In this document: piece after piece, positions 1 to 64,000 of the stretch | How the letters are laid out: each line of letters starts with the position of its first letter | How positions within the stretch are numbered: position 1 is the first letter of the stretch | Assembly: GCA_016185525.1 (NCBI GenBank) | Contig: JACPNK010000005.1 | Location: 28,473 to 92,472 of the forward strand | Reading direction: 5' to 3' | Length of the DNA: 64,000 nt | From: Candidatus Yanofskybacteria bacterium | GTDB lineage: Bacteria; Patescibacteriota; Minisyncoccia; 2-02-FULL-40-12; IGHO2-12-FULL-4 | The notes under the pieces: generated by a model | Told to the model about the DNA's origin: nothing | The model's database searches: none | Seen by the model: the letters and a program-made list of their open reading frames with translations, nothing else | Program-made: the position numbers and the translations under genes

Positions 1-797
1 GTTTTCTGAAATTTCTAAAGCTAAAGCCAAACCGGTAGCCAAAGCTATGTTTTCGGTACCAGCTCTTAATCCCTTTTCTTGTGAACCGCCGAAAAGTAAA
101 GGAGTAAGCCCAACCTCGCTTTTTTTATAAAGACAACCGACACCTTTAGGCCCGTATATCTTAGCCCCGTTGAATGTCATCAAATCAACACCCAAAGCAT
201 GCGGTCTGATGTTTAAAAAGCCAGCCGCCTGACAAGAGTCCGTGTGAAAATAAGGTAAGTTTGTGTTGTTATTTTTACGCCACTCGTAAATTATTCGGCT
301 GATTTCTTTTATTGGCTGGATAGTGCCAATCTCATTGTTAGCTTGCATTATTGAAATTAAAATCGTACTTTTTGTGATTGCCTTTTTAACGCTTTCCGGA
401 TCAATTATTCCCTCTTTGCCTACCGGCAAATAAGTAATCTTAAAACCTTCTTGTTCCAGAACTTTGCAGGAATTTAAAACCGCCAAATGCTCAATCGCCG
501 AAACAATAATATGCCTGCCTTTATTTTTGTAAAAGCGGGCTGCACCCAAGATGGCTAAATTATCCGACTCAGTGCCTGAACTGGTAAAAAAAACTTCGCC
601 TGGTTTGACTCCCAAAACGCCGGCAACTTTTTTCCTCTCGTCTTCCATAACTTTTTTGGCGGCAGAACCAAAATTATGCACGGAAGAAGGATTGCCAAAA
701 AATTTAACAGATATACCAGAGACAATTTTGCTTACACGACGATCAACTGGCGTTGCCGCCGCATAGTCCAAATAAATTTTTGCATTGTTGATAGACA
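1..797 (-). CDS. cysteine desulfurase (IscS/NifS family), N-terminal 265 aa; C-terminus runs off the window start
   Basis: Minus-strand translation reads MSINNAKIYLDYAAATP...LFGGSQEKGLRAGTENIALATGLALALE, the typical PLP-dependent class V aminotransferase/cysteine desulfurase signature. The start ATG is near 797. Confidence 0.8.
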
Positions 798-849
798 TAA
801 CAAAAGCCCTGCCAGGGCTATAAGACCTTAAAACAAATTGGGTTTTTGG

Positions 850-1215
850 TCAAAATCTTCTTTTGGGCCAAAAAAGCAGAGAAAGAAAACCGCCGATTAA
901 CCCCGCATCCCTTATGGTCACTTCGCTGAAACCTACGGTAAATAAAACAGCCGACAAAAACAAAACAGACAAAAAAGAAAAAAATCTCATCAGAAAACCG
1001 CTCAACAAACTGACTCCCACCAGGACCTCAAAAACACCATTCAAGTATATGAATTGCAAACCGCTAACACTAAACCGCTCTAAAAAACCAACAAACCATT
1101 GGGGAACCCAAGCATTCAGCCAATAGGATGGATGTATGAATTTATCTACTCCAAACCAGAGAAAAACCGCCGCCAAGCCTATCCGCAAAAACAAAAGAGA
1201 TTGTAAACTTGACAT
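850..1215 (-). CDS. DoxX-family small membrane protein
   Basis: 121 aa with 3 to 4 hydrophobic helices; the pattern AAVFLWFGVDKF...LNAWVP fits a DoxX-like fold. Confidence 0.5.
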   Translation of the reverse strand: MSSLQSLLFLRIGLAAVFLWFGVDKFIHPSYWLNAWVPQWFVGFLERFSVSGLQFIYLNGVFEVLVGVSLLSGFLMRFFSFLSVLFLSAVLFTVGFSEVTIRDAGLIGGFLSLLFWPKRRF

Positions 1216-1425
1216 AGTTCTTAAAAAGTGATATAATTATAATATTGGGATACTGCTGTGCTCGTTTTTTTGCCAGCTATCAAACTTGTAACCGCTTCGG
1301 CGAATTACAAATTGATTTAATAATTCATATTAAATCGCTTTTAATTAGCTGGCAAGATAAATCTGTTGATACTTCGGTAGAAACAGCAACCGGTGCCTGC
1401 GGTTTCCACAAGATTGAGTTTAAAC

Positions 1426-1458
1426 TAAAAGTCCTGCAAATTATGCAGGACTTTTAGT
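1426..1458. terminator. perfect hairpin GTCCTGCA/TGCAGGAC overlapping the tig stop codon
   Basis: The sequence aaaagtcctgcaaattatgcaggactttt has a 12 to 14 bp stem with flanking A/T runs and lies between the tig stop and the DoxX gene. Confidence 0.45.
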
Positions 1459-2739
1459 TTGATTCTTTAAATTCACCTTCTCTAAAAACTCAAATATTTT
1501 TTCGTGCAAAAGAGCATCCCCGGCTCTCTGTTTTATTTTCTCTATATCCGGACCTCGTTCATCGGAAACATTTGTTAAGTATCTGGCAATTAGGCCGTCA
1601 GCGGCTTCCCGTGCTTCCTGTTCACTGATTTTAATATTTTCTCTTTTACCTATTTCCCGCATAATCAAACCGCGCCTAATCTGTCCTTCGGCCTGCTCAT
1701 ACCAGCTTTTTTTGAGATCATCTCTGGTTTTTTTTACTTGAGCCAGATAAAGAGACAGTTCCATTCCCTGCTGGTGAAGGCTGTTGTCAAAATTGGCAAC
1801 CATAGCCTCAAGCTGTTCTTCTATCAATTTTGGGGGAACTAACATTTCCGATTTTTTGTCTACTTTGTCCAAGATATCCAAACGCAGCCTGTCTTTTTCT
1901 TTTTGTTCTTTCTCTGTTTTTAAAGCAGAGCGAATGCTGTTTTTAAGATCGTCGGAAGATTGAAAGTTGCCCAAAGTTTTAAGAAACTCGGTATTTAAAT
2001 CAGGCGTGGTTCCGACTTTAATTGACTTGACCATTACCTTAAAATCCAACATTTTGCCGGCTATTGTTTTCTGATAGTAATCGTCTGGAGATTTGAGAGA
2101 AAAGTTTTTCGTTTCGCCTTTTTTTAAACCAATCAAATTGTCCTCAAAGCCAGGAATAAAGCCGCCTTTCCCAAGCACTAAAGGATGATTTTCGCTTTTA
2201 CCGCCGTCAATCAACTTTCCGGCATCTGAAACTTCAAAATCAACTTCCAAGTGATGGCCGTTTTGAGCCGGCCCCTCGAACTCTTTAAAAACCGTGCGAG
2301 ATTCCAAAACCTTAGCCATGGTTTTTTCTACTTCTTCCTCCTCTACAAAAATATCTTTTTTTGAAACCTCCAGATTTTTGTACTCGCCCAACTTCACTTC
2401 GGGAAATAAAAGCAGTTTAATGGAGTACTTAACATGAGCCGGCGTGTTTTCTGTAACTTTTAAGTCGGAGGAGCTTATAATTTCCAAATTCTCTTTGCGC
2501 AAAGCATTGGCCAAACTATCGGTTACCGCAAACTCTAAAGCTTCCTCCAATATCTTCTGATCGCCTATGTTTTTCCTCAAAACATCAAAAGGTATTTTGC
2601 CGCTCCTAAATCCGTCAATCTGAACAACTCCCGAAAGTTTTTCTCCGGTTTTTTTTAGATAGTGTTTAAGATCTTCTTCGTCCAACTCAACCCAGAGTTC
2701 AGCTTCGGAATTTTTTAATTCTTTGATTTTTGTCAGCAT
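1441..2739 (-). CDS. tig: trigger factor
   Basis: 432 aa with a trigger-factor N-terminal ribosome-binding domain, a central FKBP-like domain (GFRSGKIP) and a C-terminal domain. Confidence 0.9.
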   Translation of the reverse strand: MLTKIKELKNSEAELWVELDEEDLKHYLKKTGEKLSGVVQIDGFRSGKIPFDVLRKNIGDQKILEEALEFAVTDSLANALRKENLEIISSSDLKVTENTPAHVKYSIKLLLFPEVKLGEYKNLEVSKKDIFVEEEEVEKTMAKVLESRTVFKEFEGPAQNGHHLEVDFEVSDAGKLIDGGKSENHPLVLGKGGFIPGFEDNLIGLKKGETKNFSLKSPDDYYQKTIAGKMLDFKVMVKSIKVGTTPDLNTEFLKTLGNFQSSDDLKNSIRSALKTEKEQKEKDRLRLDILDKVDKKSEMLVPPKLIEEQLEAMVANFDNSLHQQGMELSLYLAQVKKTRDDLKKSWYEQAEGQIRRGLIMREIGKRENIKISEQEAREAADGLIARYLTNVSDERGPDIEKIKQRAGDALLHEKIFEFLEKVNLKNQTKSPA

Positions 2740-2752
2740 TTATTCCTTTGAT

Positions 2753-4006
2753 TTATTTTGTTTCTATCTCCGCATCGGCTCCGTTTACCGCAGGCTCGCC
2801 GCCTATTGCAGGCTCACTATCAGCGCTGGGACTTTCTAATTCTTCCGAAGAAATTTTTTCTTTGGGCGACCTCACATCTATTTTCCAACCGGTAAGTTTG
2901 GCGGCCAGTCTGACATTTTGGCCTTTTTTGCCTATCGCCAAAGAGAATTGATCGTCGCCGACCTCAACCAGAGCATGCTGCCTGTTTTTGTCCATGATTT
3001 TTACATCCAAAACTTTAGCCGGAGAAAGAGCATTGGCGATAAACTTAGCAGAATCGTCATTCCATTCAATAATATCAATCTTTTCCCCGGAAAGTTCATT
3101 AATAACAGTCTGAACACGCACCCCTTTTTGTCCAACCAGGGATCCGATCGGATCAATGCCTTCCTCTTTTGAAAGAACCGCTATCTTGGAACGGGAGCCC
3201 GCTTCTCTGGCAATTGATTTAATCTCCACACTGCCGGTTTCAATTTCAGGAACTTCAAACTCAAAAAGTTTGGCTATAAGCCTGGGATGGGAACGTGAGA
3301 GTAAAATAACCGGCCCTTTGTTGGTTTCTTCCACCCTAAGAATGTAGAATCTAAATCTCTGGTTTATTCTGTAGTTATCGTTTTCAATTTGTTCTGCCGG
3401 AATCAGCAGGCCATTTGTTTTACCCAAGTCCACGAAAACCATTGGACCCTCTCTTCTTTGAACAACACCGCTGATTATCTCGCCCTCTTTCTTTTTAAAC
3501 TCTTCAAAAATAACATCCCTTTCAATTTCTCTAAGTTTTTGGATTATAACCTGTTTTGCCGTTTGAGCGGCAATTCTGCCAAAATCGGTTTTAGTCTCCA
3601 AAACGGTAACCACCTCGTCGCCGACTTTAAGTTTTTTATTTATTTTCTTAGCCTCCTCCAAAAGAATATGCTTTTCGGGGCTATATTTTATTTTAAGCTC
3701 TTCACCGGCTTCCTGCTCCAGCCTTCTTTCAGAAACGTCTTTTTCTTCTTCCAACTTCAAGGGCAACGGTCCGGTAACATAGCCCTCTTCGTCAGCCCCC
3801 TCTATTACATATTTAATTTGAGTAATGCCAATATCGCCGGTTTCCGGATCAAGTTTTGCTCTGATAATCTGGCTTTTTTCTCCGTAGTCTTTCTTGTAAG
3901 CGGCGGCAATCGCCAGCTGTATGGTTTCTACGATTTTGTCTTTTGAAATGCCCTTCTCTTCGGCAATCTGGTGGATCGCCGACAGGAATTGTTTTGTGTC
4001 TAGCAT
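2753..4006 (-). CDS. nusA: transcription termination/antitermination factor NusA
   Basis: 417 aa; N-terminal NusA domain, S1 and two KH domains (GxxG motifs: LSGEKIDII, AIGKKGQNVRLA). Confidence 0.9.
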   Translation of the reverse strand: MLDTKQFLSAIHQIAEEKGISKDKIVETIQLAIAAAYKKDYGEKSQIIRAKLDPETGDIGITQIKYVIEGADEEGYVTGPLPLKLEEEKDVSERRLEQEAGEELKIKYSPEKHILLEEAKKINKKLKVGDEVVTVLETKTDFGRIAAQTAKQVIIQKLREIERDVIFEEFKKKEGEIISGVVQRREGPMVFVDLGKTNGLLIPAEQIENDNYRINQRFRFYILRVEETNKGPVILLSRSHPRLIAKLFEFEVPEIETGSVEIKSIAREAGSRSKIAVLSKEEGIDPIGSLVGQKGVRVQTVINELSGEKIDIIEWNDDSAKFIANALSPAKVLDVKIMDKNRQHALVEVGDDQFSLAIGKKGQNVRLAAKLTGWKIDVRSPKEKISSEELESPSADSEPAIGGEPAVNGADAEIETK

Positions 4007-4249
4007 ATTAAATTATTATAGTTTATTTTAAAAAATAAAGCCCGCATTCTTAGCGGACATTTTTCTCTTATCTCAACTCAATGTAACCATTTTATTCCAA
4101 ATCCAAACAAATGTCAAGAAACAGTCGTTGTCCGGCTGTTAACGCCGATTCCCCCTGTTTGTTATCCACAGAATTTCTATTGATAATATCTTGCGGTTCG
4201 CTAAGGTGAGGCAAGAGATGATATAATAAATCAGAGAGAAACTCTCACT

Positions 4250-5905
4250 ATGGTCAACCCCAAAACTCTTCCTCAAGAATTGGAAGAAAAACTAGGAGAA
4301 ATTGAAAAGGAAAGAATTGAACAACAGGCCAAAGACATTGCCAACAAGAACAATCTGGCCTACATAAACATCGCCACAAATCCAATTGACCCGGAAGCTC
4401 TAAGCTTGATTGAGGAAGAGGAGTCCAAAACCGCCCAAGCAGGCGTAATCTCAAAAGAAGGAAAAAAACTCAAGACGGTAGTTGTTGATCCAAAAAACCC
4501 AGAGACACAAAAATTGACGGACCGGCTTGCTAAAGAAGGCTTTTCCCTCAACTTGGGGGTGGTTTCTGTTTTGGGAATGCAGAAAGTTTGGAACAAATAT
4601 AAAGAATTGTCTAAGCAAACCGAGGAAAAAATCGGCACCATATCTATAGACACGGGCATCATTTCTGAAACTCAAAAAGAGATCAAAAATATCTCTGACT
4701 TAAAAGAAAAAATTGGCAGCATCTCAACCACCAACCTTTTGGAAATTCTTCTCGGCGGAGCGATAAAAGTTGAAGCCTCCGACATCCATATGGAGCCTGA
4801 AGAAAAAAGTATCAGACTGCGTTATCGCATTGACGGAGTTTTAAATGACGTTACTGAAATAAAATCAGAAAGCTACAACAAGATTCTTGCCAGAATAAAA
4901 ATAAATTCGGGCTTAAAATTGAACATTCACAACACGCCTCAAGACGGAAGATTTACAGTAAGTTTTAAAAACAAAGACATAGAAATACGCACATCAGTTT
5001 TACCGGGAGCTTATGGAGAAAATACGGTCATGAGAATTTTGGATCCGAAAACAATCAGACAAAATATTGAAGATTTGGGTATGACTCCGGAAAACTTCAC
5101 ATTAATAAAAAAACTTCTCCAAAAAACAACCGGCTCAATATTAACTACCGGCCCCACCGGTTCCGGCAAAACAACCACTCTTTACGCTTTTATCCGCCAC
5201 GTCAATGAACCCGGATTGAAGATTATAACCATTGAAGACCCCGTGGAGTATCATATAGAGGGCATATCTCAAACCCAGGTCAGTCCCGCTAAAGGCTATA
5301 CCTTCGCCAGCGGATTACGCTCAATAGTCAGACAAGACCCCGACGTGATCTTGGTTGGCGAGATACGCGACGGAGAAACAGCGGAAATAGCCATGCAGGC
5401 AGCTTTGACCGGCCACCTGGTTTTCTCAACACTTCATACAAACGATGCCGCCGGAGCAATCCCCCGCCTTATAGACCTGGGCATTAAACCAGTAATGATC
5501 GCCCCCGCCCTAAATGCCGTTCTTGCCCAGCGTTTAGTCAGAAAACTCTGTCCGGAGTGTAAAAAGAAAGACACCGTCTCAAAAGAAGAATATGAAAACA
5601 TTAAAGAGGCTTTCGCAGATTTAAGCGACAAAAACAAAATACCGAAAACAAAAGAAGATACCGAGATTTTTCGTCCCGGAAAATGCATAGCCTGCAATTT
5701 TACCGGATACAAAGGACGCATCGGCGTTTTTGAGATATTTTTGATTGATGATGAAATAGAAAGATTGATATTAAAGTCACCGGCCATTTCGGATGTAAAA
5801 GAAGCCGCATTAAAAAAGGGCATGATTACCATGCTTCAAGACGGCTACTTTAAGGTTTTAGAAGGTATAACGTCAATTGAAGAAGTGAGGAGAGTTTTGA
5901 GCTAA
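4250..5905 (+). CDS. pilB: type IV pilus / type II secretion assembly ATPase (PilB/GspE family)
   Basis: 551 aa; Walker A GPTGSGKTTTLYA, Asp box, a His box and the C-terminal CxxC...CxxC tetracysteine motif (CPECKKKD...CIACNFTGYKGR). Confidence 0.85.
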   Translation: MVNPKTLPQELEEKLGEIEKERIEQQAKDIANKNNLAYINIATNPIDPEALSLIEEEESKTAQAGVISKEGKKLKTVVVDPKNPETQKLTDRLAKEGFSLNLGVVSVLGMQKVWNKYKELSKQTEEKIGTISIDTGIISETQKEIKNISDLKEKIGSISTTNLLEILLGGAIKVEASDIHMEPEEKSIRLRYRIDGVLNDVTEIKSESYNKILARIKINSGLKLNIHNTPQDGRFTVSFKNKDIEIRTSVLPGAYGENTVMRILDPKTIRQNIEDLGMTPENFTLIKKLLQKTTGSILTTGPTGSGKTTTLYAFIRHVNEPGLKIITIEDPVEYHIEGISQTQVSPAKGYTFASGLRSIVRQDPDVILVGEIRDGETAEIAMQAALTGHLVFSTLHTNDAAGAIPRLIDLGIKPVMIAPALNAVLAQRLVRKLCPECKKKDTVSKEEYENIKEAFADLSDKNKIPKTKEDTEIFRPGKCIACNFTGYKGRIGVFEIFLIDDEIERLILKSPAISDVKEAALKKGMITMLQDGYFKVLEGITSIEEVRRVLS

Positions 5906-6036
5906 GCAAACTAATTATTTGCCGATATTGCAATTTGCCGAGTTTTCACACTGTTAGCAAAGATAAACCAGAAGAGACTGTGCCAAAGGCGAAGTGTGTC
6001 AAAGACAAGTTCAATATCGGGATTGGGACGTTAAAA

Positions 6037-6186
6037 ACTGCAACCTGTAGGCAAAGCCCGGATATTAAAAATATGCCGGGGCAAGATAACCCTGAGTAAT
6101 CCCCCAGTCGGAACCAGGACAAACATCATTAAATTATCCCAATAAATCACAGTCGTTAAAAAGGATTTATTTGCCTACAGATTGCA
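6037..6186 (+). ncRNA. possible structured RNA; an 18 bp long-range stem closes about 110 nt of intergenic sequence upstream of ruvB
   Basis: ctgcaacctgtaggcaaa near 6040 pairs with tttgcctacagattgcag near 6170 (one mismatch). No ORF is present. There is weak resemblance to the RNase P P4 5-prime strand (aggcaaagcccgg) but no convincing 3-prime partner. Confidence 0.2.
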
Positions 6187-6233
6187 GCTTTTAAAGCCGG
6201 TAATCTTCTATATTTTATACAAAATAAGTTACT

Positions 6234-7268
6234 ATGTCAAATCAAAAACCTTCTGACAAAAAACATGCCGATAACACCCAGGAAGATGAGAAATTTCTAG
6301 ATCTGGCCTTGAGGCCGACAAACTTCAACGACTATATCGGCCAAGACAAGGTAAAAAGAAACTTGTCAATCCTGATAAGCGCCGCCGGCAAAAGGAAGGA
6401 TCCGCTAGAACACATCCTAATACATGGGCCGTCGGGTCTGGGTAAAACCACTCTAGCCTATATTATCTCCCGACAAATGGGTTCCAGTTTACGCATAACT
6501 TCCGGCGCCACTTTGGAAAAAGCCGGTGATCTGGGTTCAATTTTGACCGGCCTAAACGAAGGTGATTTTCTTTTTATAGATGAGGCGCACAGACTTAATA
6601 AATTGGTAGAGGAAACTCTTTATCCGGCCATGGAAAACTACAAACTGGATATTATCATCGGCAAGGGCAACTCGGCTAAAACTCTCCAAATACAACTGCC
6701 AAAATTTACACTGATTGCGGCAACTACCAAAATTTCTTTGTTATCCAGCCCATTCCGCTCACGTTTCGGAGTAAACTATAAACTAGACTTTTACAATCAA
6801 GACGATATTGAAAAAATCTTAACCCGCTCTGCTAAACTGTTGAACATCCGAGCCGAGCCTGAAGCTTTGAAAATAATCGCCGCCGCTTCCCGTTTCACGC
6901 CAAGAACAGCCAACAAACTCCTGAAAAGAGCCCGTGACTATACGCAAAGCGAAAATAAGGAGGTCTTGACCGCAAATCTTGCCAGTCAGACTTTGGATTT
7001 ACTTGAGATAGACCACATCGGTCTGGAAGCCACCGATAAAAAAATATTAAGCTCTATCGCTAAGAATTTCAACGGCGGCCCGGTGGGATTAAAAACTATT
7101 GCCGCCCTAATCGCCGAAGACGAAAATACCATAGAGGATGTATATGAACCTTACTTGATGCAGATAGGTTTTTTAGCCAGAACCACGAGAGGCAGGGTCA
7201 TAACACAAGAAGGAGCCAAGCATATCGGCATAAAGCTAAGCAGTGAGACACAAAGCACATTGATCTAA
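6234..7268 (+). CDS. ruvB: Holliday junction branch migration ATPase RuvB
   Basis: 344 aa; AAA+ Walker A GPSGLGKTTLA, sensor motifs and a winged-helix C-terminal region typical of RuvB. Confidence 0.95.
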   Translation: MSNQKPSDKKHADNTQEDEKFLDLALRPTNFNDYIGQDKVKRNLSILISAAGKRKDPLEHILIHGPSGLGKTTLAYIISRQMGSSLRITSGATLEKAGDLGSILTGLNEGDFLFIDEAHRLNKLVEETLYPAMENYKLDIIIGKGNSAKTLQIQLPKFTLIAATTKISLLSSPFRSRFGVNYKLDFYNQDDIEKILTRSAKLLNIRAEPEALKIIAAASRFTPRTANKLLKRARDYTQSENKEVLTANLASQTLDLLEIDHIGLEATDKKILSSIAKNFNGGPVGLKTIAALIAEDENTIEDVYEPYLMQIGFLARTTRGRVITQEGAKHIGIKLSSETQSTLI

Positions 7269-7834
7269 TGAGTACAAAAATTTCAATTATTATCTTTTCT
7301 TGGTTAGCCGCCATCAGCGGCTTATTTTTATTTTCCAAAACACCGGAACAGATTACTGACCTTCCAAAAACCGCCGGTTTGATAACAGAAATTTCCGTCT
7401 CGCCGATCCCTACAACGACACCGACAAAGACTCCCGGAACAACAACGACCGTAGCTAAGACAATAAATCCGCCTGCTTCTCTGACAAGCGTAGCCACCCC
7501 AACCGCAACCGCTCTAAACACAACTACCTCCACTAACCCGACGCCAACAACCAACACAACAACATTCCTTACCACGACGACACAATTTTTTACCTCTACT
7601 CCCGCTCCCACGACAACATCGACTGTAACTCCTGAACAGTCGGCAAGAATAAACATCAACACGGCAAACAGCCAAGAGCTGGAGAAGATTACCGGTGTCG
7701 GCCCGGTTATAGCTCAACGCATTGTTGACTATAGAAAAGAAAAAGGAGCATTTCAAAAAATTGAAGATATTAAAAAGGTAAATGGCATTGGAGATATAAA
7801 ATTTGAAAAAATGAAAGATGAGATTACAATATAA
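7268..7834 (+). CDS. comEA: ComEA-family competence protein (TM anchor, Thr/Pro-rich linker, tandem helix-hairpin-helix DNA-binding domain)
   Basis: C-terminal NINTANSQELEKITGVGPVIAQRIVDYRKEKGAFQKIEDIKKVNGIG is the canonical ComEA HhH pair. The start overlaps the ruvB stop (ATGA). Confidence 0.75.
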   Translation: MSTKISIIIFSWLAAISGLFLFSKTPEQITDLPKTAGLITEISVSPIPTTTPTKTPGTTTTVAKTINPPASLTSVATPTATALNTTTSTNPTPTTNTTTFLTTTTQFFTSTPAPTTTSTVTPEQSARININTANSQELEKITGVGPVIAQRIVDYRKEKGAFQKIEDIKKVNGIGDIKFEKMKDEITI

Positions 7835-7840
7835 AAATAT

Positions 7841-8377
7841 ATGAGCGGGCACTCAAAATGGAGTCAAATAAAAAGACAAAAGGGCGTTGCTGACCAAAAA
7901 AAGGGTCAGGTTTTTTCCAAGCTTTCAAAGTTTATCTCAATGGCCGCGCGTAAAGGAATTGATCCGGACAAAAATATTGAACTGAAAAACGCAATTGAAA
8001 AGGCCCGTTCTTTAAATATGCCAAAAGAAAGCATAGAAAGGTCTCTAAAGAGAGTGGGAGAAAAAGACCTAGCGCAACTTGAAGAACTTCTGGTTGAGGC
8101 GATTGGCCCCGAATCAGTAAACATAATTATCACCGCCGTTACTGACAATAAAAACCGGACTATCGGAGCGATAAAAAACATCCTCTCAAAATATGAGGCA
8201 AAAATGGCGCAATCAGGTTCGGTCATGTGGGCTTTTGAGAAAAACGGTTCTGGCTTTACCGCAAAGTACCCGACTTCAATTAAAAACCAAAACACTAAAG
8301 ACAAACTGGATAAATTGTTTGAGGAACTAGATAGCAACGAAGACGTTCAAGAAATATATGATAATATTGGGAATTGA
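7841..8377 (+). CDS. YebC/PmpR-family transcriptional regulator (short form, 178 aa)
   Basis: N-terminal MSGHSKWSQIKRQKGVADQKKGQVFSKLSK and C-terminal EDVQEIYDN match the YebC/TACO1 family. It is shorter than the typical protein of about 240 aa. Confidence 0.75.
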   Translation: MSGHSKWSQIKRQKGVADQKKGQVFSKLSKFISMAARKGIDPDKNIELKNAIEKARSLNMPKESIERSLKRVGEKDLAQLEELLVEAIGPESVNIIITAVTDNKNRTIGAIKNILSKYEAKMAQSGSVMWAFEKNGSGFTAKYPTSIKNQNTKDKLDKLFEELDSNEDVQEIYDNIGN

Positions 8378-8837
8378 CCCCGGAACCACAGTCATAGGCT
8401 ATGGTTTAGTAGAAACCGGAGCAAAAGGTTTGTTTTGTCTTGATTATGGAGTCTTTAGAGTTCAAGCCGGAACTGAATCAAATAATCGTATTACTTCTGT
8501 TTACGACTTTTTTGAAAAACTCATAAAAAAATATCAGCCGGACAAAGCCGGCATTGAAAAACTCTTCTTCTTTAAAAATGCCAAAACTATAACCAGGGTC
8601 AGTGAAACAAAAGGGGTTATACTTTTGGCTTTACAAAAACTTGGAGTAGAAGTGAGTGAGTTTACGCCCTTGCAAATCAAACAAGCTGTTTCCAACTATG
8701 GCCGGGCTGACAAGAAACAAGTTCAGAAAATCATCAGTTTGATTCTGGGACTAAAAGAAATACCTCAGCCCGACGACGCCGCTGATGCCTTGGCTACGGC
8801 AATCTGCTGTGCCAATACCACGAAATGGAACTCTTGA
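8358..8837 (+). CDS. ruvC: crossover junction endodeoxyribonuclease RuvC
   Basis: 159 aa; MIILGIDPGTTVIGYGLVE (RNase H-like fold) with catalytic Asp/Glu residues. Adjacent to ruvB-yebC, as in the classic ruv locus. Confidence 0.9.
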   Translation: MIILGIDPGTTVIGYGLVETGAKGLFCLDYGVFRVQAGTESNNRITSVYDFFEKLIKKYQPDKAGIEKLFFFKNAKTITRVSETKGVILLALQKLGVEVSEFTPLQIKQAVSNYGRADKKQVQKIISLILGLKEIPQPDDAADALATAICCANTTKWNS

Positions 8838-8846
8838 CTTATTTCT

Positions 8847-9053
8847 TTGCCCGCATATAATGTCCGAAGGTCGTATACGGCTATATTTATTAATAAAATT
8901 AAAATGATTACAAACACATGGAAGTTGGATGAAGACAGCAACTTTGTCCAAGACCCTATAGAAGAAGACGACTTGGAAAGCGACGACTTGGAAGACGACA
9001 AGGAGACTAAAGACCCGGAAAAGGAAGAAGTGACAGAAGATGCCCTCAACTAA
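8847..9053 (+). CDS. small acidic hypothetical protein
   Basis: 68 aa ORF with a highly acidic C-terminus (DDLESDDLEDDKETKD). The start may be the internal Met at about 8904. Confidence 0.3.
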   Translation: MPAYNVRRSYTAIFINKIKMITNTWKLDEDSNFVQDPIEEDDLESDDLEDDKETKDPEKEEVTEDALN

Positions 9054-9056
9054 ATA

Positions 9057-9092
9057 AATAACCCGGCACTTTCTTAGAAAGTGCCGGGTTAT
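9057..9092. terminator. bidirectional rho-independent terminator
   Basis: aacccggcactttcttagaaagtgccgggtt is a perfect 13 bp stem flanked by A-run and T-run, between the convergent small ORF and tyrS. Confidence 0.65.
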
Positions 9093-10307
9093 TTATTTAC
9101 CGGGTTTTACTTTATAAAATTTTCTTGGGCCTATTTTAAGAATCGAGCCCTCTTCTTTAATTTCCATATTTTCGTTCCAATTTTCAATAACCTTATCGTC
9201 TAGTCTCACCGCTCCTTGCTCAACAAGTCTTTTGATTTCTCCTTTGGAAACGACGATGCCCGCAATAATACTTGTGTCTAAAATGTTTCCTTTCCACTCA
9301 ATTTCCTCCATTTTTTCGGGAAGTTCATGTTGGCCAAAAACATGCTCAAATTCATTTTTGGCTTTTTGAGCTTCTTTTTCGCCATGGTACATTTTAACCA
9401 ACTCGAAAGATAATTCTTCTTTTGCTTTTTTGGGGTTCTCGCCGTTTTTTAGCCCTGTTTCAATTTCAGCAATTGTTTCATCTGAAAGTTCCGTCGCATA
9501 TTTGAATAAAGGCAAAATTGCGCTGTCAGCCAGAGACATAATCCGGCCGAACATTTCCTGCGCGGAGTCGTTCAACGAAACATAGCGGCCCTCGCTCTCG
9601 CTTTTGTTCATTAGTTTTTTGCCCGTCTCCGAATCTTCTAACAACTTCGTGGTAATAACAATTTTGTCTTTGTTTAGAAACGATTTAACCAAATCCCGGC
9701 CAACCATCATGTTGAAGGTTTGATCTGTGCCGCCAACCTCACCGTCAACTTTCATCGCAACCGAATCATAGCCTTGCATTAAAGGATAAAGAAATTCTTC
9801 CAATGTAACCGGCCTGTCTTCGGCCATTCTTCTTTGAAACATGTCCCTGGCAATCATTTGCTGAACGGTTACTTGTCGGGCAAGTTTTCTTATTTCGTTA
9901 AAATTCAATTTGCCAAGCCATCTGCTGTTATGCCTCAAATCAAAAGAGCCTTTCGGTAAGATTTTTACCGCCTGTTTTAAATAAGTCTTCATATTGCTTT
10001 CAACTTCTTTAACTGTCAAAGACTTGCGGGCAGTATCTTTGCCGGTGGGATCGCCTGTTTGAGCGGTAAAGTCGCCGATTAACAAAATAACTTTATGTCC
10101 CAAACCAATCAGCTTCTTCAAAACAAAAAAATTAGTGGTGTGGCCAAGATGAAGGTCTGGTCCGGTAGGGTCAACGCCCAGATAAAAAGTCAGACGTTTG
10201 CCGCTTGCCATCAACTCCAAAGCCCTTTCTTTGGAAGGAAAAACAGCTTCCACGTATCTTCCAAAAACTTCGTTAATTTTACTTTTATCAGTAACAATTT
10301 CCGCCAT
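9093..10307 (-). CDS. tyrS: tyrosine--tRNA ligase
   Basis: 404 aa; class I HIGH-like motif (PDLHLGH), KMSKS-like motif, and a C-terminal S4 RNA-binding domain. Confidence 0.9.
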   Translation of the reverse strand: MAEIVTDKSKINEVFGRYVEAVFPSKERALELMASGKRLTFYLGVDPTGPDLHLGHTTNFFVLKKLIGLGHKVILLIGDFTAQTGDPTGKDTARKSLTVKEVESNMKTYLKQAVKILPKGSFDLRHNSRWLGKLNFNEIRKLARQVTVQQMIARDMFQRRMAEDRPVTLEEFLYPLMQGYDSVAMKVDGEVGGTDQTFNMMVGRDLVKSFLNKDKIVITTKLLEDSETGKKLMNKSESEGRYVSLNDSAQEMFGRIMSLADSAILPLFKYATELSDETIAEIETGLKNGENPKKAKEELSFELVKMYHGEKEAQKAKNEFEHVFGQHELPEKMEEIEWKGNILDTSIIAGIVVSKGEIKRLVEQGAVRLDDKVIENWNENMEIKEEGSILKIGPRKFYKVKPGK

Positions 10308-10323
10308 GTTTCAATAATACTCT

Positions 10324-12495
10324 TTGGCTCTGTTTTATTCAAATATCACAAGCCAAAGCGTTGAAAAAATCCTCCTTTTATGGCAAAATGGTCAGATGTT
10401 TAAATCTTTTTTACTTACCTTTTTTTTGTTGCTGGTAATCGGGCTCGTCTTGGCTGCCGCCTTGTTTTTGTATGTGGCAAAAGATCTGCCTGGCCCTGAA
10501 ACCATAATCTCAAGAAGAGTCAGTGAATCTACCAAAATTTATGACAGAACCGGCAATACTGTTTTATACGATATCCACGGCGAAGAAAAAAGAACTATTG
10601 TCCCTTGGGAAAAAATGCCTGAAAATATAAAGCTCGCCACGCTAGCTTCGGAAGATTCTTCTTTTTATTCCCATCAAGGATTGGACTTTAAGGGCATCAT
10701 CCGGGCTTTTATAAGAAATATTTCTGAATTTAGAATTTCTCAAGGCGGTTCAACGATCACCCAGCAACTGATAAAAAACGCTCTGCTTGGCGACCAGCGC
10801 CAAAACTTTTTTTCCGTTACATCAAGAAAAATAAAAGAAGCGCTGCTTTCAATAGAAATAGAACGCAAATTTTCAAAAGACCAGATTTTCTGGATGTATC
10901 TGAATCAGATACCTTACGGCTCTAACTCTTACGGCATTGAGGCAGCCAGCCAAACTTTTTTTGGGAAGCAAGCAGACAGTCTCTCTCTCGCTGAAGCCGC
11001 CTTGCTGGCCGCTTTGCCCAAGGCGCCTTCTTACTATTCTCCTTACGGCGAACGTCTGGACGAAGCTCTGAAAAGAAAAAATAGCATCTTAGAGAAAATG
11101 TTCCTTCTTGATTACATCGATGAGAACCAATACAACACCGCAATCAACGAAAAGCTTAGTTTTAAGCCTTCACGGGAAAACATCATAGCTCCGCATTTTG
11201 TGATTTTAGTAAAAGATTATTTGATAAAAAAATATGGAGAAGAAATGGCGGAAAACGGCGGATTAAAAATATTTACAACTCTTGATTACGATCTCCAAAA
11301 AATCGCTGAACAGGCAATAAACAGCCATGCAGAAAAAAATGAAAAGCAGTATAAAGCAAAGAATGCCGCTTTAACGGCAATAAACCCCCGTACAGGCCAA
11401 ATTCTTGCGATGGTCGGCTCAAGGGACTATTTTGATTTGGCCAATGAGGGCAACTTTAATGTTGCGACAGCAAGACGCCAGCCCGGATCATCTTTCAAAC
11501 CTTTTGCTTATGCTGTAGCGATGGAGAAAGGATATACCGACTCAACGATACTTTTTGATTTTAAAACAGAATTTAATCCCCAATGCCTCGCTGACAGCAG
11601 TCAGGAAAAAGACTCATTTGGATTAGACTGCTATCACCCTCAAAACTATGACGGGAGATTCCGGGGGCCGGTAACAATGCGCCAAGCTCTAGCTCAGTCT
11701 CTCAATGTGCCTTCCGTAAAAACCCTATACCTGGCCGGCGTAGACGACACAATCAACTTCGCCCAAAGAATGGGCATTTCTACACTTGAAGAAAACCGTA
11801 AAAATTTTGGCCTCTCTTTGGTTTTGGGGGGGGCTGAAGTAAAACTGATTGACATGGTTTCTGCTTATGGGGCATTCGCTAACGATGGAATACGTCAATC
11901 CCCCGCTTCAATATTGAAAATAGAAGATTCCGAAGGAAATGTTTTAGAAGAATACAAACCAAAAGAGGAAAGAGCAGTTGAACCCCAAATAGCGCGAACC
12001 ATTACCAGCATACTTTCCGACAATTCATCGCGTACGGCTGTTTTTGGCGCCAATAGCAGTCTCTATTTTCCCGACAGGCCCGTTGCCGCAAAAACCGGGA
12101 CCACTCAAGAAAACAGGGATGCCTGGGTTCTTGGATATACACCCTCGCTAAGCGTAGGCGTTTGGGTCGGCAACAATGATAATACCTCAATGACCAGGCA
12201 AGGCGCCGGCATCTCTGCTTCCGGACCTATTTGGCATGAGTTCCTGGCCGCAGCTCTAAAAGAAAGTACGCCTGAAGAATTTATACAGCCGGATCCGGTA
12301 GAAGTAGATAAAATAATGCTTAATGGCTCTTACTTGCCGGCAAACCCGGAAGACTCAAAAGAAATACACAGCATTTTATACTATCTAAAAAAGGATGACC
12401 CAAGAGGCGATTCTCCTTCAGACCCTTTCCAAGATTCTCAATTTAAAAACTGGGAAGAGATTGTTAGAATAAACTTCAATTTGACCGGAAACTAA
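10324..12495 (+). CDS. class A penicillin-binding protein (glycosyltransferase GT51 plus transpeptidase), PBP1A-like
   Basis: GT51 motifs (EDSSFYSHQGLDFKGIIRA, GGSTITQQLIKN); transpeptidase SSFKPF (SxxK), SLN and KTGTT. The biological start is probably the Met at about 10396 (MFKSFLLTFF, the TM anchor). Confidence 0.9.
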   Translation: MALFYSNITSQSVEKILLLWQNGQMFKSFLLTFFLLLVIGLVLAAALFLYVAKDLPGPETIISRRVSESTKIYDRTGNTVLYDIHGEEKRTIVPWEKMPENIKLATLASEDSSFYSHQGLDFKGIIRAFIRNISEFRISQGGSTITQQLIKNALLGDQRQNFFSVTSRKIKEALLSIEIERKFSKDQIFWMYLNQIPYGSNSYGIEAASQTFFGKQADSLSLAEAALLAALPKAPSYYSPYGERLDEALKRKNSILEKMFLLDYIDENQYNTAINEKLSFKPSRENIIAPHFVILVKDYLIKKYGEEMAENGGLKIFTTLDYDLQKIAEQAINSHAEKNEKQYKAKNAALTAINPRTGQILAMVGSRDYFDLANEGNFNVATARRQPGSSFKPFAYAVAMEKGYTDSTILFDFKTEFNPQCLADSSQEKDSFGLDCYHPQNYDGRFRGPVTMRQALAQSLNVPSVKTLYLAGVDDTINFAQRMGISTLEENRKNFGLSLVLGGAEVKLIDMVSAYGAFANDGIRQSPASILKIEDSEGNVLEEYKPKEERAVEPQIARTITSILSDNSSRTAVFGANSSLYFPDRPVAAKTGTTQENRDAWVLGYTPSLSVGVWVGNNDNTSMTRQGAGISASGPIWHEFLAAALKESTPEEFIQPDPVEVDKIMLNGSYLPANPEDSKEIHSILYYLKKDDPRGDSPSDPFQDSQFKNWEEIVRINFNLTGN

Positions 12496-12506
12496 TTTAG
12501 AGTTTA

Positions 12507-12791
12507 TTACTTTACAATTATTTTTTTTACAGCAAATTTGGCTTTTTCATTCATCTGCCTGATAATCTCCGTCTGTCTTAAATGTATTTCTTGAGCAAGA
12601 GATTTGTTTTTTGTTTCTAAAAAGATTGAATCTTTTTTCAAATAAAAACTTTTAATATACTTAAAAGCTTTTTCTTTCTCAAATATTTTTGTTAGCGCTT
12701 CTTTGAATAGTTGTCTAAAAATTTTGTCCTGTTTTTCTTTTTCTTCCAAACCTTTTTTTAAGCCATCTAACCTCTTTTTTAAAAGTTCCAT
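12507..12791 (-). CDS. DUF721-family protein (DciA-like), immediately downstream of dnaN
   Basis: 94 aa; C-terminal pattern DSIFLETKNKSLAQEIHLRQTEIIRQMN resembles the DUF721 core (L.v.v.s.W.qEl...k..il..ln). The position after dnaA-dnaN is typical. Confidence 0.5.
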   Translation of the reverse strand: MELLKKRLDGLKKGLEEKEKQDKIFRQLFKEALTKIFEKEKAFKYIKSFYLKKDSIFLETKNKSLAQEIHLRQTEIIRQMNEKAKFAVKKIIVK

Positions 12792-12799
12792 TATAAGTT

Positions 12800-13891
12800 C
12801 TAATTCCTTAAAGGCATGATTAAATAAGTAACATCTTTTCTTTCTTCGGGTCTTATTATTAAAGGGTTGCCTTCTCCCGTAAATTCTAAAACAACATTAT
12901 CTGTAGGAATAACTTTTAGACCGTCCATTAAGTACCTATAATTTACCATCACCTCAAAAGGTTCATCCTTAACAATAGCGCTATTAATCCAGGAAGAAGC
13001 TTCTCCTTTGTCCGTATTTTTGGCGGCAATCCTCAAGCCTTCGCTTTCACCCTTTATTTTAATGTCGGAAATATGAGACGAAAAAATTCCAGCTAAACGT
13101 ACGCTTTTTTCTATTTCTTCTTTCTTTACAAGTACTCTTGATATCCGCCTCTCTGGTATAACTTTTTTATAGTCCGGATAAGAACCGTCTATAAGCCTTG
13201 AAACAATTTCTAAATCTTCGGAGACAAAGAAAATCTGATTGTCTGAAATTGAAATAGTAATATTTTCCAGTCCCGGAAGTATTCTGATCAACTCTTGCGC
13301 TGTTACTCTTGGAAGAATGATGCTTTGTTCTGCTTTGTTATTTTTTATATTTAAGACTTTTTCAGCCAACCTGAAACTGTCAGTCGCCGCCCCCTCAATT
13401 TTGTCAGCAGAAAAATTAATTAAAATACCTGACAACTCTGGCCTGCTTTCTGATAAAGAAACCGAGTCAATGACAGTCAGTAGTATTTCCAAAAATTCTT
13501 GTGACGGAACTTTAATAAAACCGTTTTCTTTTACTCTTGGTATGATTGGAAAATCTTTGGTCGGAAAACCGATAATTTTAGTTTTGTAGTTATCAGAGTT
13601 TATTGAAATAATATGTTCTTTGGAATTTATGGTAATTTTTTCGTCATGTATATTATCAATAAAATCAGAAAATATTTTTGCCGGCACTGCTATTTCACCA
13701 TCCTCTTCAATTTTTGCTCCAATCCAAGAATTAATCCCAATTTCAAGGTTAGTTGATGATATTTTCAATCTGCCGTTTTCTGTTTTAAGAACAATGTTTT
13801 GGAGTACCGGTAAAGCAAGATTTCTGGAAACGATCCTTTCTACCAAAGTCAGGCTTCTTTTAAGATTTTTTTGATTAACCGCGATAATCAT
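12800..13891 (-). CDS. dnaN: DNA polymerase III beta sliding clamp
   Basis: 363 aa with a three-domain clamp. The stop codon is TAG, which shows TAG functions as a stop in this genome. Confidence 0.9.
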   Translation of the reverse strand: MIIAVNQKNLKRSLTLVERIVSRNLALPVLQNIVLKTENGRLKISSTNLEIGINSWIGAKIEEDGEIAVPAKIFSDFIDNIHDEKITINSKEHIISINSDNYKTKIIGFPTKDFPIIPRVKENGFIKVPSQEFLEILLTVIDSVSLSESRPELSGILINFSADKIEGAATDSFRLAEKVLNIKNNKAEQSIILPRVTAQELIRILPGLENITISISDNQIFFVSEDLEIVSRLIDGSYPDYKKVIPERRISRVLVKKEEIEKSVRLAGIFSSHISDIKIKGESEGLRIAAKNTDKGEASSWINSAIVKDEPFEVMVNYRYLMDGLKVIPTDNVVLEFTGEGNPLIIRPEERKDVTYLIMPLRN

Positions 13892-14139
13892 AATAATGAT
13901 ATAAAGATTTATTATTACTATTATTAAGAGGGTTGTAACTGGGGATAACAGTTAAAAAACATTGATAAATAAAGTTTTTAAAAGGTTTTGCTTATAGGAA
14001 ATAATGTTGATAATTATTTAATAACCTTGGTAAAAAAATAGAGTAACTTCCAAAAAAGACTGGCAGATTAAAAGTTATTCTTAAATTATCGCCTATTAAT
14101 CCCAAAAATATTAACAGCTATATCAACAAGCATTTTAAC
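13892..14139. promoter_or_regulatory. candidate oriC: AT-rich dnaA-dnaN intergenic spacer with DnaA-box-like 9-mers
   Basis: TGGGGATAA at about 13941, TGTTGATAA at about 14015, TTGATAAAT, and TATCAACAA at about 14121 (reverse complement TTGTTGATA). The spacer is very AT-rich and sits between dnaA and dnaN as in many bacteria. Confidence 0.35.
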
Positions 14140-15504
14140 TTACTTATCAAAAGATTGGTATATTCTTTCTTTAATTAAAACAATTTCCTGTTTTGTAATT
14201 TCATCCGTTTCTTCTTCAGTTTTCACTTTTTCATAAGCGTGAATTACCGTGGAATGGTCTCTGCCTCCCAATTTCTGGCCGATCTCCGGAAAAGATGATT
14301 TAGTCTCTTCTCTTAGTAAGTACATAGCAATCTGTCTGGGTCTTACCACCTCTTTCTTGCGGCTTCTTTTTATCAAATCGTTTGGCGAAATGTTATAGAA
14401 ATCAGAGACAGATTTTAAAATTAATTGAGGGGTGGTTTTTTTGTATGGCGTACTCAAGTAAGTCGCAAGCAGTTTTTTGACTTCTTTAACATCCAGATTT
14501 TTGTTATAAATCTGGCTTACGGCGATGATTCTGTTTAAAGCGCCTTCCAGTTCTCTTATATTTTTTTGTATGTTTGTTGCTATGTAACCCAAAACGTTTT
14601 CATCTAAAGCGATGTCTTTTTGTTTTGTTTTCAGTTTCAAAATAGCCAGTCTCGTTTCAAAATCCGGTGTGTTTATGTCGGCAATCATTCCTCCTTCAAA
14701 ACGAGATCTGAGCCTTTCTTCCAATGCAGGTATGGCTTTAGGCGGACGGTCTGATGACAAAATAATCTGTTTGTTTTTCCCATACAGCTCGTTGAAGGTT
14801 GCAAAAAAGATATCTTGGGTTTTTTCTTTTCCGGCTATAAACTGAATATCATCAACAATAAGCATGTCCAGTTTTGCATATTTGCTTTTAAGTTCTTCAA
14901 CATTTTTGTTTCTTACAGACTCAACAATTTCAGCCGTAATTCTTTCGGAAGGGATATAAAGGACTTTTTTGGTCGGATCGTCTTCTAAAATCTTATTGCC
15001 GGTAGCTTGCAGCAAATGAGTTTTTCCCAGACCGACTCCGCCATAAATGAATAAAGGATTATAGGCTTTGCCAAGATTTTTGGCGACAGCCGAACTTGCG
15101 GCATGAGCCAGCTCGTTGTGAGAGCCGACTATAAAAGAATCAAAAGAATATTTTTTGTTTAAGTTTGTTTGAGGATTAATGTCAGCAGGCTGTTTGTTTT
15201 CAAATACCCTCTCTGTGATGAATTGGGAAAAGTCCTTTTTGACGTTTGATTGAGGCAAACTGTTGCCGATAGTGTAACTAATCTCTCTAATTTCCGGAGA
15301 AAAAGTTTGTATAGAAGTCAGTATTTGTTTATGGAATTTGTTTTCTAACCATTCTTTGATAAATCCATTAGGAACTCCGACTATAACCGAAGTCCCTTCA
15401 TTGGCTAATATGGAAGTGTTTTTAAACCAGGTAGTAAAGTTGGCCTTGGAAAGAGAAAGCTCCATCTCTCCCAAAACAGCTTTCCACAATTCTTCTTTGG
15501 TCAT
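14140..15504 (-). CDS. dnaA: chromosomal replication initiator DnaA
   Basis: 454 aa; AAA+ Walker A GGVGLGKTHLLQA and a C-terminal DnaA-box binding domain (HSTVIHAYEKV). Confidence 0.95.
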   Translation of the reverse strand: MTKEELWKAVLGEMELSLSKANFTTWFKNTSILANEGTSVIVGVPNGFIKEWLENKFHKQILTSIQTFSPEIREISYTIGNSLPQSNVKKDFSQFITERVFENKQPADINPQTNLNKKYSFDSFIVGSHNELAHAASSAVAKNLGKAYNPLFIYGGVGLGKTHLLQATGNKILEDDPTKKVLYIPSERITAEIVESVRNKNVEELKSKYAKLDMLIVDDIQFIAGKEKTQDIFFATFNELYGKNKQIILSSDRPPKAIPALEERLRSRFEGGMIADINTPDFETRLAILKLKTKQKDIALDENVLGYIATNIQKNIRELEGALNRIIAVSQIYNKNLDVKEVKKLLATYLSTPYKKTTPQLILKSVSDFYNISPNDLIKRSRKKEVVRPRQIAMYLLREETKSSFPEIGQKLGGRDHSTVIHAYEKVKTEEETDEITKQEIVLIKERIYQSFDK

Positions 15505-15643
15505 TTTAAGGGGTTTTAATTAACCTAATTCTAAGCTAAACAGCCAAAATTAAGAACAGAGCGTTTTAGTTTATAAATTGTTTATAAAAAGTGGATGACC
15601 GTGCGGCATTGACGGAAGAAAATAATTTACCTATAGTTGATTA

Positions 15644-15781
15644 ATGAAATCAACCTTATATCGTCCTAAAACTAAAAAAAGGAAAAATAAACACGGATTT
15701 TTAAAAAGATCGCAGAAAAAAGCTGGGCGAAAAGTGCTGTTAAGGCGCCGACGCAAAGGCAGGCACAAGCTTACTGTTTAA
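15644..15781 (+). CDS. rpmH: 50S ribosomal protein L34
   Basis: A 45 aa ORF below the ORF-track length cutoff translates to MKSTLYRPKTKKRKNKHGFLKRSQKKAGRKVLLRRRRKGRHKLTV, the canonical L34. It is divergent from dnaA and directly upstream of rnpA. Confidence 0.85.
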   Translation: MKSTLYRPKTKKRKNKHGFLKRSQKKAGRKVLLRRRRKGRHKLTV

Positions 15782-15793
15782 GCTGAAAATGAC

Positions 15794-16135
15794 ATGGCTT
15801 TACCTAAAAAGCATAGAATCAAGAGCAGAAAAGATTTAGATCGGGTTTTTAAAGCAGGCAGAAGTTTTAGAAGCCGCCTATTGCTGGTAAAAGTATCTAA
15901 GAACAGTTTTCCGTTTTGCCGGGGAGCCGTAATTGTTCCGTCAAAATTTATCCAAAACGCAGTTTTACGAAACAAGATTAAAAGAATCATTTTTAGCGTT
16001 TTGGCATCAGCTTTTACTTTTTGTAAAGTACATGTTGATGTTGTTGTTGTCGTCCAAGCAAGCTTCAAAGAAAATAAATTTTTGGAAGCCAAGGAAAGTC
16101 TATTAGAAATTTTTAGAAAAGCCAATATTGTCTAG
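15794..16135 (+). CDS. rnpA: ribonuclease P protein component
   Basis: 113 aa basic protein (KKHRIKSRKDLDRVFKAGRSF...) in the rpmH-rnpA context. Confidence 0.85.
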   Translation: MALPKKHRIKSRKDLDRVFKAGRSFRSRLLLVKVSKNSFPFCRGAVIVPSKFIQNAVLRNKIKRIIFSVLASAFTFCKVHVDVVVVVQASFKENKFLEAKESLLEIFRKANIV

Positions 16136-16144
16136 CCTTGTTAA

Positions 16145-16402
16145 TTGATGTCTAATAAAATTTTAAACAACAAACTGCTTGTGAAAATATTGCAAGAGAC
16201 GGCGAGAGTTTATAAAAAAAATTTTTCTTATTTGTTGGCAGTGTCTCCTCATCTTTTTTTTCCGACAAGCTGCAGATTCTATCCTACCTGTTCCGAGTAT
16301 TTTGCCGAAGCTATTGGAGAACAGGGTTTGATCAAAGGCTCAATTTTAAGTTTAAAAAGAATAAGCAAGTGCAATCCTTTAGGCGGCCAAGACTTGAATT
16401 AA
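16145..16402 (+). CDS. yidD: membrane protein insertion efficiency factor YidD
   Basis: 85 aa with conserved YPTCSEY and CNPLGG motifs. Confidence 0.85.
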
Positions 16403-16403
16403 T

Positions 16404-17138
16404 ATGTCAGCCATTTTTAACGAGGCTTTATATCGGCCAATATTTAATTTTTTGGTTTTTATCTACAATCTGATTCCAGGATCCGATTTCGGTTTGGCAA
16501 TTATAGTTCTGACGTTATTGGTAAGGTTGATTTTTATGCCGCTGTCTGTCAAAGCGCTGCGTTCACAAAAGCTGATGGCCAGGCTTCAGCCGAAAATTAA
16601 AGAGTTGCAGATGAAACACAAAGATGACAAGGCCGCCCAAGCCCAAGCAGTCATGGCTCTTTACAAGGAAAATAAAGTTAATCCGGCTTCCGGTTGTTTG
16701 CCTCTCATAGTCCAGCTTCCCGTGTTGTTTGCTTTATATAAGGCTTTTGCCAACGGCTTTAAACCGGAGAGTTTGGGCCTGCTCTACGGTTTTATAAGTA
16801 ACCCTGATGCTATAAACAGCATCTCTTTTGGTTTTTTTGATTTGTCAAAAAACAGCCCTATTCTTGCCGTTATCTCCGGCGCTTTTCAGTTTTTGCATTC
16901 CAAACTTAGTTTCGCGAAGCAGGAATCTGATAAAAACTTAGACGCAGGAAGCTCTCTGAAAAGTAGTTTTGATATGGGAGCGATGAATAAACAAATGTTG
17001 TATTTTTTTCCGATAATGATTATAATTATTGGCTGGAAGTTGCCAGCCGGACTTGTTTTATATTGGGCGGTTACTACTTTGTTTTCAACGTTTGAGCAGT
17101 TATATATAAACAAAAAATTTCCCAATCTGCCCAGCTAA
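16404..17138 (+). CDS. yidC: membrane protein insertase YidC/Oxa1 (short form)
   Basis: 244 aa, five TM helices, 60 kDa inner-membrane-protein family motifs (PLSVKALRSQ...MQ...YKE). Sits in the rnpA-yidD-yidC-jag context. Confidence 0.85.
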   Translation: MSAIFNEALYRPIFNFLVFIYNLIPGSDFGLAIIVLTLLVRLIFMPLSVKALRSQKLMARLQPKIKELQMKHKDDKAAQAQAVMALYKENKVNPASGCLPLIVQLPVLFALYKAFANGFKPESLGLLYGFISNPDAINSISFGFFDLSKNSPILAVISGAFQFLHSKLSFAKQESDKNLDAGSSLKSSFDMGAMNKQMLYFFPIMIIIIGWKLPAGLVLYWAVTTLFSTFEQLYINKKFPNLPS

Positions 17139-17147
17139 GTTACTAAA

Positions 17148-17666
17148 ATGAACGAAAACTTAAACGAAAAAATAGATGAAAAGCCTGTAATTTTAGAAAA
17201 CGTTACCAAAGACGTTCTGGATAAACTTGGTTATCAGGCGGAAGTAAATATTTTTTCAAATGAAAAAGATCAAAACTTAAAAGTTGTGGCGATAAATTCA
17301 AGTGAGGACTTAAGCGCTTTGATAGGAAAAAACGGGCAGAACATAAAAGCGGTTGAGCATGTGATTAAGCTATTGTATTTTAAAAGGTCAAATTTTTTAA
17401 ACGATAATTCTGCATCCCTTAAGCCGTTTGCTTTTATGGTTGATATTAACGACTACAGAAAGCTAAGGGTTCAACAAGTGATAGAAAAGGCTTTAGGCGT
17501 GGCAAACAGAGTCAAGGTTACAAAGAAAGCTGAAGCTTTGGATCCCATGTCCTCCTATGAAAGACGCTTAATTCACGTTGAGCTGGCCTCTCACCCGGAC
17601 CTGGAGACAGAGAGTATCGGTGAGGAGCCGGAAAGAAGAGTAGTCATCCGTCCTCTGATAATATAA
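17148..17666 (+). CDS. Jag/KhpB RNA-binding protein (KH plus R3H domains)
   Basis: 172 aa; the C-terminal R3H motif SYERRLIHVELASHPDLETESIGEEPERRVVIRP is typical. Confidence 0.8.
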   Translation: MNENLNEKIDEKPVILENVTKDVLDKLGYQAEVNIFSNEKDQNLKVVAINSSEDLSALIGKNGQNIKAVEHVIKLLYFKRSNFLNDNSASLKPFAFMVDINDYRKLRVQQVIEKALGVANRVKVTKKAEALDPMSSYERRLIHVELASHPDLETESIGEEPERRVVIRPLII

Positions 17667-17678
17667 AGTAATAAAAAC

Positions 17679-17709
17679 TTGGACTAGACAATCCAAGTTT
17701 TTATTAAAG
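17679..17709. terminator. bidirectional terminator hairpin between jag and the convergent propeller gene
   Basis: aaaaacttggactagacaatccaagttttt has an 11 bp stem including A:T pairs and is flanked by T runs. Confidence 0.5.
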
Positions 17710-18795
17710 GCTGATAGCGTAAAGATACTGGTCGTAGCCGTTTGTGAAAAAGATGAAATTTTCTGTTGGGGATAAAAAGGGTTTTTCAATACTAATAGAG
17801 TCGGCAGAATTGGACTGGAATACTAAACCAAATTCTTTTTTGTTCAGGTCAAATTCGTAAAGGCCTTCCTCTTCGCTATCAGCTTTGGTTCCTCCGCAAT
17901 AAAACTTTTGTGAATTTAAACGCCAAACACATTTTCCGGCATTTGTCCGCAGGTCAGTTTCCATACTCTCGTAATTCCCGTCTTTAATCCGAATTATATT
18001 TGTAACCGGGCCGATCCCCTCTTTATTGTAAGAATAAATCAAACTTAAACCGTCAGGAGACCAAAGAGTTTTCAAATTATCGTATGATTCTAGAATTTTT
18101 TCCAGTTCCCCAGTTTCTTTGTTTAACAAAAGTAAGCTTTTATCTGCTCCGCTTGGACTGTGGAAAGCGATGATGTCTTTACTTGGCCAGGTAATTTTTA
18201 GTTGGCCATTTCTGGTGGGCAGGATGTTTTTAAAAGACGAGCCGTCAGGGTTGGCAATACTGATATTTCCTTCTTCAGTCGTGGGTTCAAAAAATAGGTA
18301 GGCTATTTTTTGGCCGTCAGGCGACCAAGTTATGCCGGACATTTTAGCATTTAAGCTTACCAAGTCCTTATTTTTTAAGTCAAACAAACTTAAGGTTTGT
18401 CCGCGGGGAGTTTTTTTTGCCACAATCGCTTGACGGCCGTTTTTTGACCAGACGGCTTCGGTTATATTTTCTTTTATCTCGCCGGTAATAATTTGAGTGT
18501 TTTGGCCAGTAAAGTCGCTGGAGAAAATTTTGCCGGTGTCTTTCTCAAAATAAATAAGATTTCTGCCGTCTTCAGAAACAGTCGGCCCTATAACCTTGAC
18601 ACTGCTTAAGCGATTCAATTTTGCCACAACGCTTTTTTCCGGTCCGGTCTTGCCGGAGAAACTGGAGAAGCGGCTTAACCCCGCTATGTTGGCAGTTTGT
18701 CCGGTATTCTTGTTTGCCAAAAGATAGCCTCCTAAAAAAGTAATCAAGCCGAAGAGAATTGCTATTAGTATTATTAAAATCTTTTTTTGGTTCAT
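17704..18795 (-). CDS. TolB-like beta-propeller protein with N-terminal membrane anchor
   Basis: 363 aa; N-terminal TM, repeated PD40-like motifs (WSPDGQKIAY, WSKNGRQAI, WSPDGLSLIY). Confidence 0.6.
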   Translation of the reverse strand: MNQKKILIILIAILFGLITFLGGYLLANKNTGQTANIAGLSRFSSFSGKTGPEKSVVAKLNRLSSVKVIGPTVSEDGRNLIYFEKDTGKIFSSDFTGQNTQIITGEIKENITEAVWSKNGRQAIVAKKTPRGQTLSLFDLKNKDLVSLNAKMSGITWSPDGQKIAYLFFEPTTEEGNISIANPDGSSFKNILPTRNGQLKITWPSKDIIAFHSPSGADKSLLLLNKETGELEKILESYDNLKTLWSPDGLSLIYSYNKEGIGPVTNIIRIKDGNYESMETDLRTNAGKCVWRLNSQKFYCGGTKADSEEEGLYEFDLNKKEFGLVFQSNSADSISIEKPFLSPTENFIFFTNGYDQYLYAISL

Positions 18796-18838
18796 TTCTG
18801 TTAAGTCTAGCTTATCATGCTATTTATACTGCTTCAAA

Positions 18839-19429
18839 TTAACGTTTTATTAACTTTAAGGCAGATTTGGCAACAGCCAGCTTTTGGATCAAGGGAGCTT
18901 CTTTATTTTTTTCAATACTGGCCGCAACACTGAAAGCTTTAGAGGCAACCTTAAGTTCGGCTGATACAGGCGAAGGGATGTAAGAGGCAATCTTTAATCC
19001 TTTTTCTATGCGTGACATTAATTTAGGACGCGAAGCAATAAAACTCCAAGTAAGCAAGATAGTTCGCAAGGGAAGGATATTAAGAATTGGAACTGACTCT
19101 ATAAATAAAGCGCTAACCAGTTTTTTCCATTGTTTCCGACCGGCACGAGTAAATCCTAAAGTCACGAACAGTATGAAGTCAATAAATAGTCCTGTAAGCC
19201 AACCAATTGTGCCTACTGTGAATATTTCAATTAGGTCGGCAATAATACTTAATAATAAAGCAAAAATAAAAACCAACCAACCCATTTGGTCTTTTTTTTG
19301 CTGTTGCTTTTTGGCTTCTTCTTCGCTTGCTCGTCGCTCTTGAGCCAGCAATTCAGGGTTTCTAACGGCATCTAACTCTTGTGCTCTATACTCGTCTTGT
19401 TCGTCGTATGAATTAGTTTCTTGGTTCAT
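18839..19429 (-). CDS. membrane protein, acidic N-terminus, 3 to 4 TM helices (hypothetical)
   Basis: 196 aa; it shares the operon strand with the VirB4-like gene. Confidence 0.4.
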   Translation of the reverse strand: MNQETNSYDEQDEYRAQELDAVRNPELLAQERRASEEEAKKQQQKKDQMGWLVFIFALLLSIIADLIEIFTVGTIGWLTGLFIDFILFVTLGFTRAGRKQWKKLVSALFIESVPILNILPLRTILLTWSFIASRPKLMSRIEKGLKIASYIPSPVSAELKVASKAFSVAASIEKNKEAPLIQKLAVAKSALKLIKR

Positions 19430-19432
19430 GGT

Positions 19433-22400
19433 TTAACTTTTTTGCTGTTCTGCCCATTCTCTTTTAGCCTTTTCAATTTCCAGAATCTGGCGCGGGTCGG
19501 AAGTGATAATTTGATCTTCGGTATAAGAAGCGACAACTCTGATGCCGACGTGGTTAGAGCCGGCAAAAAACAGTCCGTGTCCGACGCCGGCCTCCAGCAA
19601 AAAGAATTTTTCAGCGTCTGTCAGGTTGAAAGTCTCTTTGACGCCTTCAATGGAGGCGGCGGATTGTTTCATTAAAATTTGGATTGAGGAGTTGGTGACG
19701 ATAGCCTTGCCATAAGAGGAGTTCAAAAAGTCCGGCACGTCTTGGGAAATTGTCGTCAATCCCAGAAAGTATTTTCTGGCTCTTTTGGCTACGTTGAACA
19801 GAAAAGCTCCGCCAATTTCGTATTTAAGCAGCCACCAGGCTTCGTCCACAACGAGAGTTCTTTTTTTAAGAACAGTGCGGACTTTGGTCCATACGTAATT
19901 TAAGACAAGATACATGGCGATGGGTCTCAACTCTTCTTCCATATCTCTGATGCTGAAAAGCACCAGCCTGTTGTCTAAGGAGACATTTGTCGGTTTGTTC
20001 AAAAATCCGGAGAAAGTTCCTTCCGTATATTTTTTTATGCGGATGGCCATAGATTCGGCTCCGGCAAGCCCTTCAAGGATATTTTGAAAATCAGAGAGCA
20101 ATGGCACTTCGCCTTGGCCGTTATTATTTTCTGTGGTTATATCTTTCAGCGCATAGGTTTGAATTAACGCCTCGTCAAGAAGAGAATCTTCTTCCGGCGT
20201 AAGTTCTCCCATCATTAACTTAAACAAACCGGTTAAGTCTAAAATGTGTGTCCGGAAAACATCTTTGAAATCTTCCCCTTCAGTCGGCGACGGCAGGTCA
20301 AACGGATTTATATGGTTATCCGAAGCAATGGAGATGTTTATTGAAGAGCCGCCAACCGTATCAGCCAAGTACCGGTATTCATTTTCGGGATCTATTATAA
20401 AAACCTCTGTGCCCAGCATTAAACTTCTCAATATTTCCAGTTTTACGGTATAAGAGTTATGAACAAACACCCCCCCGGTGCCAGCTAGAAAAACTTCATT
20501 GTCCACAGTCAAATCGTAAACATATTTTTCTTTTCGATTTTTAATTTTCTCTACTTTTTTGATGGGATCCCAGAATAAATTACTATTGGCCAGCATCTCC
20601 AGTTTTTCAAGCAATTGCTCCAGTCGTGGGACATTATTTATTCTTTCCCGGTATTTTTGTGAAATGTATTTGCTTGAATCCCAGAGCATTTTATATGAAG
20701 TGTTCCCGGACGGCCCGCTGATAAGAGCGCTTTGTAATGACGGATTAAAGTGATTCATAACTAACCCCATTTCTTGAAAACCAGAGCGAAGCAATTTTTT
20801 AATTTCTGCCAAAGAATAATCAAAACCGGCACCCATTGTTTTTAAGGCTTTTAATACATTAACTGTTCTGGGCGCTACTCCACCATTTTTCATTGTATGC
20901 CAGCTTTGTCCTAGAACCTGCCATAATTTGCAGTTTAAGTCCTTATTCTGTGCACCTTTCTCTATGATTGATTCTAAACTAGGAAGGTTAAGGTTAAAAC
21001 GGGAACTTTGATTTCTAAATTTATCTATAATTTTTCTAATTTCACTGATAACTACACTCAACTGTGCTGGTGATGGATCATAAATCTCTCTTTTTAGTGG
21101 AGATAGTTTTTGAAACCTTCTAGAATGAGCAGGTAATAGCCGGTCAATTTCTTTAAATATCTCACTAAGGCCAGGTATTATATCTACATTAGTATTTCTG
21201 TCTCGGCTAATTTGTTGAAGCAACAAGTTTCTTTTTCGTTTAGAAACGAAATTGATGTTGTCGGCGAATCTCTTCAAATTTTCCTGGCCGGAAATTGTCA
21301 GCTGCCAATAAAGTTTTTTTCTTATCCAACCGGAAGCCTTTTTCTTAATGGGTCTTATGCGGGCAACAATACCGAAGTAGTATAGCAAATAAGATAATTC
21401 AGAAATGAGCTGTTTAGATTTTGAACTGGCGCTGATTGAAGCACTTTCTACTCCGCCATCACCTTCAAAGTATGCACGCAAATAAGCGGCAATTACCGAT
21501 TTTTCTGCACCGAAAACAAAAGGCGCAATAGTTTTAGTGCCAGCTTTTTGCTTGCCCCCTATAGATTTAATGAGTTCAACAAAAGGCTTGTCGGCAGTGT
21601 TGATGCCACGATTGCCGAAGAAGTAAGGAATGCCTAATTGTCGGAAAGATTTAGCGCTATCATCTAATACTGTTGGGTCTAAGTTAGAAATCATCACCAC
21701 ATTTTCAGTAATTGTTCCTTCAGCAGCAATGTAACCGAGAATTTTCAGAAACGGCTCGTTAATAGGCCACTGCATTGGTAAATGACTGCGTTGATTTCTA
21801 GAAACAATCTTTAATTTGCTAAGAATAGGATCATTTAAAGAAATTCTAAATTTGGCCAGAATTTTGTACAAGTAATTTAGCGGAATAGGACGTCCGGCGC
21901 AGTATTTGTACAAGTAGCGATCTCTGTCATCTAGTTTTGTCTTTTTTAAAACACTTCTCCATGTTTGCAATAAAGGTCCGGCTCCAGCAACATAAATTTT
22001 ATTTGATTTTTTCAGCGCTTCCAGTAGATTCAAAAATTTTCGGGGCTGTTCGGATGGTTTGATGTGGCGAGGTAAAGGCAACCACTCACCTGCTTTAGTT
22101 TCAGAACCTTTTGATACTGCTATCTGTCCGTTTTTAAGTGTGACCAAATTATGGTCGCCGGTGGTAGTAATTGTTCGGCCGGAGCCAGTAGTAAATCGGT
22201 AGAAATAATCAGTGGCTACTTTTCTGGCCGCTACTGTTACCTTAGACCATGAACCTTTTAAATTCTTGTCAAAACTCCAAACTTCCAGATTGGGATCAAT
22301 AACCCCTTCTAACTCTTCGTCAATTTGCACAGCTCCATGTTTGGCAATTTCTTTTTCTATTAGTGGACCGATGGCAGACAGTTTTACTTGACCGTTGCGT

Positions 22401-23179
22401 CTAATTAAAACCGGCTCAGAGCCTTTTACCGACTTTCCGCCGCCGGATTTTCCGAAAACGACCGAGTTGTAATTTTCCAAAGAAAATCTGTCAAAAAGAA
22501 TCAAAGAGTTGTTGTGGGTGTTGATGCCGTACAAAAGGCCGCTATCTGAAGTCAGGTCGTAAGAAACAAATGGAAACACCGAAGAAATGGGTTGAGTATT
22601 CAAAGAACTGTGAGCATTCAAGAGATCGTTGTCTAAAGGCAGGGTTGAAAGGAAACCCTCTTTCATTCTGAAGGTTGCCGGTTTAAGGTAAATCAGTTGC
22701 GCTTCAAAAATGCCCCTGATCTTGGCCTCGGTTTCATCTAACTCTTTTTCATTTTGGCCGTAGATTGTGATATAAACTCCAAATTCAAAAAATCTGTCTG
22801 TGCCTTGCTGTATCGTGTCTCTCAAGTCCTCAATATCCGAAATGGCCGTGTCAAGAATGGGGTTGCGGACCTTGCCTTGATTGGCCTCTTCTATCGCCTG
22901 TGCCTGCAGACGGGCAAGTTTATCTCTTAGTTTTTTTAGGATACTGCCGGAGTCGGTTGGGTGAAAAAAGATTGAAACATCCAAAACACGATCCAGGTTT
23001 ATCACAGGCGAGAACCACTGGGTGTTCAGGTATCTCGGCAGAGTTGACAAAAATAAAGTCCGGGCAAACCTATCGCCTACCTGGATGTTGCTGCTGGAGA
23101 TATTAACGGCGCTTGGAGCCAGCTGGTCGTCCAAAAACTCTTCCGTTTTGGTTTCTATTTTTTTATTAAATATTGGCAT
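19433..23179 (-). CDS. VirB4/TrbE/CagE-family type IV secretion ATPase interrupted by an intein
   Basis: N-extein ends at the Walker A FGKSGGGK. C-extein resumes SYTVKLEIL... and carries Walker B LVVDEAWWLL. The spliced product would restore GKSGGGKS. Confidence 0.8.
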   Translation of the reverse strand: MPIFNKKIETKTEEFLDDQLAPSAVNISSSNIQVGDRFARTLFLSTLPRYLNTQWFSPVINLDRVLDVSIFFHPTDSGSILKKLRDKLARLQAQAIEEANQGKVRNPILDTAISDIEDLRDTIQQGTDRFFEFGVYITIYGQNEKELDETEAKIRGIFEAQLIYLKPATFRMKEGFLSTLPLDNDLLNAHSSLNTQPISSVFPFVSYDLTSDSGLLYGINTHNNSLILFDRFSLENYNSVVFGKSGGGKSVKGSEPVLIRRNGQVKLSAIGPLIEKEIAKHGAVQIDEELEGVIDPNLEVWSFDKNLKGSWSKVTVAARKVATDYFYRFTTGSGRTITTTGDHNLVTLKNGQIAVSKGSETKAGEWLPLPRHIKPSEQPRKFLNLLEALKKSNKIYVAGAGPLLQTWRSVLKKTKLDDRDRYLYKYCAGRPIPLNYLYKILAKFRISLNDPILSKLKIVSRNQRSHLPMQWPINEPFLKILGYIAAEGTITENVVMISNLDPTVLDDSAKSFRQLGIPYFFGNRGINTADKPFVELIKSIGGKQKAGTKTIAPFVFGAEKSVIAAYLRAYFEGDGGVESASISASSKSKQLISELSYLLYYFGIVARIRPIKKKASGWIRKKLYWQLTISGQENLKRFADNINFVSKRKRNLLLQQISRDRNTNVDIIPGLSEIFKEIDRLLPAHSRRFQKLSPLKREIYDPSPAQLSVVISEIRKIIDKFRNQSSRFNLNLPSLESIIEKGAQNKDLNCKLWQVLGQSWHTMKNGGVAPRTVNVLKALKTMGAGFDYSLAEIKKLLRSGFQEMGLVMNHFNPSLQSALISGPSGNTSYKMLWDSSKYISQKYRERINNVPRLEQLLEKLEMLANSNLFWDPIKKVEKIKNRKEKYVYDLTVDNEVFLAGTGGVFVHNSYTVKLEILRSLMLGTEVFIIDPENEYRYLADTVGGSSINISIASDNHINPFDLPSPTEGEDFKDVFRTHILDLTGLFKLMMGELTPEEDSLLDEALIQTYALKDITTENNNGQGEVPLLSDFQNILEGLAGAESMAIRIKKYTEGTFSGFLNKPTNVSLDNRLVLFSIRDMEEELRPIAMYLVLNYVWTKVRTVLKKRTLVVDEAWWLLKYEIGGAFLFNVAKRARKYFLGLTTISQDVPDFLNSSYGKAIVTNSSIQILMKQSAASIEGVKETFNLTDAEKFFLLEAGVGHGLFFAGSNHVGIRVVASYTEDQIITSDPRQILEIEKAKREWAEQQKS
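20456..22423 (-). mobile_element. intein (about 656 aa) with LAGLIDADG homing endonuclease inserted in the VirB4 P-loop
   Basis: Begins with Ser (SVKGSEPVLIRRNGQ... block A-like) and ends ...LAGTGGVFVHN followed by the +1 Ser. Internal LAGLIDADG-like motifs are ILGYIAAEGT and YLRAYFEGDGGV. Confidence 0.75.
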
Positions 23180-23789
23180 TGTAAAGTCTATAAAACATAC
23201 TAACCAGCTCTTCTCTTTCCAAAGTTACGGAGTTCAGGCCCATTCCACGCAGACCCTCTTTTATTATTTCAGCCCGCTGTTCTATCTGGCTTTTATACAA
23301 GTTGAAATCTTGCTCTTCAAGACTCTTTATTTTTTGAGCGGCTGAACCGAAGGCGCTTTTGATGTTCTCCAGAAAACTCTTTTTTGAAGCGGCTTCGGTT
23401 ATATATAATGGCACTACGACATAAAAATTTTTAGACATAATGTTGGCAAGTTCAGTCAGGCCTTTGATAAATCTTATATACTCAATCCCCTGAATTTTCA
23501 AAAGCTCGTTGTCCAGCTGGTCAACGAGGACTTGGGTTTTGGCCAAGTAGTTTTTAATATCAAGCTGGCGGGAGTGTACGGCAATTTGCAAAGGGAAATC
23601 AAGCGAGTTTAAAAAATTTTGAAACGCTTTGACGATTGCAATCTGTTCATCGTTTGATTTCAAATCAAAATTGACGGAGTCAACTTTCAAAATCAGGCGC
23701 ATTGAGCCGTTTTTAAGTATTACCACGCCGTCTTTAATATCGTGGATGTCAACAAACTGTTTTGTGTTTAGGTTTTTATTTTGGGGCAT
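23166..23789 (-). CDS. hypothetical soluble protein, translationally coupled to the VirB4-like gene
   Basis: 207 aa; the 3-prime end overlaps the virB4-like start by 14 nt. No recognisable motif. Confidence 0.4.
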   Translation of the reverse strand: MPQNKNLNTKQFVDIHDIKDGVVILKNGSMRLILKVDSVNFDLKSNDEQIAIVKAFQNFLNSLDFPLQIAVHSRQLDIKNYLAKTQVLVDQLDNELLKIQGIEYIRFIKGLTELANIMSKNFYVVVPLYITEAASKKSFLENIKSAFGSAAQKIKSLEEQDFNLYKSQIEQRAEIIKEGLRGMGLNSVTLEREELVSMFYRLYNANI

Positions 23790-24081
23790 GGTTTGTTTCT
23801 TCTTGGCCGGGCTTGTAGATGTATCTTTTGGGGTTAAAAGTAAAACTTATAGCATTGGCTAAGTAAACATACAGAGGAATTTCCGAAACTTTTATCAGCG
23901 CAAGACTCAAGGTGACTGCTATTACCGGTATTGCCAAAACTACAAACCAGCCCGGAGGAACAAGAAAAAATATCAGGAATAACAGCATTCCGCCGATGGT
24001 GATGAAAATAAACTGCTTAATAGTAAAAGGCCCGATTATCTTTTCTTCCGTTTCTATAAATTGTGGAACTTGAAATCTCAT
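23776..24081 (-). CDS. small 2-TM membrane protein (VirB3/PrgI-like position and topology)
   Basis: 101 aa with two hydrophobic helices, immediately upstream of the VirB4-like operon genes. Confidence 0.35.
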   Translation of the reverse strand: MRFQVPQFIETEEKIIGPFTIKQFIFITIGGMLLFLIFFLVPPGWFVVLAIPVIAVTLSLALIKVSEIPLYVYLANAISFTFNPKRYIYKPGQEETNHAPK

Positions 24082-24578
24082 TTATTTCTTAAATCAACGG
24101 TATTGTTTGGATTATTTATACCACCTGTCGCCGGGGCGGAGGATGGAGCTGTTTCTGTTTTCTTTCCAAACTTCTCAATGTGGAGTTTTTTGATGTCTTC
24201 AAGAGCGGGAGTGAAAAGACGGATTAGCTCATTCGCAATTTGTTTTGCTGATTCAGTAGTGATGTCAAGTTTTTCTGCAATTATTTTTACCATGTCGCCA
24301 AGATAAACTTTTGCAAGCAACAAGTCGCGGACAACTCGAGTAATTTCTCGTTTTTGCGGAACAGGGAGGTTAAACTTTGGACCTAGCTCTTCTTCAATAA
24401 ATTCGGCGGTCTCAAAGTCCAACAGAATTTTCTGAATGTTTTTAGTGGGTTCAAGCGTGCTTAAAATATATTTTTCCATTGATCTCTGGTCTGTAAAACT
24501 TTTTATGTCAATTTCGTAAGGTGTGTTGTACTCTCCTTCTTTTGAGAATTGTTGTTGAGTTGTAATGTCAATATCCAT
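24078..24578 (-). CDS. hypothetical protein
   Basis: 166 aa with no TM; the start overlaps the preceding gene. Confidence 0.35.
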   Translation of the reverse strand: MDIDITTQQQFSKEGEYNTPYEIDIKSFTDQRSMEKYILSTLEPTKNIQKILLDFETAEFIEEELGPKFNLPVPQKREITRVVRDLLLAKVYLGDMVKIIAEKLDITTESAKQIANELIRLFTPALEDIKKLHIEKFGKKTETAPSSAPATGGINNPNNTVDLRNK

Positions 24579-24595
24579 AAACTGTAAATTAAGGA

Positions 24596-26671
24596 TTAAG
24601 GAATTATTAATTCTTTTGCCGCCGCATCGGCGGTTGAATTATTGTCTCTTACTGCTTGGCGTAGCCTGTTTTTAAAAGTATTTCTAGCTTTGGCAGAAGT
24701 GAAACCCACAAGCTTGTTGTCCAAAGCGGTTTTGAAATCGGGGTCTGACCAGACAGTCATGGGCATTTTAGAAATCTCCACGGGGTTAGTTAAGGATTTT
24801 TCTATATATTGGTCTCGCCTCATAGGCGCAACTCCTGGTCTAGGCGGCAAGGTCATTTTGAAAGAAGCTACCAGATCAGGACGCACTTTATTAATGGCCT
24901 TTATGTAGTTCGCTCCATCTATAGTCTCGTTTCCTCCAAACAGCTCTAATCCGTTTTCAAAAGCCACATTATCAAATTCAGCGTCAGACAAAGCTTTTTC
25001 GTCGCCTTGTATAAATTTATACCATTCTTTTCTGGAAGAAATGGCGGACGGAGTTTTATATTTTAAGTAAGTTGGTCCTTCAGCTTTTGCCATTTGCACC
25101 AGCTGGCTCGTTGGAACTTTCTTGTAGCCACCTTTGGCGGCTCTTGCTGACATAGACTGCGCTACAAAAGCGTTTCTTTCTGTCCAGTCGGTCATGTCTT
25201 TGTCAAACTCTGCGGCGTCAATCAACCCTCTTTCATAAAGGAGCCCTCTTGCGGCCATGCCTTTTATACTGTTTCGGTCTTCTTTAAGGGTATTTGCTTG
25301 AAAAGTGTTGTCTACTGTGAGTTCTCCAGCAAGCTCTAGGTTCTTTAAGCGAGCTACCTCTGCATCTATCTCACCCACCTGCTGTTGCTGAAGTTTGGTT
25401 TCTGGGGTGTAGCCCAACTTTCTTGCCAACTTTTGTTCCCAAGCGGCAGTTTCTTTTTGGGCGCCTCTGGTGCCAGTATATAACTTACCGAGCAATCCAT
25501 ATTGTTCTGGTAAGCCTTCTTGTTTAACTCTTTTAAAAAGTTCTTGTGCGCCCGTAACACCAGTTTTTCTTTTTGCCCAGTTGTTTATGGTCCCGCTGAT
25601 ATTGCCGAAAACTTTGGTGGCGCCACTGCCGGCGGCAAAGCTAGCTTTCAAGGAAGCGGCGAGGCCGCCGATTAAAATGATGACAGTCAGGATCCAATAG
25701 AAAAGATCCTGAAAAGCAAAGCCAAAAAAGTTAGCTGCTCTAGTCGGCAATCCAACTGGACCGCTGCTTTGCTCCGCTAAAACAGCAGCGGCGCTTAAGT
25801 CAGGCCTGCCCTTGAGAATTACAATGCCCATCATAAGGGCGAATAAGTAAGTTGGCAGGAAAAAAGTCCAGCCGATAAACCAGTTCCACCATTTACTCCA
25901 AATCTGTCTTGTGCTGGGTAAAATATAAGAAATCCAGGCGATGGGCGAGACTATAAGTAAAGCCCACAAAACCGGCACTCTTACCATTGAAAATATCAGA
26001 GCCGCAAGCATTGCCAGCAAAGTGATAACGGCCACAATCAACATGCCACCAAGTGAAATTATGGCGCCTAAGGCTAAAGCTTCCGGGTCGCCTGAAGATT
26101 TTTCCAGGACAGCTTTTACGCTGCTGGTGCCTCCGCTTAGAGCGGCGCCTAATTTAGTGATTCCGAAACCGCCTGCCAAATCGATGGTGATGTCGCCAAA
26201 CTGTTTGAGCACCAGATTGGATAAGTTATTGGAAACGTCTATCAGAAATCCGCCTATCGCCAAACTAAAATTTATCAAAAGAGCGGCCACAATAAATTTG
26301 GCCATCAGGCCCTTCCAGTTGTAATTCTGGATGTCAAAAATAGTCGCAAAAGCAATGATGATTAAAATCAGGATAAAAAACATATTGGCGAAGTTGCGAA
26401 AAACTTCCCAAGAAGTTTTGACAATGGCGACTTCTTCAAAAAACCCTCCCTGAAATTTGAGGAACCAAGATAAGGCGTAAGCTGTCCAGGCTAGAGCTGT
26501 GCCTATGAATCCCATAACTAACCCCTGGAAGAACAAAATTATTTTTGAGAGAACTGTATTGACCATATCAATTCCCAAAAAAGCATGGGCTTTAGGCGCT
26601 GAAAAAACAAAAACAGCCAGGATAAAAATTGGTAGTATAAATTTTATTTTTTTGTAGATCGTTTTGCTCAT
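24596..26671 (-). CDS. polytopic membrane protein, VirB6/TrbL-like (putative channel component)
   Basis: 691 aa; signal peptide, at least 8 TM helices in the N-terminal two thirds, C-terminal soluble domain. Confidence 0.45.
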   Translation of the reverse strand: MSKTIYKKIKFILPIFILAVFVFSAPKAHAFLGIDMVNTVLSKIILFFQGLVMGFIGTALAWTAYALSWFLKFQGGFFEEVAIVKTSWEVFRNFANMFFILILIIIAFATIFDIQNYNWKGLMAKFIVAALLINFSLAIGGFLIDVSNNLSNLVLKQFGDITIDLAGGFGITKLGAALSGGTSSVKAVLEKSSGDPEALALGAIISLGGMLIVAVITLLAMLAALIFSMVRVPVLWALLIVSPIAWISYILPSTRQIWSKWWNWFIGWTFFLPTYLFALMMGIVILKGRPDLSAAAVLAEQSSGPVGLPTRAANFFGFAFQDLFYWILTVIILIGGLAASLKASFAAGSGATKVFGNISGTINNWAKRKTGVTGAQELFKRVKQEGLPEQYGLLGKLYTGTRGAQKETAAWEQKLARKLGYTPETKLQQQQVGEIDAEVARLKNLELAGELTVDNTFQANTLKEDRNSIKGMAARGLLYERGLIDAAEFDKDMTDWTERNAFVAQSMSARAAKGGYKKVPTSQLVQMAKAEGPTYLKYKTPSAISSRKEWYKFIQGDEKALSDAEFDNVAFENGLELFGGNETIDGANYIKAINKVRPDLVASFKMTLPPRPGVAPMRRDQYIEKSLTNPVEISKMPMTVWSDPDFKTALDNKLVGFTSAKARNTFKNRLRQAVRDNNSTADAAAKELIIP

Positions 26672-26679
26672 TGCTCAAG

Positions 26680-27918
26680 TTATTGATCTATGGTGGGGAT
26701 AGCGCATTGCTGTTCGCATTCAACTCGTTTATTATTTTCACAAATCTGTTTTTCTGCGGGAGTTGAAAGCGGATTACTGCAACTGGCTGATGCGTTTATG
26801 GCGCAGAAAGAATAGCAGTCATTTTGCGCCCCGCCAGTGTATTGCCCAGTTTGACTAGCGCCTTTGTCTTCGGAACCGGGGCTGACTGACGTGAAACCGG
26901 TTTTGTCCAAAGCAAAATTCGCTAGCTTGTTAATAGCGGCGCTGACTATAGCCATAATTACTTCCGAAAGCTCATCTGAAGTGACCAGCCACTTGGAGTT
27001 GTTATCAAACCATTGTGCCGCGCTTTCACCCAATATTTTTGCCGGGGTTAAAGTTTTACCAAGGAAGTTGCATTGAGCGCCGGCTCCAACGCTAGTTTGA
27101 CCTTGGCATTGGTTCAAACAAGTTTTGTCAGCGTCGCTGACGCATAAATTTTTTCGATTTAAATCAGGAATAATGTTACAGGCTCTTAGCAACGGGTCGT
27201 AACAGTTGTTGTAGCAGACAGTGCTTCTGACATTGGGAGTTCCTCGGCACGAACCTTGCGCTCCGGTAAAACCGCCGCCTCCGACAATTTCGCTTTGTCT
27301 AGCATTTTCTTGGGAGCTTCTTTGTTTATTTAATTCTTCCAAACTTATTGCCAAAGCTCCGGCTAAATTATTTTGCGGTTCCACCAAACGTGACCATGTC
27401 TCCCAGCCGCCGCCTTTTTCAAAACTTTTTTTAAAGTCAGCCCTGACCTTTTCTGGAATAGTGCATTTAATTTTAGTTTGAAATGGTGTCAGAGTGTCTT
27501 GTTTTAGTTCGTCATTAAAATCCGTCTGACCGATATCGACGTACGGAACACTGCTTGTTTGAAAGGCCAGGGCCAACGGCCCTCGTAAGTCGTCGCACAA
27601 AATACCCTTTTGTATAGAATAGTTTAACTGGGTGCGGAATTGATTTTCTCCTATTCTTTGGGCGTCAGCTAGAAACTTTTTCCAATTTTGCACGAAACTG
27701 GGCGCTTGTTGTCCTTTTTCAAGACCCAGGTTGTTTATGGAATTAACAACTCCGTTGCTTAGGTTTGTGAGCAGTCTTCTTGCCAAGGCCCTTGCTATCA
27801 AGTCAAGGCCGAATTCTTTAGTGATGTAAGCGATAGCGGCTGCTCCTTGACTGGCATAAAAAGGCACGCTAAAACCAAGCGCAAATATTAAAACAAGGAT
27901 AGTTATTTTTTTCCTCAT
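26680..27918 (-). CDS. secreted cysteine-rich protein (hypothetical; candidate surface or effector protein)
   Basis: 412 aa; signal peptide plus about 30 Cys in CxxC-like spacing (CYNNCYDPLLRAC, CLNQCQG, CENNKRVECEQQC). Confidence 0.45.
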   Translation of the reverse strand: MRKKITILVLIFALGFSVPFYASQGAAAIAYITKEFGLDLIARALARRLLTNLSNGVVNSINNLGLEKGQQAPSFVQNWKKFLADAQRIGENQFRTQLNYSIQKGILCDDLRGPLALAFQTSSVPYVDIGQTDFNDELKQDTLTPFQTKIKCTIPEKVRADFKKSFEKGGGWETWSRLVEPQNNLAGALAISLEELNKQRSSQENARQSEIVGGGGFTGAQGSCRGTPNVRSTVCYNNCYDPLLRACNIIPDLNRKNLCVSDADKTCLNQCQGQTSVGAGAQCNFLGKTLTPAKILGESAAQWFDNNSKWLVTSDELSEVIMAIVSAAINKLANFALDKTGFTSVSPGSEDKGASQTGQYTGGAQNDCYSFCAINASASCSNPLSTPAEKQICENNKRVECEQQCAIPTIDQ

Positions 27919-28904
27919 TTAGTCAATAAAATAGAAATGTCAAAAAAATCGCTGTCCGGCGGAGTGAGATTATTCGCTTTTATTTTAGCGTTAATTTCAA
28001 GCAGTATCGGCTGGGCCTCAAGGTAAACGGTTTGTAGGTTGCCCAAAACGACCATCTGCTTTAGGGGGTCGTCGGTGGAAAGCGCTATGGAGCGGTAGTA
28101 TAGCTCCAGTTTTTTTAAAAGGGTCAATATCTTTTTATGAATACCGAGCCACTCTCTAGAAACCGAAGAATTATTTATTTCGTCATATGCTTGTTGAAAT
28201 TTGACAGAGTGTTCTAGAAATTTGCTCTTAATTCTCTCTTTTTGCTGGTCGTCATAGATTTCTTCGCTATCGGCCGTTTGGTCGGGAGAAAAAAGCAAAA
28301 CAAGTTCTTTGGGTTGACCTAAAAGAATCTCGGTTATATCTTCTGATATAGCCCGAAAAGCAATATTTAAATAATTTTCCTGTGCCTCTTTTGTGTTTTC
28401 AACTAAGTTTTTGACCTCATCGCCGACATTTACATCTTCCAAAGCTGAAAGAATTGAATAAACAGTGGCGCTAGCCGTTGAATCTACGGATTGAGCGTAA
28501 GTCTGCGAGTTATTGCTTTTTTTCAAATCTCCGCTCAAAACACCTCCAGCAACCAAAGAAGCCAGTCTTTCAGTAGAGTTCATGGAAAGAAACCTTCTTG
28601 TTTTGGCAAGGGAATCGTTATCGGCTTGTGTGGGATTGTGGTCGGAAAAAGCTTCTTCGCCGTCTAAGTAGCCGTCGCCATCTGTATCCGGATTGTATGG
28701 ATCGCTACCCCAAACCGCTTCTTCTGCGTTTTTTAGGCCATCGTGGTCAAAGTCGTCGCTGTCCTGGTAGTCAACTTTTATGCTTTCTGAAACTACCGCA
28801 GTCGCAGGACTGAAAGTTTTGTTTATAAGTATGCCAACTCTGGCCACCACCAAACCGGCGGCTCCAAAAAGTATTACCATCAGGACTTTAATTGATTTGG
28901 TCAT
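27915..28904 (-). CDS. membrane-anchored protein with thrombospondin type 3-like Ca-binding Asp repeats
   Basis: 329 aa; N-terminal TM, DSDDFDHDGLKNAEEAVWGSDPYNPDTDGDGYLDGEEA. Confidence 0.45.
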   Translation of the reverse strand: MTKSIKVLMVILFGAAGLVVARVGILINKTFSPATAVVSESIKVDYQDSDDFDHDGLKNAEEAVWGSDPYNPDTDGDGYLDGEEAFSDHNPTQADNDSLAKTRRFLSMNSTERLASLVAGGVLSGDLKKSNNSQTYAQSVDSTASATVYSILSALEDVNVGDEVKNLVENTKEAQENYLNIAFRAISEDITEILLGQPKELVLLFSPDQTADSEEIYDDQQKERIKSKFLEHSVKFQQAYDEINNSSVSREWLGIHKKILTLLKKLELYYRSIALSTDDPLKQMVVLGNLQTVYLEAQPILLEINAKIKANNLTPPDSDFFDISILLTK

Positions 28905-28937
28905 AGTAGGTTCTAGGTTTCAGGTTCTAGCTTCTAG
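28905..28937. repeat. CTAG-rich repeat (left flank of four-helix-bundle gene)
   Basis: ggttctaggtttcaggttctagcttctag. The blocks are reverse-complementary to those at 29277-29312. Confidence 0.5.
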
Positions 28938-29276
28938 TTTAGAAATTATAACATTTAACATTTTTTGGACTTCTTCTAGTAAAGATGATGATTGTTCAAA
29001 ATCAATTTTTGGATACAGGTCTTTTGATATGATTAGTTGAGTTTCTAGTTCGGCGGCAGAAGAATAAGATATTCTTAAGAATTGCAAGTATTCCTTTAAA
29101 TTTTTGCGTTGTTGACCTTCGGCTATGTTAGAAGGAATTGATACTGCCGCTCTTCTCATTTGAGAGGATAGACCATAAATCTCGTTGAAAGGAAATTTTG
29201 CAGTGTTTTTATATATTTCTTTGACTAGTTCTATTCCTTTTTGCCAAACTATCAGTTCTTTAAATGATTTTATCAT
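28920..29276 (-). CDS. four-helix-bundle protein (23S rRNA intervening-sequence protein family)
   Basis: 118 aa; KELIVWQKGIELVKEIYKNT...RRAAVSIPSNIAEGQQR...SAAELETQL is the diagnostic family pattern. Confidence 0.75.
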   Translation of the reverse strand: MIKSFKELIVWQKGIELVKEIYKNTAKFPFNEIYGLSSQMRRAAVSIPSNIAEGQQRKNLKEYLQFLRISYSSAAELETQLIISKDLYPKIDFEQSSSLLEEVQKMLNVIISKLEART

Positions 29277-30939
29277 GCCTAGAACCTAGAACCTGAAAGC
29301 TAGAAGCTATCAGTACACTTAAACTAGCCAGTAAAATTGGCCAATCTCCTAGTTTATTATACAATGTTTTCTTGCTATTTAATACAATGTCGCCTGTTAA
29401 TATCTGAAATCCCTGCACTTGGAACGGATAAGTGCTTTCAGCACGAGAGTGCAAATCCGTTCCAAGTGAGGGGTCAAAACCCGTTTCGGAAGCTTCTCTT
29501 GAGATTTTTCCCGAGCCCGAAACCACAAAAGATGGTCCATAATTTGCGGCATAGATTAGGTATTTGTTGTTTTCAGCGGCGCGCAAAGAAGCCATAGCTT
29601 TAACTTGTCTGATTAAGTCTTTGGAACCGTTAGCAAAAGCGAAACTGCCTTGCACAGCTATGAGTTGTCCGCCAGACAAGGAAATATTTCTGGCCAAAGA
29701 CGGCGAAGAAATATCGGAACAAACCAAAGCCCCTACCCCCACCTGAGGACTGTCCTCAGTAAGATTGGGAAAATTAATAGCGGAGGGTGGCTGATGACCG
29801 CTTTGTAGCTCTTCAAAATTTTTAAGCTCTTCGGAATCAATGCCTAAAACTTTATCTAACAGGCGGAAGAGATAAGGCGCGTATTCCCCTCCCGGAGTCA
29901 AGAGTTTTTTGTCATAATCTCCAACCACGCCGCTTTTGGAATCCAAGTATATGGTTTTAGATTTTTTCAGAAAATTTTCCTGGATATGCGAGTTGTCTAT
30001 GATGGCGGTTTTGGAAGAAAATAGATTGTTGAAAAAAAGGCCGACATTCAAAGTATTGCCGAATAAACTTATGTTAGTAAAAAAATTGCTGGCTTCGGGA
30101 AAAACTATCAGTTTGGTTTCGGGTTCTTCTCTACTTATTTTATTCATCAGTTCAAGCTGTTTTTTGAAAAAAGAAAGCTGTTCTTGGGGGCTGTAGTTTT
30201 TTTTGCTTGGGATATAACTTTGAATGACCGCTACTTTAATCTTTTCGGCATTATTGTTGGAAGGAACGAACCAGTCAAATGGAAAGTAAGAAAGAGAAGT
30301 TAAAACAGCGATAAAAATCCAAAGTTTTTTGTATTGTCTTTTTTCCAAAAAAAGAAAAATTAAAACGGCGGCGAGAGCGACAAAAAAAGTAACGCCGTAA
30401 ATGCCAAGCAGAGACGATAACTTAAGAATCAAAGTGTTAGCATGCAAGTTGTAAGCAAGATTGCCGGCTGTCCAATCGGGTGAAATTGTATTGCCCGGGC
30501 TGAACCAGAGAATTGAAATTATAAATGATCTTAAATACTCAAACCAAACAAATATTGAAGGAAAAACAATCAAAGATGTCCAGCTTGTTTTCTTCTCAAT
30601 TTTCTTGAAAAGCCAAAATGCCGTTGCCCAGAGAAATGACATTGCCAGAGCGGTCAAAAGCCAAGCGAAAGCTATCAAACCGGCGGCAAGGTAGTGATTT
30701 TCAAAACCGAGTCCTTCAAGAGGATAAGTGTCCCAAAACCATCTGAAGACGAATAAGAAATAAACCAAACCAAACCAAAAGCCGGTTGAAAAAGCTTTCT
30801 GCGGGCGGATTTCAAGAAAAACAAAGAGAAGTATTAAAGCAAAAAATACCAGCCAGCCTAAGCCGAAAAAAGGCAAAGAAAAAGCCAAAATTAAACCGCC
30901 TAAAACTGCAAAGATAAGATTTGGCTTAATTTTCTCCAT
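29260..30939 (-). CDS. lnt: apolipoprotein N-acyltransferase-like (8-TM domain plus carbon-nitrogen hydrolase domain)
   Basis: 559 aa; CN-hydrolase triad candidates are E in IVFPEAS, K in DKKLLTPGGEYAP and C in GALVCSDI. The hydrophobic N-terminal half is typical of Lnt. Confidence 0.65.
   Translation of the reverse strand: MEKIKPNLIFAVLGGLILAFSLPFFGLGWLVFFALILLFVFLEIRPQKAFSTGFWFGLVYFLFVFRWFWDTYPLEGLGFENHYLAAGLIAFAWLLTALAMSFLWATAFWLFKKIEKKTSWTSLIVFPSIFVWFEYLRSFIISILWFSPGNTISPDWTAGNLAYNLHANTLILKLSSLLGIYGVTFFVALAAVLIFLFLEKRQYKKLWIFIAVLTSLSYFPFDWFVPSNNNAEKIKVAVIQSYIPSKKNYSPQEQLSFFKKQLELMNKISREEPETKLIVFPEASNFFTNISLFGNTLNVGLFFNNLFSSKTAIIDNSHIQENFLKKSKTIYLDSKSGVVGDYDKKLLTPGGEYAPYLFRLLDKVLGIDSEELKNFEELQSGHQPPSAINFPNLTEDSPQVGVGALVCSDISSPSLARNISLSGGQLIAVQGSFAFANGSKDLIRQVKAMASLRAAENNKYLIYAANYGPSFVVSGSGKISREASETGFDPSLGTDLHSRAESTYPFQVQGFQILTGDIVLNSKKTLYNKLGDWPILLASLSVLIASSFQVLGSRHDKII
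29277..29312. repeat. CTAG-rich repeat (right flank), partner of 28905-28937
   Basis: cctagaacctagaacctgaaagctagaagcta; it overlaps the 3-prime end of the lnt-like ORF. Confidence 0.5.
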
Positions 30940-31694
30940 TCATTTAATGTCAGCGACTCCGGACGCCTTTTTTCGTCAATGCCGGCTTCTTGAAGCTTTT
31001 TTCCAAGGGCCGCCCTTGGAAGGCTTAGTCCGGCGGAGAGACTGTTTAATAATTGTTTTCTTTTGCCGTTGAAAGCCAAACGGGCTAATTTCATAATTTT
31101 TTCAACTTGTTCTTTTTCCGTCGGACCTTGGTCTTTAGGTGTCATTTTTATTAAAGCCGAATCAACTTTCGGTACTGGCCGGAAATTTCCTTTGGAAATA
31201 TATTTTAAAATTTTTGCGTCTGCGTAGAACCGAACCGACAAAGCCAGCAAACTCATTTTGGAAGGTTTAGCGACTATTCTTTGGGCTACTTCTTTCTGTA
31301 CCATGAACAAAATTAACTTTGGTGAAGGCCATTCGCTAAGCACTCTTCTTAAAAGTTGCGATGTCAAATAATAAGGGATATTCCCCACTACCTTGTATTT
31401 CCAAGGTTCGACCTTGATCAGATTAAGGTCGAACCTTAATATGTCTCCCTCAATCATTGTAACATTTTTTTGATTTTTAAACTTGGTTTGTAGAACCGGA
31501 ACTAAGTTTCGGTCTTTTTCAACGGCAATAATTTTTGCTCCGGTTTCCGCCAGTTTTTCGGTCAACAGACCTGTGCCGGCGCCGACTTCCAGCACAGTGT
31601 CGCTAGCTGAAATTTCAGCCATTTCAACTATGGATTTAAGTATACTGGCGTTTCTTAGAAAATTTTGACCCAATTTTCTTGACGGCCTTATCAT
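30900..31694 (-). CDS. rsmA: 16S rRNA (adenine1518/1519-N6)-dimethyltransferase
   Basis: 264 aa; KLGQNFL and SAM motif VLEVGAGTGLLT. Confidence 0.9.
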   Translation of the reverse strand: MIRPSRKLGQNFLRNASILKSIVEMAEISASDTVLEVGAGTGLLTEKLAETGAKIIAVEKDRNLVPVLQTKFKNQKNVTMIEGDILRFDLNLIKVEPWKYKVVGNIPYYLTSQLLRRVLSEWPSPKLILFMVQKEVAQRIVAKPSKMSLLALSVRFYADAKILKYISKGNFRPVPKVDSALIKMTPKDQGPTEKEQVEKIMKLARLAFNGKRKQLLNSLSAGLSLPRAALGKKLQEAGIDEKRRPESLTLNEWRKLSQILSLQF

Positions 31695-31715
31695 GCTTGT
31701 ATCTTATTTAGCGCA

Positions 31716-31861
31716 GCAGACACAGCCTCTGAAGTCGCTGAGGAGGCAGTTTGCATGGTTGAGATTAAGTATAGTTATTCTTAACTTAATCTCAAAACTG
31801 CCGACGTCGCGAGCGAACGGAGTCGCTGGCGTAGTGAGCGTGCTGAAGAGGCTGTGTCTGC
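31716..31861. repeat. 146 bp MITE-like element, copy 1 (15 bp terminal inverted repeats GCAGACACAGCCTCT)
   Basis: About 89% identical to the reverse complement of 45448-45593. Termini are gcagacacagcctct...agaggctgtgtctgc. Confidence 0.6.
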
Positions 31862-31876
31862 GAAGCTAAAAAGTTC

Positions 31877-34800
31877 CTAGTCATAATCTATAAAATCTTC
31901 GTAATTAAAGTCCCGCCTAAACGGTTTTTTTGTATTTTCAGATATAAAATCTTCGGGTATTTCAGAGACGAATCTTGAAACCGGATTAAATTGAGACGAA
32001 CCATAAACCATGCGGTTTTGGCAGTGAGTCAAATAAAGTTTTTCTTTGGCTCTGGTGATTCCAACATAGCAAAGTCTTCTCTCTTCCTCCAACTCAACCG
32101 GATCAGTAATTGATCTGGGATGAGGAAACAGACCTTCTTCCATGCCTGCTAAAAAAACGGTTGGAAATTCCAGGCCTTTGGAAGCGTGCATGGTCATCAG
32201 GGTTGCGCTTTTTTCTTGGTTTTTAATTTGGTCGGTTTCTTGTATCAACGAAACCTCTTCCAGAAAAACCGGCAGAGATTCGCGCGACTTTAGGTTGTCG
32301 TATTTTGACGTAACTGTCAGAAGTTCTTTTACGTTCTCCCAGCGGGATTCGTGGTCAACAGTTTTTTCCTGAAGGTATTTTTGGTAGTCAATATTTTGGA
32401 GGAGTTTTTTTATGAGTTTTGAAAGGTAAGACTCGTCTAGTTTTTCTTCCAAAGCATTTATGGTTTTGCTCAATGAAGCCAAACCGGACAAAGCTTTCTT
32501 ATCTAATTCTTCTCTGTGATTTTTGAAAAGCTCAAAAACATTTCCGGCAGATTTTTGTTTTTGAATTTCCAGTATCCTTTCAAATGTTTTCTTGCCGATT
32601 CCTCTGCTTGGTACGTTGTGAATTCTTTCTAAACTAAAGTTGTCGCTCGGATTGAGCAGAAGCCTTAGATAAGCCAAGACGTCTTTAATTTCTTTTCTTT
32701 CATAAAATTTTAAGCCGCCAATAATTTTGTAGGGCAGACCGGCTTTCAGCATGGCTTCTTCAACAGCGCGGGACTGGGCGTGAGTGCGGTATAAAACACA
32801 AAAGTTGTTTAAGTCTTGTCCTTTTTTTAGTCCCTTTTTTATTTCGTCGGTTATAAATTTACCCTCTTCTCTTTCATTTCCTAATTCGGCAAGCAGTATT
32901 TTTTCGCCTTCCTGATTTTCAGTCCAGAGATTTTTGTGTCTTTGGAATTTATTGTTTGAAATAATATTTTGGGCGGCGGCTAAGATGTTCTGGGTTGAGC
33001 GGTAGTTTTGCTCCAAAAAAACAATTTTTGCCTCCGGATAGTCTCTTTCAAAACTTAAAATGTTGCGCAAATCTGCTTGTCGGAATCCGTAAATAGAGTT
33101 ATGGACAGCAAAATTGTTGGCAGTATAAGTGTGTGTTCTTTCAATATCTAGGTCGTAAACGGGGCCGTTATAATCAATTTTTTTAATATCAATGATTTTT
33201 TCGTTAACAAATTTTTTACCGTTAAAAACAGGAACAACCATGTGGGAATGCAAGTGAGATGCAGGCATAAAGTCAAAGTTAATGTCGGTGATTAAGGCGT
33301 GTTTTGTGACTTCAACGCCACACAATTCGGCTATTTGGCCGGCAAATTCTTCTGCCTTTTTATTATCGGCAAATACTTTCTCAATTCGCCAAGTATTAGC
33401 TTTGCCTTTTCTGACTTTCAGTCCGGAGTCTGTGAGTAATTTTCTAATTTTTTTGTTTTGGTTGTTTATACTGACTCTTGCTCTCCGTGACTTTGCTCTA
33501 GTTCCGCCATCGGAAGATGAAAAGTAGCACAGATTAACGGAAGTTCTCTTGGTTTGAAATTTTGTGGTTCCTTGCGGTCGGTGGTGGGGATAACTAAACG
33601 ACAAATCCAGATCAAGCATTAATTTTTTAGCGCGTTCAGCGCTTGGTATTTCTCGGAAAAGCTTTTCAATTTGTTTTTGGGTAATTAAACCGGAATCCGG
33701 GCCATTGCCTCTGTCAGCAAAAAAGACGGTAGTGGGTATGCCATAGTTAAAAGCATAATAAGACTCCCAAAAATGAGCTTCGGAACGGTTAGGCGAAAGT
33801 TTTAGAATCCACATTTTGTCAGCTCTTTCTTGATTAGCCCGCACATTTAGTCCAAGTCTGCTTTTGTTTTTTTTTATCTGTCTTATTCCCACAGTAACGC
33901 CTATTCTGTATCCTAATTTCTTAGAATACATCAAGTAAGTAAGAAAAAAATTTTTAGAGGGAAGAAGTTTACTAAACAAAATATGGTTGGGGGTGGTTTG
34001 TAAGACATTTCCATTTGCAGTGGTTATTTCCAGTAGCGGCCCCTTATATCGAAATCTTCTTGCATTTAATACTTTTGCCGGGCGAGTTAAACTTCTTCCG
34101 GCTGGCGACAAAATGTTCTCCCCTTTACTGACTTTTTCAATCTCTTTTAAGCCCTTTTCGGTTTTAATTTTTGTTTTTGGCGGAAAACATTGGTAATCAT
34201 CCCCAACAGCCATGATATTTTTGTGTTTTTGAGCCAGCATTTTCAGAAAAAGATACTGCGGTTTGTTGGTGTCCTGATATTCATCAACCAAAATGTATCT
34301 AAAGCGGTCTTGGTATTTTTCCAGTATGCTTTTTCCCTGTTTTAACATTTTTACGGTCCAAAAAAGCAGATCGTCAAAATCCATAGCGTTGCTGTTTTCC
34401 AAGTTTTTCTGGTAGAGAGGATAAATTTTAGCGACGATTTTTTCAAAAAATTCCTTAGCCGAGCCGCTGTATTCAGCCGGTCCGGCCAGGTTGGTTTTGG
34501 CTTCAGATATTCTGGCAAGCACGGCGCGGGGATTTGTTTTTTTTGTGTCAATTTCCAGTTCTTCCATTACTTTCTTGATAACGCCAAGCTGATCCTCGGT
34601 ATCGTAAATGACAAAGTTGGAAGTGTAAGGCGAGTTAAATTTTCCGATTTCGTTTCTTAACAACCTTGCCGATATGGAGTGAAACGTCCCCAGCATAGGA
34701 AAACCTAAATTTTGAATTTTGCCTGCCCCGCCGTTGGCGTATGACCTGGGGAATTTTGAATTTTGAATTAAGCTTATAACCCGCTCCCTCATCTCCCCCG

Positions 34801-34993
34801 CGGCTTTGTTTGTGAAAGTAACCGCTAAGATATTTTCTGGTCTTACTCCCTGCTGGATTAAGTGAGCAGTCCGATGGGTCAGCACCTTTGTTTTACCGCT
34901 GCCAGCGGCGGCAATAACCAAAACCGGACCCTCTGTGGCCCGTACCGCTTCAACTTGTTTTTCGTTTAAACCCTCAAAAAGATTTTTAGACAT
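31877..34993 (-). CDS. UvrD/PcrA-family ATP-dependent DNA helicase interrupted by an intein
   Basis: Walker A AAAGSGKTKVL and DEYQDTN. Motif III VGDDYQ is split from SIYGFRQAD by about 367 aa. C-terminal helicase motifs (QNYRST, VTRAKEKL) are intact. Confidence 0.85.
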   Translation of the reverse strand: MSKNLFEGLNEKQVEAVRATEGPVLVIAAAGSGKTKVLTHRTAHLIQQGVRPENILAVTFTNKAAGEMRERVISLIQNSKFPRSYANGGAGKIQNLGFPMLGTFHSISARLLRNEIGKFNSPYTSNFVIYDTEDQLGVIKKVMEELEIDTKKTNPRAVLARISEAKTNLAGPAEYSGSAKEFFEKIVAKIYPLYQKNLENSNAMDFDDLLFWTVKMLKQGKSILEKYQDRFRYILVDEYQDTNKPQYLFLKMLAQKHKNIMAVGDDYQCFPPKTKIKTEKGLKEIEKVSKGENILSPAGRSLTRPAKVLNARRFRYKGPLLEITTANGNVLQTTPNHILFSKLLPSKNFFLTYLMYSKKLGYRIGVTVGIRQIKKNKSRLGLNVRANQERADKMWILKLSPNRSEAHFWESYYAFNYGIPTTVFFADRGNGPDSGLITQKQIEKLFREIPSAERAKKLMLDLDLSFSYPHHRPQGTTKFQTKRTSVNLCYFSSSDGGTRAKSRRARVSINNQNKKIRKLLTDSGLKVRKGKANTWRIEKVFADNKKAEEFAGQIAELCGVEVTKHALITDINFDFMPASHLHSHMVVPVFNGKKFVNEKIIDIKKIDYNGPVYDLDIERTHTYTANNFAVHNSIYGFRQADLRNILSFERDYPEAKIVFLEQNYRSTQNILAAAQNIISNNKFQRHKNLWTENQEGEKILLAELGNEREEGKFITDEIKKGLKKGQDLNNFCVLYRTHAQSRAVEEAMLKAGLPYKIIGGLKFYERKEIKDVLAYLRLLLNPSDNFSLERIHNVPSRGIGKKTFERILEIQKQKSAGNVFELFKNHREELDKKALSGLASLSKTINALEEKLDESYLSKLIKKLLQNIDYQKYLQEKTVDHESRWENVKELLTVTSKYDNLKSRESLPVFLEEVSLIQETDQIKNQEKSATLMTMHASKGLEFPTVFLAGMEEGLFPHPRSITDPVELEEERRLCYVGITRAKEKLYLTHCQNRMVYGSSQFNPVSRFVSEIPEDFISENTKKPFRRDFNYEDFIDYD
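33098..34198 (-). mobile_element. intein (about 367 aa) in helicase motif III
   Basis: Begins CFPPKTKIKTEKGLKEI... (Cys1) and ends ...NNFAVHN followed by the +1 Ser of SIYGFR. No clear LAGLIDADG motif was seen, so the endonuclease domain may be degenerate or absent. Confidence 0.7.
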
Positions 34994-35063
34994 GTAAACT
35001 CTTTTGGTTCTATCATATTTTTGAGCTGATTAAAAACAAAAAACCAGATTTGCTGATTTATTT

Positions 35064-35136
35064 GTATCCCCGGACCGATTTGAACGGTCGGCCTCTTCCT
35101 TCGGAGGGAAGCGCTCTTCCGCTGAGCTACGGGGAC
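35064..35136 (-). tRNA. tRNA-Arg (anticodon CCG)
   Basis: Cloverleaf GTCCCCG/TAGCTCAGCGGAAGAGC/CTTCC-CTCCGAA-GGAAG/GACCG-TTCAAAT-CGGTC/CGGGGAT-A. No encoded CCA. Confidence 0.8.
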
Positions 35137-35178
35137 GATTCCAACGAGATAAATTTTTTCTTGCGAGTTGCCAGATGA

Positions 35179-35592
35179 TTATTTAATTTTTTCTAAGTCA
35201 CCGTTTATAATGACTGGCTTAACGGCCTCAATCTCTGACTTGTAATACGGTATTTCTGGAATAGGATTGTACAAAAATATTTTCTGACCTAAAACATGAG
35301 CAAATCCTATTTCCATTAACGTATTGCCGCCGATATAGTATTGAATGTTGTTCTTGTCCAGGTTCATTACTAATATGGCGTCTGCTCCCTGCATTAATTT
35401 CCAGAATTCTTTTATAGCATCCAAATTATATTTTTGATGAAGTTTGATTTTCTCTATTTCTTCATCAGATTTGCCAATGAAAGGATCTGCAAGATTTGTG
35501 AGAAAAGCATCGTGTCCATATTTAACAAGCTCATCACGAGCTTCAATCATTTTTTCTGTATATTGCATACTGCCAACAACTCCAATTCTCAT
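35179..35592 (-). CDS. nucleoside 2-deoxyribosyltransferase-like small protein (putative)
   Basis: 137 aa; the pattern GADAILVMNL...GGNTLMEIGFAHVLGQKIFLY resembles the PF05014 fold. Confidence 0.35.
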   Translation of the reverse strand: MRIGVVGSMQYTEKMIEARDELVKYGHDAFLTNLADPFIGKSDEEIEKIKLHQKYNLDAIKEFWKLMQGADAILVMNLDKNNIQYYIGGNTLMEIGFAHVLGQKIFLYNPIPEIPYYKSEIEAVKPVIINGDLEKIK

Positions 35593-35628
35593 AATTATTT
35601 TTGTTGTATTTGTCTCCTGTTAGAAATG

Positions 35629-35703
35629 CTGGTGGACCCGAGGGGAATTGCACCCCTGACCCCTGCAATGCGAATGCAATGCTCTGCTGCTGAGCTACGG
35701 GCC
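35629..35703 (-). tRNA. tRNA-Ala (anticodon CGC), CCA encoded
   Basis: GGGCCCG/TAGCTCAGCAGCAGAGC/TTGCA-TTCGCAT-TGCAG/GGGG-TGCAATT-CCCCT/CGGGTCC-A-CCA. Confidence 0.8.
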
Positions 35704-35712
35704 CGTCTCTTA

Positions 35713-35784
35713 GTCGGAATGCCGGAATTCGAATCCGGACTACCACCACCCGAAGATGGCGTGCTACCGTTACACCACATTCCG
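35713..35784 (-). tRNA. tRNA-Pro (anticodon CGG)
   Basis: Starts with a C1-G72 pair (CGGAATG...CATTCCG-A) as is typical of tRNA-Pro; anticodon loop TTCGGGT; T-loop TTCGAAT. Confidence 0.75.
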
Positions 35785-37230
35785 TTATTCCACAAAATGT
35801 TTTTGCTTGATTTTTTTAACTTCTTTTTCCTCTTCTTCTGTTATTTTTTCTTTGCCCGCTTGGGCCAGTTTTAGTATTTCTTTTTCTGACAATTTATTTA
35901 ACTCAGCAGAGCGCTTGTTCAGGTATTCTGCACTGTTTTTGCCGGGATCTTCCAATACCTCATTCATCAAGGCGTTAATGATCATACCAACTTTTGGTCC
36001 GGGACTAATTTTGAGCAGCTGCATAAGTTGATTGCCGTTGATTTTTAGCATTTTTGGCGAAAGTGGGTCGCGAGCCACTTTGTCAATCATAAACTGCAGG
36101 TGGCGCAGTTTGTAAGGTTTTGCTTTAGGCGTGCCGGAACCGATTCGATCAGCTTCTCTGACCTTGATTAAATCTTCAACATTTTCTTTGCCGATGTTTG
36201 CCACCAGCCGTCTGACCGAACTTTCGGTAACTTCGCCGACATTGTAGTAAAACAGATGCCATCTTACCAGCTTAATAATTTTTTCAGCCTGCTTTTGCGG
36301 AAACTTTAAGCGATCTAAAACTTGGGCGGTCATTTTGGCGCCAATCATTTCATGGGCGTAAAAAGTTGAATTCCGACCCATTCCCCTTTTTGACCTTGGT
36401 TTGCCGACATCGTGCAGGAGTGAAGCCAGTCTGACTTCTACGGAATAATTTTTTGAACAAGCGTAATCAAGAGCGCGGATATTGTGTTCCCAAACGGTGT
36501 AAATATGGTGCAGGTTTTGCTCAACCCCGACTCCTTCAAGCAATTCTGGCAAGGCGTATTGCATAAGCTCGGTTTCCCGCAATAGCTCTGCGCCTTTCTT
36601 AGCGTCCCGGCTTTCAACTATTTTCACTAGCTCGTCGCGGATTCTTTCTTTTGATATTATTTTCATCAAAGAATGTTTGTTTTTTATCGCTTCAAGAGTT
36701 TTCTCTTCAATAGTAAAGTTAAGCGAAGCGGCAAATCTTACGGCGCGCATCATGCGTAGAGCATCTTCGGAAAATCTTTCTTCCGGATCGCCGACTGCCC
36801 TTATGACTTTTTCCTTTAAATCTTTTTGTCCGTCAAACAAGTCGGTAACTTTGCCTTCTTTATCCATTGCTAAAGCGTTTATCGTGAAGTCGCGCCTCTT
36901 TAAATCTTCTTCCAATTTCTCGGCAAACCTTATTTTATCCGGATGTCTTTTGTCGGTATATTTTGACTCTATGCGGTAAGTGGTAACTTCCACCACCAAA
37001 GTTTTTTCTTCCTGACCTGTTTTTACACCCACAGTGCCGAAATCATTTTCATAAAAACTATCGGGAAAAATTTTCTGAATTTCTTCAGGCTTGGCGTTGG
37101 TGGTTATGTCCCAGTCAGTCGGCTCTTTGCCTAGCAACAAATCGCGCACACATCCACCCACGACAAAAGCCTGAAAATTGTTTTCTTCCAGTTTTTCCAG
37201 AATTGATTTTACTTCTTTGGGTAAAGTCAT
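35785..37230 (-). CDS. cca: CCA-adding tRNA nucleotidyltransferase with HD domain
   Basis: 481 aa; head motif VVGGCVRDLLLGKEPTDWDITT and HD motif LLHDVGKP. Confidence 0.85.
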   Translation of the reverse strand: MTLPKEVKSILEKLEENNFQAFVVGGCVRDLLLGKEPTDWDITTNAKPEEIQKIFPDSFYENDFGTVGVKTGQEEKTLVVEVTTYRIESKYTDKRHPDKIRFAEKLEEDLKRRDFTINALAMDKEGKVTDLFDGQKDLKEKVIRAVGDPEERFSEDALRMMRAVRFAASLNFTIEEKTLEAIKNKHSLMKIISKERIRDELVKIVESRDAKKGAELLRETELMQYALPELLEGVGVEQNLHHIYTVWEHNIRALDYACSKNYSVEVRLASLLHDVGKPRSKRGMGRNSTFYAHEMIGAKMTAQVLDRLKFPQKQAEKIIKLVRWHLFYYNVGEVTESSVRRLVANIGKENVEDLIKVREADRIGSGTPKAKPYKLRHLQFMIDKVARDPLSPKMLKINGNQLMQLLKISPGPKVGMIINALMNEVLEDPGKNSAEYLNKRSAELNKLSEKEILKLAQAGKEKITEEEEKEVKKIKQKHFVE

Positions 37231-37345
37231 GTTGTAAATTTAACTGTGGCTAGGACTTACTTACGTTACTATTGCACTGTTTATAACTATTTGTTAGTAT
37301 ACTAGTGACAGGCGTCGACCGTTTGGTCTATGGCCTGTTTTTTGT

Positions 37346-38110
37346 TTATTTAAATGAGTTTTTAGTGCCCTTGAATATGCTAATTTTAAACTTTTCTTTC
37401 AAAAATTTATCTTGTCGATTCCCTCGTTTATCAATAAAGAATGAACCATTTTCTATACCGAGTTTCTCTTGTAAAAAGTCTAGTAATTTTGACTTAAGAT
37501 TTGGGTGTTTTTTGAGGATACTATCTTGAATTTTGAGGTCGTAAAGCACTGCACCGAGCAGTAGATCGGTTAGTTGCAAAAGATCGGAAGATTTTGAATT
37601 TATTTGCAAGAATCCGGCAATAACTATCTTTTTATAATGATCGTTTACTATGCCACGAGTTGCTAGTTCCAAGTTTATACCATCAGGATAAAAATAATCA
37701 TCAGCCAGTACCGTACATATTTGATTGTCACCATTTCCAATGTTTCTCTTAAGAAGATCTACTGTAAAAGAACGGTAAACCTTTAAAAGGTTGTTGTTAA
37801 AATAAGTTTTAAAGTCCAACTCGTTCTTTTTGAGAATAATAGAGCTAAATACAGCGGAAGGATCTTTAAAGAAAGCTTCAAATCCCTGCTTTATGATTTC
37901 ATATTTAAGCGGACTCACTTTGTTCCATTTTAGTTCTTCATAAAAGTGAAGTTTGTCACGCAAGGTTCTTATTTTTCTCTGTAGTTCATGGGGCCGTTCT
38001 GTTCTGATTACGCCCAATGCAAAATATGGGTCATCACCTTTTTTTAATATACCAGTTTCATCTAGGAAAAATACTGGCAATTTTATTTTTTTGAAGTCGT
38101 TATCTATCAT
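37346..38110 (-). CDS. DUF3800-like hypothetical protein
   Basis: 254 aa; N-terminal VFFLDETG and a C-terminal LTDLLLGAV pattern as in DUF3800. Confidence 0.4.
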   Translation of the reverse strand: MIDNDFKKIKLPVFFLDETGILKKGDDPYFALGVIRTERPHELQRKIRTLRDKLHFYEELKWNKVSPLKYEIIKQGFEAFFKDPSAVFSSIILKKNELDFKTYFNNNLLKVYRSFTVDLLKRNIGNGDNQICTVLADDYFYPDGINLELATRGIVNDHYKKIVIAGFLQINSKSSDLLQLTDLLLGAVLYDLKIQDSILKKHPNLKSKLLDFLQEKLGIENGSFFIDKRGNRQDKFLKEKFKISIFKGTKNSFK

Positions 38111-38149
38111 TTATTTTTTGTGGAATTATACAACTCTGCTTGAACATTT

Positions 38150-38300
38150 TTTGAAGAGAACTAACCGCCTCTGCGGAGTTTATCCCGCACCGAGCTTGCT
38201 CTGGTGCGGGGCTCCGGCGGAACGCTCGGGCGCGGCGGAATTCCCCCCACACTCTCTTCCGTCGCGTCCTCGCGGGAGGCCAAAATTTTTTCGGCACCAA
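38150..38300. other. about 150 bp GC-rich (about 70% GC) intergenic island with an 8 bp GC hairpin, in an otherwise roughly 40% GC context
   Basis: ctctgcggagtttatcccgcaccgagcttgctctggtgcggggctccggcggaacgctcgggcgcggcggaattcccccc... lies between the NUDIX gene and the DUF3800-like gene. Confidence 0.3.
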
Positions 38301-38771
38301 CTATAATGACTGCCGCAATTCCGATACTTTTAGTGTAGCTTCTCTCGGCACATTTTCAAAATTAGTTTTTGCGTCCTCAATAAACCAATCACGAATTTCG
38401 AGAGGATATAAAAGTAATTGTGGCAGACCTTTTGTATTGTACCAAATCGGATTGTAAAAATTTGTATTACTTTCTTTCATATCTCGCGCCTCGTTTCCGT
38501 CGCCAAGTTTTGGCTCGCCGGAAACATATCGACAAAGATAGAAAAATTGCTCAGTGTTGTCGTCGTAAATGTGATGGTAAAGCAATTTTTCTATCTTTAC
38601 TTCAAGTGATGTTTCCTCTTGGACTTCGCGTAAAACCGCCTGCTCGACAGTTTCACCATTTTCTATGCCGCCGCCAGGAAAGACATGATATTCTTTTCCG
38701 TTGTTTATGCGGTGCATTAGTAAAATCTTTCTATTATTTACTATTATGGCGACGGCGCGGATTCTTTTCAT
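38301..38771 (-). CDS. NUDIX hydrolase
   Basis: 156 aa; Nudix box GGGIENGETVEQAVLREVQEETSL. Confidence 0.85.
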   Translation of the reverse strand: MKRIRAVAIIVNNRKILLMHRINNGKEYHVFPGGGIENGETVEQAVLREVQEETSLEVKIEKLLYHHIYDDNTEQFFYLCRYVSGEPKLGDGNEARDMKESNTNFYNPIWYNTKGLPQLLLYPLEIRDWFIEDAKTNFENVPREATLKVSELRQSL

Positions 38772-39538
38772 AACTTTTTCAATTCAAAAATCATAAAGAG
38801 TGGGATTTTTGAATGAATATCGTAAAAGTTTGGCTTTTCTTTCACAACAGGTTTTAGTGGTTTTGGTTCAACGAAATCTGAAATAATAAAACCACTTTTT
38901 ACAATATCGCTGATAATTTCGGAAAGCGGGCGATGATAGTAGCTAACTTTAAATTCGTTGAACCAAATGTCATCAATTTTTCTTGTGTTGAGATAGTCGC
39001 CAAAAACTTTACTTTCGCCAGATTCGTATTTCTCATATCCCATTAAGAATGTGTCCTTTTCTTTTGACCGATTTACTGACGCACCCCATTTAACTGGGTG
39101 GTGTGTGGAAAAAAGAAATGTTCCGTCCTTTTTCAAAATCTTATGAATACCGTTCAAGGTTTTTGTCCAATCTTTAACATAGTGCATTGTTAAACTTGAG
39201 TAAACAAAATCAAAAGAGTTGTCGGGAAAATTTAATTTTTCCATGTCTATTACATGAAATTCCAAATCGGGATAACTCTTTTTAGCAAAATCAATCAGTC
39301 CTTTTGAAATATCTATACCGACGACTCTTTTTGCTCCGAGGGATTCTAGATGTTTGCATTCTTCGCCAGTTCCACAACCTATGCATAAAACGGACTTTTC
39401 TTTCAGATCGGGAAGTTTTTTGTACATCGCTGGCTTCTCTAAAAATTTATGTGCGATGTTTTTACCACTTCGCATTTTCTCCGCCCATTTGAGAGCGTAG
39501 TCATCATAAGATTTAATTGTTTTTTTATCGGTAGCCAT
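38768..39538 (-). CDS. class I SAM-dependent methyltransferase
   Basis: 256 aa; motif I VLCIGCGTGEE and an acidic motif II. Confidence 0.8.
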   Translation of the reverse strand: MATDKKTIKSYDDYALKWAEKMRSGKNIAHKFLEKPAMYKKLPDLKEKSVLCIGCGTGEECKHLESLGAKRVVGIDISKGLIDFAKKSYPDLEFHVIDMEKLNFPDNSFDFVYSSLTMHYVKDWTKTLNGIHKILKKDGTFLFSTHHPVKWGASVNRSKEKDTFLMGYEKYESGESKVFGDYLNTRKIDDIWFNEFKVSYYHRPLSEIISDIVKSGFIISDFVEPKPLKPVVKEKPNFYDIHSKIPLFMIFELKKL

Positions 39539-39542
39539 AAAT

Positions 39543-39716
39543 TTATTTCAATAACTCATCCGCTGACACGTCAAGTGCGTCAGCCAATCTTTGAATTGTT
39601 GCAAGATTAGGATTCTTATTACCGCTCTCAATGTTGCTAATGTAACCCTTATCTACCTCCAAAAGCTACGCTAAAACTTCTTGCGACAATTTTTTCTTGG
39701 CGCGAACCTATTTCAT
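39543..39716 (-). pseudogene. XRE-family helix-turn-helix remnant with two in-frame TAG codons
   Basis: Translation is MK*VRAKKKLSQEVLA*LLEVDKGYISNIESGNKNPNLATIQRLADALDVSADELLK. The frame is intact and HTH-like except for two amber codons. Genome-wide recoding is unlikely because dnaN terminates with TAG. Confidence 0.35.
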
Positions 39717-39740
39717 GTTCTCGCCTAATTTTTTGGATAT

Positions 39741-39815
39741 TGGTGCCCTCGCCATGAGTCGAACATGGATTTAGACGCTAGGAGTGTCTTGTTCTATCCA
39801 TTGAACTACGAGGGC
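39741..39815 (-). tRNA. tRNA-Arg (anticodon CCT), CCA encoded
   Basis: GCCCTCG/TAGTTCAATGGATAGAAC/AGACA-CTCCTAG-CGTCT/CCATG-TTCGACT-CATGG/CGAGGGC-A-CCA. There is an A31-C39 mismatch at the base of the anticodon stem. Confidence 0.7.
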
Positions 39816-39889
39816 TATTATATCGTTTAATGTTGCCATCTTAGCACTTTTATGATATTTTTCAATTAAAATTTTAAACACTAACTAAT

Positions 39890-40267
39890 ATGCAAACAGA
39901 AAAAAGAGAAGATAAATTTTCCGGGCCAAGAGTTGAGATTAAGGTGGATTTCTCAAGGAACTTGAAAGAGTTGAACGATTCGGAGTTGAATGACGTCATT
40001 AACGTTTTTCGGCACTATAAAGCCGGACGCTTGGCAGAGTTGCGCAAAAACAATCCGAGTTTTGGTATGGTTGATTTTGAAAACCATAAATTTGAGAGGG
40101 AAAAAGTTTTTGCGGCGATTAAAGAGGCGCTTAAAGGCGCGGATGTACCGGTAGAATTGATGGATGTAAACTACGCAGACGCTTTAAATATTATAGATTG
40201 GTATGATAAGGAGAACAAAAAACAAAATGATAAAAAGTTTAAAGAAAAAAAGTTCTCTTCTTATTAG
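39890..40267 (+). CDS. hypothetical protein
   Basis: 125 aa ORF with a Lys-rich C-terminus and no recognisable motif. Confidence 0.4.
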   Translation: MQTEKREDKFSGPRVEIKVDFSRNLKELNDSELNDVINVFRHYKAGRLAELRKNNPSFGMVDFENHKFEREKVFAAIKEALKGADVPVELMDVNYADALNIIDWYDKENKKQNDKKFKEKKFSSY

Positions 40268-40271
40268 AAAA

Positions 40272-40343
40272 GGGCCTGTAGCTCAGCGGCAGAGCACTTC
40301 TATGGCATAGAAGGGGTCGCCCGTTCAAATCGGGTCAGGTCCA
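40272..40343 (+). tRNA. tRNA-Ala (anticodon GGC)
   Basis: GGGCCTG/TAGCTCAGCGGCAGAGC/CTTCT-ATGGCAT-AGAAG/GCCCG-TTCAAAT-CGGGT/CAGGTCC-A. Confidence 0.8.
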
Positions 40344-40460
40344 CAACTTAAAAAATGTTATCAAAAAAGAGGCGTAATGGCCTCTCTTGCGGTGTGTTTG
40401 CTTGAAGGGTATCGCTTTGATATTCTGTTTGTAGAAACTTTACAAATTGAGGCTTAGTGA

Positions 40461-41156
40461 ATGAGAAAAGTTATTTTTACTTTTTTATTTTTTTGCTTTT
40501 CTTTGAGTGGATTTGTTGAAGCTAAAGATGCTTGTTGTTGTAACTCAAAATACGGCAACAAAGATTTCAAGAAAGCTTTTTTGGGCGAGTACTCGCTGGA
40601 GAAGCAGAATTTTGTGGCTGATCTTTGGAAACTTCAGCGGTTTGAGAACGAGTTGGAGATTAAAGAAGCCGTGCGGTTAAAGAAACTGGTTTCTGTTCCG
40701 TCATCTACGCAGTATTATTTCGTTGACTCTCGTCTGGACAAGAAGACCCACTTTGTAAGTCCATGGACTTTAATTTTTATCGATCAACTTAGTAAAGATT
40801 TTTACGAACGCGCCCAAAGTGATAAAAAGAAGAACAAAAAGAAAATTAAAGTTGCGAGTCTTGTTAGGCACAGAAAATATCAGAAAGCTTTGGCTAAAAG
40901 AAATCCCAACGCGGTTTGGGACGAGAATAATCCTGATCGTCAATCCAGCCATCTCACTGGCGCAACTTTTGATGTCAGCACCAAAGACTTAACCAGAGAT
41001 GAAATATGCTGGCTAAAAGAGTATCTTTTGGAATTACAAAATTTAAATCTTATTCACGTCAGAGACGAGTTTTACAACAACTGTCTTCATGTTATGGTTT
41101 TTCCGGTACCGACTTTCTTTGGGGATTTTGAGAAATATGTAAACGAGCGGAAGTAG
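40461..41156 (+). CDS. secreted protein, possible LAS/M15-like metallopeptidase fold
   Basis: 231 aa with a signal peptide; SSHLTGATFD resembles the SxHxxGxAxD zinc-binding motif of M15/YcbK-like peptidases. Confidence 0.35.
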   Translation: MRKVIFTFLFFCFSLSGFVEAKDACCCNSKYGNKDFKKAFLGEYSLEKQNFVADLWKLQRFENELEIKEAVRLKKLVSVPSSTQYYFVDSRLDKKTHFVSPWTLIFIDQLSKDFYERAQSDKKKNKKKIKVASLVRHRKYQKALAKRNPNAVWDENNPDRQSSHLTGATFDVSTKDLTRDEICWLKEYLLELQNLNLIHVRDEFYNNCLHVMVFPVPTFFGDFEKYVNERK

Positions 41157-41207
41157 ATCCGCTTTTTTGTTGAAAAAAGACTCTAAAAATGCTAATTTGT
41201 TAAGTCT

Positions 41208-41292
41208 GGAGGGTTCGCCTAATGGCATGGCAGCGGTTTCGAAAACCGCCGGGCGCAAGCCCTTAGAGGTTCGACTCCTCTACCCTCCGCCA
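41208..41292 (+). tRNA. tRNA-Ser (anticodon CGA), long variable arm, CCA encoded
   Basis: GGAGGGT...GCGGT-TTCGAAA-ACCGC-CGGGCGCAAGCCCTTA-GAGGT-TCGACTC-CTCTACCCTCC-G-CCA. Confidence 0.8.
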
Positions 41293-41402
41293 GTTGGGAA
41301 ATGAAGTCATTGCCTGCCTGCCGGCGAGGCAGGGCTTGTGCAAACGGCTGGCAAGATTACCAAAGCGTTAGGTGTTCCAATGGAAGATTTGGTACAATAA
41401 AT

Positions 41403-41939
41403 ATGGTTAAGGTCATCCAAAAAGATGGTAAAAACATATATCAACATGAGGAGGAGGGCATGATGCTTGAAGATAAAATAGGCATTATCGGCCGTTCCCT
41501 TAGACTGCTCGCCGGTCTTCTTATATTGTTTTATCTTGCATATGCCTTTGTAAGTGAAAGTTTTTTATTGAGCGTGAACTTCTTTTTTGTGGCGGCTGTA
41601 GGGTTATTTTTACTCATTTCGATATACATATTTGTTCACAGGATTTCTAGAAAAAACAATCGCATTAACTGGTTGGTTTCTGCCTGCTTAATTCTTATTC
41701 CCGTTCTTTTGATGTATATTTTTGGCGGGGCATCTGGCGAGGGTAAAGTATCAGCCCTGCTTTTTCTCGGTGTCTCACTAATCGTAGCGGCAATTCGTTC
41801 CGATTTTGGTTGCGAAGTAATGTCTATACCAAACTTAATTTTTGGAAAGAGATCTCGATTTGCGTGTCTTGTTTTTTCACCATTAGATAAAATGGAAAAA
41901 AGACATATCAGCCGCCAAAAAAAACTTGAAGACAACTAA
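41403..41939 (+). CDS. membrane protein (hypothetical)
   Basis: Multi-TM. The track ORF begins at 41301, but that extension overlaps a tRNA end and a GC palindrome, so the start is more likely Met 41403 or 41460. Confidence 0.4.
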   Translation: MVKVIQKDGKNIYQHEEEGMMLEDKIGIIGRSLRLLAGLLILFYLAYAFVSESFLLSVNFFFVAAVGLFLLISIYIFVHRISRKNNRINWLVSACLILIPVLLMYIFGGASGEGKVSALLFLGVSLIVAAIRSDFGCEVMSIPNLIFGKRSRFACLVFSPLDKMEKRHISRQKKLEDN

Positions 41940-41964
41940 AAACCCTCGCTTGAGGGCTTTAAAC

Positions 41965-42369
41965 TTACTTGTTTTTCTTTTTCTTAACTTCGTCAGAACT
42001 AAGCCCGAAGACAACAGAACAAATGCCCATCATTACCGCAAGCATAAGAAATGGCACAGCTTCTTCTAAAGAAACCGCTCTGGCCACTCTGGCGAAACCA
42101 AAAAAGATAAAACTTAAATATCCGGAAATCAGAGCAAACATAAAAAATCTGTCGGGAAATTTTTTATTCTGCGCCCAAACGGCAAGAACAGCCCCTCCGA
42201 CGAAAGTCGCGAGAAACAACAAAAGCAAGCTTGGACTAGGGTCCGCCCCCCTTATAAAAACAAACATGCCAAACATTGAACCAAAGAAAATCAAAAGTCC
42301 GACAATACTCAAAAACTTCATTTCCGTCCTCATTTCCCTAAGACAAAAAGAACTTTTGTAATTATACAA
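41965..42369 (-). CDS. small 4-TM membrane protein (hypothetical)
   Basis: 134 aa hydrophobic ORF. Confidence 0.4.
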   Translation of the reverse strand: MYNYKSSFCLREMRTEMKFLSIVGLLIFFGSMFGMFVFIRGADPSPSLLLLFLATFVGGAVLAVWAQNKKFPDRFFMFALISGYLSFIFFGFARVARAVSLEEAVPFLMLAVMMGICSVVFGLSSDEVKKKKNK

Positions 42370-42425
42370 AAACCTGGTAAAAAGTAAACTTTGATTTTCA
42401 CAACTTCAACTGTTAAGATTCGGAT

Positions 42426-43829
42426 ATGCTTAGACCAGAAAAAACAAACATCGCAGAAAAGACCAAGACAAAACCCCAAGAAAGAGTCGGCGAGTTGAGA
42501 GAAAACGAGAAAAAGATTTTGGATAATTTACTGGAAATAACAAAGTGGTTTGAAGATTACGAAGCCACTTGTTTTGGTTTGGACAAAAATGTGGCCGACA
42601 AAAATCCCAAACTGGAAAAATATCTCAAAGACTTTTACAAAGAATTTCGCAACTTTGAACAGCCAGCCGAAGCCCAAAAGGTTGAAGCTGAAGCGAGAAA
42701 TTCAGATATCGTCTTCCTTGGAGACCGACACAACCTAAGAAAAAATCAAGAGTTTTCAGCCGAGTTTATAGAAAAAGTGGTTAAACCGCAGTCGGGTCAG
42801 GCGGTTTTGGCCTTAGAATTTATTTCGCCCAAACACCAGAAAGCGGTAGAAGAATTTATGTCAGATAAAATAGACGAGGAGTCGTTTTTAAAAAGATCCC
42901 ATTTTCTGGAGTGGAGTGACCTGGAACATTGGCCGGGTTATAAAAAAATATTGGAAACAGCCAAAAAACTTGGGATTAAAATCTATGGCATAAAGTTTCA
43001 AGCCGAGAGCGGCGAACAAGATCTGGAAGACAAATTTTTCGTCGAAAAAATTGCGGCTATTGCGGAAAAGCATCCGCAAGCTAAATTGTTTGTCCATATC
43101 GGTGATGCTCATCTGGCCGGCAGTCACTTGCCGAAAGCCTTGTCTCAAATTGACCGGTTCCGAAACAAAAAAAGTACTACAGTTTTACAGAATATCCGGC
43201 CGTTATATTTCTCTGCTTTGGAAAGATACGAAAACTTTCGGATACCCAAAGTTCTTAAGATCAAAGGTGGAACTTACAACTTCTTTACCGCACCCCTGAT
43301 CACGGAAGTTGTTTCAGACATAGAAAACTTAAAACAGTTTGCCGGTGAAACTGAAGGAGAGATAGATATTTGGTCTGATGTCTTGGGCGTGGAGATTGTC
43401 AGCAGGCTTAGAAAAATAACCGGCATTGGCACGGATGAAAGAATTGTTGATTCAAAAGATTTGTCGCCTTCACTTTTCTCCCCCTCTTTTTATTTGGAAC
43501 AGGACAGCGAAGTAGTCGCGAAACAACTGAAAGAAGAAGCGCCGGCAGGCGCCTACAGCCGATACCTAAAAACTTTAGAAGAAAAAGGCTGCGCCTATGT
43601 TCCTTTCAGCAACTCTTTGGTCATAAGAAAGTTCAGGCTGAAGAGAATAATTGAGGAGCTGGCGAAGTTTGTGATAGACCCCAAAGGAGAAAAAGGCGAT
43701 ATTTCCAGTTTACAATATTTTTGCTCAAAGCTTTTTATCCCCGAGCGCCGGCCGGAAGACGAAAAAGAAGAGGTCGGGGAAAAAGTTTTTCTTGATTTTC
43801 TTGCCGGTAAACAACCGTCTCTTCCTTAA
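42426..43829 (+). CDS. hypothetical protein, possible ChaN/Tiki/TraB-superfamily fold
   Basis: 467 aa; DIVFLGDRHN resembles the GE(Q)HD(N) motif of the ChaN/Tiki family. Confidence 0.35.
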   Translation: MLRPEKTNIAEKTKTKPQERVGELRENEKKILDNLLEITKWFEDYEATCFGLDKNVADKNPKLEKYLKDFYKEFRNFEQPAEAQKVEAEARNSDIVFLGDRHNLRKNQEFSAEFIEKVVKPQSGQAVLALEFISPKHQKAVEEFMSDKIDEESFLKRSHFLEWSDLEHWPGYKKILETAKKLGIKIYGIKFQAESGEQDLEDKFFVEKIAAIAEKHPQAKLFVHIGDAHLAGSHLPKALSQIDRFRNKKSTTVLQNIRPLYFSALERYENFRIPKVLKIKGGTYNFFTAPLITEVVSDIENLKQFAGETEGEIDIWSDVLGVEIVSRLRKITGIGTDERIVDSKDLSPSLFSPSFYLEQDSEVVAKQLKEEAPAGAYSRYLKTLEEKGCAYVPFSNSLVIRKFRLKRIIEELAKFVIDPKGEKGDISSLQYFCSKLFIPERRPEDEKEEVGEKVFLDFLAGKQPSLP

Positions 43830-43837
43830 AACCAAAT

Positions 43838-44374
43838 GTGGTGTTAGATTTAAGCATGTCTCAAATCATAGACTTGAGAAAAAAGAATGTTGAAAATAGC
43901 AAAACAGCTTTGCCTTCAAAAATTTCCGGCCGCATTCCCGCTCATTATCAGTTTGTAAACAAGTCGCTGCTAGCGGTCATAGTCTCTGTTTTGGCCATAA
44001 TCGGCCTGCTCTATCTGCTTATTTCTCAAAACACCGTTACCGCCATATTCTTTTTTTTGATTGCAACGGTTATGGTGATTTTAGGAATGCAAGAGAAGAA
44101 AGATGTGGCTTGGGAGATAAACCAAAGAGGTTTGGTGTTAGATGGGGAGGTCTATCTTTACAGACACTTGAAATCTTTTTGGATTGAGTATGATCCCCCA
44201 TTTCTTAAAGAGCTTAGCTTTAAGCACAAAGGTTGGCACCGCTCTTACATCAAACTTCCTCTTGTCGGCCAAGAAAGTCCCGTAGAAATCCGCAATATGC
44301 TGTTGTGTCTTTTGCCGGAAGAGCGGCACGAAGATACTATAATTGAGACTATCACCAGAAAATTGGGCATGTAA
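43838..44374 (+). CDS. 2-TM membrane protein (hypothetical)
   Basis: 178 aa. Confidence 0.4.
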   Translation: MVLDLSMSQIIDLRKKNVENSKTALPSKISGRIPAHYQFVNKSLLAVIVSVLAIIGLLYLLISQNTVTAIFFFLIATVMVILGMQEKKDVAWEINQRGLVLDGEVYLYRHLKSFWIEYDPPFLKELSFKHKGWHRSYIKLPLVGQESPVEIRNMLLCLLPEERHEDTIIETITRKLGM

Positions 44375-44378
44375 CACT

Positions 44379-44451
44379 GTCCCCGTAGCTCAACGGATAG
44401 AGCGTTTGCTTGCGGAGCAAAAGGTTGGGTGTTCGAATCACCCCGGGGACA
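44379..44451 (+). tRNA. tRNA-Arg (anticodon GCG as read; unusual for bacteria)
   Basis: GTCCCCG/TAGCTCAACGGATAGAGC/TTTGC-TTGCGGA-GCAAA/GGGTG-TTCGAAT-CACCC/CGGGGAC-A. Confidence 0.65.
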
Positions 44452-44461
44452 CAACTCTTTC

Positions 44462-44478
44462 CTGAGGACAGTCCTCAG
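44462..44478. repeat. palindrome CTGAGGACAGTCCTCAG (family A), immediately 3-prime of a tRNA
   Basis: Perfect 17 nt palindrome. Family members are also at 29744-29760, 45651-45692 and 59331-59345. Confidence 0.6.
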
Positions 44479-44540
44479 GGCTTGCACACGAGGGCACAAG
44501 ATAGTTGCTATTTTTAGTTTTTGTAGTACCATCTCACTAT

Positions 44541-45434
44541 ATGGCAAAAATTATTGTAACTGGCGGAGCGGGTTTTATCGGCTCAAATTTGGTGGATGAG
44601 TTGGTCAGGCAAGGCCACAAAGACATCCATATTATTGACAACCTCTCAACCGGTAAAAAAGAAAATCTTAATCCAAGGGCTAAATTTCACAATTTAAGTA
44701 TTGTTGATCTGGATAAAATCAGGCCCATCTTCAAAAAAGCGGAAGTTGTTTTTCACTTGGCGGCTCAACCCAGAATTCAGCCCTCAATCAAAGACCCCAA
44801 AACTTCTCACGATGCCAATCTCACCGGTACTCTGCATGTTTTGCTTGCCGCCAAAGAAGCCGGGGTTAAGAAATTTATATACTCTGCTTCTTCTTCAGCT
44901 TACGGCCTGCAAAAAACTACGCCCTTGCGGGAAGATATGATCGCCAATCCCCTCAACCCTTATGCCATGCAAAAATACATGGGCGAAAGATATTGCCAAC
45001 TTTTTCACCACCTTTACGGTTTGCCGATTGTCTGTTTAAGGTATTTTAATGTCTATGGGCCCAGGCAAACTTATGAAGGCGCTTATGCGACTGTAATCGG
45101 AATTTTTTTAAAACAGAAAAAAGCCGGCCAGCCGCTGACTATTGTTCCTGACGGCAAACAGAGAAGAGATTTTATCAATGTCCGGGATGTGATAGCTGCT
45201 AACCTTGCGGCTATGAAGTCGGACAAAGTCGGCAAAGGAGAAATTATAAATATCGGCAGTGGGGAGAATTACTCAATTGTTGAAGTAGCAAAAATGATTG
45301 GCGGTAAAACAAAAGTTATTGCCCCCAGAAAAGGAGAAGCTAGATTAACTTTGGCTGATATTAGTTTGGCTAAGAAATTACTTGGCTGGAAGCCGACGGT
45401 AAGGCTGGTTGATGGGATAGAAGAGTTGAGATGA
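44541..45434 (+). CDS. NAD-dependent epimerase/dehydratase (UDP-sugar 4-epimerase/decarboxylase-like)
   Basis: Rossmann motif TGGAGFIGSNL and a YxxxK catalytic motif (YAMQK). The track ORF starts at 44505; the likely start is MAKIIV at 44541. Confidence 0.8.
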   Translation: MAKIIVTGGAGFIGSNLVDELVRQGHKDIHIIDNLSTGKKENLNPRAKFHNLSIVDLDKIRPIFKKAEVVFHLAAQPRIQPSIKDPKTSHDANLTGTLHVLLAAKEAGVKKFIYSASSSAYGLQKTTPLREDMIANPLNPYAMQKYMGERYCQLFHHLYGLPIVCLRYFNVYGPRQTYEGAYATVIGIFLKQKKAGQPLTIVPDGKQRRDFINVRDVIAANLAAMKSDKVGKGEIINIGSGENYSIVEVAKMIGGKTKVIAPRKGEARLTLADISLAKKLLGWKPTVRLVDGIEELR

Positions 45435-45447
45435 GTCGTTCAGCTTC

Positions 45448-45593
45448 GCAGACACAGCCTCTTCAGTACGCTCACTTCGCCAGCGTCTCCGTTCGCTCGC
45501 GACGTCGGCAAATTTGAAATGAAGTTAAGAAAAATTATACTTCATTTCAACCATGCAATTTGCCTCCTCAGCGACTTCAGAGGCTGTGTCTGC
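45448..45593. repeat. 146 bp MITE-like element, copy 2 (inverted relative to copy 1)
   Basis: gcagacacagcctct...agaggctgtgtctgc; about 89% identical to the reverse complement of 31716-31861. Confidence 0.6.
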
Positions 45594-45650
45594 TATGCTT
45601 TATTGGTCGTCGGCTCTCAAAGCATTTAACCACCCATTTTCGAACCTTTT

Positions 45651-45692
45651 CCGAGGACTGTCCTTAAATCTGAAAAAAGGACAGTCCTCGGA
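45651..45692. repeat. family A palindrome as a split hairpin (15 bp stem, 12 nt loop)
   Basis: ccgaggactgtcctt-aaatctgaaaaa-aggacagtcctcgg. Confidence 0.55.
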
Positions 45693-45743
45693 TCTGACCT
45701 TAACATGTGTATAAAACCTTGAAAAATGAGGGTTTTTAAACCA

Positions 45744-45773
45744 TTGACAATGGTGGTTAAAGTTTGGTATAAT
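45744..45773 (+). promoter_or_regulatory. near-consensus sigma70-type promoter (TTGACA, 18 nt spacer, TATAAT)
   Basis: ttgacaatggtggttaaagtttggtataat, followed by GGAG and the ATG of a 60 aa ORF. Confidence 0.5.
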
Positions 45774-45802
45774 TAGAGTATAGAATTTCCCGGAGCTTAA
45801 AG

Positions 45803-45985
45803 ATGACCACAGAAGAAACAGAACAAAAGCGTTTTGAAGAAATTTTAGAAAGTATTCGTCGCAGAATGGCGGCGGATGCCTTAAGAGGAAATCCCGTAGG
45901 AAGAAAAACTTACGGTCATAGTCCAAAGATTGACAACGACTATGATTCTGGAGATCGAGCACATTATATCTTAGATCACGAGTAA
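45803..45985 (+). CDS. small hypothetical protein (60 aa) in a compact promoter-ORF-terminator unit
   Basis: MTTEETEQKRFEEILESIRRRMAADALRGNPVGRK...; it has an upstream consensus promoter and a downstream terminator. Confidence 0.4.
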   Translation: MTTEETEQKRFEEILESIRRRMAADALRGNPVGRKTYGHSPKIDNDYDSGDRAHYILDHE

Positions 45986-46013
45986 AATAACACGAGAACG
46001 GTTATTGCGTTGT

Positions 46014-46044
46014 ACCCCGAGAGTTAATTCTCGGGTCTTTTTTT
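46014..46044 (+). terminator. rho-independent terminator
   Basis: cccgagagttaattctcggg followed by tcttttttt. Confidence 0.55.
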
Positions 46045-46091
46045 ATGAAACTTCTGATGGACTTCTTTCAACCGGCTCTTCTCGTCAAGGT

Positions 46092-47048
46092 TCAACCTTG
46101 ACGTTTCTTGTGAAACTTTTTATGTATTTCTTTCAAACCGCTGTCGGTAACATGAGTATAAATTTGAGTTGTCGTTACTGAAGAGTGGCCGAGTATCGCT
46201 TGGACAGAGCGGATATCGGCGCCGTTTCTTAAAAGGTCGGTGGCCATACTATGGCGGAGCGAGTGCGGTGAAACTTTTTTACCGACAATTCCGGCGCGTG
46301 TTGCGTGCTTTTTTATTATCCTTTGTATGCTTCGGGGACTTAATCTTAGGTTTTCGTATTTGCCAAAAGCTTGGTCTTTGGGAATCCGAATAAAAAGTGC
46401 TGGGTCGGCGTCACTGCGTTTTTTTAAAAAGCTGCTGATTGATTTTTGGGCATCGTCAGATAAGAAGACCAACCTGATTTTTGAGCCCTTGCCTTTAACC
46501 GATATCTCTCCCCTGTTCAAATCCACCTTGTCTGTTTCCAAAGAGCAGAGCTCTGATACGCGCAAGCCGGTGCTGAACAAAGTTTCCAAGATAGCTTTAT
46601 CGCGCAAATCAGACAAGTTGTCGTCTTTAGGCGAAGCCAGAAGCCTTGCCAATTCGTTTGACTCCAGAAAATCTATATGCCTGTCTTCCTGCTTGCCCAG
46701 TTCTATTTTTTCCGGCGAGACGGATTTTATCTCTCTCTTGGATAAATATTTCAAAAAAGCCCGTATGGCGATTATGTGGTAGTTTTGAGTAACTTTTTTT
46801 AGAGACTCGCCGTGATTGTCAGTCAGCCGATTTAAATAGATCCGGAACTTTCTAATCAAATCTTCGGAAATCTGGCTAGCCGAACCGACTTTTGCAAAAT
46901 TCAAAAACCGGTTGAGATAATGGCCATAGTTTTCCACCGTCTTCGACGAGCGGTTTTTCTCAATCTCCAGATACTCCAGAAAATCGTTTTTTAATTGCTT
47001 AACATCTGCCACGCATATAATCATACCCCACAAACCCAAGTCGCACAA
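46092..47048 (-). CDS. tyrosine site-specific recombinase (XerC/XerD or integrase family)
   Basis: 318 aa; N-terminal core-binding domain; C-terminal HSLRHSMATDLL...GHSSVTTTQIYTHV (R-H-R-Y catalytic residues). Confidence 0.8.
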   Translation of the reverse strand: MCDLGLWGMIICVADVKQLKNDFLEYLEIEKNRSSKTVENYGHYLNRFLNFAKVGSASQISEDLIRKFRIYLNRLTDNHGESLKKVTQNYHIIAIRAFLKYLSKREIKSVSPEKIELGKQEDRHIDFLESNELARLLASPKDDNLSDLRDKAILETLFSTGLRVSELCSLETDKVDLNRGEISVKGKGSKIRLVFLSDDAQKSISSFLKKRSDADPALFIRIPKDQAFGKYENLRLSPRSIQRIIKKHATRAGIVGKKVSPHSLRHSMATDLLRNGADIRSVQAILGHSSVTTTQIYTHVTDSGLKEIHKKFHKKRQG

Positions 47049-47085
47049 TAACTTTCTGACACCGGGTGTCAGAAAGTTATTGTGT
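47044..47085. promoter_or_regulatory. 42 bp perfect palindrome at the recombinase start / rpsO upstream region
   Basis: cacaataactttctgacacc g ggtgtcagaaagttattgtg (20 bp arms). Confidence 0.35.
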
Positions 47086-47167
47086 TGTGGTATTGTGTAA
47101 AATCGAAACTTGCCTCAAAACCAAATCCGTGATATCTTTGTCAATATAGTCAAGTTGGTTTTCCGCA

Positions 47168-47434
47168 ATGATTAATCCTAAAGACAAAACAAAAATTATA
47201 AAAAAGCACTCAATTCACGAGACTGATACCGGTTCGGCGGCTGTTCAGGTGGCTTTGTTTAGCGAAGAAATTGAGAGGCTAACCAAGCATCTCAAGAAAC
47301 ACGTCAAAGACAACAGCTCCCGCGCCGGTCTTTTGAAAATGGTCTCCAAAAGACGCCGGCTTTTGGAATATCTCAAAAAAGAGTCGCCAAAAAAATACGC
47401 TAAAATTCTCAAAGAACTCGGACTCAAAAAATAA
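47168..47434 (+). CDS. rpsO: 30S ribosomal protein S15
   Basis: 88 aa; HETDTGSAAVQVALFSEEI...LLKMVSKRRRLLEYLKK. Confidence 0.9.
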   Translation: MINPKDKTKIIKKHSIHETDTGSAAVQVALFSEEIERLTKHLKKHVKDNSSRAGLLKMVSKRRRLLEYLKKESPKKYAKILKELGLKK

Positions 47435-47964
47435 TGCAGAAAGGCCGCAAACCAAAAATCTCTGAAATTACTTCTGAACACCAAAGGGTGGGTGTTTTTG
47501 TTGACGCCCAGAACATGTACCATTCGGCAAAAAATCTTTATCATGCTAAGGCTAACTTCAAAAAAATCTTGGAAGCGGCGGTCGGCGACCGTCAGTTAAT
47601 CAGGGCTTTTGTTTATGTCATCAAGACTGAAACCGGCGAAGAAAAAGCTTTTTTGGAGGCGCTGGAAAAAAGCGGTTACGAAATCAAGGTCAAAGACCTC
47701 CAAATCTTTCCCGGAGGCATGAAAAAAGCCGACTGGGACGTCGGCATGGCGATTGACGCTATCATTTTGGCGGACAAAATTGATGTGGCGGTCTTAGTTA
47801 CCGGCGACGGCGACTTTATTCCTCTGGTTGAATATCTCCGCGTCAACCGTGGCCTCAAAGTTGAGGTCGTCTCTTTTGGCCGCAGCACTTCGGCCAAGCT
47901 CAAAGAAACGGTGGATGTTTTCACCGACTTAGGCGAGGACCCTAAAAAGTTTCTAATGTATTAA
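47434..47964 (+). CDS. NYN-domain (LabA/PIN-like) protein
   Basis: 176 aa; VGVFVDAQNMYH...VLVTGDGDFIPLVEYLR. The start overlaps the rpsO stop. Confidence 0.7.
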   Translation: MQKGRKPKISEITSEHQRVGVFVDAQNMYHSAKNLYHAKANFKKILEAAVGDRQLIRAFVYVIKTETGEEKAFLEALEKSGYEIKVKDLQIFPGGMKKADWDVGMAIDAIILADKIDVAVLVTGDGDFIPLVEYLRVNRGLKVEVVSFGRSTSAKLKETVDVFTDLGEDPKKFLMY

Positions 47965-48117
47965 CCAAAACTGGAAAGATTTAATTAGGCATTTAAGTCC
48001 CCTTTTGGGGATTTTTAAACACCCAAAACTTGTAGCCGAGGGATGTAACATTCGGGAGGGTTGGAGTATTATACTTAATGATATCCAAAAACATCTGCCG
48101 ACCGGCAGACTGCGAAT

Positions 48118-48639
48118 ATGGAGCAAAACGAAGAAAAAATGCTTGTAAAAAGAGCCCGGAGCGGAGACCGCCAAGCGCTGAGTCTGCTTTGGGATGCTCT
48201 AACGCCTAAGCTTTTTGGTTATCTCGTCAATACCACCAAAAACAAACCGCTGGCCGAAGACTTGCTTCAAACAACCTGGCTTAAGGCAATTGATAATCTT
48301 TCCAAATTTAAGCAGCAGGACGCGGGTTTTAGCGCTTGGCTTTTTGCCATAGCCCGTAACGAATACCGTCAACACTGGCGAAAGCGTAAAAACGAAGTGT
48401 CTTTTGAACCAGCCGAACACGACCAGCCGGATAGCAGCCAAGGGTCTCCGGAAGCAAAGATTTTTGTAGAACAAGCTCTTGCCTATCTTTCTGATGACGA
48501 CAGGGAGCTTATCAGGCTCCGATATATTGTCGATTTACCGATTAAAGATATTGCCTTAATCCTCAAACTTAATTTTGTAACAGTGCGAGTGCGCATACAT
48601 CGGGCCTTAGCCAAAATGCGCGCCGCTATTACTTCTTAA
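48118..48639 (+). CDS. ECF-subfamily RNA polymerase sigma factor
   Basis: 173 aa; region 2 (LLQTTWLKAIDNL...FSAWLFAIARNEY) and region 4 HTH. Confidence 0.8.
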   Translation: MEQNEEKMLVKRARSGDRQALSLLWDALTPKLFGYLVNTTKNKPLAEDLLQTTWLKAIDNLSKFKQQDAGFSAWLFAIARNEYRQHWRKRKNEVSFEPAEHDQPDSSQGSPEAKIFVEQALAYLSDDDRELIRLRYIVDLPIKDIALILKLNFVTVRVRIHRALAKMRAAITS

Positions 48640-48641
48640 AT

Positions 48642-49793
48642 ATGGCTAATTTTTTTAGGACAATTGAAGAGGTTCTTGCTGACTGGGGACGCAGGCAACG
48701 TCAACTTCCCTCTCGCAACGAACTGTTAAAAAGCGAAATCTTAAACAAGCTACAGGCTACAGAGCCGATGCTGCCGAAAATTTTACCGCAACACTGGCAC
48801 ACTCCTTGGCTTAGTTTTGCTTTTACCAGCTTGGCACTGATTTCCTTGTTTGTCGGAAGTCTTTTGCCTCTTGGAACTTCTACTACGGTCAAAACTCTAA
48901 ACAACAAGGACGTAGAACTTTCAAGTCCGTTTTCAAATTCGTTGAGCATCCGAAAGGGCGATTCAATTTTCTTCACTCCGCCACAAGGTTATGAAATTCC
49001 AATAACTGATAACCGTGAGTTTACAAGAACCGACTACAGCGCCAATATCCGTACTCGCCGCGTAGATGAACTTGTTGAAAATATTGGCGATACCGTCCGT
49101 TTTCTTGGCGGGCGGGTGGATAGTTCCAACAGCTCTAAGCAATATGGCCATGTCAGTTTTGTGGTGCCGGCAGACAAATTTGAATCTTTCAGGCGTTCGG
49201 TCAAAAGATTGGCAGGCGGCAGGTTTTTGATAGAAAATATCTACACCGAGAATCTTCTTCCGCAAAAGCAATCCATTGAACAACAGCAAAAAAATGCGGG
49301 GGAAACACTTACCAAACTTAGAAGCGAAAAAAACAGTCTTATCTCAAACCACAAAAAAGTCGTTGCTCAGATCCAGTCAAAGATAAACGAAGTTGACAAG
49401 AGGATCACCGCGGTTAGAATTAAGCTTGACGTCACCAACGATCCGTCGCAAAGGGAGATTCTTAAAGCTGAAGAAAGAAGGCTTTTGGACGAAAAGAATA
49501 CCCTTGAAGCTGAACTTGCTAACGAAAACTCTAATTACTCAAGCAAGCTTTATTCGCTTGATTTGCAAATCCGAGAAAATGAAGCAATTTTAGACAGTGC
49601 TTTTAAAGAAGACCAAAAACTTGTTGATACTGTTGCCACCGTCCGCGGGACTGTTTCTCTTGGTTGGATAAGCGTTTGGGAAATTATCCGGCTTTATGTT
49701 CCCGTAAACTTTGGCTTTGTGGTATTCGGCATTGCCGCAATTGCCGCTTATCTTATTCACCGCCGACGTTCATATTTATTTTTGCCGGACTAA
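48642..49793 (+). CDS. DUF4349-like membrane protein, putative anti-sigma partner
   Basis: 383 aa; N-terminal cytoplasmic segment, TM, periplasmic domain with coiled coil, C-terminal TM. Co-transcribed position after the ECF sigma gene. Confidence 0.45.
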   Translation: MANFFRTIEEVLADWGRRQRQLPSRNELLKSEILNKLQATEPMLPKILPQHWHTPWLSFAFTSLALISLFVGSLLPLGTSTTVKTLNNKDVELSSPFSNSLSIRKGDSIFFTPPQGYEIPITDNREFTRTDYSANIRTRRVDELVENIGDTVRFLGGRVDSSNSSKQYGHVSFVVPADKFESFRRSVKRLAGGRFLIENIYTENLLPQKQSIEQQQKNAGETLTKLRSEKNSLISNHKKVVAQIQSKINEVDKRITAVRIKLDVTNDPSQREILKAEERRLLDEKNTLEAELANENSNYSSKLYSLDLQIRENEAILDSAFKEDQKLVDTVATVRGTVSLGWISVWEIIRLYVPVNFGFVVFGIAAIAAYLIHRRRSYLFLPD

Positions 49794-49845
49794 AGAGGGC
49801 TCTCCGCCCTCTTTAAATTTTAGAAGTAATGTGGTAAAATTTTTT

Positions 49846-50079
49846 CAAATGCCCACCCCCGCTATTACCAAAAAATTAACCCAAAAAGGTGACTTTGTAA
49901 TCATTCCTCGTAAAGGATACGAGGAGTTTTTAGCTTGGCGAGGAACAAACAAGAGAATAGAGACTTACACTCCGACACCTGCCGAGAAAAGGGCTATTGC
50001 CAAAGCAAAACGAAACTTTACCAAAGGAAATTATGTAACTTGGGAAGAACTGAAACATGAGTTGGCAAGTAATCGTTGA
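49846..50079 (+). CDS. type II antitoxin (copy 1), paralog of 52212-52424
   Basis: MPTPAITKKLTQKGDFVIIPRKGYEEFLAWRG...; the first 25 aa are identical to copy 2. The track ORF is 5-prime extended. Confidence 0.5.
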   Translation, partial: QMPTPAITKKLTQKGDFVIIPRKGYEEFLAWRGTNKRIETYTPTPAEKRAIAKAKRNFTKGNYVTWEELKHELASNR

Positions 50080-50082
50080 TAA

Positions 50083-50219
50083 ATCAGCCAGAAAACAACT
50101 CCAGCGTTTACCAAAAAGAGGTTTCCAGTATTTACAGAATTTTTTACACAATTTATTTTAAAGAAAGGATAATTTACATTTTTGAAATCAAGCGTCGAAC
50201 CACGACTACTTATTCGTAA
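50083..50219 (+). pseudogene. RelE/ParE toxin remnant (internally deleted)
   Basis: It retains 5-prime and 3-prime DNA similarity to relE at 52428-52679 (...gaaatcaagcgtcgaaccacgactacttattcgtaa) but is about 115 nt shorter. Confidence 0.5.
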
Positions 50220-51041
50220 ATGAAAAACCAAAAAGGATTCGCTCTTGTTCCTGTAATCTTGGTGCTTATCATCGCTGGCATGGGCATCTGGTTTTTGCTT
50301 ACCAAAAGCCTCGCTCCGGATCAGCTCCGACAATATGTTAAAGACGGCAAAATAGACCGAGATTTTGCATTTTGGTTAGGAAAAAATGAAAGCATGGACG
50401 CACTTGTTATTTTCAAGAGTAATGATGAAAAGAAAAGATTTTTAAACACTTTTTCTAAAAATGACTACATCCTTTTGGAGGACTACGGTGGATTCGAAAC
50501 GGCCTATATAACAATCCCAAACATGGATGCCGCCGGTAGAATTTTATCAGATTCAGGAGTAGTAAAGTTTTCACCATACGGATGGGCTTTTTCGCAATTT
50601 GACGTCAAGGCTAGAGCAAAAACAAAAGCGTATCGTGATGATAAATACGGTTACGAAGTTAAAACCTCCAACTTTTACGCTCCTATCAAGAAACTATCGT
50701 CGACAGCTTTAAGAATAGGAGATGAGGCTATATTCCAGCAAATTTCAGTATTTGATAACCAAACGATTGGGGGCAGGATAAAGACAGCAGACATTCAAGA
50801 GATTTTAAAAACTGTTCGTCCGGGGTTAAGCTTAAGTAGATCAATTAAGAAATCTACTGTGGAGTATTATCTGGGAGGTAAAAAAGGTAAAGCGGTTATT
50901 TTTACCTTGGCACCGGAAGACAAGTACACTTATATTCTTGTGGAAAAAGATAACAAATTATACGAATTTTTCACTCCCGGTGATCTAAAAAATGGCGGGT
51001 CAGATGCAGAAACCTACTCCACCTTTAAATTTATTAAGTAA
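50220..51041 (+). CDS. pilin-like secreted protein, paralog P1 (MKNQKGF leader, C-terminal TFKFIK)
   Basis: 273 aa; prepilin-like N-terminus MKNQKGFALVPVILVLIIAG without Glu5; ends STFKFIK. Confidence 0.5.
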   Translation: MKNQKGFALVPVILVLIIAGMGIWFLLTKSLAPDQLRQYVKDGKIDRDFAFWLGKNESMDALVIFKSNDEKKRFLNTFSKNDYILLEDYGGFETAYITIPNMDAAGRILSDSGVVKFSPYGWAFSQFDVKARAKTKAYRDDKYGYEVKTSNFYAPIKKLSSTALRIGDEAIFQQISVFDNQTIGGRIKTADIQEILKTVRPGLSLSRSIKKSTVEYYLGGKKGKAVIFTLAPEDKYTYILVEKDNKLYEFFTPGDLKNGGSDAETYSTFKFIK

Positions 51042-51316
51042 TGTGGTATAGTGAACCCATGCCAAAAGTCAATAAAAAAATCTACTCTTACTCGGTATTT
51101 TATGAATCGGATCCGGACGGCGGTTATATTGTAACCGCACCAACCCTACCCGGTTGTTATAGCCAAGGCGATACACTAGAAGAAGCCGAAAAAAATATCA
51201 GAGAAGCGATCGAGCTTTACATAGAAAGTTTGGTTGCCCACCGTGAACCTATTCCGAAGGAAGTAAAATCTTTTCAGGGCACTGTGGTAATTCCTGTTTC
51301 ACCCCCTGCTCGATAG
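51041..51316 (+). CDS. hicB: HicB-family antitoxin
   Basis: YSVFYESDPDGGYIVTAPTLPGCYSQGDTLEEAEKNIREAIELYIE. Confidence 0.75.
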   Translation: MWYSEPMPKVNKKIYSYSVFYESDPDGGYIVTAPTLPGCYSQGDTLEEAEKNIREAIELYIESLVAHREPIPKEVKSFQGTVVIPVSPPAR

Positions 51317-51317
51317 C

Positions 51318-51548
51318 ATGGTTAAGATTCCTGCTTTAACTGCCAAAAAAGTCATCAAAGTTCTCAAAAGAATAGGATTTTTAGAAGATCGTCAAAAAGG
51401 TAGCCATCTAATTTTGTTTAACTCAAAAACCAACACGAGAACAGTTGTGCCAGTTCACGCTGGAAAAACACTGAAAAAGCCTCTTGTACGAGCAATTATT
51501 AATGATACTAAATTAACCGTCAAAGAATTTGTAGAGTTACTAAAATGA
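51318..51548 (+). CDS. hicA: HicA-family mRNA interferase toxin
   Basis: 76 aa; KVLKRIGFLEDRQKGSHLIL...VVPVHAGKTLKKPLVRAIIN. Confidence 0.75.
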   Translation: MVKIPALTAKKVIKVLKRIGFLEDRQKGSHLILFNSKTNTRTVVPVHAGKTLKKPLVRAIINDTKLTVKEFVELLK

Positions 51549-52192
51549 AAAACCAAAAAGGATTTTCTAAAATAGCGGTGATTATTATTGCTGCAATTGT
51601 GATCGCAGTTGCCGGCTGGCGGTATTTATGGAGACCATACACGAATATCTACCCAGTTACTCCCACTCCGACAGTTAGTTCAACTACTGACCCCACCGCT
51701 GGCTCGCCCCGTGACGAAATTTTACGGGGCTGGCAAACTTACCGCAATGAGCAGTATGGGTTTGAGTTCCAAACTCCCGCCAACTGGATTATTGAAAATG
51801 AAAGTCGAGACGTCGGAAACGGTGTGGCGTTTATTACTGATTTTAAATCCCCGGACTTCAAACAGGCTGGGGATATGATGAATGAAGTGGATGTTTTGAG
51901 TGGCTATTTGCTCAATATTCATTTACAATATCCTTCAAATATTAAAACTTTTAGCGAACTGACAGAATTTTTGAAGCTCGGTCGTGGCGGCCACATTCAG
52001 TTGAGTGAGAAATTGATTTTGGTAGATGGTGAAAAGACCATCTTACATGACTTAGGAGATTATCGGCAAGGTAGCTTGAAGGATGTGCATTTTCTTCACG
52101 GGGATAAATGGTTCACTATTACCTTTTCTTACGCGAATTACGAAGATGATCAATTCAACCAAATCCTCTCCACCTTTAAATTTATTAAGTAA
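51545..52192 (+). CDS. pilin-like secreted protein, paralog P2
   Basis: 215 aa; MKNQKGFSKIAVIIIAAIVIAVAG...; central WQTYRNEQYGFEFQTPANW shared with P3; ends STFKFIK. Confidence 0.5.
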   Translation: MKNQKGFSKIAVIIIAAIVIAVAGWRYLWRPYTNIYPVTPTPTVSSTTDPTAGSPRDEILRGWQTYRNEQYGFEFQTPANWIIENESRDVGNGVAFITDFKSPDFKQAGDMMNEVDVLSGYLLNIHLQYPSNIKTFSELTEFLKLGRGGHIQLSEKLILVDGEKTILHDLGDYRQGSLKDVHFLHGDKWFTITFSYANYEDDQFNQILSTFKFIK

Positions 52193-52211
52193 TATGGTAA
52201 AATTTTTTCAA

Positions 52212-52424
52212 ATGCCCACCCCCGCTATTACCAAAAAATTAACCCAAAAAGGTGACTTTGTAATCATTCCTCGTAAAGAATACGAGGAGTTTTTGAAATT
52301 TAACTCTAGGCCGGTATATAAACCGACAAAAACTGAGTCGCGTATGATCAAACGAGCCAGAGAGGATTTTAAAAAAGGCAACTACATAACTCTGGAGGAG
52401 CTAAAAAAGAAATTAGGGTTTTGA
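52212..52424 (+). CDS. type II antitoxin (copy 2), partner of relE
   Basis: MPTPAITKKLTQKGDFVIIPRKEYEEFLKF... Confidence 0.55.
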   Translation: MPTPAITKKLTQKGDFVIIPRKEYEEFLKFNSRPVYKPTKTESRMIKRAREDFKKGNYITLEELKKKLGF

Positions 52425-52427
52425 TTA

Positions 52428-52679
52428 ATGTGGAGCGTTGTTGTAAGAAAATCTGCCGAAAAACAGTTGGATAGACTATCCAAATCCGCTCAAGTCAAAA
52501 TAATTCTTGCTCTGGAGACTTTCAAAAGCAATCCATTTAGCGGCGATATCGCCAATCTCAAAGACAGTATCTGGCGCCGGCGTGTCGGCTCCTATCGCAT
52601 TACATTTGAACTGATCAAATTCAGACGGATAATTTATGTAATTGAAATCAAGCGTCGGACCACAACTACTTATTCGTAA
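52428..52679 (+). CDS. relE: RelE/ParE-family toxin
   Basis: 83 aa; KSAEKQLDRLSKSAQVKIILALETFKSNPF...RRRVGSYRITFEL...VIEIKRR. Confidence 0.75.
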   Translation: MWSVVVRKSAEKQLDRLSKSAQVKIILALETFKSNPFSGDIANLKDSIWRRRVGSYRITFELIKFRRIIYVIEIKRRTTTTYS

Positions 52680-52680
52680 A

Positions 52681-53280
52681 ATGAAACAACTCTTTCAACA
52701 ATTTCAGAATCAAAAAGGCTTTGCCATCATCCCTCTCATAGTTATCCTCGCTTTAGCCGGCATTGGGGTTTATTGGTTTACCTCCGGAAGAACAATTCCG
52801 GGTGTATCTTGGCTTATGCCAACCCCAGATCCGACTGCTGGGTGGCAGACATACAGAAATGAGCAGTATGGGTTTGAGGTGAAGTATCCGGAGGGGTGGC
52901 AAATAAATGAAAATAATAGTCCGCTAACTTCACAATGGGTTCAAGTATTTTTAAACTCTAATCAGTTACAATCACAGAAAGAACCCCAGGTTCTAGACGA
53001 TTTTGAGATCAAAGTAAGCAAAGAATACAAACCAGGGTGGGAAAATTATTTTTTTGACCACAGTTCTAACGGTGAAATCACAATAAATAATGTCTATTGG
53101 AAAACCTTTTTGTTGCCAACTGGTACCGGTGGAGACGCGGCGTCAGGACAGACTTTTTTACCAGTTTTCGGACTTCAGTCGGTTCATAATAACTCTCTTT
53201 TTTCAATAAAATTTTTTAATCAAACCAATTTAACATCTTTACAAAACCAAATCCTCGCCACCTTTAAATTTATTAAGTAA
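52681..53280 (+). CDS. pilin-like secreted protein, paralog P3
   Basis: MKQLFQQFQNQKGFAIIPLIVILALAG...; WQTYRNEQYGFEVKYPEGW; ends ATFKFIK. The track ORF starts at 52642; the likely start is 52681, just after the relE stop. Confidence 0.5.
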   Translation: MKQLFQQFQNQKGFAIIPLIVILALAGIGVYWFTSGRTIPGVSWLMPTPDPTAGWQTYRNEQYGFEVKYPEGWQINENNSPLTSQWVQVFLNSNQLQSQKEPQVLDDFEIKVSKEYKPGWENYFFDHSSNGEITINNVYWKTFLLPTGTGGDAASGQTFLPVFGLQSVHNNSLFSIKFFNQTNLTSLQNQILATFKFIK

Positions 53281-53424
53281 TGTGGTAGAGTGCTTTTATT
53301 AACTTTGACAAGTAAGTTTTGCGGGGAGGAACGGAAGTAATGGGGCTTTGGCCAAAGCGTTCAAAAAGTTGAGCTTTTTGGCCAGAATCAGTTACTCTCC
53401 TCTCGTTTACTTGTTACACAATTT

Positions 53425-55521
53425 GTGGATATAAAAACATATTCCGAAGAGTTTGCGGGCAAGAAGCTCTTTGTTGAAATTGGCCGTTTGGCCGGACAGG
53501 CCAACGGCTCTTGCCGTGTGCAGTACGGCGATTCTACGGTGCTGGTAACAGCCACGATGTCGGCTCATCCAAAAAGCGCCGACTACTTTCCTTTGTCGGT
53601 GGACTACGAAGAAAAGTATTACGCCGCCGGAAAGATCAAGGGCTCAAAATGGATCAAGCGCGAAACCCGTCCGTCGGAGGAAGCGATTCTCACCAGCCGG
53701 GTAATTGACCGCTCAATCAGGCCAAGGTTTGACCACAACATAAGAAACGAGGTACAGGTTGTGCCAACTGTCTTAACTTTTGACGGAGTCAACGACCCCG
53801 ACATAGTGGCGCTTTTTGGCGCTTCTTTGGCTTTGATGATATCTGACATTCCTTTTGCTGGCCCGGTGGCTGGCGTTCGGATTGGTAAAATCGCGGGCAA
53901 ATTAGTTATAAACCCAACTTATGCCGAACGCACCCAAAGCGACTTTGACATAATTGTCGCCGGCACGGCCAACAAAATAAATATGATTGAGGCCGGCGGT
54001 AAGATTATCCCGGAAAAAGACATGGCTGAAGCTATAAATCATGGCTTCAAAGAAATACAAAAATTAACCAAACTACAGCAGAAAATTGCGGATGATTTTA
54101 AGGTTGAGAAGAAAAAACTGGACATTTTCAGCCACGACGAGGCTTTGCACAAGCTAGTCAGCGATTTTGTTGCGCCAAGACTTGAAAAGGTGCTTTACAC
54201 GCCTCACAAACAAGAGTATGTGGAAGGCCTTCACAGAACACAGGACGAGCTTGCTGAATATATCAAGGAACAATTCAAAGAGCATCCGGAGTTAGATGGC
54301 AAGCTTAAAGAAGCAAACGTTATCTTTGAAGAAGAAATTGACCGGATCGTCCACAAAAATATTTTGGAGTCGGAAAAAAGACCGGATGGCAGAAAAGTTG
54401 ATGAACTCCGGGCAATTAACGCTGAAGTTGCCGTTCTCCCCCACTCTCACGGCACCGGCTTGTTTAACCGAGGCACGACTCAAGCGCTATCGTCACTTAC
54501 TCTAGCGGCACCGGGCATGGAGCAATGGATTGAAACCATGGAAATTGAACTGACTAAAAAACGCTTTATGCATCACTATGTTTTTCCGCCTTTTAGTGTC
54601 GGCGAGGTTGGCAGAATGGGTTTTGCCGGCCGAAGAGAAATTGGCCACGGCGCTTTGGCTGAAAGAGCTTTGGAGCCGATTATCCCTTCCAAAGAAGAAT
54701 TTCCTTATACAATCAGGGTTGTTTCTGAAATCCTATCTTCCAACGGCTCATCTTCTATGGCCTCGGTTTGCGGCGCCTCTTTGGCTTTGATGGACGGCGG
54801 TGTGCCGGTCAAAACGCCGGCGGCGGGAATTGCCATGGGTTTAATGTTTTCCGCCGAAGGCGATAAGTATAAAGTCCTAACCGATATTCAAGGTCCGGAG
54901 GACCACCATGGCGATATGGACTTAAAAGTTGCCGGCACTAGAGATGGCATTACGGCTATGCAGATGGATGTAAAAATTGAAGGCATCACGCCGGAAATAC
55001 TGGAAAAGGCGCTAGAACAAACCAAAAAAGCAAGGTTAGAAATACTGGATCATATGGCCAAGGCCATATCAGAGCCAAGAAAAGAACTCTCATCTTTTGC
55101 ACCTAGGGTTAAAATTATTAAAATAAATCCGGAAAAGATTCGCACCGTAATCGGTCCGCAGGGCAAAATGATAAACGAAATTATAGACAAAACCGGCGTG
55201 CAAATTGACATTGAAGACGACGGCTCGGTGTTCATAACTTCAGACAGCGCCGAAGGCATGAAAAAGGCAATCTTGTGGATTGAAGATATAACTTACGAAG
55301 CCAAACCGGGCGACGAGTTTGACGGCAAAGTTGTAAAAATTATGGATTTCGGGGCTTTTGTTGAGTTTAAACCCGGACAAGACGGCATGGTCCATGTTTC
55401 TGAAATTTCAAACGAGCATATCCGCCGGCCGTCAGATGTTCTAAAAATTGGACAAAGCGTGCATGTGCGTGTGAAAAACATCGACGAGTATGGTAGAATA
55501 AACTTATCCATGAAAAAATAA
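53425..55521 (+). CDS. pnp: polyribonucleotide nucleotidyltransferase (PNPase)
   Basis: 698 aa; two RNase PH domains, KH (GPQGKMINEII) and S1 (GQSVHVRVKNID). Apparent GTG start. Confidence 0.9.
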   Translation: MDIKTYSEEFAGKKLFVEIGRLAGQANGSCRVQYGDSTVLVTATMSAHPKSADYFPLSVDYEEKYYAAGKIKGSKWIKRETRPSEEAILTSRVIDRSIRPRFDHNIRNEVQVVPTVLTFDGVNDPDIVALFGASLALMISDIPFAGPVAGVRIGKIAGKLVINPTYAERTQSDFDIIVAGTANKINMIEAGGKIIPEKDMAEAINHGFKEIQKLTKLQQKIADDFKVEKKKLDIFSHDEALHKLVSDFVAPRLEKVLYTPHKQEYVEGLHRTQDELAEYIKEQFKEHPELDGKLKEANVIFEEEIDRIVHKNILESEKRPDGRKVDELRAINAEVAVLPHSHGTGLFNRGTTQALSSLTLAAPGMEQWIETMEIELTKKRFMHHYVFPPFSVGEVGRMGFAGRREIGHGALAERALEPIIPSKEEFPYTIRVVSEILSSNGSSSMASVCGASLALMDGGVPVKTPAAGIAMGLMFSAEGDKYKVLTDIQGPEDHHGDMDLKVAGTRDGITAMQMDVKIEGITPEILEKALEQTKKARLEILDHMAKAISEPRKELSSFAPRVKIIKINPEKIRTVIGPQGKMINEIIDKTGVQIDIEDDGSVFITSDSAEGMKKAILWIEDITYEAKPGDEFDGKVVKIMDFGAFVEFKPGQDGMVHVSEISNEHIRRPSDVLKIGQSVHVRVKNIDEYGRINLSMKK

Positions 55522-55537
55522 TTTTGGATAAGTTTAT

Positions 55538-56917
55538 ATGGCAACAAATCCTCCTCCTTCAAATTTACCGATAGCAAAAGATTCAGAGTCAACCCCTCAA
55601 TTGCCGCCTGTCCGTCCAGCAGACGGGCCTCTAGCTTCTTTGCCTACCCGTCCGGCCCGCCTGCCGGACGGGCAGGCAGGCGGGCCTGTATTACAACCGC
55701 CAAAACCAACGACCCCAGTTACTATTCCGATACCAGTCGTACCCAAACCTCCGCTAACCGCTACTCCACTTCCACCAATCATCACCCCTTCTGCTAAAAG
55801 TTCACCTAACACTTTGTCCCCCATCCTTCCACGACCAGTCCAACCTGGTCTAGGAACCAGCAACATTAGCGCCAAATCCTCCATTAGAACCATGGAAAGT
55901 GACATTAAATCTGTTGGTCAAGGAGCTCCGGCAAAGGGTGTTGAAGTAATCATACCCAAATCCACACCTCTACCGTCTATTGGCCAACCTGAATCTGACA
56001 GGTTACCAAAAAAGCCACTACCGCCTTCGGCAAGTGTAAGTATTGCCGGAGCAGAAAAACGTTCCGTACTTCCTAATGTCAGACCATTTATTCCAGAACA
56101 AGTCAAGGATAAGCCTGCTACATCAGCGGAAATTGCCGTACCGCCCAAAAAGACCCAAATATTCAGCCGCTGGACTCTAATTGCAATTATTGTTCTTGCG
56201 GTTTTAGGAAGCGGCGGGTACTGGTTCTACTTCTTAAGAGAAGGCGAAACTCCTGCCACCGTCTCTTCGCCGACTCCCACTTTCAAGCCCGATTTTCTTA
56301 AACCGCTAAAAACAATTTTTACCGCTAATGATTCGGTTATCATCCCCGACCTTGCTTCCATAGAAAACTTGGAACCGCTTAACTTAGCCTTATCTCAAAT
56401 AGTGATAAGCGAAGGTTCAAAAAATTTATTTTTAGAACCCAAAAATGAAGCTGAAGAACCCATAGCTTTTTCAAGCTTTGCCAGCAGATTCCTTGGCAAC
56501 TCAAACCAGAGCCTTCTTGGTAACATAACAGATAAAAGATTTGGTTTGGTAATATCGCGCCAGCAAGAAAAGTTTGACTTTCTGGGCGAACCGGTTTTGG
56601 GAGCAGAGTTGGAAACCAGAACCGCTTTGATTGTTGAGGTTACAGATGCAATTTCTGCCAAAACAGCCATGTCGGAATGGGAGCAAATCCTCCCGGAAGC
56701 TTTATTGGATTTCTTTCAGATTACAGATGAATCGGACCAAATCTCTTTTGATGACAACATATACCGAGACGTGGGTATACGATTTATGAACTTTCCTTCA
56801 CCCGACAGATCCATAGATTATGCTTTTGTTTCCTCGGCGACGGGTAGCACCTACCTTGTAATCGCTAACTCTCGTGAGCAAATATACTCAATTACCGATA
56901 CTCTTTTAGGATTTTAA
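55538..56917 (+). CDS. Pro/Thr-rich membrane-anchored protein (hypothetical)
   Basis: 459 aa; about 200 aa Pro-rich N-terminal region, one TM (WTLIAIIVLAVLGSGGYWFYFL), C-terminal globular domain. Confidence 0.45.
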   Translation: MATNPPPSNLPIAKDSESTPQLPPVRPADGPLASLPTRPARLPDGQAGGPVLQPPKPTTPVTIPIPVVPKPPLTATPLPPIITPSAKSSPNTLSPILPRPVQPGLGTSNISAKSSIRTMESDIKSVGQGAPAKGVEVIIPKSTPLPSIGQPESDRLPKKPLPPSASVSIAGAEKRSVLPNVRPFIPEQVKDKPATSAEIAVPPKKTQIFSRWTLIAIIVLAVLGSGGYWFYFLREGETPATVSSPTPTFKPDFLKPLKTIFTANDSVIIPDLASIENLEPLNLALSQIVISEGSKNLFLEPKNEAEEPIAFSSFASRFLGNSNQSLLGNITDKRFGLVISRQQEKFDFLGEPVLGAELETRTALIVEVTDAISAKTAMSEWEQILPEALLDFFQITDESDQISFDDNIYRDVGIRFMNFPSPDRSIDYAFVSSATGSTYLVIANSREQIYSITDTLLGF

Positions 56918-56921
56918 CACC

Positions 56922-56941
56922 TTATCAACACCTGTTGATAA
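56922..56941. promoter_or_regulatory. inverted pair of DnaA-box-like 9-mers TTATCAACA cc TGTTGATAA upstream of the dksA/traR-like gene
   Basis: Perfect 9 bp inverted repeat; the same 9-mer class occurs in the dnaA-dnaN spacer. Confidence 0.3.
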
Positions 56942-57122
56942 CTCTCGTTGACTTTTTTTATTTAACCTGATACCCTAAATGTAGATCTTTATCTGGTTGC
57001 CACCGCTTTTATGGGGCAACCGGTACCATTTTATTTTTAGGGCACTTGCCTGCTCAAGTAAGTTATTTTGATAGGCGATAGTGCCCTTTTTTTTGTTTTT
57101 TCTAGATTTGTGTTAACCTTAG

Positions 57123-57506
57123 TTGTTATTTATGACCAAAGATGAACAACAAAAACTTTTAGAGAGCCTGCGAAAAGAAGAAGCTGAAATCCTAACCGAA
57201 TTGGCAACTTTCGCAAAAAAAGATCCTAATACAGAGGATGACTTTATAGTCCCCTTTCCCAACGAAGGCACAGGAATTGATGAAAATGCCAGAGAAATAG
57301 AGGAGTTTGAAAGACTTAATATACTTAAAAACAATCTTGTAACCAGGCTAAGGGATGTAAGGGCTACAATCAGAAAAATCAAGGAAGGGATTTACGGCCA
57401 GTGCGAAACTTGTTCTTCAAAAATCATTTCAACCCGCTTAAAAGTCATGCCCATAGCCAGATTCTGCATAGATTGTGCCAATAAACAAAGGACTAAATCT
57501 TCATAA
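57123..57506 (+). CDS. DksA/TraR-family C4 zinc-finger regulator
   Basis: 127 aa; CETCSSKI...CIDCANKQ (CxxC-17-CxxC) after a coiled-coil region. Confidence 0.7.
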   Translation: MLFMTKDEQQKLLESLRKEEAEILTELATFAKKDPNTEDDFIVPFPNEGTGIDENAREIEEFERLNILKNNLVTRLRDVRATIRKIKEGIYGQCETCSSKIISTRLKVMPIARFCIDCANKQRTKSS

Positions 57507-57517
57507 TAGAAAAAGTT

Positions 57518-59059
57518 ATGTCTGTGGTTGTTTCATCGGCCGCTCTAAGCGGTTTGGAGGCTGTAAAAATTGATGTAGAAGTTGATTCTTTTCCCGGTTT
57601 ACATTTTTTCAATATCGTTGGTCTACCGGACAAAAGCGTTGAAGAGTCAAAAGATAGGCTGGACTCAGCTATTAGAAATAGCGGTCTTGTTAACCCAAAA
57701 TCTAAAAATTTAAGAATAATAGTCAATCTGGCCCCGGCAAATATAAAAAAAGAGGGCTCGTCGTTTGACCTGCCAATTACCATAGGTTATCTGGCCGCAA
57801 CGTCACAAATTAAGTTAGACCCAAAGAAAGCTCGCCTTTTTGCAGGCGAGCTTTCTTTGGATGGCTCTTTAAGACCAGTCAATGGTATTCTGTCCATGGC
57901 AATTTTGGCCCATAAAATGGGCTTTTATGAGATCTTGGTACCCAAATCAAACGCCAAAGAAGCGGCACTGGTCAACAACATAAAAGTTGTTGGTGTGAAT
58001 AACTTGAAAGAACTAGTTTCATACCTAAAAAGTGAGATTGAAATTGAGCCTGAAAAACAAACTCCGTGGAATCAAGTTGGTCACAATAATCAGGAAAGTG
58101 ACTATGACTTTGCAAATATTAAAGGTCAGGAAGGGGCAAAAAGAGCCCTTTTGGTAGCCGCGGCAGGCGGACACAATATTTTGATGTTTGGACCACCGGG
58201 GTCAGGAAAAACAATACTGGCAAGGGCTTTAGCCACAATTTTGCCTTCCATGAGCCGTGAAGAAGCCATAGATGTCACGAAAATATACAGTGTTGCCGGT
58301 TTAACCAAAGAAAAACCATTCATAAACCAAAGACCGTTCAGAAGCCCGCACCACACTGTTTCAGCCCCAGGAATCATAGGCGGAGGTTCTATCCCCCATC
58401 CTGGAGAAATCAGCTTGGCGCACCGAGGAGTGCTTTTTCTGGACGAACTGCCGGAATTTCAAAGAAATGTATTAGAATCCCTAAGACAGCCTCTAGAGGA
58501 GGGCTGTGTTACAGTTGCCAGAGCCTCCGGTTCAAGCCATTTTCCGGCAAGATTTATGCTTGTAGCCTCCATGAACCCCTGCCCTTGCGGAAATTTTGGC
58601 AGTGAGACAGAAGTCTGTCTTTGCCCGCCAGTAAATGTTGTCCGATATAAGAAAAAAATCTCCGGCCCGCTTTTAGACCGGATAGATATTCAGTTTTATG
58701 TTTCGCGCGAAACATTTGCTAATCTTAAAGACACCAATTCTTCAGAATCTTCGTTAGAATTAAGGAAAAAGGTTGAAAAAGCAAGAGAAATTCAGGCCGA
58801 AAGACTAAAAAAATTTAACATTCTCACTAATTCCGAAGTTAGTTTTAAGAACGTACAAAAAATTTGTAATTTGACACCGGAAGCAGAATTAATACTCGGC
58901 AGATTTGTTGAAAAACATGGAATTTCGGGCAGGGGCTATCACCGAATGTTAAAAATAAGCCGGACGATAGCCGATTTAGAGAATAGCAACACTATAACCG
59001 CCAATCATATTAAAGAAGCGGTTAGTTTTAGACTTCATGATCTAGGGAAAATGTCATAG
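57518..59059 (+). CDS. comM: YifB/ComM-family Mg-chelatase-like AAA+ ATPase
   Basis: 513 aa; Lon-like N-terminal domain, Walker A GPPGSGKT, Walker B VLFLDELPEF, C-terminal domain. Confidence 0.85.
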   Translation: MSVVVSSAALSGLEAVKIDVEVDSFPGLHFFNIVGLPDKSVEESKDRLDSAIRNSGLVNPKSKNLRIIVNLAPANIKKEGSSFDLPITIGYLAATSQIKLDPKKARLFAGELSLDGSLRPVNGILSMAILAHKMGFYEILVPKSNAKEAALVNNIKVVGVNNLKELVSYLKSEIEIEPEKQTPWNQVGHNNQESDYDFANIKGQEGAKRALLVAAAGGHNILMFGPPGSGKTILARALATILPSMSREEAIDVTKIYSVAGLTKEKPFINQRPFRSPHHTVSAPGIIGGGSIPHPGEISLAHRGVLFLDELPEFQRNVLESLRQPLEEGCVTVARASGSSHFPARFMLVASMNPCPCGNFGSETEVCLCPPVNVVRYKKKISGPLLDRIDIQFYVSRETFANLKDTNSSESSLELRKKVEKAREIQAERLKKFNILTNSEVSFKNVQKICNLTPEAELILGRFVEKHGISGRGYHRMLKISRTIADLENSNTITANHIKEAVSFRLHDLGKMS

Positions 59060-59215
59060 CGCCAAAATTTGGCGCTAGTGCCATTTGGCACAGCGGTGGC
59101 GCGCCACTGCGCCATCCTCCGCCAACACTGCGCCACTTGGCGCGCTATGTGGCGCTCTGTTTGGCACAGTGGCGCTACTACCGGCGGCGCTAACTTGACA
59201 CGAGTGATTGGGGAA
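59060..59215. repeat. GC-rich degenerate tandem repeat (TGGCGC / TTGGCACAG units)
   Basis: gcgccaaaatttggcgctagtgccatttggcacagcggtggcgcgccactgcgcc...tgtttggcacagtggcgctactaccggcggcgc. Confidence 0.35.
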
Positions 59216-59239
59216 TTTTAGTAAATATTGCTTCTGGGT

Positions 59240-59400
59240 CGCTGTGAAGTTGCAAAGGCGAAGTTTCTTAGCCGGTGCTTTAGCCCGAATAGAATCGCCT
59301 GAGGGTTGCTTGGTTGCGAGCAGTTTAGCCGGAGGACAGTCCTCCGTTTGAGAAAAGAAGCAGCATCTCTAGGTTTTTGTAGAATGTTTCGTGCGAAACA
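59240..59400. repeat. left inverted-repeat flank of the M23 peptidase gene, includes a family A palindrome at 59331-59345
   Basis: gagggttgcttggttgcgagcag (59300-59322) is the reverse complement of 60790-60812. gtttcgtgcgaaac pairs with gtttcgcgcgaaac at 60843. Confidence 0.45.
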
Positions 59401-60489
59401 CTAATACTTTGCCAGAGGGTTTTTGGCGCCGTGAACTTCAAAATGCAGGTGGCAGCCGGTAGAGCGTCCGGTTGTGCCCATAACAGCTATCTGCTGGCCT
59501 TTCTCTATTGATTCTCCTTGATTTACAAGGAGTTTGCTGGCATGAGCATAAATTGTTTCTGTGCCATTTGGGTGCACAAGTTTTATAAATTTACCAAACC
59601 CGCCATTCCAGCCGACAGCATCTGATATGGCCGCGACACCACCAGCCGCCGCGTAAATTGGCGTCCCGCAGCTATTGGCTATATCTACGCCATTTCTGCC
59701 GTGTATAATCCCCCAGTTTCTGCCGATAGCCGGAAGCATAAAAAAATCACTTAAATCGGGCAGATAAGCAAATCTTTTGGCTAAGGCTTGGCTTCCGGAG
59801 ACAGCAATACCACTAGATGACTTTTTGCCGTCAGGAATAATTAATTCGTCGTCAATTTGCAGTGAGCCGTCCTTGGGTAAAGCGTTAAATTCAATGATTT
59901 TGTCCTGTTCAGCTGCATATTTTTGGGCGACAGAAGTGATTGTATCTCCCTTTTTAACTTTGTGTATAACCCCATTTATGGGCGGTATTTTAAGCTCGTC
60001 ACCCGGCCTGATACTGTCAATATCCTTTAAATTATTGGCCCAGATAATAGTGTTTGTGCTGACACCAAAGTCAGAAGCAATAAAAGAAAGCGTATCGCCT
60101 TCCTGTACGGTGTAAATTGAAATTTGATCTCCCTTGCCCGAACCCTTAAAATCCGAAAAGTTATTTTCCAAAGAGTTAAAAGCCAGAAGAGAAGTCTGTT
60201 GCAAAGTGTTAACCGGACTTATTAAAAAATTTTGAGACTCCAAACTAATAAAAGAAGCCCAACTGTTGGCTTCTGCTAACTGCATTTTGCTTAGAATCTT
60301 TGAGGAAAGAGCCGATTCTTCAACATAATCCTTGACGGAATTAATTGATGTTTCGTCTTGGCCGTAAGTCAAAGAACCTCTGGCAAAAATCAACTGGCTG
60401 GAAAGAAAAACTGCTAAAAACAAAAAGAAAACGTCTTTTTGGCAAAAAGATTTAAAAACCCTTATCTTGTCCTCTTTGACTCGGACCAA
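59401..60489 (-). CDS. M23-family peptidase with two LysM domains
   Basis: 362 aa; LysM (YTVQEGDTLSFIAS...; HKVKKGDTITSVAQ); M23 core (HGRNGVDIA...GTTGRSTGCHLHFEV). Confidence 0.8.
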   Translation of the reverse strand: MVRVKEDKIRVFKSFCQKDVFFLFLAVFLSSQLIFARGSLTYGQDETSINSVKDYVEESALSSKILSKMQLAEANSWASFISLESQNFLISPVNTLQQTSLLAFNSLENNFSDFKGSGKGDQISIYTVQEGDTLSFIASDFGVSTNTIIWANNLKDIDSIRPGDELKIPPINGVIHKVKKGDTITSVAQKYAAEQDKIIEFNALPKDGSLQIDDELIIPDGKKSSSGIAVSGSQALAKRFAYLPDLSDFFMLPAIGRNWGIIHGRNGVDIANSCGTPIYAAAGGVAAISDAVGWNGGFGKFIKLVHPNGTETIYAHASKLLVNQGESIEKGQQIAVMGTTGRSTGCHLHFEVHGAKNPLAKY

Positions 60490-60689
60490 CTTAGCGATAA
60501 TTTGAGCCGTAAAAGAGAAAGCTTTTTTTATGCGAGTACCAATGTTAAAGTTGTTATAGAATCGGCTACAACAGAGAAAAACTATATTTTAAAGCAAAAA
60601 TTCTCTGACGAGAATCACTTGATAATTGTAGTATTTTGAGGCTTTTATGTCAAAAAGTTGTCCACTGACGAGCTTGGCAAATACCGCTT

Positions 60690-60870
60690 CTTTGGTACGT
60701 TCGTCTGCTCCTGCCTGCCTGCCGGCAGGCAGGCGGCAGACTCACTCGCGCTGAAGTTGGGGTTTGCTCGCAGTTATAAGAATAATTATACTGCTCGCAA
60801 CCAAGCAACCCTCAACTTCAGAGCGACCGCAGAAGCGTGGAAGTTTCGCGCGAAACGCTACAACTAAAAA
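60690..60870. repeat. right inverted-repeat flank of the M23 gene, includes the family B palindrome CCTGCCTGCCGGCAGGCAGG (60709-60728)
   Basis: ctgctcgcaaccaagcaaccctc is the reverse complement of 59300-59322. The segment also carries a perfect 20 nt GC-rich palindrome. Confidence 0.45.
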
Positions 60871-60874
60871 ACAT

Positions 60875-60949
60875 AAAATTTGTAAATATGTCTCTTTTGC
60901 AGTTGACGGCGACAGTCCGACACAAAAAAGAGATATATTTACAAATTTT
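60875..60949. repeat. long hairpin (24 bp stem with one mismatch, about 25 nt loop) upstream of yraN
   Basis: aaaatttgtaaatatgtctctttt...aaaagagatatatttacaaatttt; the loop contains gacagtcc, half of the family A core. Confidence 0.45.
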
Positions 60950-60971
60950 GTAGTCACAGGTTGCAACAGAT

Positions 60972-61355
60972 ATGTCTAACGATAACAAAAAAATTGGTTT
61001 TCTGGGTGAGAATATCGCCGCCAAATACTTGGAAAGCAGGGGATATAGAATACTCGCCAGAAATTATCAAAAACCTTGGGGCGAGATAGACATCATCGCA
61101 GAAAAGGAAGGAGTAACTATCTTTTGCGAGGTCAAAACGAACAGTAAAGAATTTGGAAGCAGTTTTAGCCCGGAATTAAGGGTAAGCCCCAAAAAAGCCG
61201 GCCATATTATCAGAACTGCCAGACTTTTTTTAAACAATCAAAAGCAAAACAATGGAAAAGAGTGGCGAATTGACATCTTGTCTATAACAGTCAATAAACT
61301 TGACAGTAAGGCAAAGGTATTGCACTTTAAAAATGCTTTAGCGGATTCTCGTTGA
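60972..61355 (+). CDS. YraN-family (UPF0102) endonuclease-like protein
   Basis: 127 aa; GENIAAKYLESRGYRILARNYQ...GEIDIIA...VEVK (PD-(D/E)xK-like). Confidence 0.75.
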   Translation: MSNDNKKIGFLGENIAAKYLESRGYRILARNYQKPWGEIDIIAEKEGVTIFCEVKTNSKEFGSSFSPELRVSPKKAGHIIRTARLFLNNQKQNNGKEWRIDILSITVNKLDSKAKVLHFKNALADSR

Positions 61356-61510
61356 CAAAACGGTTGACATCCAGAAAAACTAAGAATATGCTTGGTCAAG
61401 ACTACTGAAAAGAAAAGGGCAAATCCCAACAAAAAGCGGGGTTTTCGACTCTATTCCTAAGTAGATTGTGTTGTTCTTTGACAACATTTTTCTAACACTG
61501 GGTACTAGAA

Positions 61511-63256
61511 TTGAAAACTCTGTTTTTTGTTTGTGCAAAGGAAGGAGGAAAAATGAGACGCTTTTCGCTGGTTTTATGCTTGTCTGTCATTTTACTGACG
61601 GCCTGCGGGAAAAGTGTCCACCTTCCCGCTCCCGGACCCGAAAAAGAAAAACAAACGCAAGAACAAAAAGAAATAGCCAAACAAAAAAACTCTTTCTTAA
61701 ATAAACTCAACTCTTTGGAAAAGAGTTATCACCGCATAAATGGCAAGATGCTGGAAAAGAGAAGCAGGGGATACAACACTGCCGAGGCCGAAGCTATTTT
61801 GAGTGCTATACAAAAGAGTTTGTCCGAAGCCAAAGATTTGGCTTATTGGGAAAATTTTGAAGAGCTTAAGCTGAAAATTGAAGAGATAAAAATACTGGCT
61901 AAAAAGGCCGACTCTTTAATTAAATCAGCCCCCGAATTTGGCGATAAACCTATAAAAAAAGAGAAGATACAAAGAAAATACGGACTTGACGACCGAGAGC
62001 GGGTTAGAGAAATAAGAGGGGAGCCGGACAAGTTTAATAAGCATATCCGAACGCCATCAAGAGTTACACTTAGGATTTCCAACCCCACGCCGATGCTAAC
62101 CAGTTCTAACTGCTGGAGCGACTTTACACAGACTTTTGTGATAGAGAGTCCGCCGAATGTAGAAAGCTGGTATTATCCGGAAGATCAAATGCTCTATATT
62201 TTTATTGAGACCAACTCAATTGTTGACCAATTTATGTTAAGCAATGAGTTGCCAGATTCGGAAAGAGACAGACTGCTTGCCCAACTCTGCGTTGTGCAAA
62301 GTTACTCCGGGTACAAGCTTATCTATGCTGACGCACCGAAAACCGACGTCGGCCAAATCTTAGAACAGGTTTTTGGCGGAGCTTATCGTAGCGCTGATAT
62401 GTTTGGGGTTGGTGCTTTGGACCGTCTGGCTAAAGCCACAGCCGTTTTGCCTGACCTTTCCGTAGCTTCTGTAGCTTTCAATACCAAACTAGAGCCGCTT
62501 AATAGACAACAAAAGGAAGAGTTTGACAAGTTTACTGAATTTATAAACACTATTGATCCGGCCGTAGCCAATTTTTTGGCAGAGAACGAGGTTATCAGAA
62601 AATCTGACGAACCGGAAAATATAAAAGACAAAAAGACGAGAGAATTAATGAGTCGGCAATCCGTCAAAACAAAGAAGGCTCTTGAAGCTGTAAACAGGGT
62701 CTTTAAATGGCAAAGGACACTTGACCCTGAACTAAAAGATATTGAGCGCCTAACCAAGCTTTTTCCTGAAAAAGAAAAGGAAATTAAAGAGATTTTGGAA
62801 TTATTCAGCCAAAGTCTGGCCGGTTTATCTGACCAGTTTGAAGATCTCCGCAAAGAACTTCTGAAATTCAAAAACAGCGGTTTTTTGGAGCTGATTTTTC
62901 AAAAAGATTACCCGCCAGCGACCTTTTTTCTGCTGGAGGGCGTGCGTTTTGAAGAAAAAGAACTTGCCAACGGAGAAGTTGTTGAATTGCCTGACCTATC
63001 GGTAAAAATTACAATTGAATTAAAAACGAGCAAGAAAGAACCGCCAATACTGGTTAAAGAAATGCCGGAAATTAAAATTTCCACAGCTAACCAGTTTATA
63101 AACGCGGTCAGAGAATCGCGCCGTTTAACCAGTTTCGGTTTAACTTTTCCGACAACTCTTAATCCAGGAAACTATCTGATTACTTTTTTAATTAGCGACA
63201 ATCTAAGGGCAAAAACAGTCAAGCAAACCGTTAACTGGATAGTTTTACCCGATTAA
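61511..63256 (+). CDS. lipoprotein (hypothetical)
   Basis: 581 aa; signal peptide with lipobox LLTAC. Confidence 0.5.
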   Translation: MKTLFFVCAKEGGKMRRFSLVLCLSVILLTACGKSVHLPAPGPEKEKQTQEQKEIAKQKNSFLNKLNSLEKSYHRINGKMLEKRSRGYNTAEAEAILSAIQKSLSEAKDLAYWENFEELKLKIEEIKILAKKADSLIKSAPEFGDKPIKKEKIQRKYGLDDRERVREIRGEPDKFNKHIRTPSRVTLRISNPTPMLTSSNCWSDFTQTFVIESPPNVESWYYPEDQMLYIFIETNSIVDQFMLSNELPDSERDRLLAQLCVVQSYSGYKLIYADAPKTDVGQILEQVFGGAYRSADMFGVGALDRLAKATAVLPDLSVASVAFNTKLEPLNRQQKEEFDKFTEFINTIDPAVANFLAENEVIRKSDEPENIKDKKTRELMSRQSVKTKKALEAVNRVFKWQRTLDPELKDIERLTKLFPEKEKEIKEILELFSQSLAGLSDQFEDLRKELLKFKNSGFLELIFQKDYPPATFFLLEGVRFEEKELANGEVVELPDLSVKITIELKTSKKEPPILVKEMPEIKISTANQFINAVRESRRLTSFGLTFPTTLNPGNYLITFLISDNLRAKTVKQTVNWIVLPD

Positions 63257-63261
63257 CCGAG

Positions 63262-63291
63262 GCCGAGGCTTTACAGCCTCTTTTTTTTGTG
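63262..63291 (+). terminator. rho-independent terminator
   Basis: gaggctttacagcctc followed by a T8 run. Confidence 0.5.
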
Positions 63292-63328
63292 TTAATTTTT
63301 GCCAAGAACTTTAAAAAAGGAGAGATAA

Positions 63329-63979
63329 TTGAAACCACATACCAAAATCATTATTACTTTCTTAACTGTAATATTTGTTTTTAACTCTGGAATTTTCACC
63401 AAACCTTCTTTTGCGGCCAGTAAGTCGCAAGAAAGCCCACAACAAGAACCGGTGGCGATGACGATTAAGATAGTGGACGGTTTTTTCCATCACCTAGATT
63501 TGGAAAAAAAACTGATGTATGTCGCCATAGACAAAGATGGCAAAGTGCTTCAAAGCATCAATCTTCGCCAAATAGAATCCGTGTATCTCATCCAAGGCAG
63601 ACCGGAAAAACTCAAAGGGCTTTTAACCGGCGGTTCAATTGGGGCTGTTATCGGTTTTTCGTCTTTGTTTTGGCGAGACGTAGTCGGCCTTAACAAAAAC
63701 GACAAGACCACAGAAACCGCTGATAAAAATGGCAACAGAATTAATATCGCTGACTTAGCAATAAGAATCGGCGGCGGAGCGGGAGTCGGTCTCTTGGTCG
63801 GCTATTTCGGAAGGCAAGGCGAAGACGACATAAGACCTTTTCCTGTCTATGACCCGAGTATAAAACAAACTAACCCGCATCCCAGCATTAACTTTGGCGA
63901 TATTGGAAACTTATCAAAAATGCTTAGAGAGAAAGAATCTTTTGTCCATGTTACCCTGAAAGAAAGAGAAGAAAAATGA
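63329..63979 (+). CDS. secreted protein with central hydrophobic/Gly-rich segment (hypothetical)
   Basis: 216 aa; signal peptide. Confidence 0.4.
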   Translation: MKPHTKIIITFLTVIFVFNSGIFTKPSFAASKSQESPQQEPVAMTIKIVDGFFHHLDLEKKLMYVAIDKDGKVLQSINLRQIESVYLIQGRPEKLKGLLTGGSIGAVIGFSSLFWRDVVGLNKNDKTTETADKNGNRINIADLAIRIGGGAGVGLLVGYFGRQGEDDIRPFPVYDPSIKQTNPHPSINFGDIGNLSKMLREKESFVHVTLKEREEK

Positions 63980-64000
63980 GAAAAAGCTTGAAATTGTGCG

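Follow-up and report, generated by a model that had tools for sequence, protein, structure and literature searches.

Relaxase-less type IV secretion systems (T4SSs) encoded near the chromosomal origin form a described clade in the Patescibacteria (Quiñonero-Coronel et al., 2025; PMC12102498). The VirB4 proteins of this clade are monophyletic and class-congruent, with rare inter-class transfer, and their most frequent companion is a TrsD-like protein; a VirB8-like component is rarely found, VirD4 homologues lie far from virB4 in most Patescibacteria, and VirB2-like pilins or arrays (not classical MPF-FATA) are reported for many (PMC12102498). The T4SS of the Saccharibacterium Southlakia epibionticum ML1 (SEML1_0006–0019) is essential for its epibiotic growth (Wang et al., 2023; PMC10633639), and the T4SS is one of very few machines proven indispensable to Patescibacteria living as epibionts.

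The analyses presented here concern the 17704–29276 region of a 64-kb window (the whole stretch of DNA analysed, from whose first letter positions are counted), the host of which is a Yanofskybacteria-like Paceibacterium. We are confident, short of certainty, that this region encodes a chromosomal, relaxase-less T4SS typical of Patescibacteria, which is vertically inherited, related to the MPF-FATA systems and probably engaged in host contact. The arrangement is already published for Patescibacteria and the locus is nothing categorically new; its departures are an intein in the ATP-binding loop of VirB4 and the uncharacterised conserved surface proteins encoded around it.

Gene content and chromosomal setting

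The features of the region are as follows.

17669–17706, minus strand: hairpin with a 17-bp stem, directly after the stop of the last gene (terminator-like scan)
17704–18795, minus strand: PD40/TolB-like beta-propeller protein, 363 aa; N-terminal TM anchor (Pfam PD40, E 6e-11; TIGR02800, E 2e-10)
18839–19429, minus strand: membrane protein p196, 196 aa; charged N-terminus and two to three TM helices by hydropathy
19433–20455, minus strand: VirB4 C-extein, 340 aa; opens with the Ser+1 that completes Walker A and holds Walker B (LVVDEAWW)
20456–22432, minus strand: intein with LAGLIDADG homing endonuclease, 659 aa; within the VirB4 P-loop (ORF residues 250–908)
22433–23179, minus strand: VirB4 N-extein, 249 aa; ends in GKSGGGK; CagE_TrbE_VirB and TraC_F_IV matches (residues 83–183)
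23166–23789, minus strand: TrsD-like protein, 207 aa; detached VirB4 N-terminal domain
23776–24081, minus strand: PrgI/VirB3-like protein, 101 aa; two TM helices (Pfam PrgI, 45.4 bits; cutoff 27)
24078–24578, minus strand: soluble protein p166, 166 aa; helical domain, low-complexity linker and conserved C-terminal motif; predicted cytoplasmic
24596–26671, minus strand: extended VirB6-like protein, 691 aa; signal-anchor, about seven TM helices and an all-alpha C-terminal domain of ~340 aa
26680–27918, minus strand: secreted all-alpha protein p412, 412 aa; conserved core with invariant Cys and lineage-specific Cys-rich inserts
27915–28904, minus strand: TSP3 protein, 329 aa; TM anchor, bacterial TSP3 Ca-binding Asp repeats and helical C-terminal domain (TSP3_bac, 28.6 bits; cutoff 25)
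28920–29276, minus strand: 23S_rRNA_IVP four-helix-bundle protein, 118 aa (E 2.8e-35)

An earlier, sequence-only reading had described some ten co-oriented genes with overlapping starts and stops, next to origin-proximal housekeeping genes. Ten minus-strand ORFs (363, 196, 1248, 207, 101, 166, 691, 412, 329 and 118 aa) were indeed confirmed, with overlaps of 14 nt (207/1248 and 101/207), 4 nt (166/101 and 329/412) and 17 nt (118/559), and the rpmH–rnpA–yidC–jag/dnaA–dnaN origin region directly adjoins the cluster. Since ksgA and an Lnt-like gene are also co-oriented with the cluster and overlap within the same gene string, operon membership alone is weak evidence for a role in the T4SS.

Co-occurrence was read from 80 related loci, every one of them patescibacterial, the closest relative being L001. 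The recurring order is ksgA … TSP3 – p412 – VirB6 – p166 – PrgI – TrsD – VirB4 – p196 – PD40 – jag/yidC/rnpA – dnaA – dnaN, and dozens of species-level genomes, with VirB4 identity as low as 50%, share both this order and the position beside dnaA/dnaN. Like other T4SSs of the patescibacterial clade, the locus combines a chromosomal VirB4 gene with adjacent TrsD-like, PrgI/VirB3-like and VirB6-like genes, has no relaxase or coupling protein nearby, and stands beside dnaA, dnaN, rnpA, rpmH and ksgA.

The claim that neither relaxase, coupling protein nor integrase sits inside the cluster was borne out: no relaxase, VirD4/TcpA coupling protein or integrase was found there, and a Pfam scan of about 50 large ORFs across the window gave no relaxase, VirD4 or integrase, the sole recombinase being an Xer-like tyrosine recombinase (46092–47048). 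Flanking direct (att-like) repeats were not found around the cluster either. With none of these mobility genes beside it, we agree, within the 64-kb window, that the cluster does not look like a conjugative element, though a coupling protein or relaxase could be encoded in another part of the genome. An integrated conjugative element that had decayed or become cryptic, having lost its mobility genes or carrying them beyond the window, would fit a VirB4 of the MPF-FATA conjugation class (PMC12102498) and the presence of selfish elements in or near the cluster (the homing-endonuclease intein and the inverted-repeat IVP cassette); yet the shared site and gene order in so many species, the GC content of the cluster, which resembles that of its flanks, the lack of integrase, att-like repeats and relaxase in the window, and the class-congruent VirB4 phylogeny (PMC12102498) make such an origin extremely improbable. 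The conserved setting argues instead for a chromosomal, vertically inherited system.

Several traits are shared with the MPF-FATA conjugative T4SSs of Gram-positive (monoderm) bacteria (TrsC–TrsD–TrsE of pGO1/pSK41, CTn2 of C. difficile and PrgH–PrgI–PrgJ of pCF10), namely a VirB4 that passes the CD1110-family cutoff, a PrgI family protein, a separate TrsD-like N-terminal protein beside VirB4, as in pGO1, and a VirB6-like protein whose N-terminal half is polytopic and whose C-terminal half is large and hydrophilic. Unlike the conjugative members of that class, the locus is chromosomal and syntenic, not carried on a mobile element, and no VirD4/TcpA, relaxase, oriT, VirB1-like hydrolase, VirB8/PrgL/TcpC-like protein or PrgB-type adhesin was detected. 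In particular, no cluster ORF gave a Pfam or NCBIfam match to a VirB8-like (PrgL/TcpC, NTF2-like) component, no VirB1-like cell-wall hydrolase was found, and neither a VirB2-like pilin nor an array of small two-TM genes was found in the cluster or the window.

The VirB4 motor and its intein

The ATPase had been described as VirB4/TrbE-like. The family assignment stands, but the 1248-aa ORF is more than a long VirB4, comprising a 589-aa VirB4 and a 659-aa intein. Freed of the intein, VirB4 exceeds the threshold of NF045971, the CD1110 VirB4-like equivalog of NCBIfam (356.6 bits; cutoff 325), and finds its best PDB match, once spliced, in the VirB4 ATPase domain 4ag5 (E 1.4e-43), which groups it with secretion/conjugation VirB4s and not with another P-loop family.

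The 207-aa protein, previously noted as coupled to the ATPase, is indeed so (its end and the start of VirB4 share 14 nt), but the split nature of VirB4 had been missed. It matches the N-terminal ~170 positions (11–168) of the VirB4 models NF045971 and NF045975, and also matches TrsD NF041427, in each case below the curated cutoff, and it carries a precomputed PF26593 TraC-like match. Two related loci (L051 and L052) have single VirB4 ORFs of 790–795 aa whose first ~210 residues are colinear with it. That split (TrsD plus VirB4) and fused forms occur side by side in related genomes settles the identity of TrsD, the gene for which is present in 73 of the 80 loci. Judged from these matches, VirB4 is here a two-gene product, consisting of a TrsD-like N-domain protein and an intein-split 1248-aa precursor; the TrsD-like protein and spliced VirB4 would together constitute the motor.

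The insert matches LAGLIDADG_3 (E 1.2e-20) and Intein_splicing (E 9e-16) in Pfam. It begins with Ser1 (Ser250), has a block B TTGDH and the LAGLIDADG motifs LGYIAAEG and YLRAYFEGDGG, and ends in VFVHN followed by Ser+1; it lies in frame inside Walker A (GKSGGGK|S…HN|S), so that GKSGGGKS is rebuilt only once it is removed. The predicted spliced product has the very sequence of intein-less orthologues, VVFGKSGGGKSY(V/T)VKLEILRSLM, and the GC content of the intein is 38.5% against ~43.7% for the exteins. On sequence grounds the insert thus has what is expected of an intein (nucleophile, TxxH, HN, +1 Ser, two LAGLIDADG motifs and precise insertion in a host motif), and its conserved residues suggest that it is competent for self-splicing; excision would be needed to yield an active 589-aa ATPase.

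Five VirB4 inteins, from Firmicutes and Proteobacteria, have been catalogued (Novikova et al., 2016; PMC4760082, Table 3), and inteins recur in the P-loop of several ATPases, among them DnaB, MCM and RFC-S (PMC4760082). The intein described here resembles the catalogued P-loop ATPase inteins in being of class-1 type, with Ser1, TxxH, terminal HN and Ser+1, a LAGLIDADG endonuclease and a Walker A location; it differs from those of PMC4760082 in that its host protein is a chromosomal VirB4 (essential in the sole species tested) and its allele is widespread. At least 120 clusters (at 90% identity) of homologous intein-bearing VirB4 with the same GK|S…HN|SY junction were found, in Nealson-, Taylor-, Harrison- and Yanofskybacteria. 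The study of patescibacterial T4SSs (PMC12102498) makes no mention of a P-loop intein in VirB4. Public records often label such proteins merely ‘LAGLIDADG family homing endonuclease’; with many Paceibacteria VirB4 genes so named, surveys by product name miss them and their protein sizes mislead. As a secondary possibility, so widely kept a P-loop intein may make VirB4 activity, and hence host engagement, conditional on protein splicing.

Membrane components

The PrgI/VirB3-like and VirB6/TrbL-like proteins were both recognized in the sequence-only reading, and both identifications hold. PrgI, with two adjacent hydrophobic helices, is encoded directly upstream of TrsD in 69 of the 80 loci, and the VirB6-like gene is co-conserved with VirB4 in 55, so that the neighbours of the ATPase are conserved along with it. 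Pfam TrbL has no match in the 691-aa protein itself; its family profile, however, matches TrwI (E 0.0025), and its homologues P0109 (E 5.6e-50) and P0157 (7e-25) pass the TrbL gathering score. A weak TrbC/VirB2 match (E 0.0013, under the cutoff) falls in the N-terminus in one of 27 family members. Identity to the VirB6 family (TrwI of R388, PDB 7o3v; DotA, PDB 9ngy) is 7–13%. DotA, from the Legionella Dot/Icm system, matched structurally and is taken to be VirB6-like. These lines, individually weak to moderate but agreeing, point to a VirB6-like protein. Beyond TrwI and DotA it has the additional ~340-aa all-alpha C-terminal domain, which is K/R-flanked, would be cytoplasmic and gave no convincing structural match. 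A VirB5 partner was not detectable.

The 196-aa protein had been called an acidic membrane protein. It is a membrane protein, but with 21 D+E against 28 K+R it is not acidic overall, only its N-terminal ~45 residues being acidic/charged. The family has a conserved D/E in TM1 and an E.IP..ILP motif, matches no Pfam family and directly follows VirB4 in 31 loci; since the L001 counterpart is 22% identical, against 97% for DnaA, we label p196 a hypervariable accessory. The PrgI/VirB3-like protein, the extended VirB6-like protein and this small hypervariable three-TM protein would make up the membrane part of the machine.

Accessory proteins

The Southlakia cluster includes a pilin array, a peptidase and a lysozyme. 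In the present cluster no pilin gene was found, and neither of the two enzymes is encoded downstream of VirB4; in their place stand the TSP3-anchor/p412 pair, the 166-aa soluble protein, the three-TM protein and the PD40 propeller. The thrombospondin-type repeats and the TolB-like propeller proposed earlier are supported by the profile matches listed above. The 412-aa protein is secreted, as proposed, and probably contains disulfides, but it has 16 Cys in total, not about 30. Neither this miscount nor the overlooked intein and VirB4 split alters the reading of the region as a T4SS-like operon built around a VirB4-family ATPase.

The TSP3 protein is predicted to be extracellular and has Y178, P249 and H256 conserved in its family alignment; its gene, which immediately precedes that of the p412 family (35 loci), was found in 37 loci. 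The two genes are invariably neighbours, just upstream of VirB6, and in one locus (L064) they are fused. The p412 family comprises at least 3,000 representatives with variable C-termini, formed by Cys-rich helices in p412 and carrying lectin-, PKD-, TIG- or discoidin-type domains elsewhere. In 58 loci a gene of the p166 family separates VirB6 from PrgI; p166 has no TM segment and no PDB or Pfam family, is 33% identical to its L001 counterpart, and ends in a motif that aligns as DPYRE or, in the Yanofskybacteria group, as NNPNN.VDLRNK; it may be a hypervariable accessory or a candidate substrate. The 363-aa propeller protein, with one N-terminal hydrophobic segment, is predicted to be extracellular, and its gene lies downstream of VirB4 in 44 of the 80 loci.

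No homology of TSP3, p412, p166, p196 or PD40 to known T4SS parts was found. This, the weakness of operon membership as evidence, and the absence of PD40 and p196 from many loci (e.g. of the Nealsonbacteria type, in which jag directly follows VirB4) would suit a system of TrsD, PrgI, VirB4 and VirB6 only, the five others being unrelated envelope or housekeeping genes. We consider so narrow a system unlikely, given the place of p166 between VirB6 and PrgI with overlapping or tightly spaced start and stop codons, the constant pairing of TSP3 and p412 and their fusion in L064, and the predicted exposure outside the cell and variable, adhesion-type ends of the p412 family, traits suited to the surface part otherwise missing from a monoderm T4SS; PD40 and p196 may nevertheless be neighbours and not parts of the system. 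Dozens of Paceibacteria genomes share this gene order, so the accessory genes are likely to belong to the T4SS, and their conserved synteny, fusion and predicted topology suggest that they are probably lineage-specific apparatus or host-contact parts.

Probable function

The tie between VirB4/VirB6 clusters and host interaction in ultrasmall epibionts, to which the first reading had appealed, is borne out by the essential T4SS of Southlakia (PMC10633639). By analogy with this one Saccharibacterium, whose cluster differs, the system probably serves to attach the cell to a host or to exchange macromolecules with it on contact, and most likely not to conjugate; the surface part would consist of the membrane-anchored TSP3 Ca-binding protein paired with secreted p412, plus the membrane-anchored PD40 propeller.

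Alternatively, the locus could encode a T4SS-derived nucleic-acid importer, like Helicobacter ComB or archaeal Ced, that scavenges host DNA or RNA for a cell unable to make nucleotides. VirB4 does match the Ced DNA-import ATPase CedB, weakly but non-randomly (E 1.7e-8, 33.6 bits, far under the cutoff), relaxase and T4CP are absent, PNPase and ComEA-like genes lie inside the 64-kb window, and a preprint (10.64898/2026.06.21.733656) puts forward, for a cultivated relative, T4SS-like tubes and feeding on host RNA. However, the direction of transport is not readable from sequence, the conjugative VirB4 match (356 bits) far exceeds that to CedB, and in Southlakia natural transformation needs comEC and type IV pili, with comEC dispensable and the T4SS essential (PMC12857230), which counters ComEC DNA uptake and not other import routes. 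We regard import as quite improbable, and prefer contact-dependent exchange or attachment.

The conserved Paceibacteria partners of VirB4 and VirB6 are not pilins, and the TSP3/p412 pair, PD40 and the two hypervariable small proteins are candidates for host contact or as substrates. We tentatively suggest, as one doubtful but specific scheme, that the TSP3 anchor would hold p412 and replace the VirB2 pilin array of Saccharimonadia, that the fast-evolving, lineage-specific C-terminal ends of p412 would set host specificity, and that p166 would be a translocated substrate.

Other features

The 118-aa ORF was rejected as a member of the T4SS operon. It matches 23S_rRNA_IVP, is flanked by 31-nt inverted repeats and is absent at the same position in L001; it is an inverted-repeat-flanked ‘23S rRNA IVS protein’ cassette and not part of the T4SS. 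At the opposite end of the cluster, the hairpin at 17669–17706, which separates the convergent genes PD40 and jag, is probably a bidirectional terminator.

Gene content and setting of the cluster

The packed run of co-oriented minus-strand genes that the sequence-only reading had described is present as ten ORFs, with lengths of 363, 196, 1248, 207, 101, 166, 691, 412, 329 and 118 aa, start/stop overlaps of 4 to 17 nt at several genes and gaps of no more than 43 nt. On the same strand the gene string is extended upstream by an Lnt-like gene, ksgA and a PcrA/UvrD helicase; downstream, on the opposite strand, lie jag, yidC and rnpA, then dnaA and dnaN (rpmH, beside rnpA, was detected by direct translation), and a hairpin with a 17-bp stem stands immediately 3' of the last cluster gene. 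Matches in a promoter scan of the cluster barely exceeded the shuffled expectation; the operon possibly starts at ksgA (31768-31795).

Features of the window
4250-5905, PilB/T2SSE-type ATPase
7268-7834, ComEA-like HHH_3 protein with a Thr/Pro-rich linker
17704-29276, minus strand, the ten-ORF cluster
18839-19429, minus strand, 196-aa protein
24078-24578, minus strand, 166-aa protein
28920-29276, minus strand, 118-aa 23S rRNA intervening-sequence protein (IVP)
29260-30939, minus strand, Lnt-like apolipoprotein N-acyltransferase (LNT_N and CN_hydrolase)
31877-34993, minus strand, PcrA/UvrD helicase
46092-47048, Xer-like tyrosine recombinase
53425-55521, PNPase
59401-60489, LysM-M23 peptidase

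Domain matches bear out the proposed PD40/TolB-like propeller (363 aa), the clearly PrgI/VirB3-like 101-aa protein (Pfam PrgI, 45.4 bits against a cutoff of 27) and the thrombospondin-type calcium-binding repeats of the 329-aa protein (TSP3, 28.6 bits against a cutoff of 25). Two descriptions had to be amended: the 412-aa protein has 16 Cys, where about 30 had been stated, and the 196-aa membrane protein called acidic does have an acidic N-terminal stretch but is net basic as a whole. With these corrections the gene cluster as observed is real, and its earlier interpretation as a type IV secretion system (T4SS) is supported. No cluster ORF matched VirB8/PrgL/TcpC, a VirB1-type hydrolase, a VirB2 pilin, VirD4/TcpA or a relaxase, in agreement with the earlier statement that relaxase and coupling protein are missing. 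Beyond the cluster, Pfam scans of some 50 large ORFs of the window yielded housekeeping genes, the exceptions being PNPase, the PilB-type ATPase, the ComEA-like protein, the Xer-like recombinase and the LysM-M23 peptidase, the last of which possibly stands in for VirB1; no array of small two-TM genes occurs in the window. Immediately upstream of the T4SS genes, the Lnt-like gene overlaps with ksgA on one side and with the IVP cassette on the other; it is found at this place in just seven close relatives.

A VirB4 motor split twice

Pfam matches to LAGLIDADG_3 (E 1.2e-20) and Intein_splicing (E 9e-16) lie inside the 1248-aa ORF; N-terminal to them it matches CagE_TrbE_VirB/TraC, and C-terminal to them there is a TraG P-loop match. 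The junctions (arrows), GKSGGGK↓S(250)VKGSEPV… and …GGVFVHN(908)↓SYTVKLEIL, place an intein of 659 aa (window 20456-22432) between the Walker A Lys and Ser; it has Ser1, a block B TTGDH, two LAGLIDADG motifs and a terminal HN followed by Ser+1, with a GC content of 38.5% versus about 43.7% in the exteins. The intein-deleted form of 589 aa exceeds the cutoff of the NCBIfam CD1110-family VirB4 equivalog (356.6 bits versus 325), which upholds the earlier VirB4-family assignment, and it has a match (E 1.4e-43) in 4ag5, the structure of a VirB4 ATPase domain. Intein-less orthologues in three related loci (L001, L002 and L005) read VVFGKSGGGKSY(V/T/A)VKLEILRSLM, which is the predicted ligated sequence save for one position, and L002 agrees with the prediction at every position; two further loci (L003 and L055) have the same junction with a few further substitutions. 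The intein-less site (L001 or L002) is, in nucleotides, GGAAAG↓TCTTATACC.

The 207-aa ORF shares 14 nt with the start of VirB4 and is similar both to the TrsD family and to the N-terminal ~170 positions of VirB4 models; in L051 and L052 TrsD and VirB4 form a single ORF of 790-795 aa, colinear with the 207-aa protein followed by the extein. At the level of genes VirB4 is thus divided into TrsD and VirB4, likewise the arrangement of pGO1-type systems, and the intein divides the protein a second time. Such gene fusions, of 716-795 aa, were found in three loci (L051:9299-11686, L052:9314-11686 and L028:9572-11722).

The PcrA/UvrD helicase of the same window carries a second intein of about 365 aa, in a conserved helicase motif (GDDYQ↓C…FAVHN↓SIYGFR) and with no LAGLIDADG match; kinship with the VirB4 intein was considered and rejected, there being no significant similarity between the two.

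Distribution of the VirB4 intein

With the full precursor as query, at least 120 clusters of ~1240-1300 aa were retrieved that share its three Pfam domains at 48-66% full-length identity; Nealsonbacteria, Taylorbacteria, Harrisonbacteria and Paceibacterales are among the sources. Of the 120, about 89 carry an HN↓S[YF] junction, mostly HN↓SY. The intein-bearing allele is common and no peculiarity of the window genome. Since the precursors are often recorded just as 'LAGLIDADG family homing endonuclease' or 'intein/homing endonuclease' (NCBI, JGI), name-based surveys would miss the T4SS ATPase; Paceibacteria records so named include P0180, P0185, P0187, P0236, P0255 and others.

Among close relatives the intein is absent from L001 and L002 (VirB4 92% and 89% identical) and present in L058, from a Yanofskybacteria MAG (VirB4 90%), which suggests, from these sequence comparisons, a presence/absence polymorphism. 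The L058 contig begins inside the intein, and Logan contigs with identical neighbour genes stop about 500 residues into the VirB4 gene. Assemblies of near-identical strains repeatedly break in the intein (L058:1-147, the partial protein P0182, and the ends of L081/L083). The contig breaks may be due to populations in which intein-plus and intein-minus alleles coexist, or to micro-diversity of the intein.

Membrane core

In the 691-aa protein a signal-anchor is joined by some seven more hydrophobic helices, and the C-terminal half is a hydrophilic domain of ~340 aa that opens with a K/R-rich stretch; from the helix count and the positive-inside rule this domain is predicted to be cytoplasmic. 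The earlier VirB6-like assignment finds no backing in the protein by itself, which matches no VirB6 model, but it is carried by the family: the best PDB match of a 27-member profile is TrwI, the VirB6 of R388 (E 0.0025), and the homologues P0109 (E 5.6e-50) and P0157 (7e-25) score above the Pfam TrbL/VirB6 gathering threshold. Moreover, with the AlphaFold2 model (mean pLDDT 82.6, ~96 in the C-domain) as Foldseek query, TrwI chains came out top (probability 0.99, E 0.17). We accept the protein as an extended VirB6. Its N-terminus as a fused VirB2 pilin is not supported, a TrbC match (E 0.0013) occurring in one of the 27 members.

Gene order in relatives

Relatives were scanned with one genome per species, which returned 529, and the best 80 of these, all Patescibacteria MAGs and mostly of Paceibacteria/Parcubacteria groups, were compared by tblastn and iterative HMM searches on their ORFs.

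Gene order in the 80 loci, with the number of loci having each gene (lower bounds; many loci end at contig ends) and, where given, identity of the window protein to L001
1: ksgA; 36 (tblastn)
2: Lnt-like, optional; 7
3: TSP3 protein; 37; 76%
4: p412 family (412 aa); 35; 52%
5: VirB6-like; 55
6: p166 family (166 aa); 58; 33%
7: PrgI; 69; 87%
8: TrsD; 73; 86%
9: VirB4; 80; 91%
10: p196 family (196 aa); 31; 22%
11: PD40 propeller; 44; 68%
12: jag 37, yidC 59, rnpA 28, then dnaA 56 (DnaA 97%) and dnaN 55 (tblastn)

The sequence-only reading had named a lack of co-conservation between the ATPase and its neighbours as evidence against secretion; the recurrent order favours a T4SS, and speaks against an element that integrated recently. 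The cluster is far more plastic in its downstream than in its upstream half, since the VirB4-PD40 spacer varies and in some loci jag follows directly. In loci of the L011-L041 type (many Paceibacteria) about 2.5 kb of extra uncharacterised coding sequence lies between VirB4 and PD40 (+1.7 to +4.5 kb after VirB4), and in Nealsonbacteria-type loci jag stands directly after VirB4.

Accessory proteins

The 329-aa protein is TM-anchored, with its TSP3 repeats and a conserved helical C-domain, and its gene is adjacent to that of p412 in every case; at L064:3057-5597 the two form one ORF of 847 aa. In p412 a signal-like N-terminus precedes a core with the motifs GGGW..W….PQNN..G, GxGF and TPG. Family alignment A3 has C108, C152 and C283 invariant and C224 near-invariant, and the wider alignment A10 has four invariant Cys, which are presumably the same four positions; these core Cys probably form disulfides. 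A Cys-rich insert of ~50 aa in the window protein is absent in L001-L003. Searching 1.84 billion representatives with the p412 profile gave 3111 relatives at E<=1e-3 (1195 at E<=1e-10), with a conserved core of ~260 aa and then C-termini of widely differing length, recognisable ones carrying PKD, B-lectin, TIG, TSP3, DUF7910 or F5/8-type-C domains; for the family itself there is neither a Pfam model nor a recognisable fold. No lipobox cysteine was found among the cluster's secreted proteins.

Proteins of the p166 family have no TM segment; a helical domain of ~100 aa leads through a low-complexity linker to a C-terminal motif that is conserved as DPYRE in most lineages and as NNPNN.VDLRNK in the Yanofskybacteria group. 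An HU/IHF-like DNA binder was rejected for the 166-aa protein (Bac_DNA_binding, sub-threshold at E 2e-4, in the window member alone among 29), as were IcmG/DotF (E 0.035) and TctB (0.0027), both far below cutoffs, for the 196-aa protein. Both proteins share 20-34% identity with their L001/L002 counterparts, against 86-97% for DnaA, and there seem to be at least two sequence types of the 196-aa gene among close relatives (window/L058/L003/L004 versus L001/L002/L006/L007). The fast evolution of p412, p166 and p196 would be consistent with host-facing or translocated proteins.

Proposed mechanism

We are confident that the cluster is a Patescibacteria-type T4SS. Patescibacteria VirB4 proteins form a monophyletic clade nested in MPF-FATA, with TrsD, PrgI and VirB6 as frequent and VirB8 and VirB1 as rare neighbours, almost without relaxases and, in Paceibacteria and Microgenomatia, near dnaA, dnaN, rnpA, rpmH and ksgA (Quiñonero-Coronel et al., 2025; PMC12102498). 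Sequence and structure comparison shows a cytoplasmic TrsD plus VirB4 ATPase that depends on intein excision for its P-loop, with PrgI as the anchor and VirB6 as the channel protein with its large C-domain.

A non-conjugative role in host interaction has, in our judgement, slightly better than even chances; the system would then transfer macromolecules between epibiont and host. The homologous Southlakia cluster was essential for epibiotic growth by Tn-seq, and protein export or another non-conjugative role was proposed (Wang et al., 2023; PMC10633639); a 2025 review counts these systems as the first T4SS essential to their own carrier bacterium (PMC12857230), and a 2026 preprint ties T4SS-like tubes to host-RNA feeding (10.64898/2026.06.21.733656). 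The specific roles that we give to the accessory proteins are doubtful: TSP3-anchored p412 and the PD40 propeller might make up a wall-spanning or host-contact part replacing pili, and p166 might be a cytoplasmic adaptor or substrate. The VirB6 C-domain and TrsD may offer the docking surface elsewhere supplied by a coupling protein.

VirB4 inteins and P-loop insertion sites were catalogued earlier (PMC4760082); the Patescibacteria T4SS survey (PMC12102498) makes no mention of VirB4 inteins, and a literature search for inteins and Patescibacteria returned nothing relevant. In the literature compared we found no description of the widespread VirB4 P-loop intein, the conserved Paceibacteria accessory gene set, or the p412 family's size and its modular C-termini.

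An inverted-repeat cassette at one end of the cluster

The IVP, a four-helix bundle, matches PF05635 (23S_rRNA_IVP) at E 2.8e-35, against which the match to a retroelement Avd is weak (bAvd, E 0.003); between 15 and 36 kb neither a reverse transcriptase nor a template/variable repeat pair of a diversity-generating retroelement was found, and an Avd role in such an element targeting the variable surface proteins was rejected. The cassette (28907-29309) is bounded by 31-nt inverted repeats (28907-28937 and 29279-29309) that are 90% complementary, with 0 matches expected by chance, and its right arm falls within the 3' end of the Lnt-like ORF; this ORF has 559 aa here versus 528 aa in the cassette-free L001. 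The unit looks like a small hairpin-bounded mobile cassette. IVP homologues occur at other positions of the T4SS cluster in 8 of the 80 loci, and several are also bracketed by inverted repeats, of 17-26 nt (L029, L061, L002, L064 and L045).

Follow-up and report, generated by a model that had tools for sequence, protein, structure and literature searches.

Within the 64,000-nucleotide stretch of DNA analysed here (the window), the minus strand carries a long open reading frame in which a VirB4-like type IV secretion ATPase is interrupted by an intein. The precursor, its three parts and the two genes upstream of it are arranged as follows.

19433..23179, minus strand: precursor open reading frame, 1248 aa, the VirB4-like ATPase with its intein (NCBIfam NF045971)
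22433..23179, minus strand: N-extein, aa 1-249, ending FGKSGGGK, the first seven Walker A residues (gap-free alignment to intein-less orthologues)
20456..22432, minus strand: intein, 659 aa (protein aa 250-908), 1977 nt (domain matches, model and empty-site comparison)
19433..20455, minus strand: C-extein, aa 909-1248 plus the stop codon, starting with Ser+1
23166..23789, minus strand: 207-aa protein upstream of virB4, whose orthologue at locus L001 carries PF26593 (TraC-like)
23776..24081, minus strand: 101-aa PrgI/VirB3-like protein (Pfam PrgI, E 1.2e-11; the L001 orthologue matches PF12666, PrgI)

Against NF045971, the model for VirB4-like conjugal transfer ATPases of the CD1110 family, the precursor scores 333.3 bits and the spliced, extein-only sequence 356.6 bits, the latter as one unbroken match (cut-off 325). 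The C-extein holds the remainder of the TraG/VirB4 P-loop domain. By these scores, the host protein is a VirB4/TraC-type type IV secretion ATPase of an MPF-FATA-like Patescibacteria clade. The upstream TraC-like and PrgI genes stand in identical order at intein-less loci. DnaA, DnaN and KsgA are all encoded within the window, and, together with the PrgI neighbour, this matches the chromosomal position near dnaA, dnaN and ksgA described for the type IV secretion genes of Paceibacteria (PMC12102498). A TrbC/VirB2 match in a 691-aa membrane protein is weak (E 0.0013, under the cut-off). Two short plus-strand open reading frames (20244..20453 and 20559..20753, 64-69 aa) had been listed as lying inside the intein; they are unsupported, and the strand opposite them is coding and subject to purifying selection.

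The initial annotation had proposed a LAGLIDADG intein of about 656 aa at 20456-22423, set precisely into the P-loop of the ATPase. Its lower bound stands, but the upper bound is really 22432, so that the element was drawn 9 nt short, apparently through a transposition of digits, and is 659 aa long. The junction residues it read are as described: the N-extein ends in VVFGKSGGGK (FGKSGGGK at aa 242-249), the insert starts with Ser as SVKGSEPVLIRRNGQ (aa 250) and ends in GTGGVFVHN (aa 908), and the host sequence resumes as SYTVKLEIL. The insertion thus separates the Lys of Walker A from its Ser (GKSGGGK/S), and removal of the insert, which is in frame at both junctions, restores GKSGGGKS. On the insert alone, Pfam Intein_splicing is matched at E 1.7e-16, TIGR01445 (intein N-terminal region) at 7e-10 over intein aa 2-98 and TIGR01443 (intein C-terminal region) at 6e-5 over intein aa 637-659, the last two both exceeding their curated cut-offs. 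Taken with the LAGLIDADG and PDB matches reported below, these E-values place the identity of the insert far beyond chance. Its parts are the following.

22028..22432, minus strand: N-terminal part of the Hint splicing domain (intein aa 1-135), with Ser1 in block A and T91-x-x-H94 in block B (TIGR01445; beta-rich in the model)
21788..22027, minus strand: accessory domain 1, spanning intein aa 136-215, a small basic domain (net charge +13) made up mostly of helices (model and charge)
21191..21787, minus strand: core of the LAGLIDADG homing endonuclease (intein aa 216-414; Pfam LAGLIDADG_3, Foldseek and dN/dS)
21713..21742, minus strand: LAGLIDADG motif 1, ILGYIAAEGT (aa 480-489 of the precursor), acidic residue E238 (sequence)
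21449..21484, minus strand: LAGLIDADG motif 2, YLRAYFEGDGGV (aa 566-577 of the precursor), which includes YFEGDGG, acidic residue D325 (sequence)
20582..21190, minus strand: accessory domain 2, about 200 aa folded entirely as helices (intein aa 415-617), with a net charge of +10 (AlphaFold model)
20456..20581, minus strand: C-terminal part of the Hint domain (intein aa 618-659), with block F YVYDLTVDNEVFLAG and D640, and block G GVFVHN with H658-N659 (TIGR01443)

Every element expected of a class-1 intein of the Hint superfamily is present: the fold, the residues of blocks A, B, F and G, and Ser+1. AlphaFold models the insert (pLDDT 91.7) as a Hint fold together with a LAGLIDADG fold, and the top Foldseek matches are PI-PkoII (E 4.8e-25), the TliVMA intein, PI-PfuI, PI-SceI, mini-inteins and I-DmoI, with the hedgehog Hint domain 1at0 also among them. 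Block B reads T91-G-D-H94, in which T91, D93 and H94 are invariant across 69 sequences, and D640, H658 and N659 are invariant across the alignment of the intein family. Neither outcome that the initial annotation had named as refuting it was seen: the fold is of the Hint type, and all homologues with an insert have intein boundary residues, with the terminal HN and Ser+1 each found in 120 of 120 and position 1 occupied by Ser in 117 of 121 aligned sequences and by Thr in the other 4. Thr is an unusual first residue for an intein, and these four copies may not splice.

The Thr1 copies, and with them the unusual length of the insert and its two accessory domains, are what could be said for loss of splicing, whether the insert is an intein in decay or an insertion domain confined to one lineage; the gene would then be dead, or its ATPase would keep the 659 aa in its P-loop for good. 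Against this, all residues of the class-1 pathway are in place and nearly invariant in the family, the reading frame is unbroken across 1248 codons, and purifying selection acts strongly on the exteins (N-extein dN/dS 0.027), which is unexpected for a dead gene; moreover, to judge from the role of Walker A, 659 aa between its Lys and Ser would be incompatible with a working P-loop. We regard loss of splicing as very improbable. An artefact of assembly, by which the intein of another gene was joined into virB4, deserves next to no credence: the assembly of the nearest intein-bearing relative does break inside the intein (contig L002 ends there and L060 begins there), but more than 120 clusters, each assembled independently, carry this intein at the identical codon, and the studied copy is in frame with the expected residues at both junctions. 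All three alternatives, namely an assembly chimera, a pseudogene and an insertion domain peculiar to the host, were rejected.

The two LAGLIDADG-like motifs that had been read from the sequence are both there, and Pfam LAGLIDADG_3 matches the insert in two stretches (E 3e-21). Of 69 sequences, at least 90% retain E238 and at least 90% retain D325, and none departs from G233, Y321 or G324. In the AlphaFold model, the order of secondary structures over intein aa 226-392 fits the pseudo-dimeric alpha-beta-beta-alpha-beta-beta-alpha fold; Foldseek matches this region to I-DmoI and I-Tsp061I (TM 0.65-0.67 on target) and also to the nuclease domains of PI-PfuI and PI-SceI. We infer an intact, intein-borne endonuclease of the two-motif LAGLIDADG type, capable of cleaving DNA.

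Alleles with an empty site exist. The 120 closest relatives of the extein are proteins of about 590 aa with no insert and no gap across GGGK/SYTVK, the nearest being 92% identical and set in matching gene order, and alignment of the extein-only sequence to these VirB4 homologues bears out the insertion point. At L001, the gene order is the same, the locus is shorter by exactly 1977 nt, and the site reads GGGGGGGGTAAA/AGCTACGTCGTT. The same intein, at the same site, was found in more than 120 Patescibacteria VirB4 clusters from NCBI, JGI, ENA and Logan, some on contigs of 600-700 kb, and the public annotation of these copies reads "intein/homing endonuclease" or "LAGLIDADG family homing endonuclease". 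Among publicly available assemblies of Patescibacteria, this exact allele is already a common one. Our search of the literature on inteins in Patescibacteria, CPR or Parcubacteria found no description of the family. Among species-representative genomes, the best 80 loci comprised 79 without the intein and 1 with it, a biased frequency since the ranking favours uninterrupted matches.

How the element came to be distributed in this way can be read in part from divergence. Across the 120 intein-bearing homologues, the identity of the intein exceeds that of the extein by at most +0.06, so that transfers between distant hosts are not visible in that set, and extein and intein identities correlate (Pearson 0.60), which indicates that much of the inheritance is vertical. 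A different picture comes from the nearest intein-bearing genome, GCA_016181105.1, a metagenome-assembled genome and the one relative used for synonymous divergence. Here the intein has a dS of 0.15 over 439 codons and of 0.0 over its last 34 codons, against about 2.1 for the N-extein and about 1.0 for the C-extein, a ratio that is approximate since an extein dS near 2 is saturated. DNA identity jumps from about 0.8 to 0.95-1.0 at both junctions, and the extein of this genome is closer to intein-less L001 (88% at the nucleotide level) than to the gene studied here (83%). An intein dS of 0.15 beside flanks of about 1-2 is the pattern of recent horizontal homing, and this one genome pair points to an intein that seems to have moved recently between lineages. 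The dN/dS values (intein 0.17, endonuclease part 0.12) likewise point to purifying selection on the endonuclease.

A domesticated intein, whose spread was not driven mainly by selfish homing, would account for some of this. Over the more than 120 clusters, the intein is nearly as conserved as the host protein (mean identity to the studied copy 50% versus 55%) and its dN/dS is far under 1. However, the intein is absent from the 120 closest extein relatives, one of them in the same gene order, so the host does not need it; the endonuclease keeps its catalytic residues and is under purifying selection, neither of which a pure splicing switch would need; the intein is far younger than its flanks, as fits homing; and both nucleophiles are Ser. 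The well-known redox- or Cys-based mechanisms of conditional splicing do not apply to all-Ser nucleophiles. In favour of domestication there is also the setting: the intein sits in the catalytic motif of a virB4-type gene that is essential for epibiotic growth in Saccharimonadia, according to a Tn-seq screen (cited in PMC12102498), and Novikova et al. (PMC4760082) have argued that P-loop inteins may be selectively retained. On balance we consider domestication quite unlikely.

The reading that we prefer, with a probability of about 0.88, is that of a canonical class-1 intein with an intact two-motif LAGLIDADG endonuclease, inserted between the Walker A Lys and Ser of a chromosomal VirB4-like ATPase in an ultra-small Parcubacteria/Paceibacteria bacterium near Yanofskybacteria. 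The fold, catalytic residues, insertion point, empty alleles, patchy distribution and younger synonymous age each have support from sequence, model or comparison. Splicing and DNA cleavage would then proceed along the canonical route. Translation would yield a 1248-aa precursor with a split P-loop; Ser1, aided by the block B Thr and His, would carry out the N-O acyl shift, Ser+1 the trans-esterification, and Asn659, aided by His658, would cyclise. The products would be a 589-aa ATPase with GKSGGGKS restored and a free 659-aa endonuclease. The latter would cut intein-less virB4 alleles at this conserved site, and repair would copy the intein into the cut allele, which is homing. The initial annotation had supposed that expression of the ATPase would depend on splicing; to judge from the interruption of Walker A, its activity would do so.

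Both accessory domains, helical in the model, are specific to this intein family among the sequences compared. Domain 2, which is conserved and which AlphaFold models confidently on its own (pLDDT 93.7), was seen only in inteins hosted by VirB4/DUF87 proteins. Both domains show natural deletions: the middle of domain 1 (about aa 150-210) is deleted in five homologues (P0011, P0083, P0104, P0245 and P0252), and domain 2 is partly deleted in three (P0086, P0252 and P0255). A Pfam search with both domains gave nothing significant (best, Linker_histone, E 0.085), and Foldseek gave no convincing match for domain 2 (best E 0.32 in PDB and 0.30 in BFVD). When the 203 aa of domain 2 were used alone as a large-database query, 0 matches were returned despite 120 domain-bearing proteins, an uninformative outcome that reflects a word-index effect. 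These domains may help in DNA recognition. It is a more speculative and unlikely proposal that domain 2, together with domain 1, is a new kind of intein module, either a DNA-recognition unit that extends the target of the endonuclease or a sensor that makes splicing of the ATPase conditional.

In general terms, the VirB4 intein clearly exemplifies a kind of element already known; it adds to established intein biology without changing it. For annotation, the 1248-aa open reading frame should be treated as two things, a 589-aa VirB4-like ATPase and the intein within it. Where a survey of Patescibacteria type IV secretion uses the length, alignment or phylogeny of VirB4, the intein has to be taken out beforehand, and the dedicated 2025 survey (PMC12102498) leaves inteins unmentioned. 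The data also indicate that Patescibacteria lineages exchange DNA by homing, and that they do so at a gene regarded as central to a lifestyle in which they depend on hosts. From the perspective of engineering, a large, all-serine, cysteine-free intein with two unexplored accessory domains may interest those who work on inteins and meganucleases.

Among known inteins, the strongest match in sequence (E 1.3e-19) and in fold (TM 0.70 on target) is PI-PkoII (PI-TkoII), the second intein of the Thermococcus kodakarensis DNA polymerase (PDB 2cw7/2cw8). In both, a two-motif LAGLIDADG endonuclease interrupts the Hint domain, a further domain separates the nuclease from the N-terminal part of Hint, and blocks F and G are similar (YVYDL..ENFL.G....HN). 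However, the host of PI-PkoII is an archaeal family-B DNA polymerase rather than a bacterial P-loop ATPase, its length is 537 aa against 659, the two are 19% identical, and PI-PkoII lacks a counterpart of the 200-aa helical domain, the alignment skipping aa 358-593 of the VirB4 intein. The closest solved Hint domains by sequence are those of the TFIIB mini-inteins of Methanocaldococcus (PDB 5o9i and 5o9j; E 1.3e-17), in which both splicing halves align (VirB4 intein residues 3-133 and 604-659) but which, unlike the VirB4 intein, have no endonuclease and reside in an archaeal transcription factor. In the PDB sequence search, both ends of PI-PkoII and of the TFIIB mini-inteins align to both ends of the insert. 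As for the host, the initial annotation called VirB4 unusual, which is right in the sense of uncommon and not in the sense of unprecedented: Novikova et al. (2016, PMC4760082) list 5 VirB4 (COG3451) inteins from Firmicutes and Proteobacteria among mobile-element and secretion functions, and these share their host protein family with ours. The P-loop inteins of DnaB site b, MCM site a, RFC small subunit site a and V-ATPase subunit A (PMC4760082) follow the same insertion logic in host families other than VirB4. The nearest non-VirB4 relatives of the intein match only its aa 1 to about 440 and are without accessory domain 2, but they too are hosted by P-loop ATPases (T2SSE/PilB-like, UvrB and HerA/DUF87), and two of them, P0247 and P0278, are inserted at the equivalent GK/S position.

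The host ATPase is encoded by a single unbroken ORF of 1248 aa (19433..23179, minus strand), in which FGKSGGGK, the end of the N-extein, occupies residues 242-249, the insert begins at residue 250 with SVKGSEPVLIRRNGQ and closes with GVFVHN at residues 903-908, and SYTVKLEIL follows from residue 909. With FGKSGGGK and SYTVKLEIL as its bounds, the insert therefore spans residues 250-908:

20456..22432, minus strand: insert (intein), 659 aa

The initial annotation had given 20456-22423 and about 656 aa; the lower coordinate stands, the upper falls short by 9 nt, and the length was an approximation; the junctions and motifs it quoted match the ORF translation exactly. The G+C content of the intein is 38.5%, versus 43.5-43.9% for the exteins and 40.6% for the window as a whole. 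The insert is best explained, with a probability of roughly 0.88, as a class-1 LAGLIDADG intein that can splice and has moved recently.

The interruption is visible in the profile of the host itself. Against NF045971 (NCBIfam "VirB4-like conjugal transfer ATPase, CD1110 family", curated cut-off 325 bits), the precursor scores 333.3 bits in two stretches and the insert-free sequence 356.6 bits in one, aa 16-554. Searching a database with the spliced sequence gave at least 8000 relatives, of which the best 120 are 570-644 aa long and 68-92% identical; no intein domain was found in these 120, and the alignments of ten run gap-free over ...GxxGxGK|SYxVKLE.... The proposed position inside the VirB4 P-loop is thus borne out by an extein-only alignment to homologues that is gap-free across GK|S, and none of the homologues compared has a similarly large insert free of intein boundary residues, as a host-specific domain would. 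P0121, the closest extein relative among the matches listed (92% identical), lies on a contig with the same gene order as the window (UvrD, KsgA, Lnt, ..., PrgI, TraC-like N-domain protein, VirB4), and its gene aligns with the extein DNA end to end without the insert; the window gene therefore has 1977 nt extra. On this intein-less contig, L001, the empty site reads ...GGGGGGGGTAAA|AGCTACGTCGTTAAG... at the insertion point.

VirB4 has its N-terminal TraC-like domain encoded apart, in an ORF of 207 aa (23166..23789, minus strand) that overlaps the start of the ATPase ORF (19433..23179, minus strand) by 14 nt. The same split is seen in intein-less L001 and in L002, a contig of the nearest intein-bearing genome, and is a family trait, not a frameshift. 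The window is chromosomal and near the replication origin, with these genes around the cluster:

12800..13891: DnaN
14140..15504: DnaA
16404..17666: YidC- and Jag-like ORFs
29260..30939: Lnt
30900..31694: KsgA

Upstream of virB4 come this 207-aa ORF, orthologous to a TraC-like N-domain protein, a PrgI/VirB3-like protein, a 166-aa protein, a 691-aa polytopic membrane protein and a 412-aa Cys-rich protein. The same arrangement has been described for a type IV secretion system of Paceibacteria that lacks a relaxase and lies near the origin, in a paper that nowhere mentions inteins (PMC12102498). The Cys-rich protein (26680..27918, minus strand), a predicted one, has an N-terminal hydrophobic segment and no match in Pfam.

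Taken alone, the insert matches Pfam Intein_splicing (E 1.7e-16, insert aa 36-659) and LAGLIDADG_3 (E 3e-21, two stretches), and exceeds the NCBIfam cut-offs of both TIGR01445 (intein N-terminal) and TIGR01443 (intein C-terminal), alongside numerous partial NCBIfam matches to intein-containing archaeal proteins. Its best PDB sequence matches are PI-PkoII (1.3e-19) and TFIIB mini-inteins; in all of these, both ends align with both ends of the insert. An AlphaFold model built from 69 family members (mean pLDDT 91.7) has PI-PkoII as its top Foldseek match (4.8e-25), followed by the inteins TliVMA and PhoVMA, PI-PfuI, PI-SceI and a long series of mini-inteins, as well as the hedgehog Hint domain and two LAGLIDADG enzymes that occur on their own, I-DmoI and I-Tsp061I; these matches rule out a non-Hint fold. 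A non-splicing remnant, we think, is very improbable. Across the window protein and 120 full-length homologues, intein residue 1 is Ser in 117 of 121 and Thr in the other 4, while the terminal His-Asn and Ser+1 are each found in 120/120; in the 69-sequence alignment, the block B TxxH residues T91 and H94, the block F residue D640, and H658 and N659 do not vary, and the LAGLIDADG acidic residues E238 and D325 are retained in at least 90%. To judge from these alignments, the residue set is complete for a predicted class-1 splicing pathway and a two-motif LAGLIDADG nuclease. Both nucleophiles are Ser, as in the closest archaeal relatives. The Thr1 copies (P0021, P0034, P0083 and one more family member) keep HN and Ser+1; Thr1 is an unusual nucleophile for inteins, and in such copies splicing may be poor or absent.

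Five segments can be drawn from the AlphaFold model together with natural deletion variants.

Segments of the intein (amino acids counted from Ser1)
aa 1-135: N-terminal Hint part
aa 136-215: accessory domain 1, small, basic (net +13), mostly helical
aa 216-414: LAGLIDADG core
aa 415-617: accessory domain 2, all-helical, net charge +10
aa 618-659: C-terminal Hint part

Family members P0011, P0012, P0083, P0104 and P0245 lack aa ~150-210, P0086 and P0255 lack aa ~482-596, and P0252 lacks both. Since these variants, with one or both accessory domains affected, retain the Hint and LAGLIDADG parts, the accessory domains look modular and dispensable for the core fold. Accessory domain 2, modelled alone, reaches pLDDT 93.7; it has no match in Pfam and nothing significant by Foldseek in PDB and BFVD. 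An exhaustive search with the intein across 1.84 billion representatives gave 3342 matching proteins, but only some sixteen at the top of the ranking match from end to end; those of the sixteen that were examined are ATPases of VirB4-like or DUF87 type whose intein likewise splits GK|S, and for the next relatives (T2SSE/PilB-like, UvrB and HerA/DUF87 ATPases) the match is limited to aa 1 to ~440. Accessory domain 2 was found only in the VirB4/DUF87-hosted inteins. Because of its positive charge, and by analogy with the accessory domains of PI-SceI and PI-PfuI, the most economical guess is that it would provide extra DNA contacts for the nuclease.

Related inteins occupy the same GK|S position in other P-loop proteins, P0247, P0249 and P0278, whose C-exteins (SYLIKTFLLRASLV, SMTLKFFIDQ and SNLTKCMLYK) are unlike VirB4. 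Two of the three hosts match DUF87/HerA; P0249, truncated at its N-terminus, has no host-domain match, and accessory domain 2 is present in P0247. The comparison suggests that such inteins have jumped between paralogous ATPases. The window holds a second intein:

33098..34189, minus strand: 364-aa insert (aa 269-632) inside helicase motif III of a 1038-aa UvrD/PcrA-like helicase (ORF 31877..34993, minus strand)

Its junctions, VGDDYQ|CFPPKT...NNFAVHN|SIYGFRQ, supply Cys1, HN and Ser+1, and it matches Pfam Intein_splicing (E 6e-13) and Hint, with no LAGLIDADG or other nuclease match in its middle part. A phmmer search with the VirB4 intein as query did not detect it.

A whole-precursor search returned at least 120 clusters (90% identity) of 1140-1320 aa sharing architecture and junctions, from Yanofsky-, Nealson-, Taylor- and Harrisonbacteria, Paceibacterales and unclassified Patescibacteria; some of their contigs measure 600-700 kb, and several clusters already carry the source labels "intein/homing endonuclease" or "LAGLIDADG family homing endonuclease". 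We regard an assembly artefact as next to impossible. The allele is common but patchy: among the matches listed, the window's nearest extein relatives are without intein, and the nearest full-length intein-bearing ones have exteins ~66-74% identical to it. The exception is P0023, a partial Yanofskybacteria protein (94% identical) from assembly GCA_016181105.1, in which L002 carries the N-extein and first 440 intein codons and a second contig, L060, the final 49 plus the C-extein.

GCA_016181105.1 versus the window (Nei-Gojobori)
N-extein, 249 codons: dS ~2.1 (saturated), 92% amino acid identity
Intein, 439 codons: dS 0.15, dN/dS 0.17 (nuclease part 0.12)
Intein, last codons, 34 codons: dS 0.0
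C-extein, 340 codons: dS ~1.0 (2.07 in 110 junction-adjacent codons)

Sliding DNA identity rises from ~0.8 to 0.92-0.99 at the N junction and at the C junction drops from 0.98-1.0 to 0.77, and the exteins of GCA_016181105.1 are 88% identical in nucleotides to intein-less L001 versus 83% to the window. The low intein dS and these steps point to a common ancestor of the intein much more recent than that of the host gene, a signal that comes from one genome pair, with saturated extein dS and, as the relative, a metagenome-assembled genome whose assembly breaks within the intein. A young intein in an older gene is what homing or gene conversion would be expected to produce, and purifying selection on the nuclease agrees with homing; a domesticated regulatory intein we consider unlikely. 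Over 120 homologues, extein and intein identity correlate moderately (Pearson 0.60), and some pairs have 80-85% extein identity yet only 41-44% intein identity, which would fit either faster evolution of the intein or its replacement by divergent intein lineages.

The junction-adjacent extein DNA (window ~20120..20455 and 22433..22490) has diverged more than other parts of the gene, whether the comparison is with L001, L002 or L060: identity over 90 nt at the junction is 0.72-0.76 against means of 0.82-0.88, and in the C-extein dS falls from 2.07 over the first 110 codons to 0.78 beyond. In this small sample, such a pattern could stem from co-conversion tracts that different donors supplied, or from selection acting on the nuclease target.

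The classic Walker A inteins of ATPases are those of DnaB (site b), MCM (site a), RFC-S (site a) and the V-ATPase, precedents that uphold the view of P-loops as classic intein sites. VirB4 had been thought an unusual host, which needs qualifying, as Novikova et al. (2016; PMC4760082) list five inteins in VirB4 (COG3451) of Firmicutes and Proteobacteria and, for archaea, 21 in VirB11. Our literature searches found no published description of the Patescibacteria VirB4 branch. Host and site are both already known in kind; what is new is a large Patescibacteria branch, the signal of recent transfer and a family-specific helical domain.

Follow-up and report, generated by a model that had tools for sequence, protein, structure and literature searches.

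The four palindromic loci of the window (the whole 64-kb stretch of DNA analysed here, which comes from a Yanofskybacteria-like CPR (Patescibacteria) bacterium) are very probably REP-type hairpin repeats whose cognate is a CPR-wide IS200-like Y1/HUH (RAYT-like) transposase of ~235 aa. The assignment to a REP/RAYT-type system is made because palindromes of the same family both flank and lie inside the transposase gene in related genomes, because the stem changes in a compensatory manner and because the protein finds its best fold match in 4ER8. The system is atypical: the palindrome is short and perfect, it has no GT[AG]G guide, and the protein scores under the NCBIfam threshold for RAYTs. The kind of system is familiar, but the variant is unusual and set in the CPR, for which literature searches found no description of REP/RAYT. 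The putative repeat units of the window are the following.

29743-29759, minus strand: REP unit CTGAGGAC(T/A)GTCCTCAG, within an lnt-like ORF (29260-30939, minus strand)
44462-44478, no strand assigned: REP unit CTGAGGACAGTCCTCAG, palindromic over 44461-44479
45650-45692, no strand assigned: REP doublet (REPIN-like) of the inverted units TCCGAGGACTGTCCTT and AAGGACAGTCCTCGGA, 11 nt apart
59330-59346, no strand assigned: REP unit CGGAGGACAGTCCTCCG, between convergent genes

Exact copies of GAGGACWGTCCTC occur at 29745-29757, 44464-44476 and 59332-59344; GAGGAC(A/T)GTCCTC is represented by these three exact copies, with a two-unit hairpin as the fourth locus. None of 100 dinucleotide-preserving shuffles of the window gave an exact GAGGACWGTCCTC match, which rules out a chance origin of the family. 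Allowing up to two mismatches adds the units at 45653-45665 and 45677-45689 and brings the total to 5 against 0.62 expected, the core GGACNGTCC is found 5 times against 0.26 expected, and AGGACAGTCCTC is the commonest non-low-complexity 12-mer of the window. All window copies share the pattern C-N-GAGGAC-W-GTCCTC-N-G. The units are palindromes of 17-19 nt, and single ones fold as DNA at -5.9 to -7.7 kcal/mol. Three of the four loci are intergenic, and four in 64 kb is a density far above chance; the shuffles confirm the claim of the first-pass annotation that a palindrome recurs non-randomly at four loci. Its coordinates are exact for the 17-mer at 44462-44478 and the 15-mer at 59331-59345 and off by one for the lnt copy, given as 29744-29760 and really at 29743-29759. 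An Rfam gathering scan of the window returned 7 tRNAs and nothing else.

The hexamer GAGGAC alone is not enriched (21 copies against 18-19 expected), so the unit is the whole palindrome, and a non-palindromic half-site resembling an uptake sequence is ruled out. A short, specific palindrome might also have been enriched by selection, either as a target of restriction-modification or methylation or for DNA uptake, and CPR bacteria are believed to acquire DNA from outside. Such an origin is extremely improbable given the unenriched half-site. No restriction-modification gene lies beside any examined copy, uptake sequences occur about once per kb, far more densely than the palindrome here, and the association of the palindrome is with a Y1 transposase. 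The earlier suggestion of a restriction-modification site thus finds no evidence. The 'half-site' gacagtcc that had been pointed out in the hairpin loop upstream of yraN does exist, as a single extra 8-mer at 60912-60919. Its occurrence is attributable to chance: counting both strands, GACAGTCC is found 6 times against ~3.3 expected, and 5 of these lie within palindromes.

The three intergenic loci differ in their surroundings. The unit at 44462-44478 begins 10 nt past the end of tRNA-Arg(GCG) (44452), directly after the tRNA as annotated, and lies 65 nt before the ATG of an epimerase gene; its DNA hairpin folds at -7.7 kcal/mol (z = -2.75). The doublet at 45650-45692 sits between a post-epimerase MITE and a consensus promoter (45744-45773). 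Its two 16-nt arms (45650-45665 and 45677-45692) are 100% complementary across an 11-nt spacer and fold at -18.5 kcal/mol (z = -7.8); the paired arms of the split version described at 45651-45692 are real, and the 15-bp stem given for it is superseded by these 16-nt arms. A link to the MITE (45448-45595) was rejected, this element being unrelated and its other copy (31716-31863) having no adjoining palindrome. The unit at 59330-59346 (-6.9 kcal/mol, z = -3.1) lies between a ComM/ChlI-like gene (57518-59059, plus strand) and an M23/LysM peptidase gene (59401-60489, minus strand), whose ORF end at 59401 is 55 nt from the 17-mer, in line with the proximity noted before.

Three of the window sites lie 3' of genes, T-runs follow some related copies (L023 1629-1645, L039), and REPs are reported to act often as RNA elements 3' of ORFs (PMC3733652). 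These features would suit copies that are primarily RNA hairpins, acting as terminators or 3'-end stabilisers, with apical sequences alike by convergence. The window copies, however, are followed by no T-run (the tails beside the intergenic units are GGGCTTG, GTTTGAG and TCTGACC), and none is among the 31 terminator-like sites called in a scan of 43800-61000, which speaks against the terminator role once considered for them. One copy lies within lnt, and neither identical 13-17-mers across lineages nor a tie to a transposase is expected under convergence. A primary identity as RNA hairpins is therefore very unlikely; a secondary RNA role is compatible with the REP-type explanation.

The copy in lnt is in frame, as first described, and the minus strand reads ...NLTEDSPQV.... 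The copy itself encodes T-E-D-S-P-Q, belongs to a 21-nt in-frame insertion and lies ~10 residues before the catalytic Cys407, and the invariant Lnt residues E282, K344 and C407 are intact. The window, P0001 and L120/P0002 have the insertion, which is missing from L121/P0003 and ~20 further Lnt homologues; the prediction that most homologues would lack this segment was correct. The 17/17 identity of the copy in L120 is no sign of selection because the two lnt genes share 82% DNA identity, with 8% of their 17-nt windows perfect, and an earlier reading in terms of selection is withdrawn. In P0004, known as a protein, the Lnt segment PEDSPP would fit CCGGAGGACAGTCCTCCG.

Close relatives also lack the intergenic copies. 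GGACNGTCC is absent from L122, L123, L124 and L137, whose epimerases are 85-93% identical. The tRNA-Arg-to-epimerase spacer of L123 and L124 has no palindrome unit, and no family match occurs in L122-L124 at the aligned position of the doublet, downstream of the epimerase gene. Judged from these alignments, the presence/absence differences at orthologous sites fit mobility, and ordinary turnover may account for them at the two intergenic sites.

The palindrome is not peculiar to this genome. A reference-genome scan for CNGAGGACWGTCCTCNG returned at least 118 stretches, and ~31 among the matches listed come from CPR or low-GC unclassified MAGs. Among the matches listed, only the CPR/low-GC MAGs have several CNGAGGACWGTCCTCNG hits apiece; CAZYLA, for one, has at least 6 copies on 3 contigs. 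The 17-mer thus appears heavily over-represented in CPR assemblies among the matches listed, the CPR share of the database being an estimate. The exact window unit CTGAGGACAGTCCTCAG is present in L005, and CGGAGGACAGTCCTCCG (the 17-mer of 59330-59346) both flanks and lies inside the transposase gene in L023 and L164. Across loci the family has the core C-N-GAG-R-W-C-N-G-W-Y-CTC-N-G. In their flanks, 83 unique copies share just C-N...N-G plus A/T-rich outer pairs, and none of these copies has a GT[AG]G or CGTC guide (GTAG, GTGG, CGTC) in its flanks. Doublets beyond the window are found in L161 (9899/9952 and 11931/11956) and L035 (2097/2144 and 2942/2981), and another in-frame copy lies within uvrC of L017. 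By eye, other in-frame copies lie in open frames resembling SMC, Dus, KsgA and IleRS.

The inner variable pair of the stem is G-C in 24, A-T in 21 and G-T in 5 sequences, and the N-N' pair occurs in all four Watson-Crick types. Stem covariation scores 0.418; shuffles give 0.164 (0 of 500 reach the observed value) and slid controls no more than 0.166. Changes in the stem are compensatory and preserve pairing rather than a fixed recognition sequence. This bears on the alternative that the palindrome is an operator, conserved in the CPR, at which a dimeric DNA-binding protein regulates the genes nearby. Perfect dyad symmetry, one related copy directly 5' of a -10 box (L100) and copies directly 5' of the transposase start codon would all suit an operator, whereas pairing kept by compensatory changes would not. 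Moreover, three of the four window sites lie 3' of genes or between convergent genes and the fourth is an insertion within an ORF, the sites are unconserved at orthologous positions of close relatives, and the half-site centres are just 7 bp apart. There is little chance that the palindrome is such an operator.

The evidence for a cognate enzyme comes from two sets of loci. In the palindrome scan, a Y1_Tnp gene adjoins the palindrome at four loci (L023, L005, L035 and L100), and ~27 of the 31 palindrome-selected CPR loci among the matches listed have no Y1 transposase within 8 kb. As an independent test, seven loci (L157, L158, L159, L161, L163, L164 and L165) were taken via transposase homologues alone. 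All seven have family palindromes 12-37 nt before the transposase start, and six have one 6-127 nt past the stop. Over all 11 loci an upstream palindrome is present in 11 and one at or past the 3' end in 10, the eleventh locus stopping inside the gene. Eight of the 11 carry a further, in-frame copy at +172 to +208 nt of the transposase gene, which encodes GGQSS or REQFS and lies upstream of the HUH motif. Within each locus the upstream, internal and downstream copies have a common, lineage-specific outer stem. The search for a co-occurring DNA-binding protein proposed in the first-pass annotation has thus yielded an IS200-like Y1/HUH transposase with family palindromes at 11 of 11 related CPR loci, and this flanking by the same family supports the reading of the palindrome as REP-like and mobile. 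No Y1 transposase gene or remnant was found in the 64-kb window by tblastn or profile search, so for this genome the tie is one of family resemblance alone. The source genome presumably still encodes the cognate transposase outside the window.

The transposase is an IS200-like (Y1/HUH) tyrosine enzyme that matches Pfam Y1_Tnp (PF01797) with E = 2.4e-9. The HUH motif (H88, H90) and Y148 in Y-I-H-x-N are invariant, and M-P-N-H-I-H-L and Y-I-H-x-N show no variation in 13 and in 25 sequences. Its structural model has a pLDDT of 65, with a core of 70-90 and a poor C-terminal third. The best Foldseek match in the PDB is 4ER8_A (E = 1.1e-5, TM 0.51 on target), the E. coli REP-associated tyrosine transposase in complex with a REP hairpin; ISDra2, IS608 and IS200 TnpA come next. 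A sequence search against PDB chains gave no significant match for the transposase, and the fold search alone was informative here. Against NCBIfam REP_Tyr_transpos (NF047646) the protein scores 37-40 bits, short of the cut-off of 80. It has a conserved C-terminal extension (KWSSY.DY) and 3247 homologues, the best 120 of these 3247 at 65-100% identity, and it is 65-80% identical across many lineages, in thousands of CPR sequences.

A transposase gene so closely bracketed could also be the body of an autonomous IS200/IS605-type insertion sequence, with the palindromes as its left and right end hairpins and the solitary window copies as scars or remnants. The bracketing is tight across the 11 loci (10 of 11 on the 3' side). 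Under the strict pattern, the protein-selected loci have 26 copies, 24 of them within 400 nt of the transposase gene; dispersed copies are thus sparse, which also fits an insertion sequence with terminal hairpins. In L161 the copies closest to the gene on its two sides point the same way, like IS200/IS605 ends, and gene neighbourhoods are unlike between most loci. Yet the 64-kb window contains four sites, all solitary, and lacks a transposase, and the ~27 of 31 palindrome-selected loci without a nearby transposase, again among the matches listed, point the same way. Both 'ends' are one and the same palindrome, where distinct ends would be expected, and a third copy lies within the ORF. Every locus has a single copy of the gene (in 8-20 kb per genome) and none has two. 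Inverted doublets occur away from the gene (window 45650-45692; L161 11931/11956). Finally, the protein is 65-80% identical over many lineages and neighbourhoods are partly conserved: L159 and L165 both have the gene upstream of ClpB-MraZ-RsmH, and a downstream Cohesin/Big gene cluster is common to L157 and L164. This partial conservation suggests vertical descent of the transposase gene. The insertion-sequence reading is unlikely, and the REP-type reading is preferred.

An analogy to E. coli TnpA-REP and IS608 suggests how REP-type palindromes of this family would spread. The transposase would bind the palindrome hairpin on single-stranded DNA, in the cell probably at the replication fork, and would cut and rejoin at the hairpin foot, thereby copying or excising single units and inverted doublets. 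New copies would survive mostly 3' of genes; intragenic ones would do so if their length is a multiple of three and they fall in a tolerant loop, as in lnt. Hairpin binding and cleavage, like mobilisation and its route, are put forward here on the strength of this analogy. To our knowledge, the cellular role of RAYTs is unsettled and REP mobilisation has never been shown in vivo. A broader proposal, offered tentatively and with rather less than even confidence, is that the CPR possess a phylum-wide, vertically inherited RAYT-like enzyme with a guide-less, ultra-short REP whose core is recognisable across deep lineages, and that the internal in-frame REP is a working cis element. If so, the internal REP, changing in step with the flanking copies, would imply autoregulation or a master template that regenerates the repeats, and streamlined genomes of ~1 Mb would tolerate or use a REP population, often inside housekeeping genes.

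The arrangement resembles E. coli REP/BIME with TnpA-REP (RAYT) and the Pseudomonas REPIN-RAYT system in having short hairpin palindromes, as singles and inverted doublets, mostly 3' of genes. The Y1/HUH transposase gene, with repeats of its own type on either side, recalls the REPtron, and the fold match to 4ER8 is likewise shared with REP/RAYT. Some REP subclasses are reported to have in-frame copies within genes, that of the transposase included, and at the base of the hairpin canonical REPs bear a GT[AG]G (or CGTC) guide (PMC6006769 section 12; PMC3733652). In contrast, the CPR palindrome has neither guide tetranucleotide, its unit is a perfect palindrome of 13-17 nt around a single central base (usual REPs are longer, 20-40 nt), and its core is common to distant lineages, while a REP sequence is usually confined to one species. 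The CPR protein differs from RAYTs in its size of ~235 aa, its C-terminal extension and its score below the NCBIfam RAYT cut-off, and the internal copy precedes the HUH motif instead of lying between HUH and Tyr. RAYT surveys have covered mainly complete genomes of cultivated bacteria, in which RAYTs track with larger genomes (PMC6006769); the CPR hosts have ~1-Mb genomes, while RAYTs are reported mainly from larger ones (PMC6006769 section 10).

Other repeat systems share single features. With IS200/IS605 (IS200, IS608 and ISDra2 TnpA) the CPR system has the catalytic fold and motifs in common, and the gene-adjacent hairpins would be recognised single-stranded. It differs in that the window palindromes stand alone, far from a transposase, in its identical flanks and in that the examined loci show no multi-copy full-length element and no tnpB. 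Rickettsia palindromic elements (RPEs) are also in-frame palindromic insertions that leave housekeeping genes uninactivated, as here in lnt and in uvrC of L017; they measure ~100-150 bp and add 30-50 residues, against 21 nt and 7 residues here, and have no sequence relationship to the present family. Cyanobacterial HIP1 (GCGATCGC) is a very short, specific palindrome found between and within genes throughout a whole phylum. The CPR palindrome is similarly short, highly specific and both intergenic and intragenic. HIP1, however, has 8 bp and reaches thousands of copies in a genome, and no transposase gene of its own is known to be flanked by it, in contrast to the CPR palindrome.

A 13-nt perfect palindrome and a compact RAYT-like enzyme make a very simple candidate substrate-enzyme pair for biochemistry. 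Intergenic-poor genomes of ~1 Mb keep such repeats, partly in frame within lnt and uvrC. The palindromes mark strain-variable sites, account for small insertions that CPR proteins have in particular lineages, and can fragment or mislead genome assembly and gene calling. As a sequence string, the 17-mer at 59330-59346 is identical to a synthetic Gal4 UAS 17-mer, the sole literature match found in this way and a coincidence.

The palindrome GAGGACWGTCCTC recurs at four loci of the window, as the first-pass annotation had reported with coordinates correct to within one base. A pattern search returned three exact copies and, with two mismatches allowed, two further units that form a doublet.

Palindrome loci of the window
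29743-29759 (exact core 29745-29757), copy 1: inside an lnt-like ORF (29260-30939, minus strand) with LNT_N and CN_hydrolase domains
44462-44478 (exact core 44464-44476), copy 2: 10 nt past tRNA-Arg(GCG), ahead of an NAD-dependent epimerase gene
45650-45692 (units 45653-45665 and 45677-45689), doublet: 3′ of the NAD-dependent epimerase gene and a MITE, ahead of a consensus promoter
59330-59346 (exact core 59332-59344), copy 4: between a convergent ComM/ChlI-like gene and an M23/LysM peptidase gene

The exact string is absent from all 100 dinucleotide-preserving shuffles of the window, and with up to two mismatches five units are observed against 0.62 expected. The two near units pair as a perfect inverted repeat (16-nt arms, 11-nt spacer), and the wider form C-N-GAGGAC-W-GTCCTC-N-G is common to all window copies. 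Among non-trivial 12-mers of the window, AGGACAGTCCTC is the most frequent. Since the hexamer GAGGAC by itself shows no enrichment, with 21 occurrences where 18-19 are expected, what is repeated is the palindrome as a whole. As read from the sequence, the 13-nt core contains no stop codon in any frame, and the CTGAGG variant has TGA in one. A terminator role, one of the functions suggested earlier, finds no support, since none of the four loci has a T-run or is called terminator-like in a terminator scan; an Rfam scan of the window returned tRNAs only. The half-site noted in a hairpin before yraN amounts to one extra 8-mer, within chance. Copy 4, CGGAGGACAGTCCTCCG, is letter-for-letter the synthetic Gal4 UAS 17-mer of eukaryotic reporter constructs, to which all literature matches to the palindrome strings refer. 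Vector contamination was rejected and the identity is a coincidence, because the string occurs just once and its CPR context is unique.

The palindrome copies appear to come and go among relatives, as comparison of orthologous sites suggests. The window Lnt is 80% identical to a protein named Candidatus Yanofskybacteria, and the window belongs to a CPR bacterium near that group. Of 25 aligned Lnt proteins, the window Lnt, its identical Logan copy and one further homologue (P0002) have seven extra residues, EDSPQ and two more, that about 20 others lack. The DNA encoding P0002 (locus L120) carries the same CTGAGGACAGTCCTCAG in lnt, whereas in L121 (P0003, protein 78% identical) ACT is directly joined to TTG GGA without the palindrome. 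The copy therefore belongs to an in-frame insertion, as had been supposed, of 21 nt; it sits about 10 codons ahead of the catalytic cysteine and leaves the catalytic residues intact. The perfect conservation of the palindrome in L120 does not by itself point to selection, the lnt genes being 82% identical in DNA with 8% of 17-nt windows perfect. At the epimerase, four relatives from a metagenome scan (L122, L123, L124 and L137, at 93, 87, 85 and 94% identity) contain no GGACNGTCC anywhere, and the tRNA-Arg-to-epimerase spacer in L123 and L124 is short and without a unit. The doublet is likewise missing from the aligned region 3′ of the epimerase gene in L122-L124, yet the next promoter is conserved in L122. 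This promoter (45744-45773) is a perfect sigma-70 consensus, TTGACA-18-TATAAT with TG, and persists in L122 (about 7975-8012) though the downstream genes differ.

A scan of the reference-genome collection for CNGAGGACWGTCCTCNG returned at least 118 stretches. Most of the matches listed are single ones in unrelated bacteria, which a pattern of 15-16 bases is expected to yield in some 600 Gb. MAGs of CPR bacteria, or unclassified ones of low GC, account for about 31 of the listed stretches, and only there does an assembly have multiple listed matches: six copies on three contigs in CAZYLA, matches on three contigs in CAISEE, and two each in CAZBBD, JAEUQV, CSMAG_1227 and CSMAG_2716. CPR DNA makes up only about 1% of the collection by our estimate, on which the multi-match pattern does not depend. 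In these MAGs the palindrome is usually lengthened by lineage-specific complementary bases, e.g., TTAGCGGAGGACWGTCCTCCGCTAA. The same core spans assemblies labelled Yanofsky-, Adler-, Kaiser-, Nealson-, Moranbacteria and 'Saccharibacteria'. Not all of these labels can be trusted: the Lnt of CAYZNJ, a MAG under the Saccharibacteria label, is Yanofskybacteria-like. In-frame palindromes also lie inside long ORFs of other CPR MAGs (L017 5098-5114, L057 5017, L078 6393, L013 4846, L096 1870 and L043 4099), using the frames E-D-S/C-P or G-G-Q-S-S; read from their translations, the hosts are uvrC (PPEDSPQE), SMC, tRNA-dihydrouridine synthase, KsgA/RsmA, IleRS and a ComEC-like protein.

The first-pass annotation had called for a co-occurring DNA-binding protein, and a Y1 transposase gene lies beside the palindromes in 11 related CPR loci; tblastn and a profile search found no homologue in the window. 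In L023, three copies within 800 nt lie 16 nt before, inside and 26 nt after a 234-aa ORF matching Pfam Y1_Tnp ('Transposase IS200 like', E = 2.4e-9). By tblastn among the palindrome-selected loci, homologues adjoin the palindrome in L005, L035 and L100. L005 has exactly the window's CTGAGGACAGTCCTCAG 21 nt ahead of the transposase start codon, nested between two GAGAACWGTTCTC units. Homologues number 3247 (E <= 1e-5). The top 120 have lengths near 235 aa and identities of 65-100%, and the few named ones among them are called 'transposase' of Parcubacteria or Pacebacteria. Seven loci reached via homologous proteins only (L157, L158, L159 (= L160), L161 (= L162), L163, L164 and L165) provide an unbiased test. 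All seven carry GAG-[G/A]-[A/T]-C-N-G-[A/T]-[C/T]-CTC palindromes 12-37 nt ahead of the start codon, and six have one 6-127 nt past the stop codon (five within 17 nt), L158 having no downstream palindrome. Unrelated control loci totalling 265 kb contain no match to the strict pattern. Overall, a palindrome stands at or just past the 3′ end in 10 of the 11 loci, the eleventh, L100, ending inside the gene, and in 8 of 11 another copy lies in frame within the gene, at +172 to +208 nt. This internal copy was rejected as an insertion, since the segment is present in all members; its translation is GGQSS in loci of GAGGAC type and REQFS in those of GAGAAC type, and it falls in a loop predicted ahead of the HUH motif. 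L164 has exactly CGGAGGACAGTCCTCCG at all three positions. The upstream, internal and downstream copies of one locus share a lineage-specific outer stem (e.g., TGGCAGAGAAC.GTTCTCTGCCA in L165), which indicates concerted evolution. In L035 (Adlerbacteria, 2097-2993) a related non-palindromic variant, CGGAGGACCGACCTCCG and its complement, forms seven units around and inside the transposase gene, one encoding its C-terminal residues (ITEDRPPQTR).

Structure is conserved besides sequence in the palindrome family. Pair counts on 50 copies, drawn from the transposase loci as well as the window, give a variable inner pair that is never unpaired (24 G-C, 21 A-T, 5 G-T), and the N-N′ pair occurs as all four Watson-Crick types. 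Paired cells reach 82.9% overall against 69.1% in shuffles, and the covariation score is 0.418, a value reached by 0/500 shuffles (0.164) and above that of slid controls (at most 0.166), figures in which only outer pairs and type changes are unbiased because copies were chosen for at least 5/6 core pairs.

In the transposase, M-P-N-H-I-H-L (HUH) and Y-I-H-x-N (catalytic Tyr region) are invariant among aligned members. REP_Tyr_transpos is the sole NCBIfam match, at 37-40 bits against a cut-off of 80, and a sequence search of the PDB gave nothing significant. The AlphaFold model (pLDDT 65; core 70-90, C-terminal third poor) has as its top PDB match 4ER8, 'REP associated tyrosine transposase bound to a REP hairpin' (E = 1.1e-5), followed by IS200, IS608 and ISDra2 TnpA.

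In the published REP/RAYT pattern ('REPtron'), a Y1 transposase gene stands between REPs of its own type, units occur singly and as inverted doublets, positions downstream of genes are preferred, and occasional copies lie in frame within genes, the transposase gene included (PMC6006769; PMC3733652). The CPR features match this pattern, which supports reading the four window loci as putative REP units of a CPR RAYT-like family and makes the earlier 'REP-like' label specific. As the main rival, an IS200-like element ending in hairpins would account for most copies of the protein-fetched loci sitting at the gene. Several observations argue against it: the window copies stand alone, one and the same palindrome occupies both flanks and recurs inside the gene, the transposase loci are partly syntenic and no locus has a second gene copy. 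Under the REP/RAYT reading, the enzyme would bind and cleave the hairpin, the units may be copied by an enzyme-based mechanism and a RAYT-like gene would be present in this genome. The window doublet (45650-45692) resembles a REPIN. In contrast to canonical REPs, CPR units lack a GT[AG]G or CGTC guide at the foot of the hairpin, are very short perfect palindromes with a one-base centre and share one core across several lineage labels. The protein is longer than canonical RAYTs and under the curated cut-off, and its internal copy precedes HUH instead of falling between HUH and Tyr. RAYTs are reported to track with large genomes (PMC6006769), whereas the CPR hosts have small ones. Literature searches for the palindrome strings and for REP/RAYT in CPR found no description; the type of system is known, its form is atypical, and no report of it from this phylum was found.

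The window holds further repeats. A second hairpin inside lnt (29411-29473; 19-nt arms, 89% complementary), unrelated to the palindrome family, adds 23 in-frame residues (DPSLGTDLHSRAESTYPFQVQGF) that only the window Lnt and its identical Logan copy have; the segment is absent from L120 and every other Lnt homologue, and the hairpin is not repeated elsewhere in the window. Two copies of a MITE (about 150 nt, terminal inverted repeats of 15 nt, GCAGACACAGCCTCT) lie in opposite orientation at 31716-31863 and 45448-45595; the MITE too is unrelated to the family, and only the second copy lies near the doublet (55 nt). The exact 14-nt palindrome GTTTCGCGCGAAAC appears twice (58700-58713 and 60843-60856) and may be a further small repeat family. 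CCGGCAGGCAGGC and its complement occur three times (41312-41324, 60713-60735), twice as a palindromic cluster upstream of yraN. The longest perfect palindrome of the window, 24+24 nt at 9051-9099 (TAAATAAATAACCCGGCACTTTCT and its complement), is unrelated to the family, and another of 20+20 nt with a 1-nt centre (47044-47084) covers the start codon of a XerC/D-like tyrosine recombinase gene (46092-47048, minus strand). An intein interrupts a UvrD-like helicase (31877-34993, minus strand), with Pfam Intein_splicing and Hint matches amid the helicase domains. At 49794-53296, a 52-nt promoter-like repeat (…TTTAAATTTATTAAGTAATGTGGTAAAAT…) recurs four times, about 1.1-1.2 kb apart, ahead of paralogous small genes, and longer repeats of 121 and 54 nt show recent duplication.
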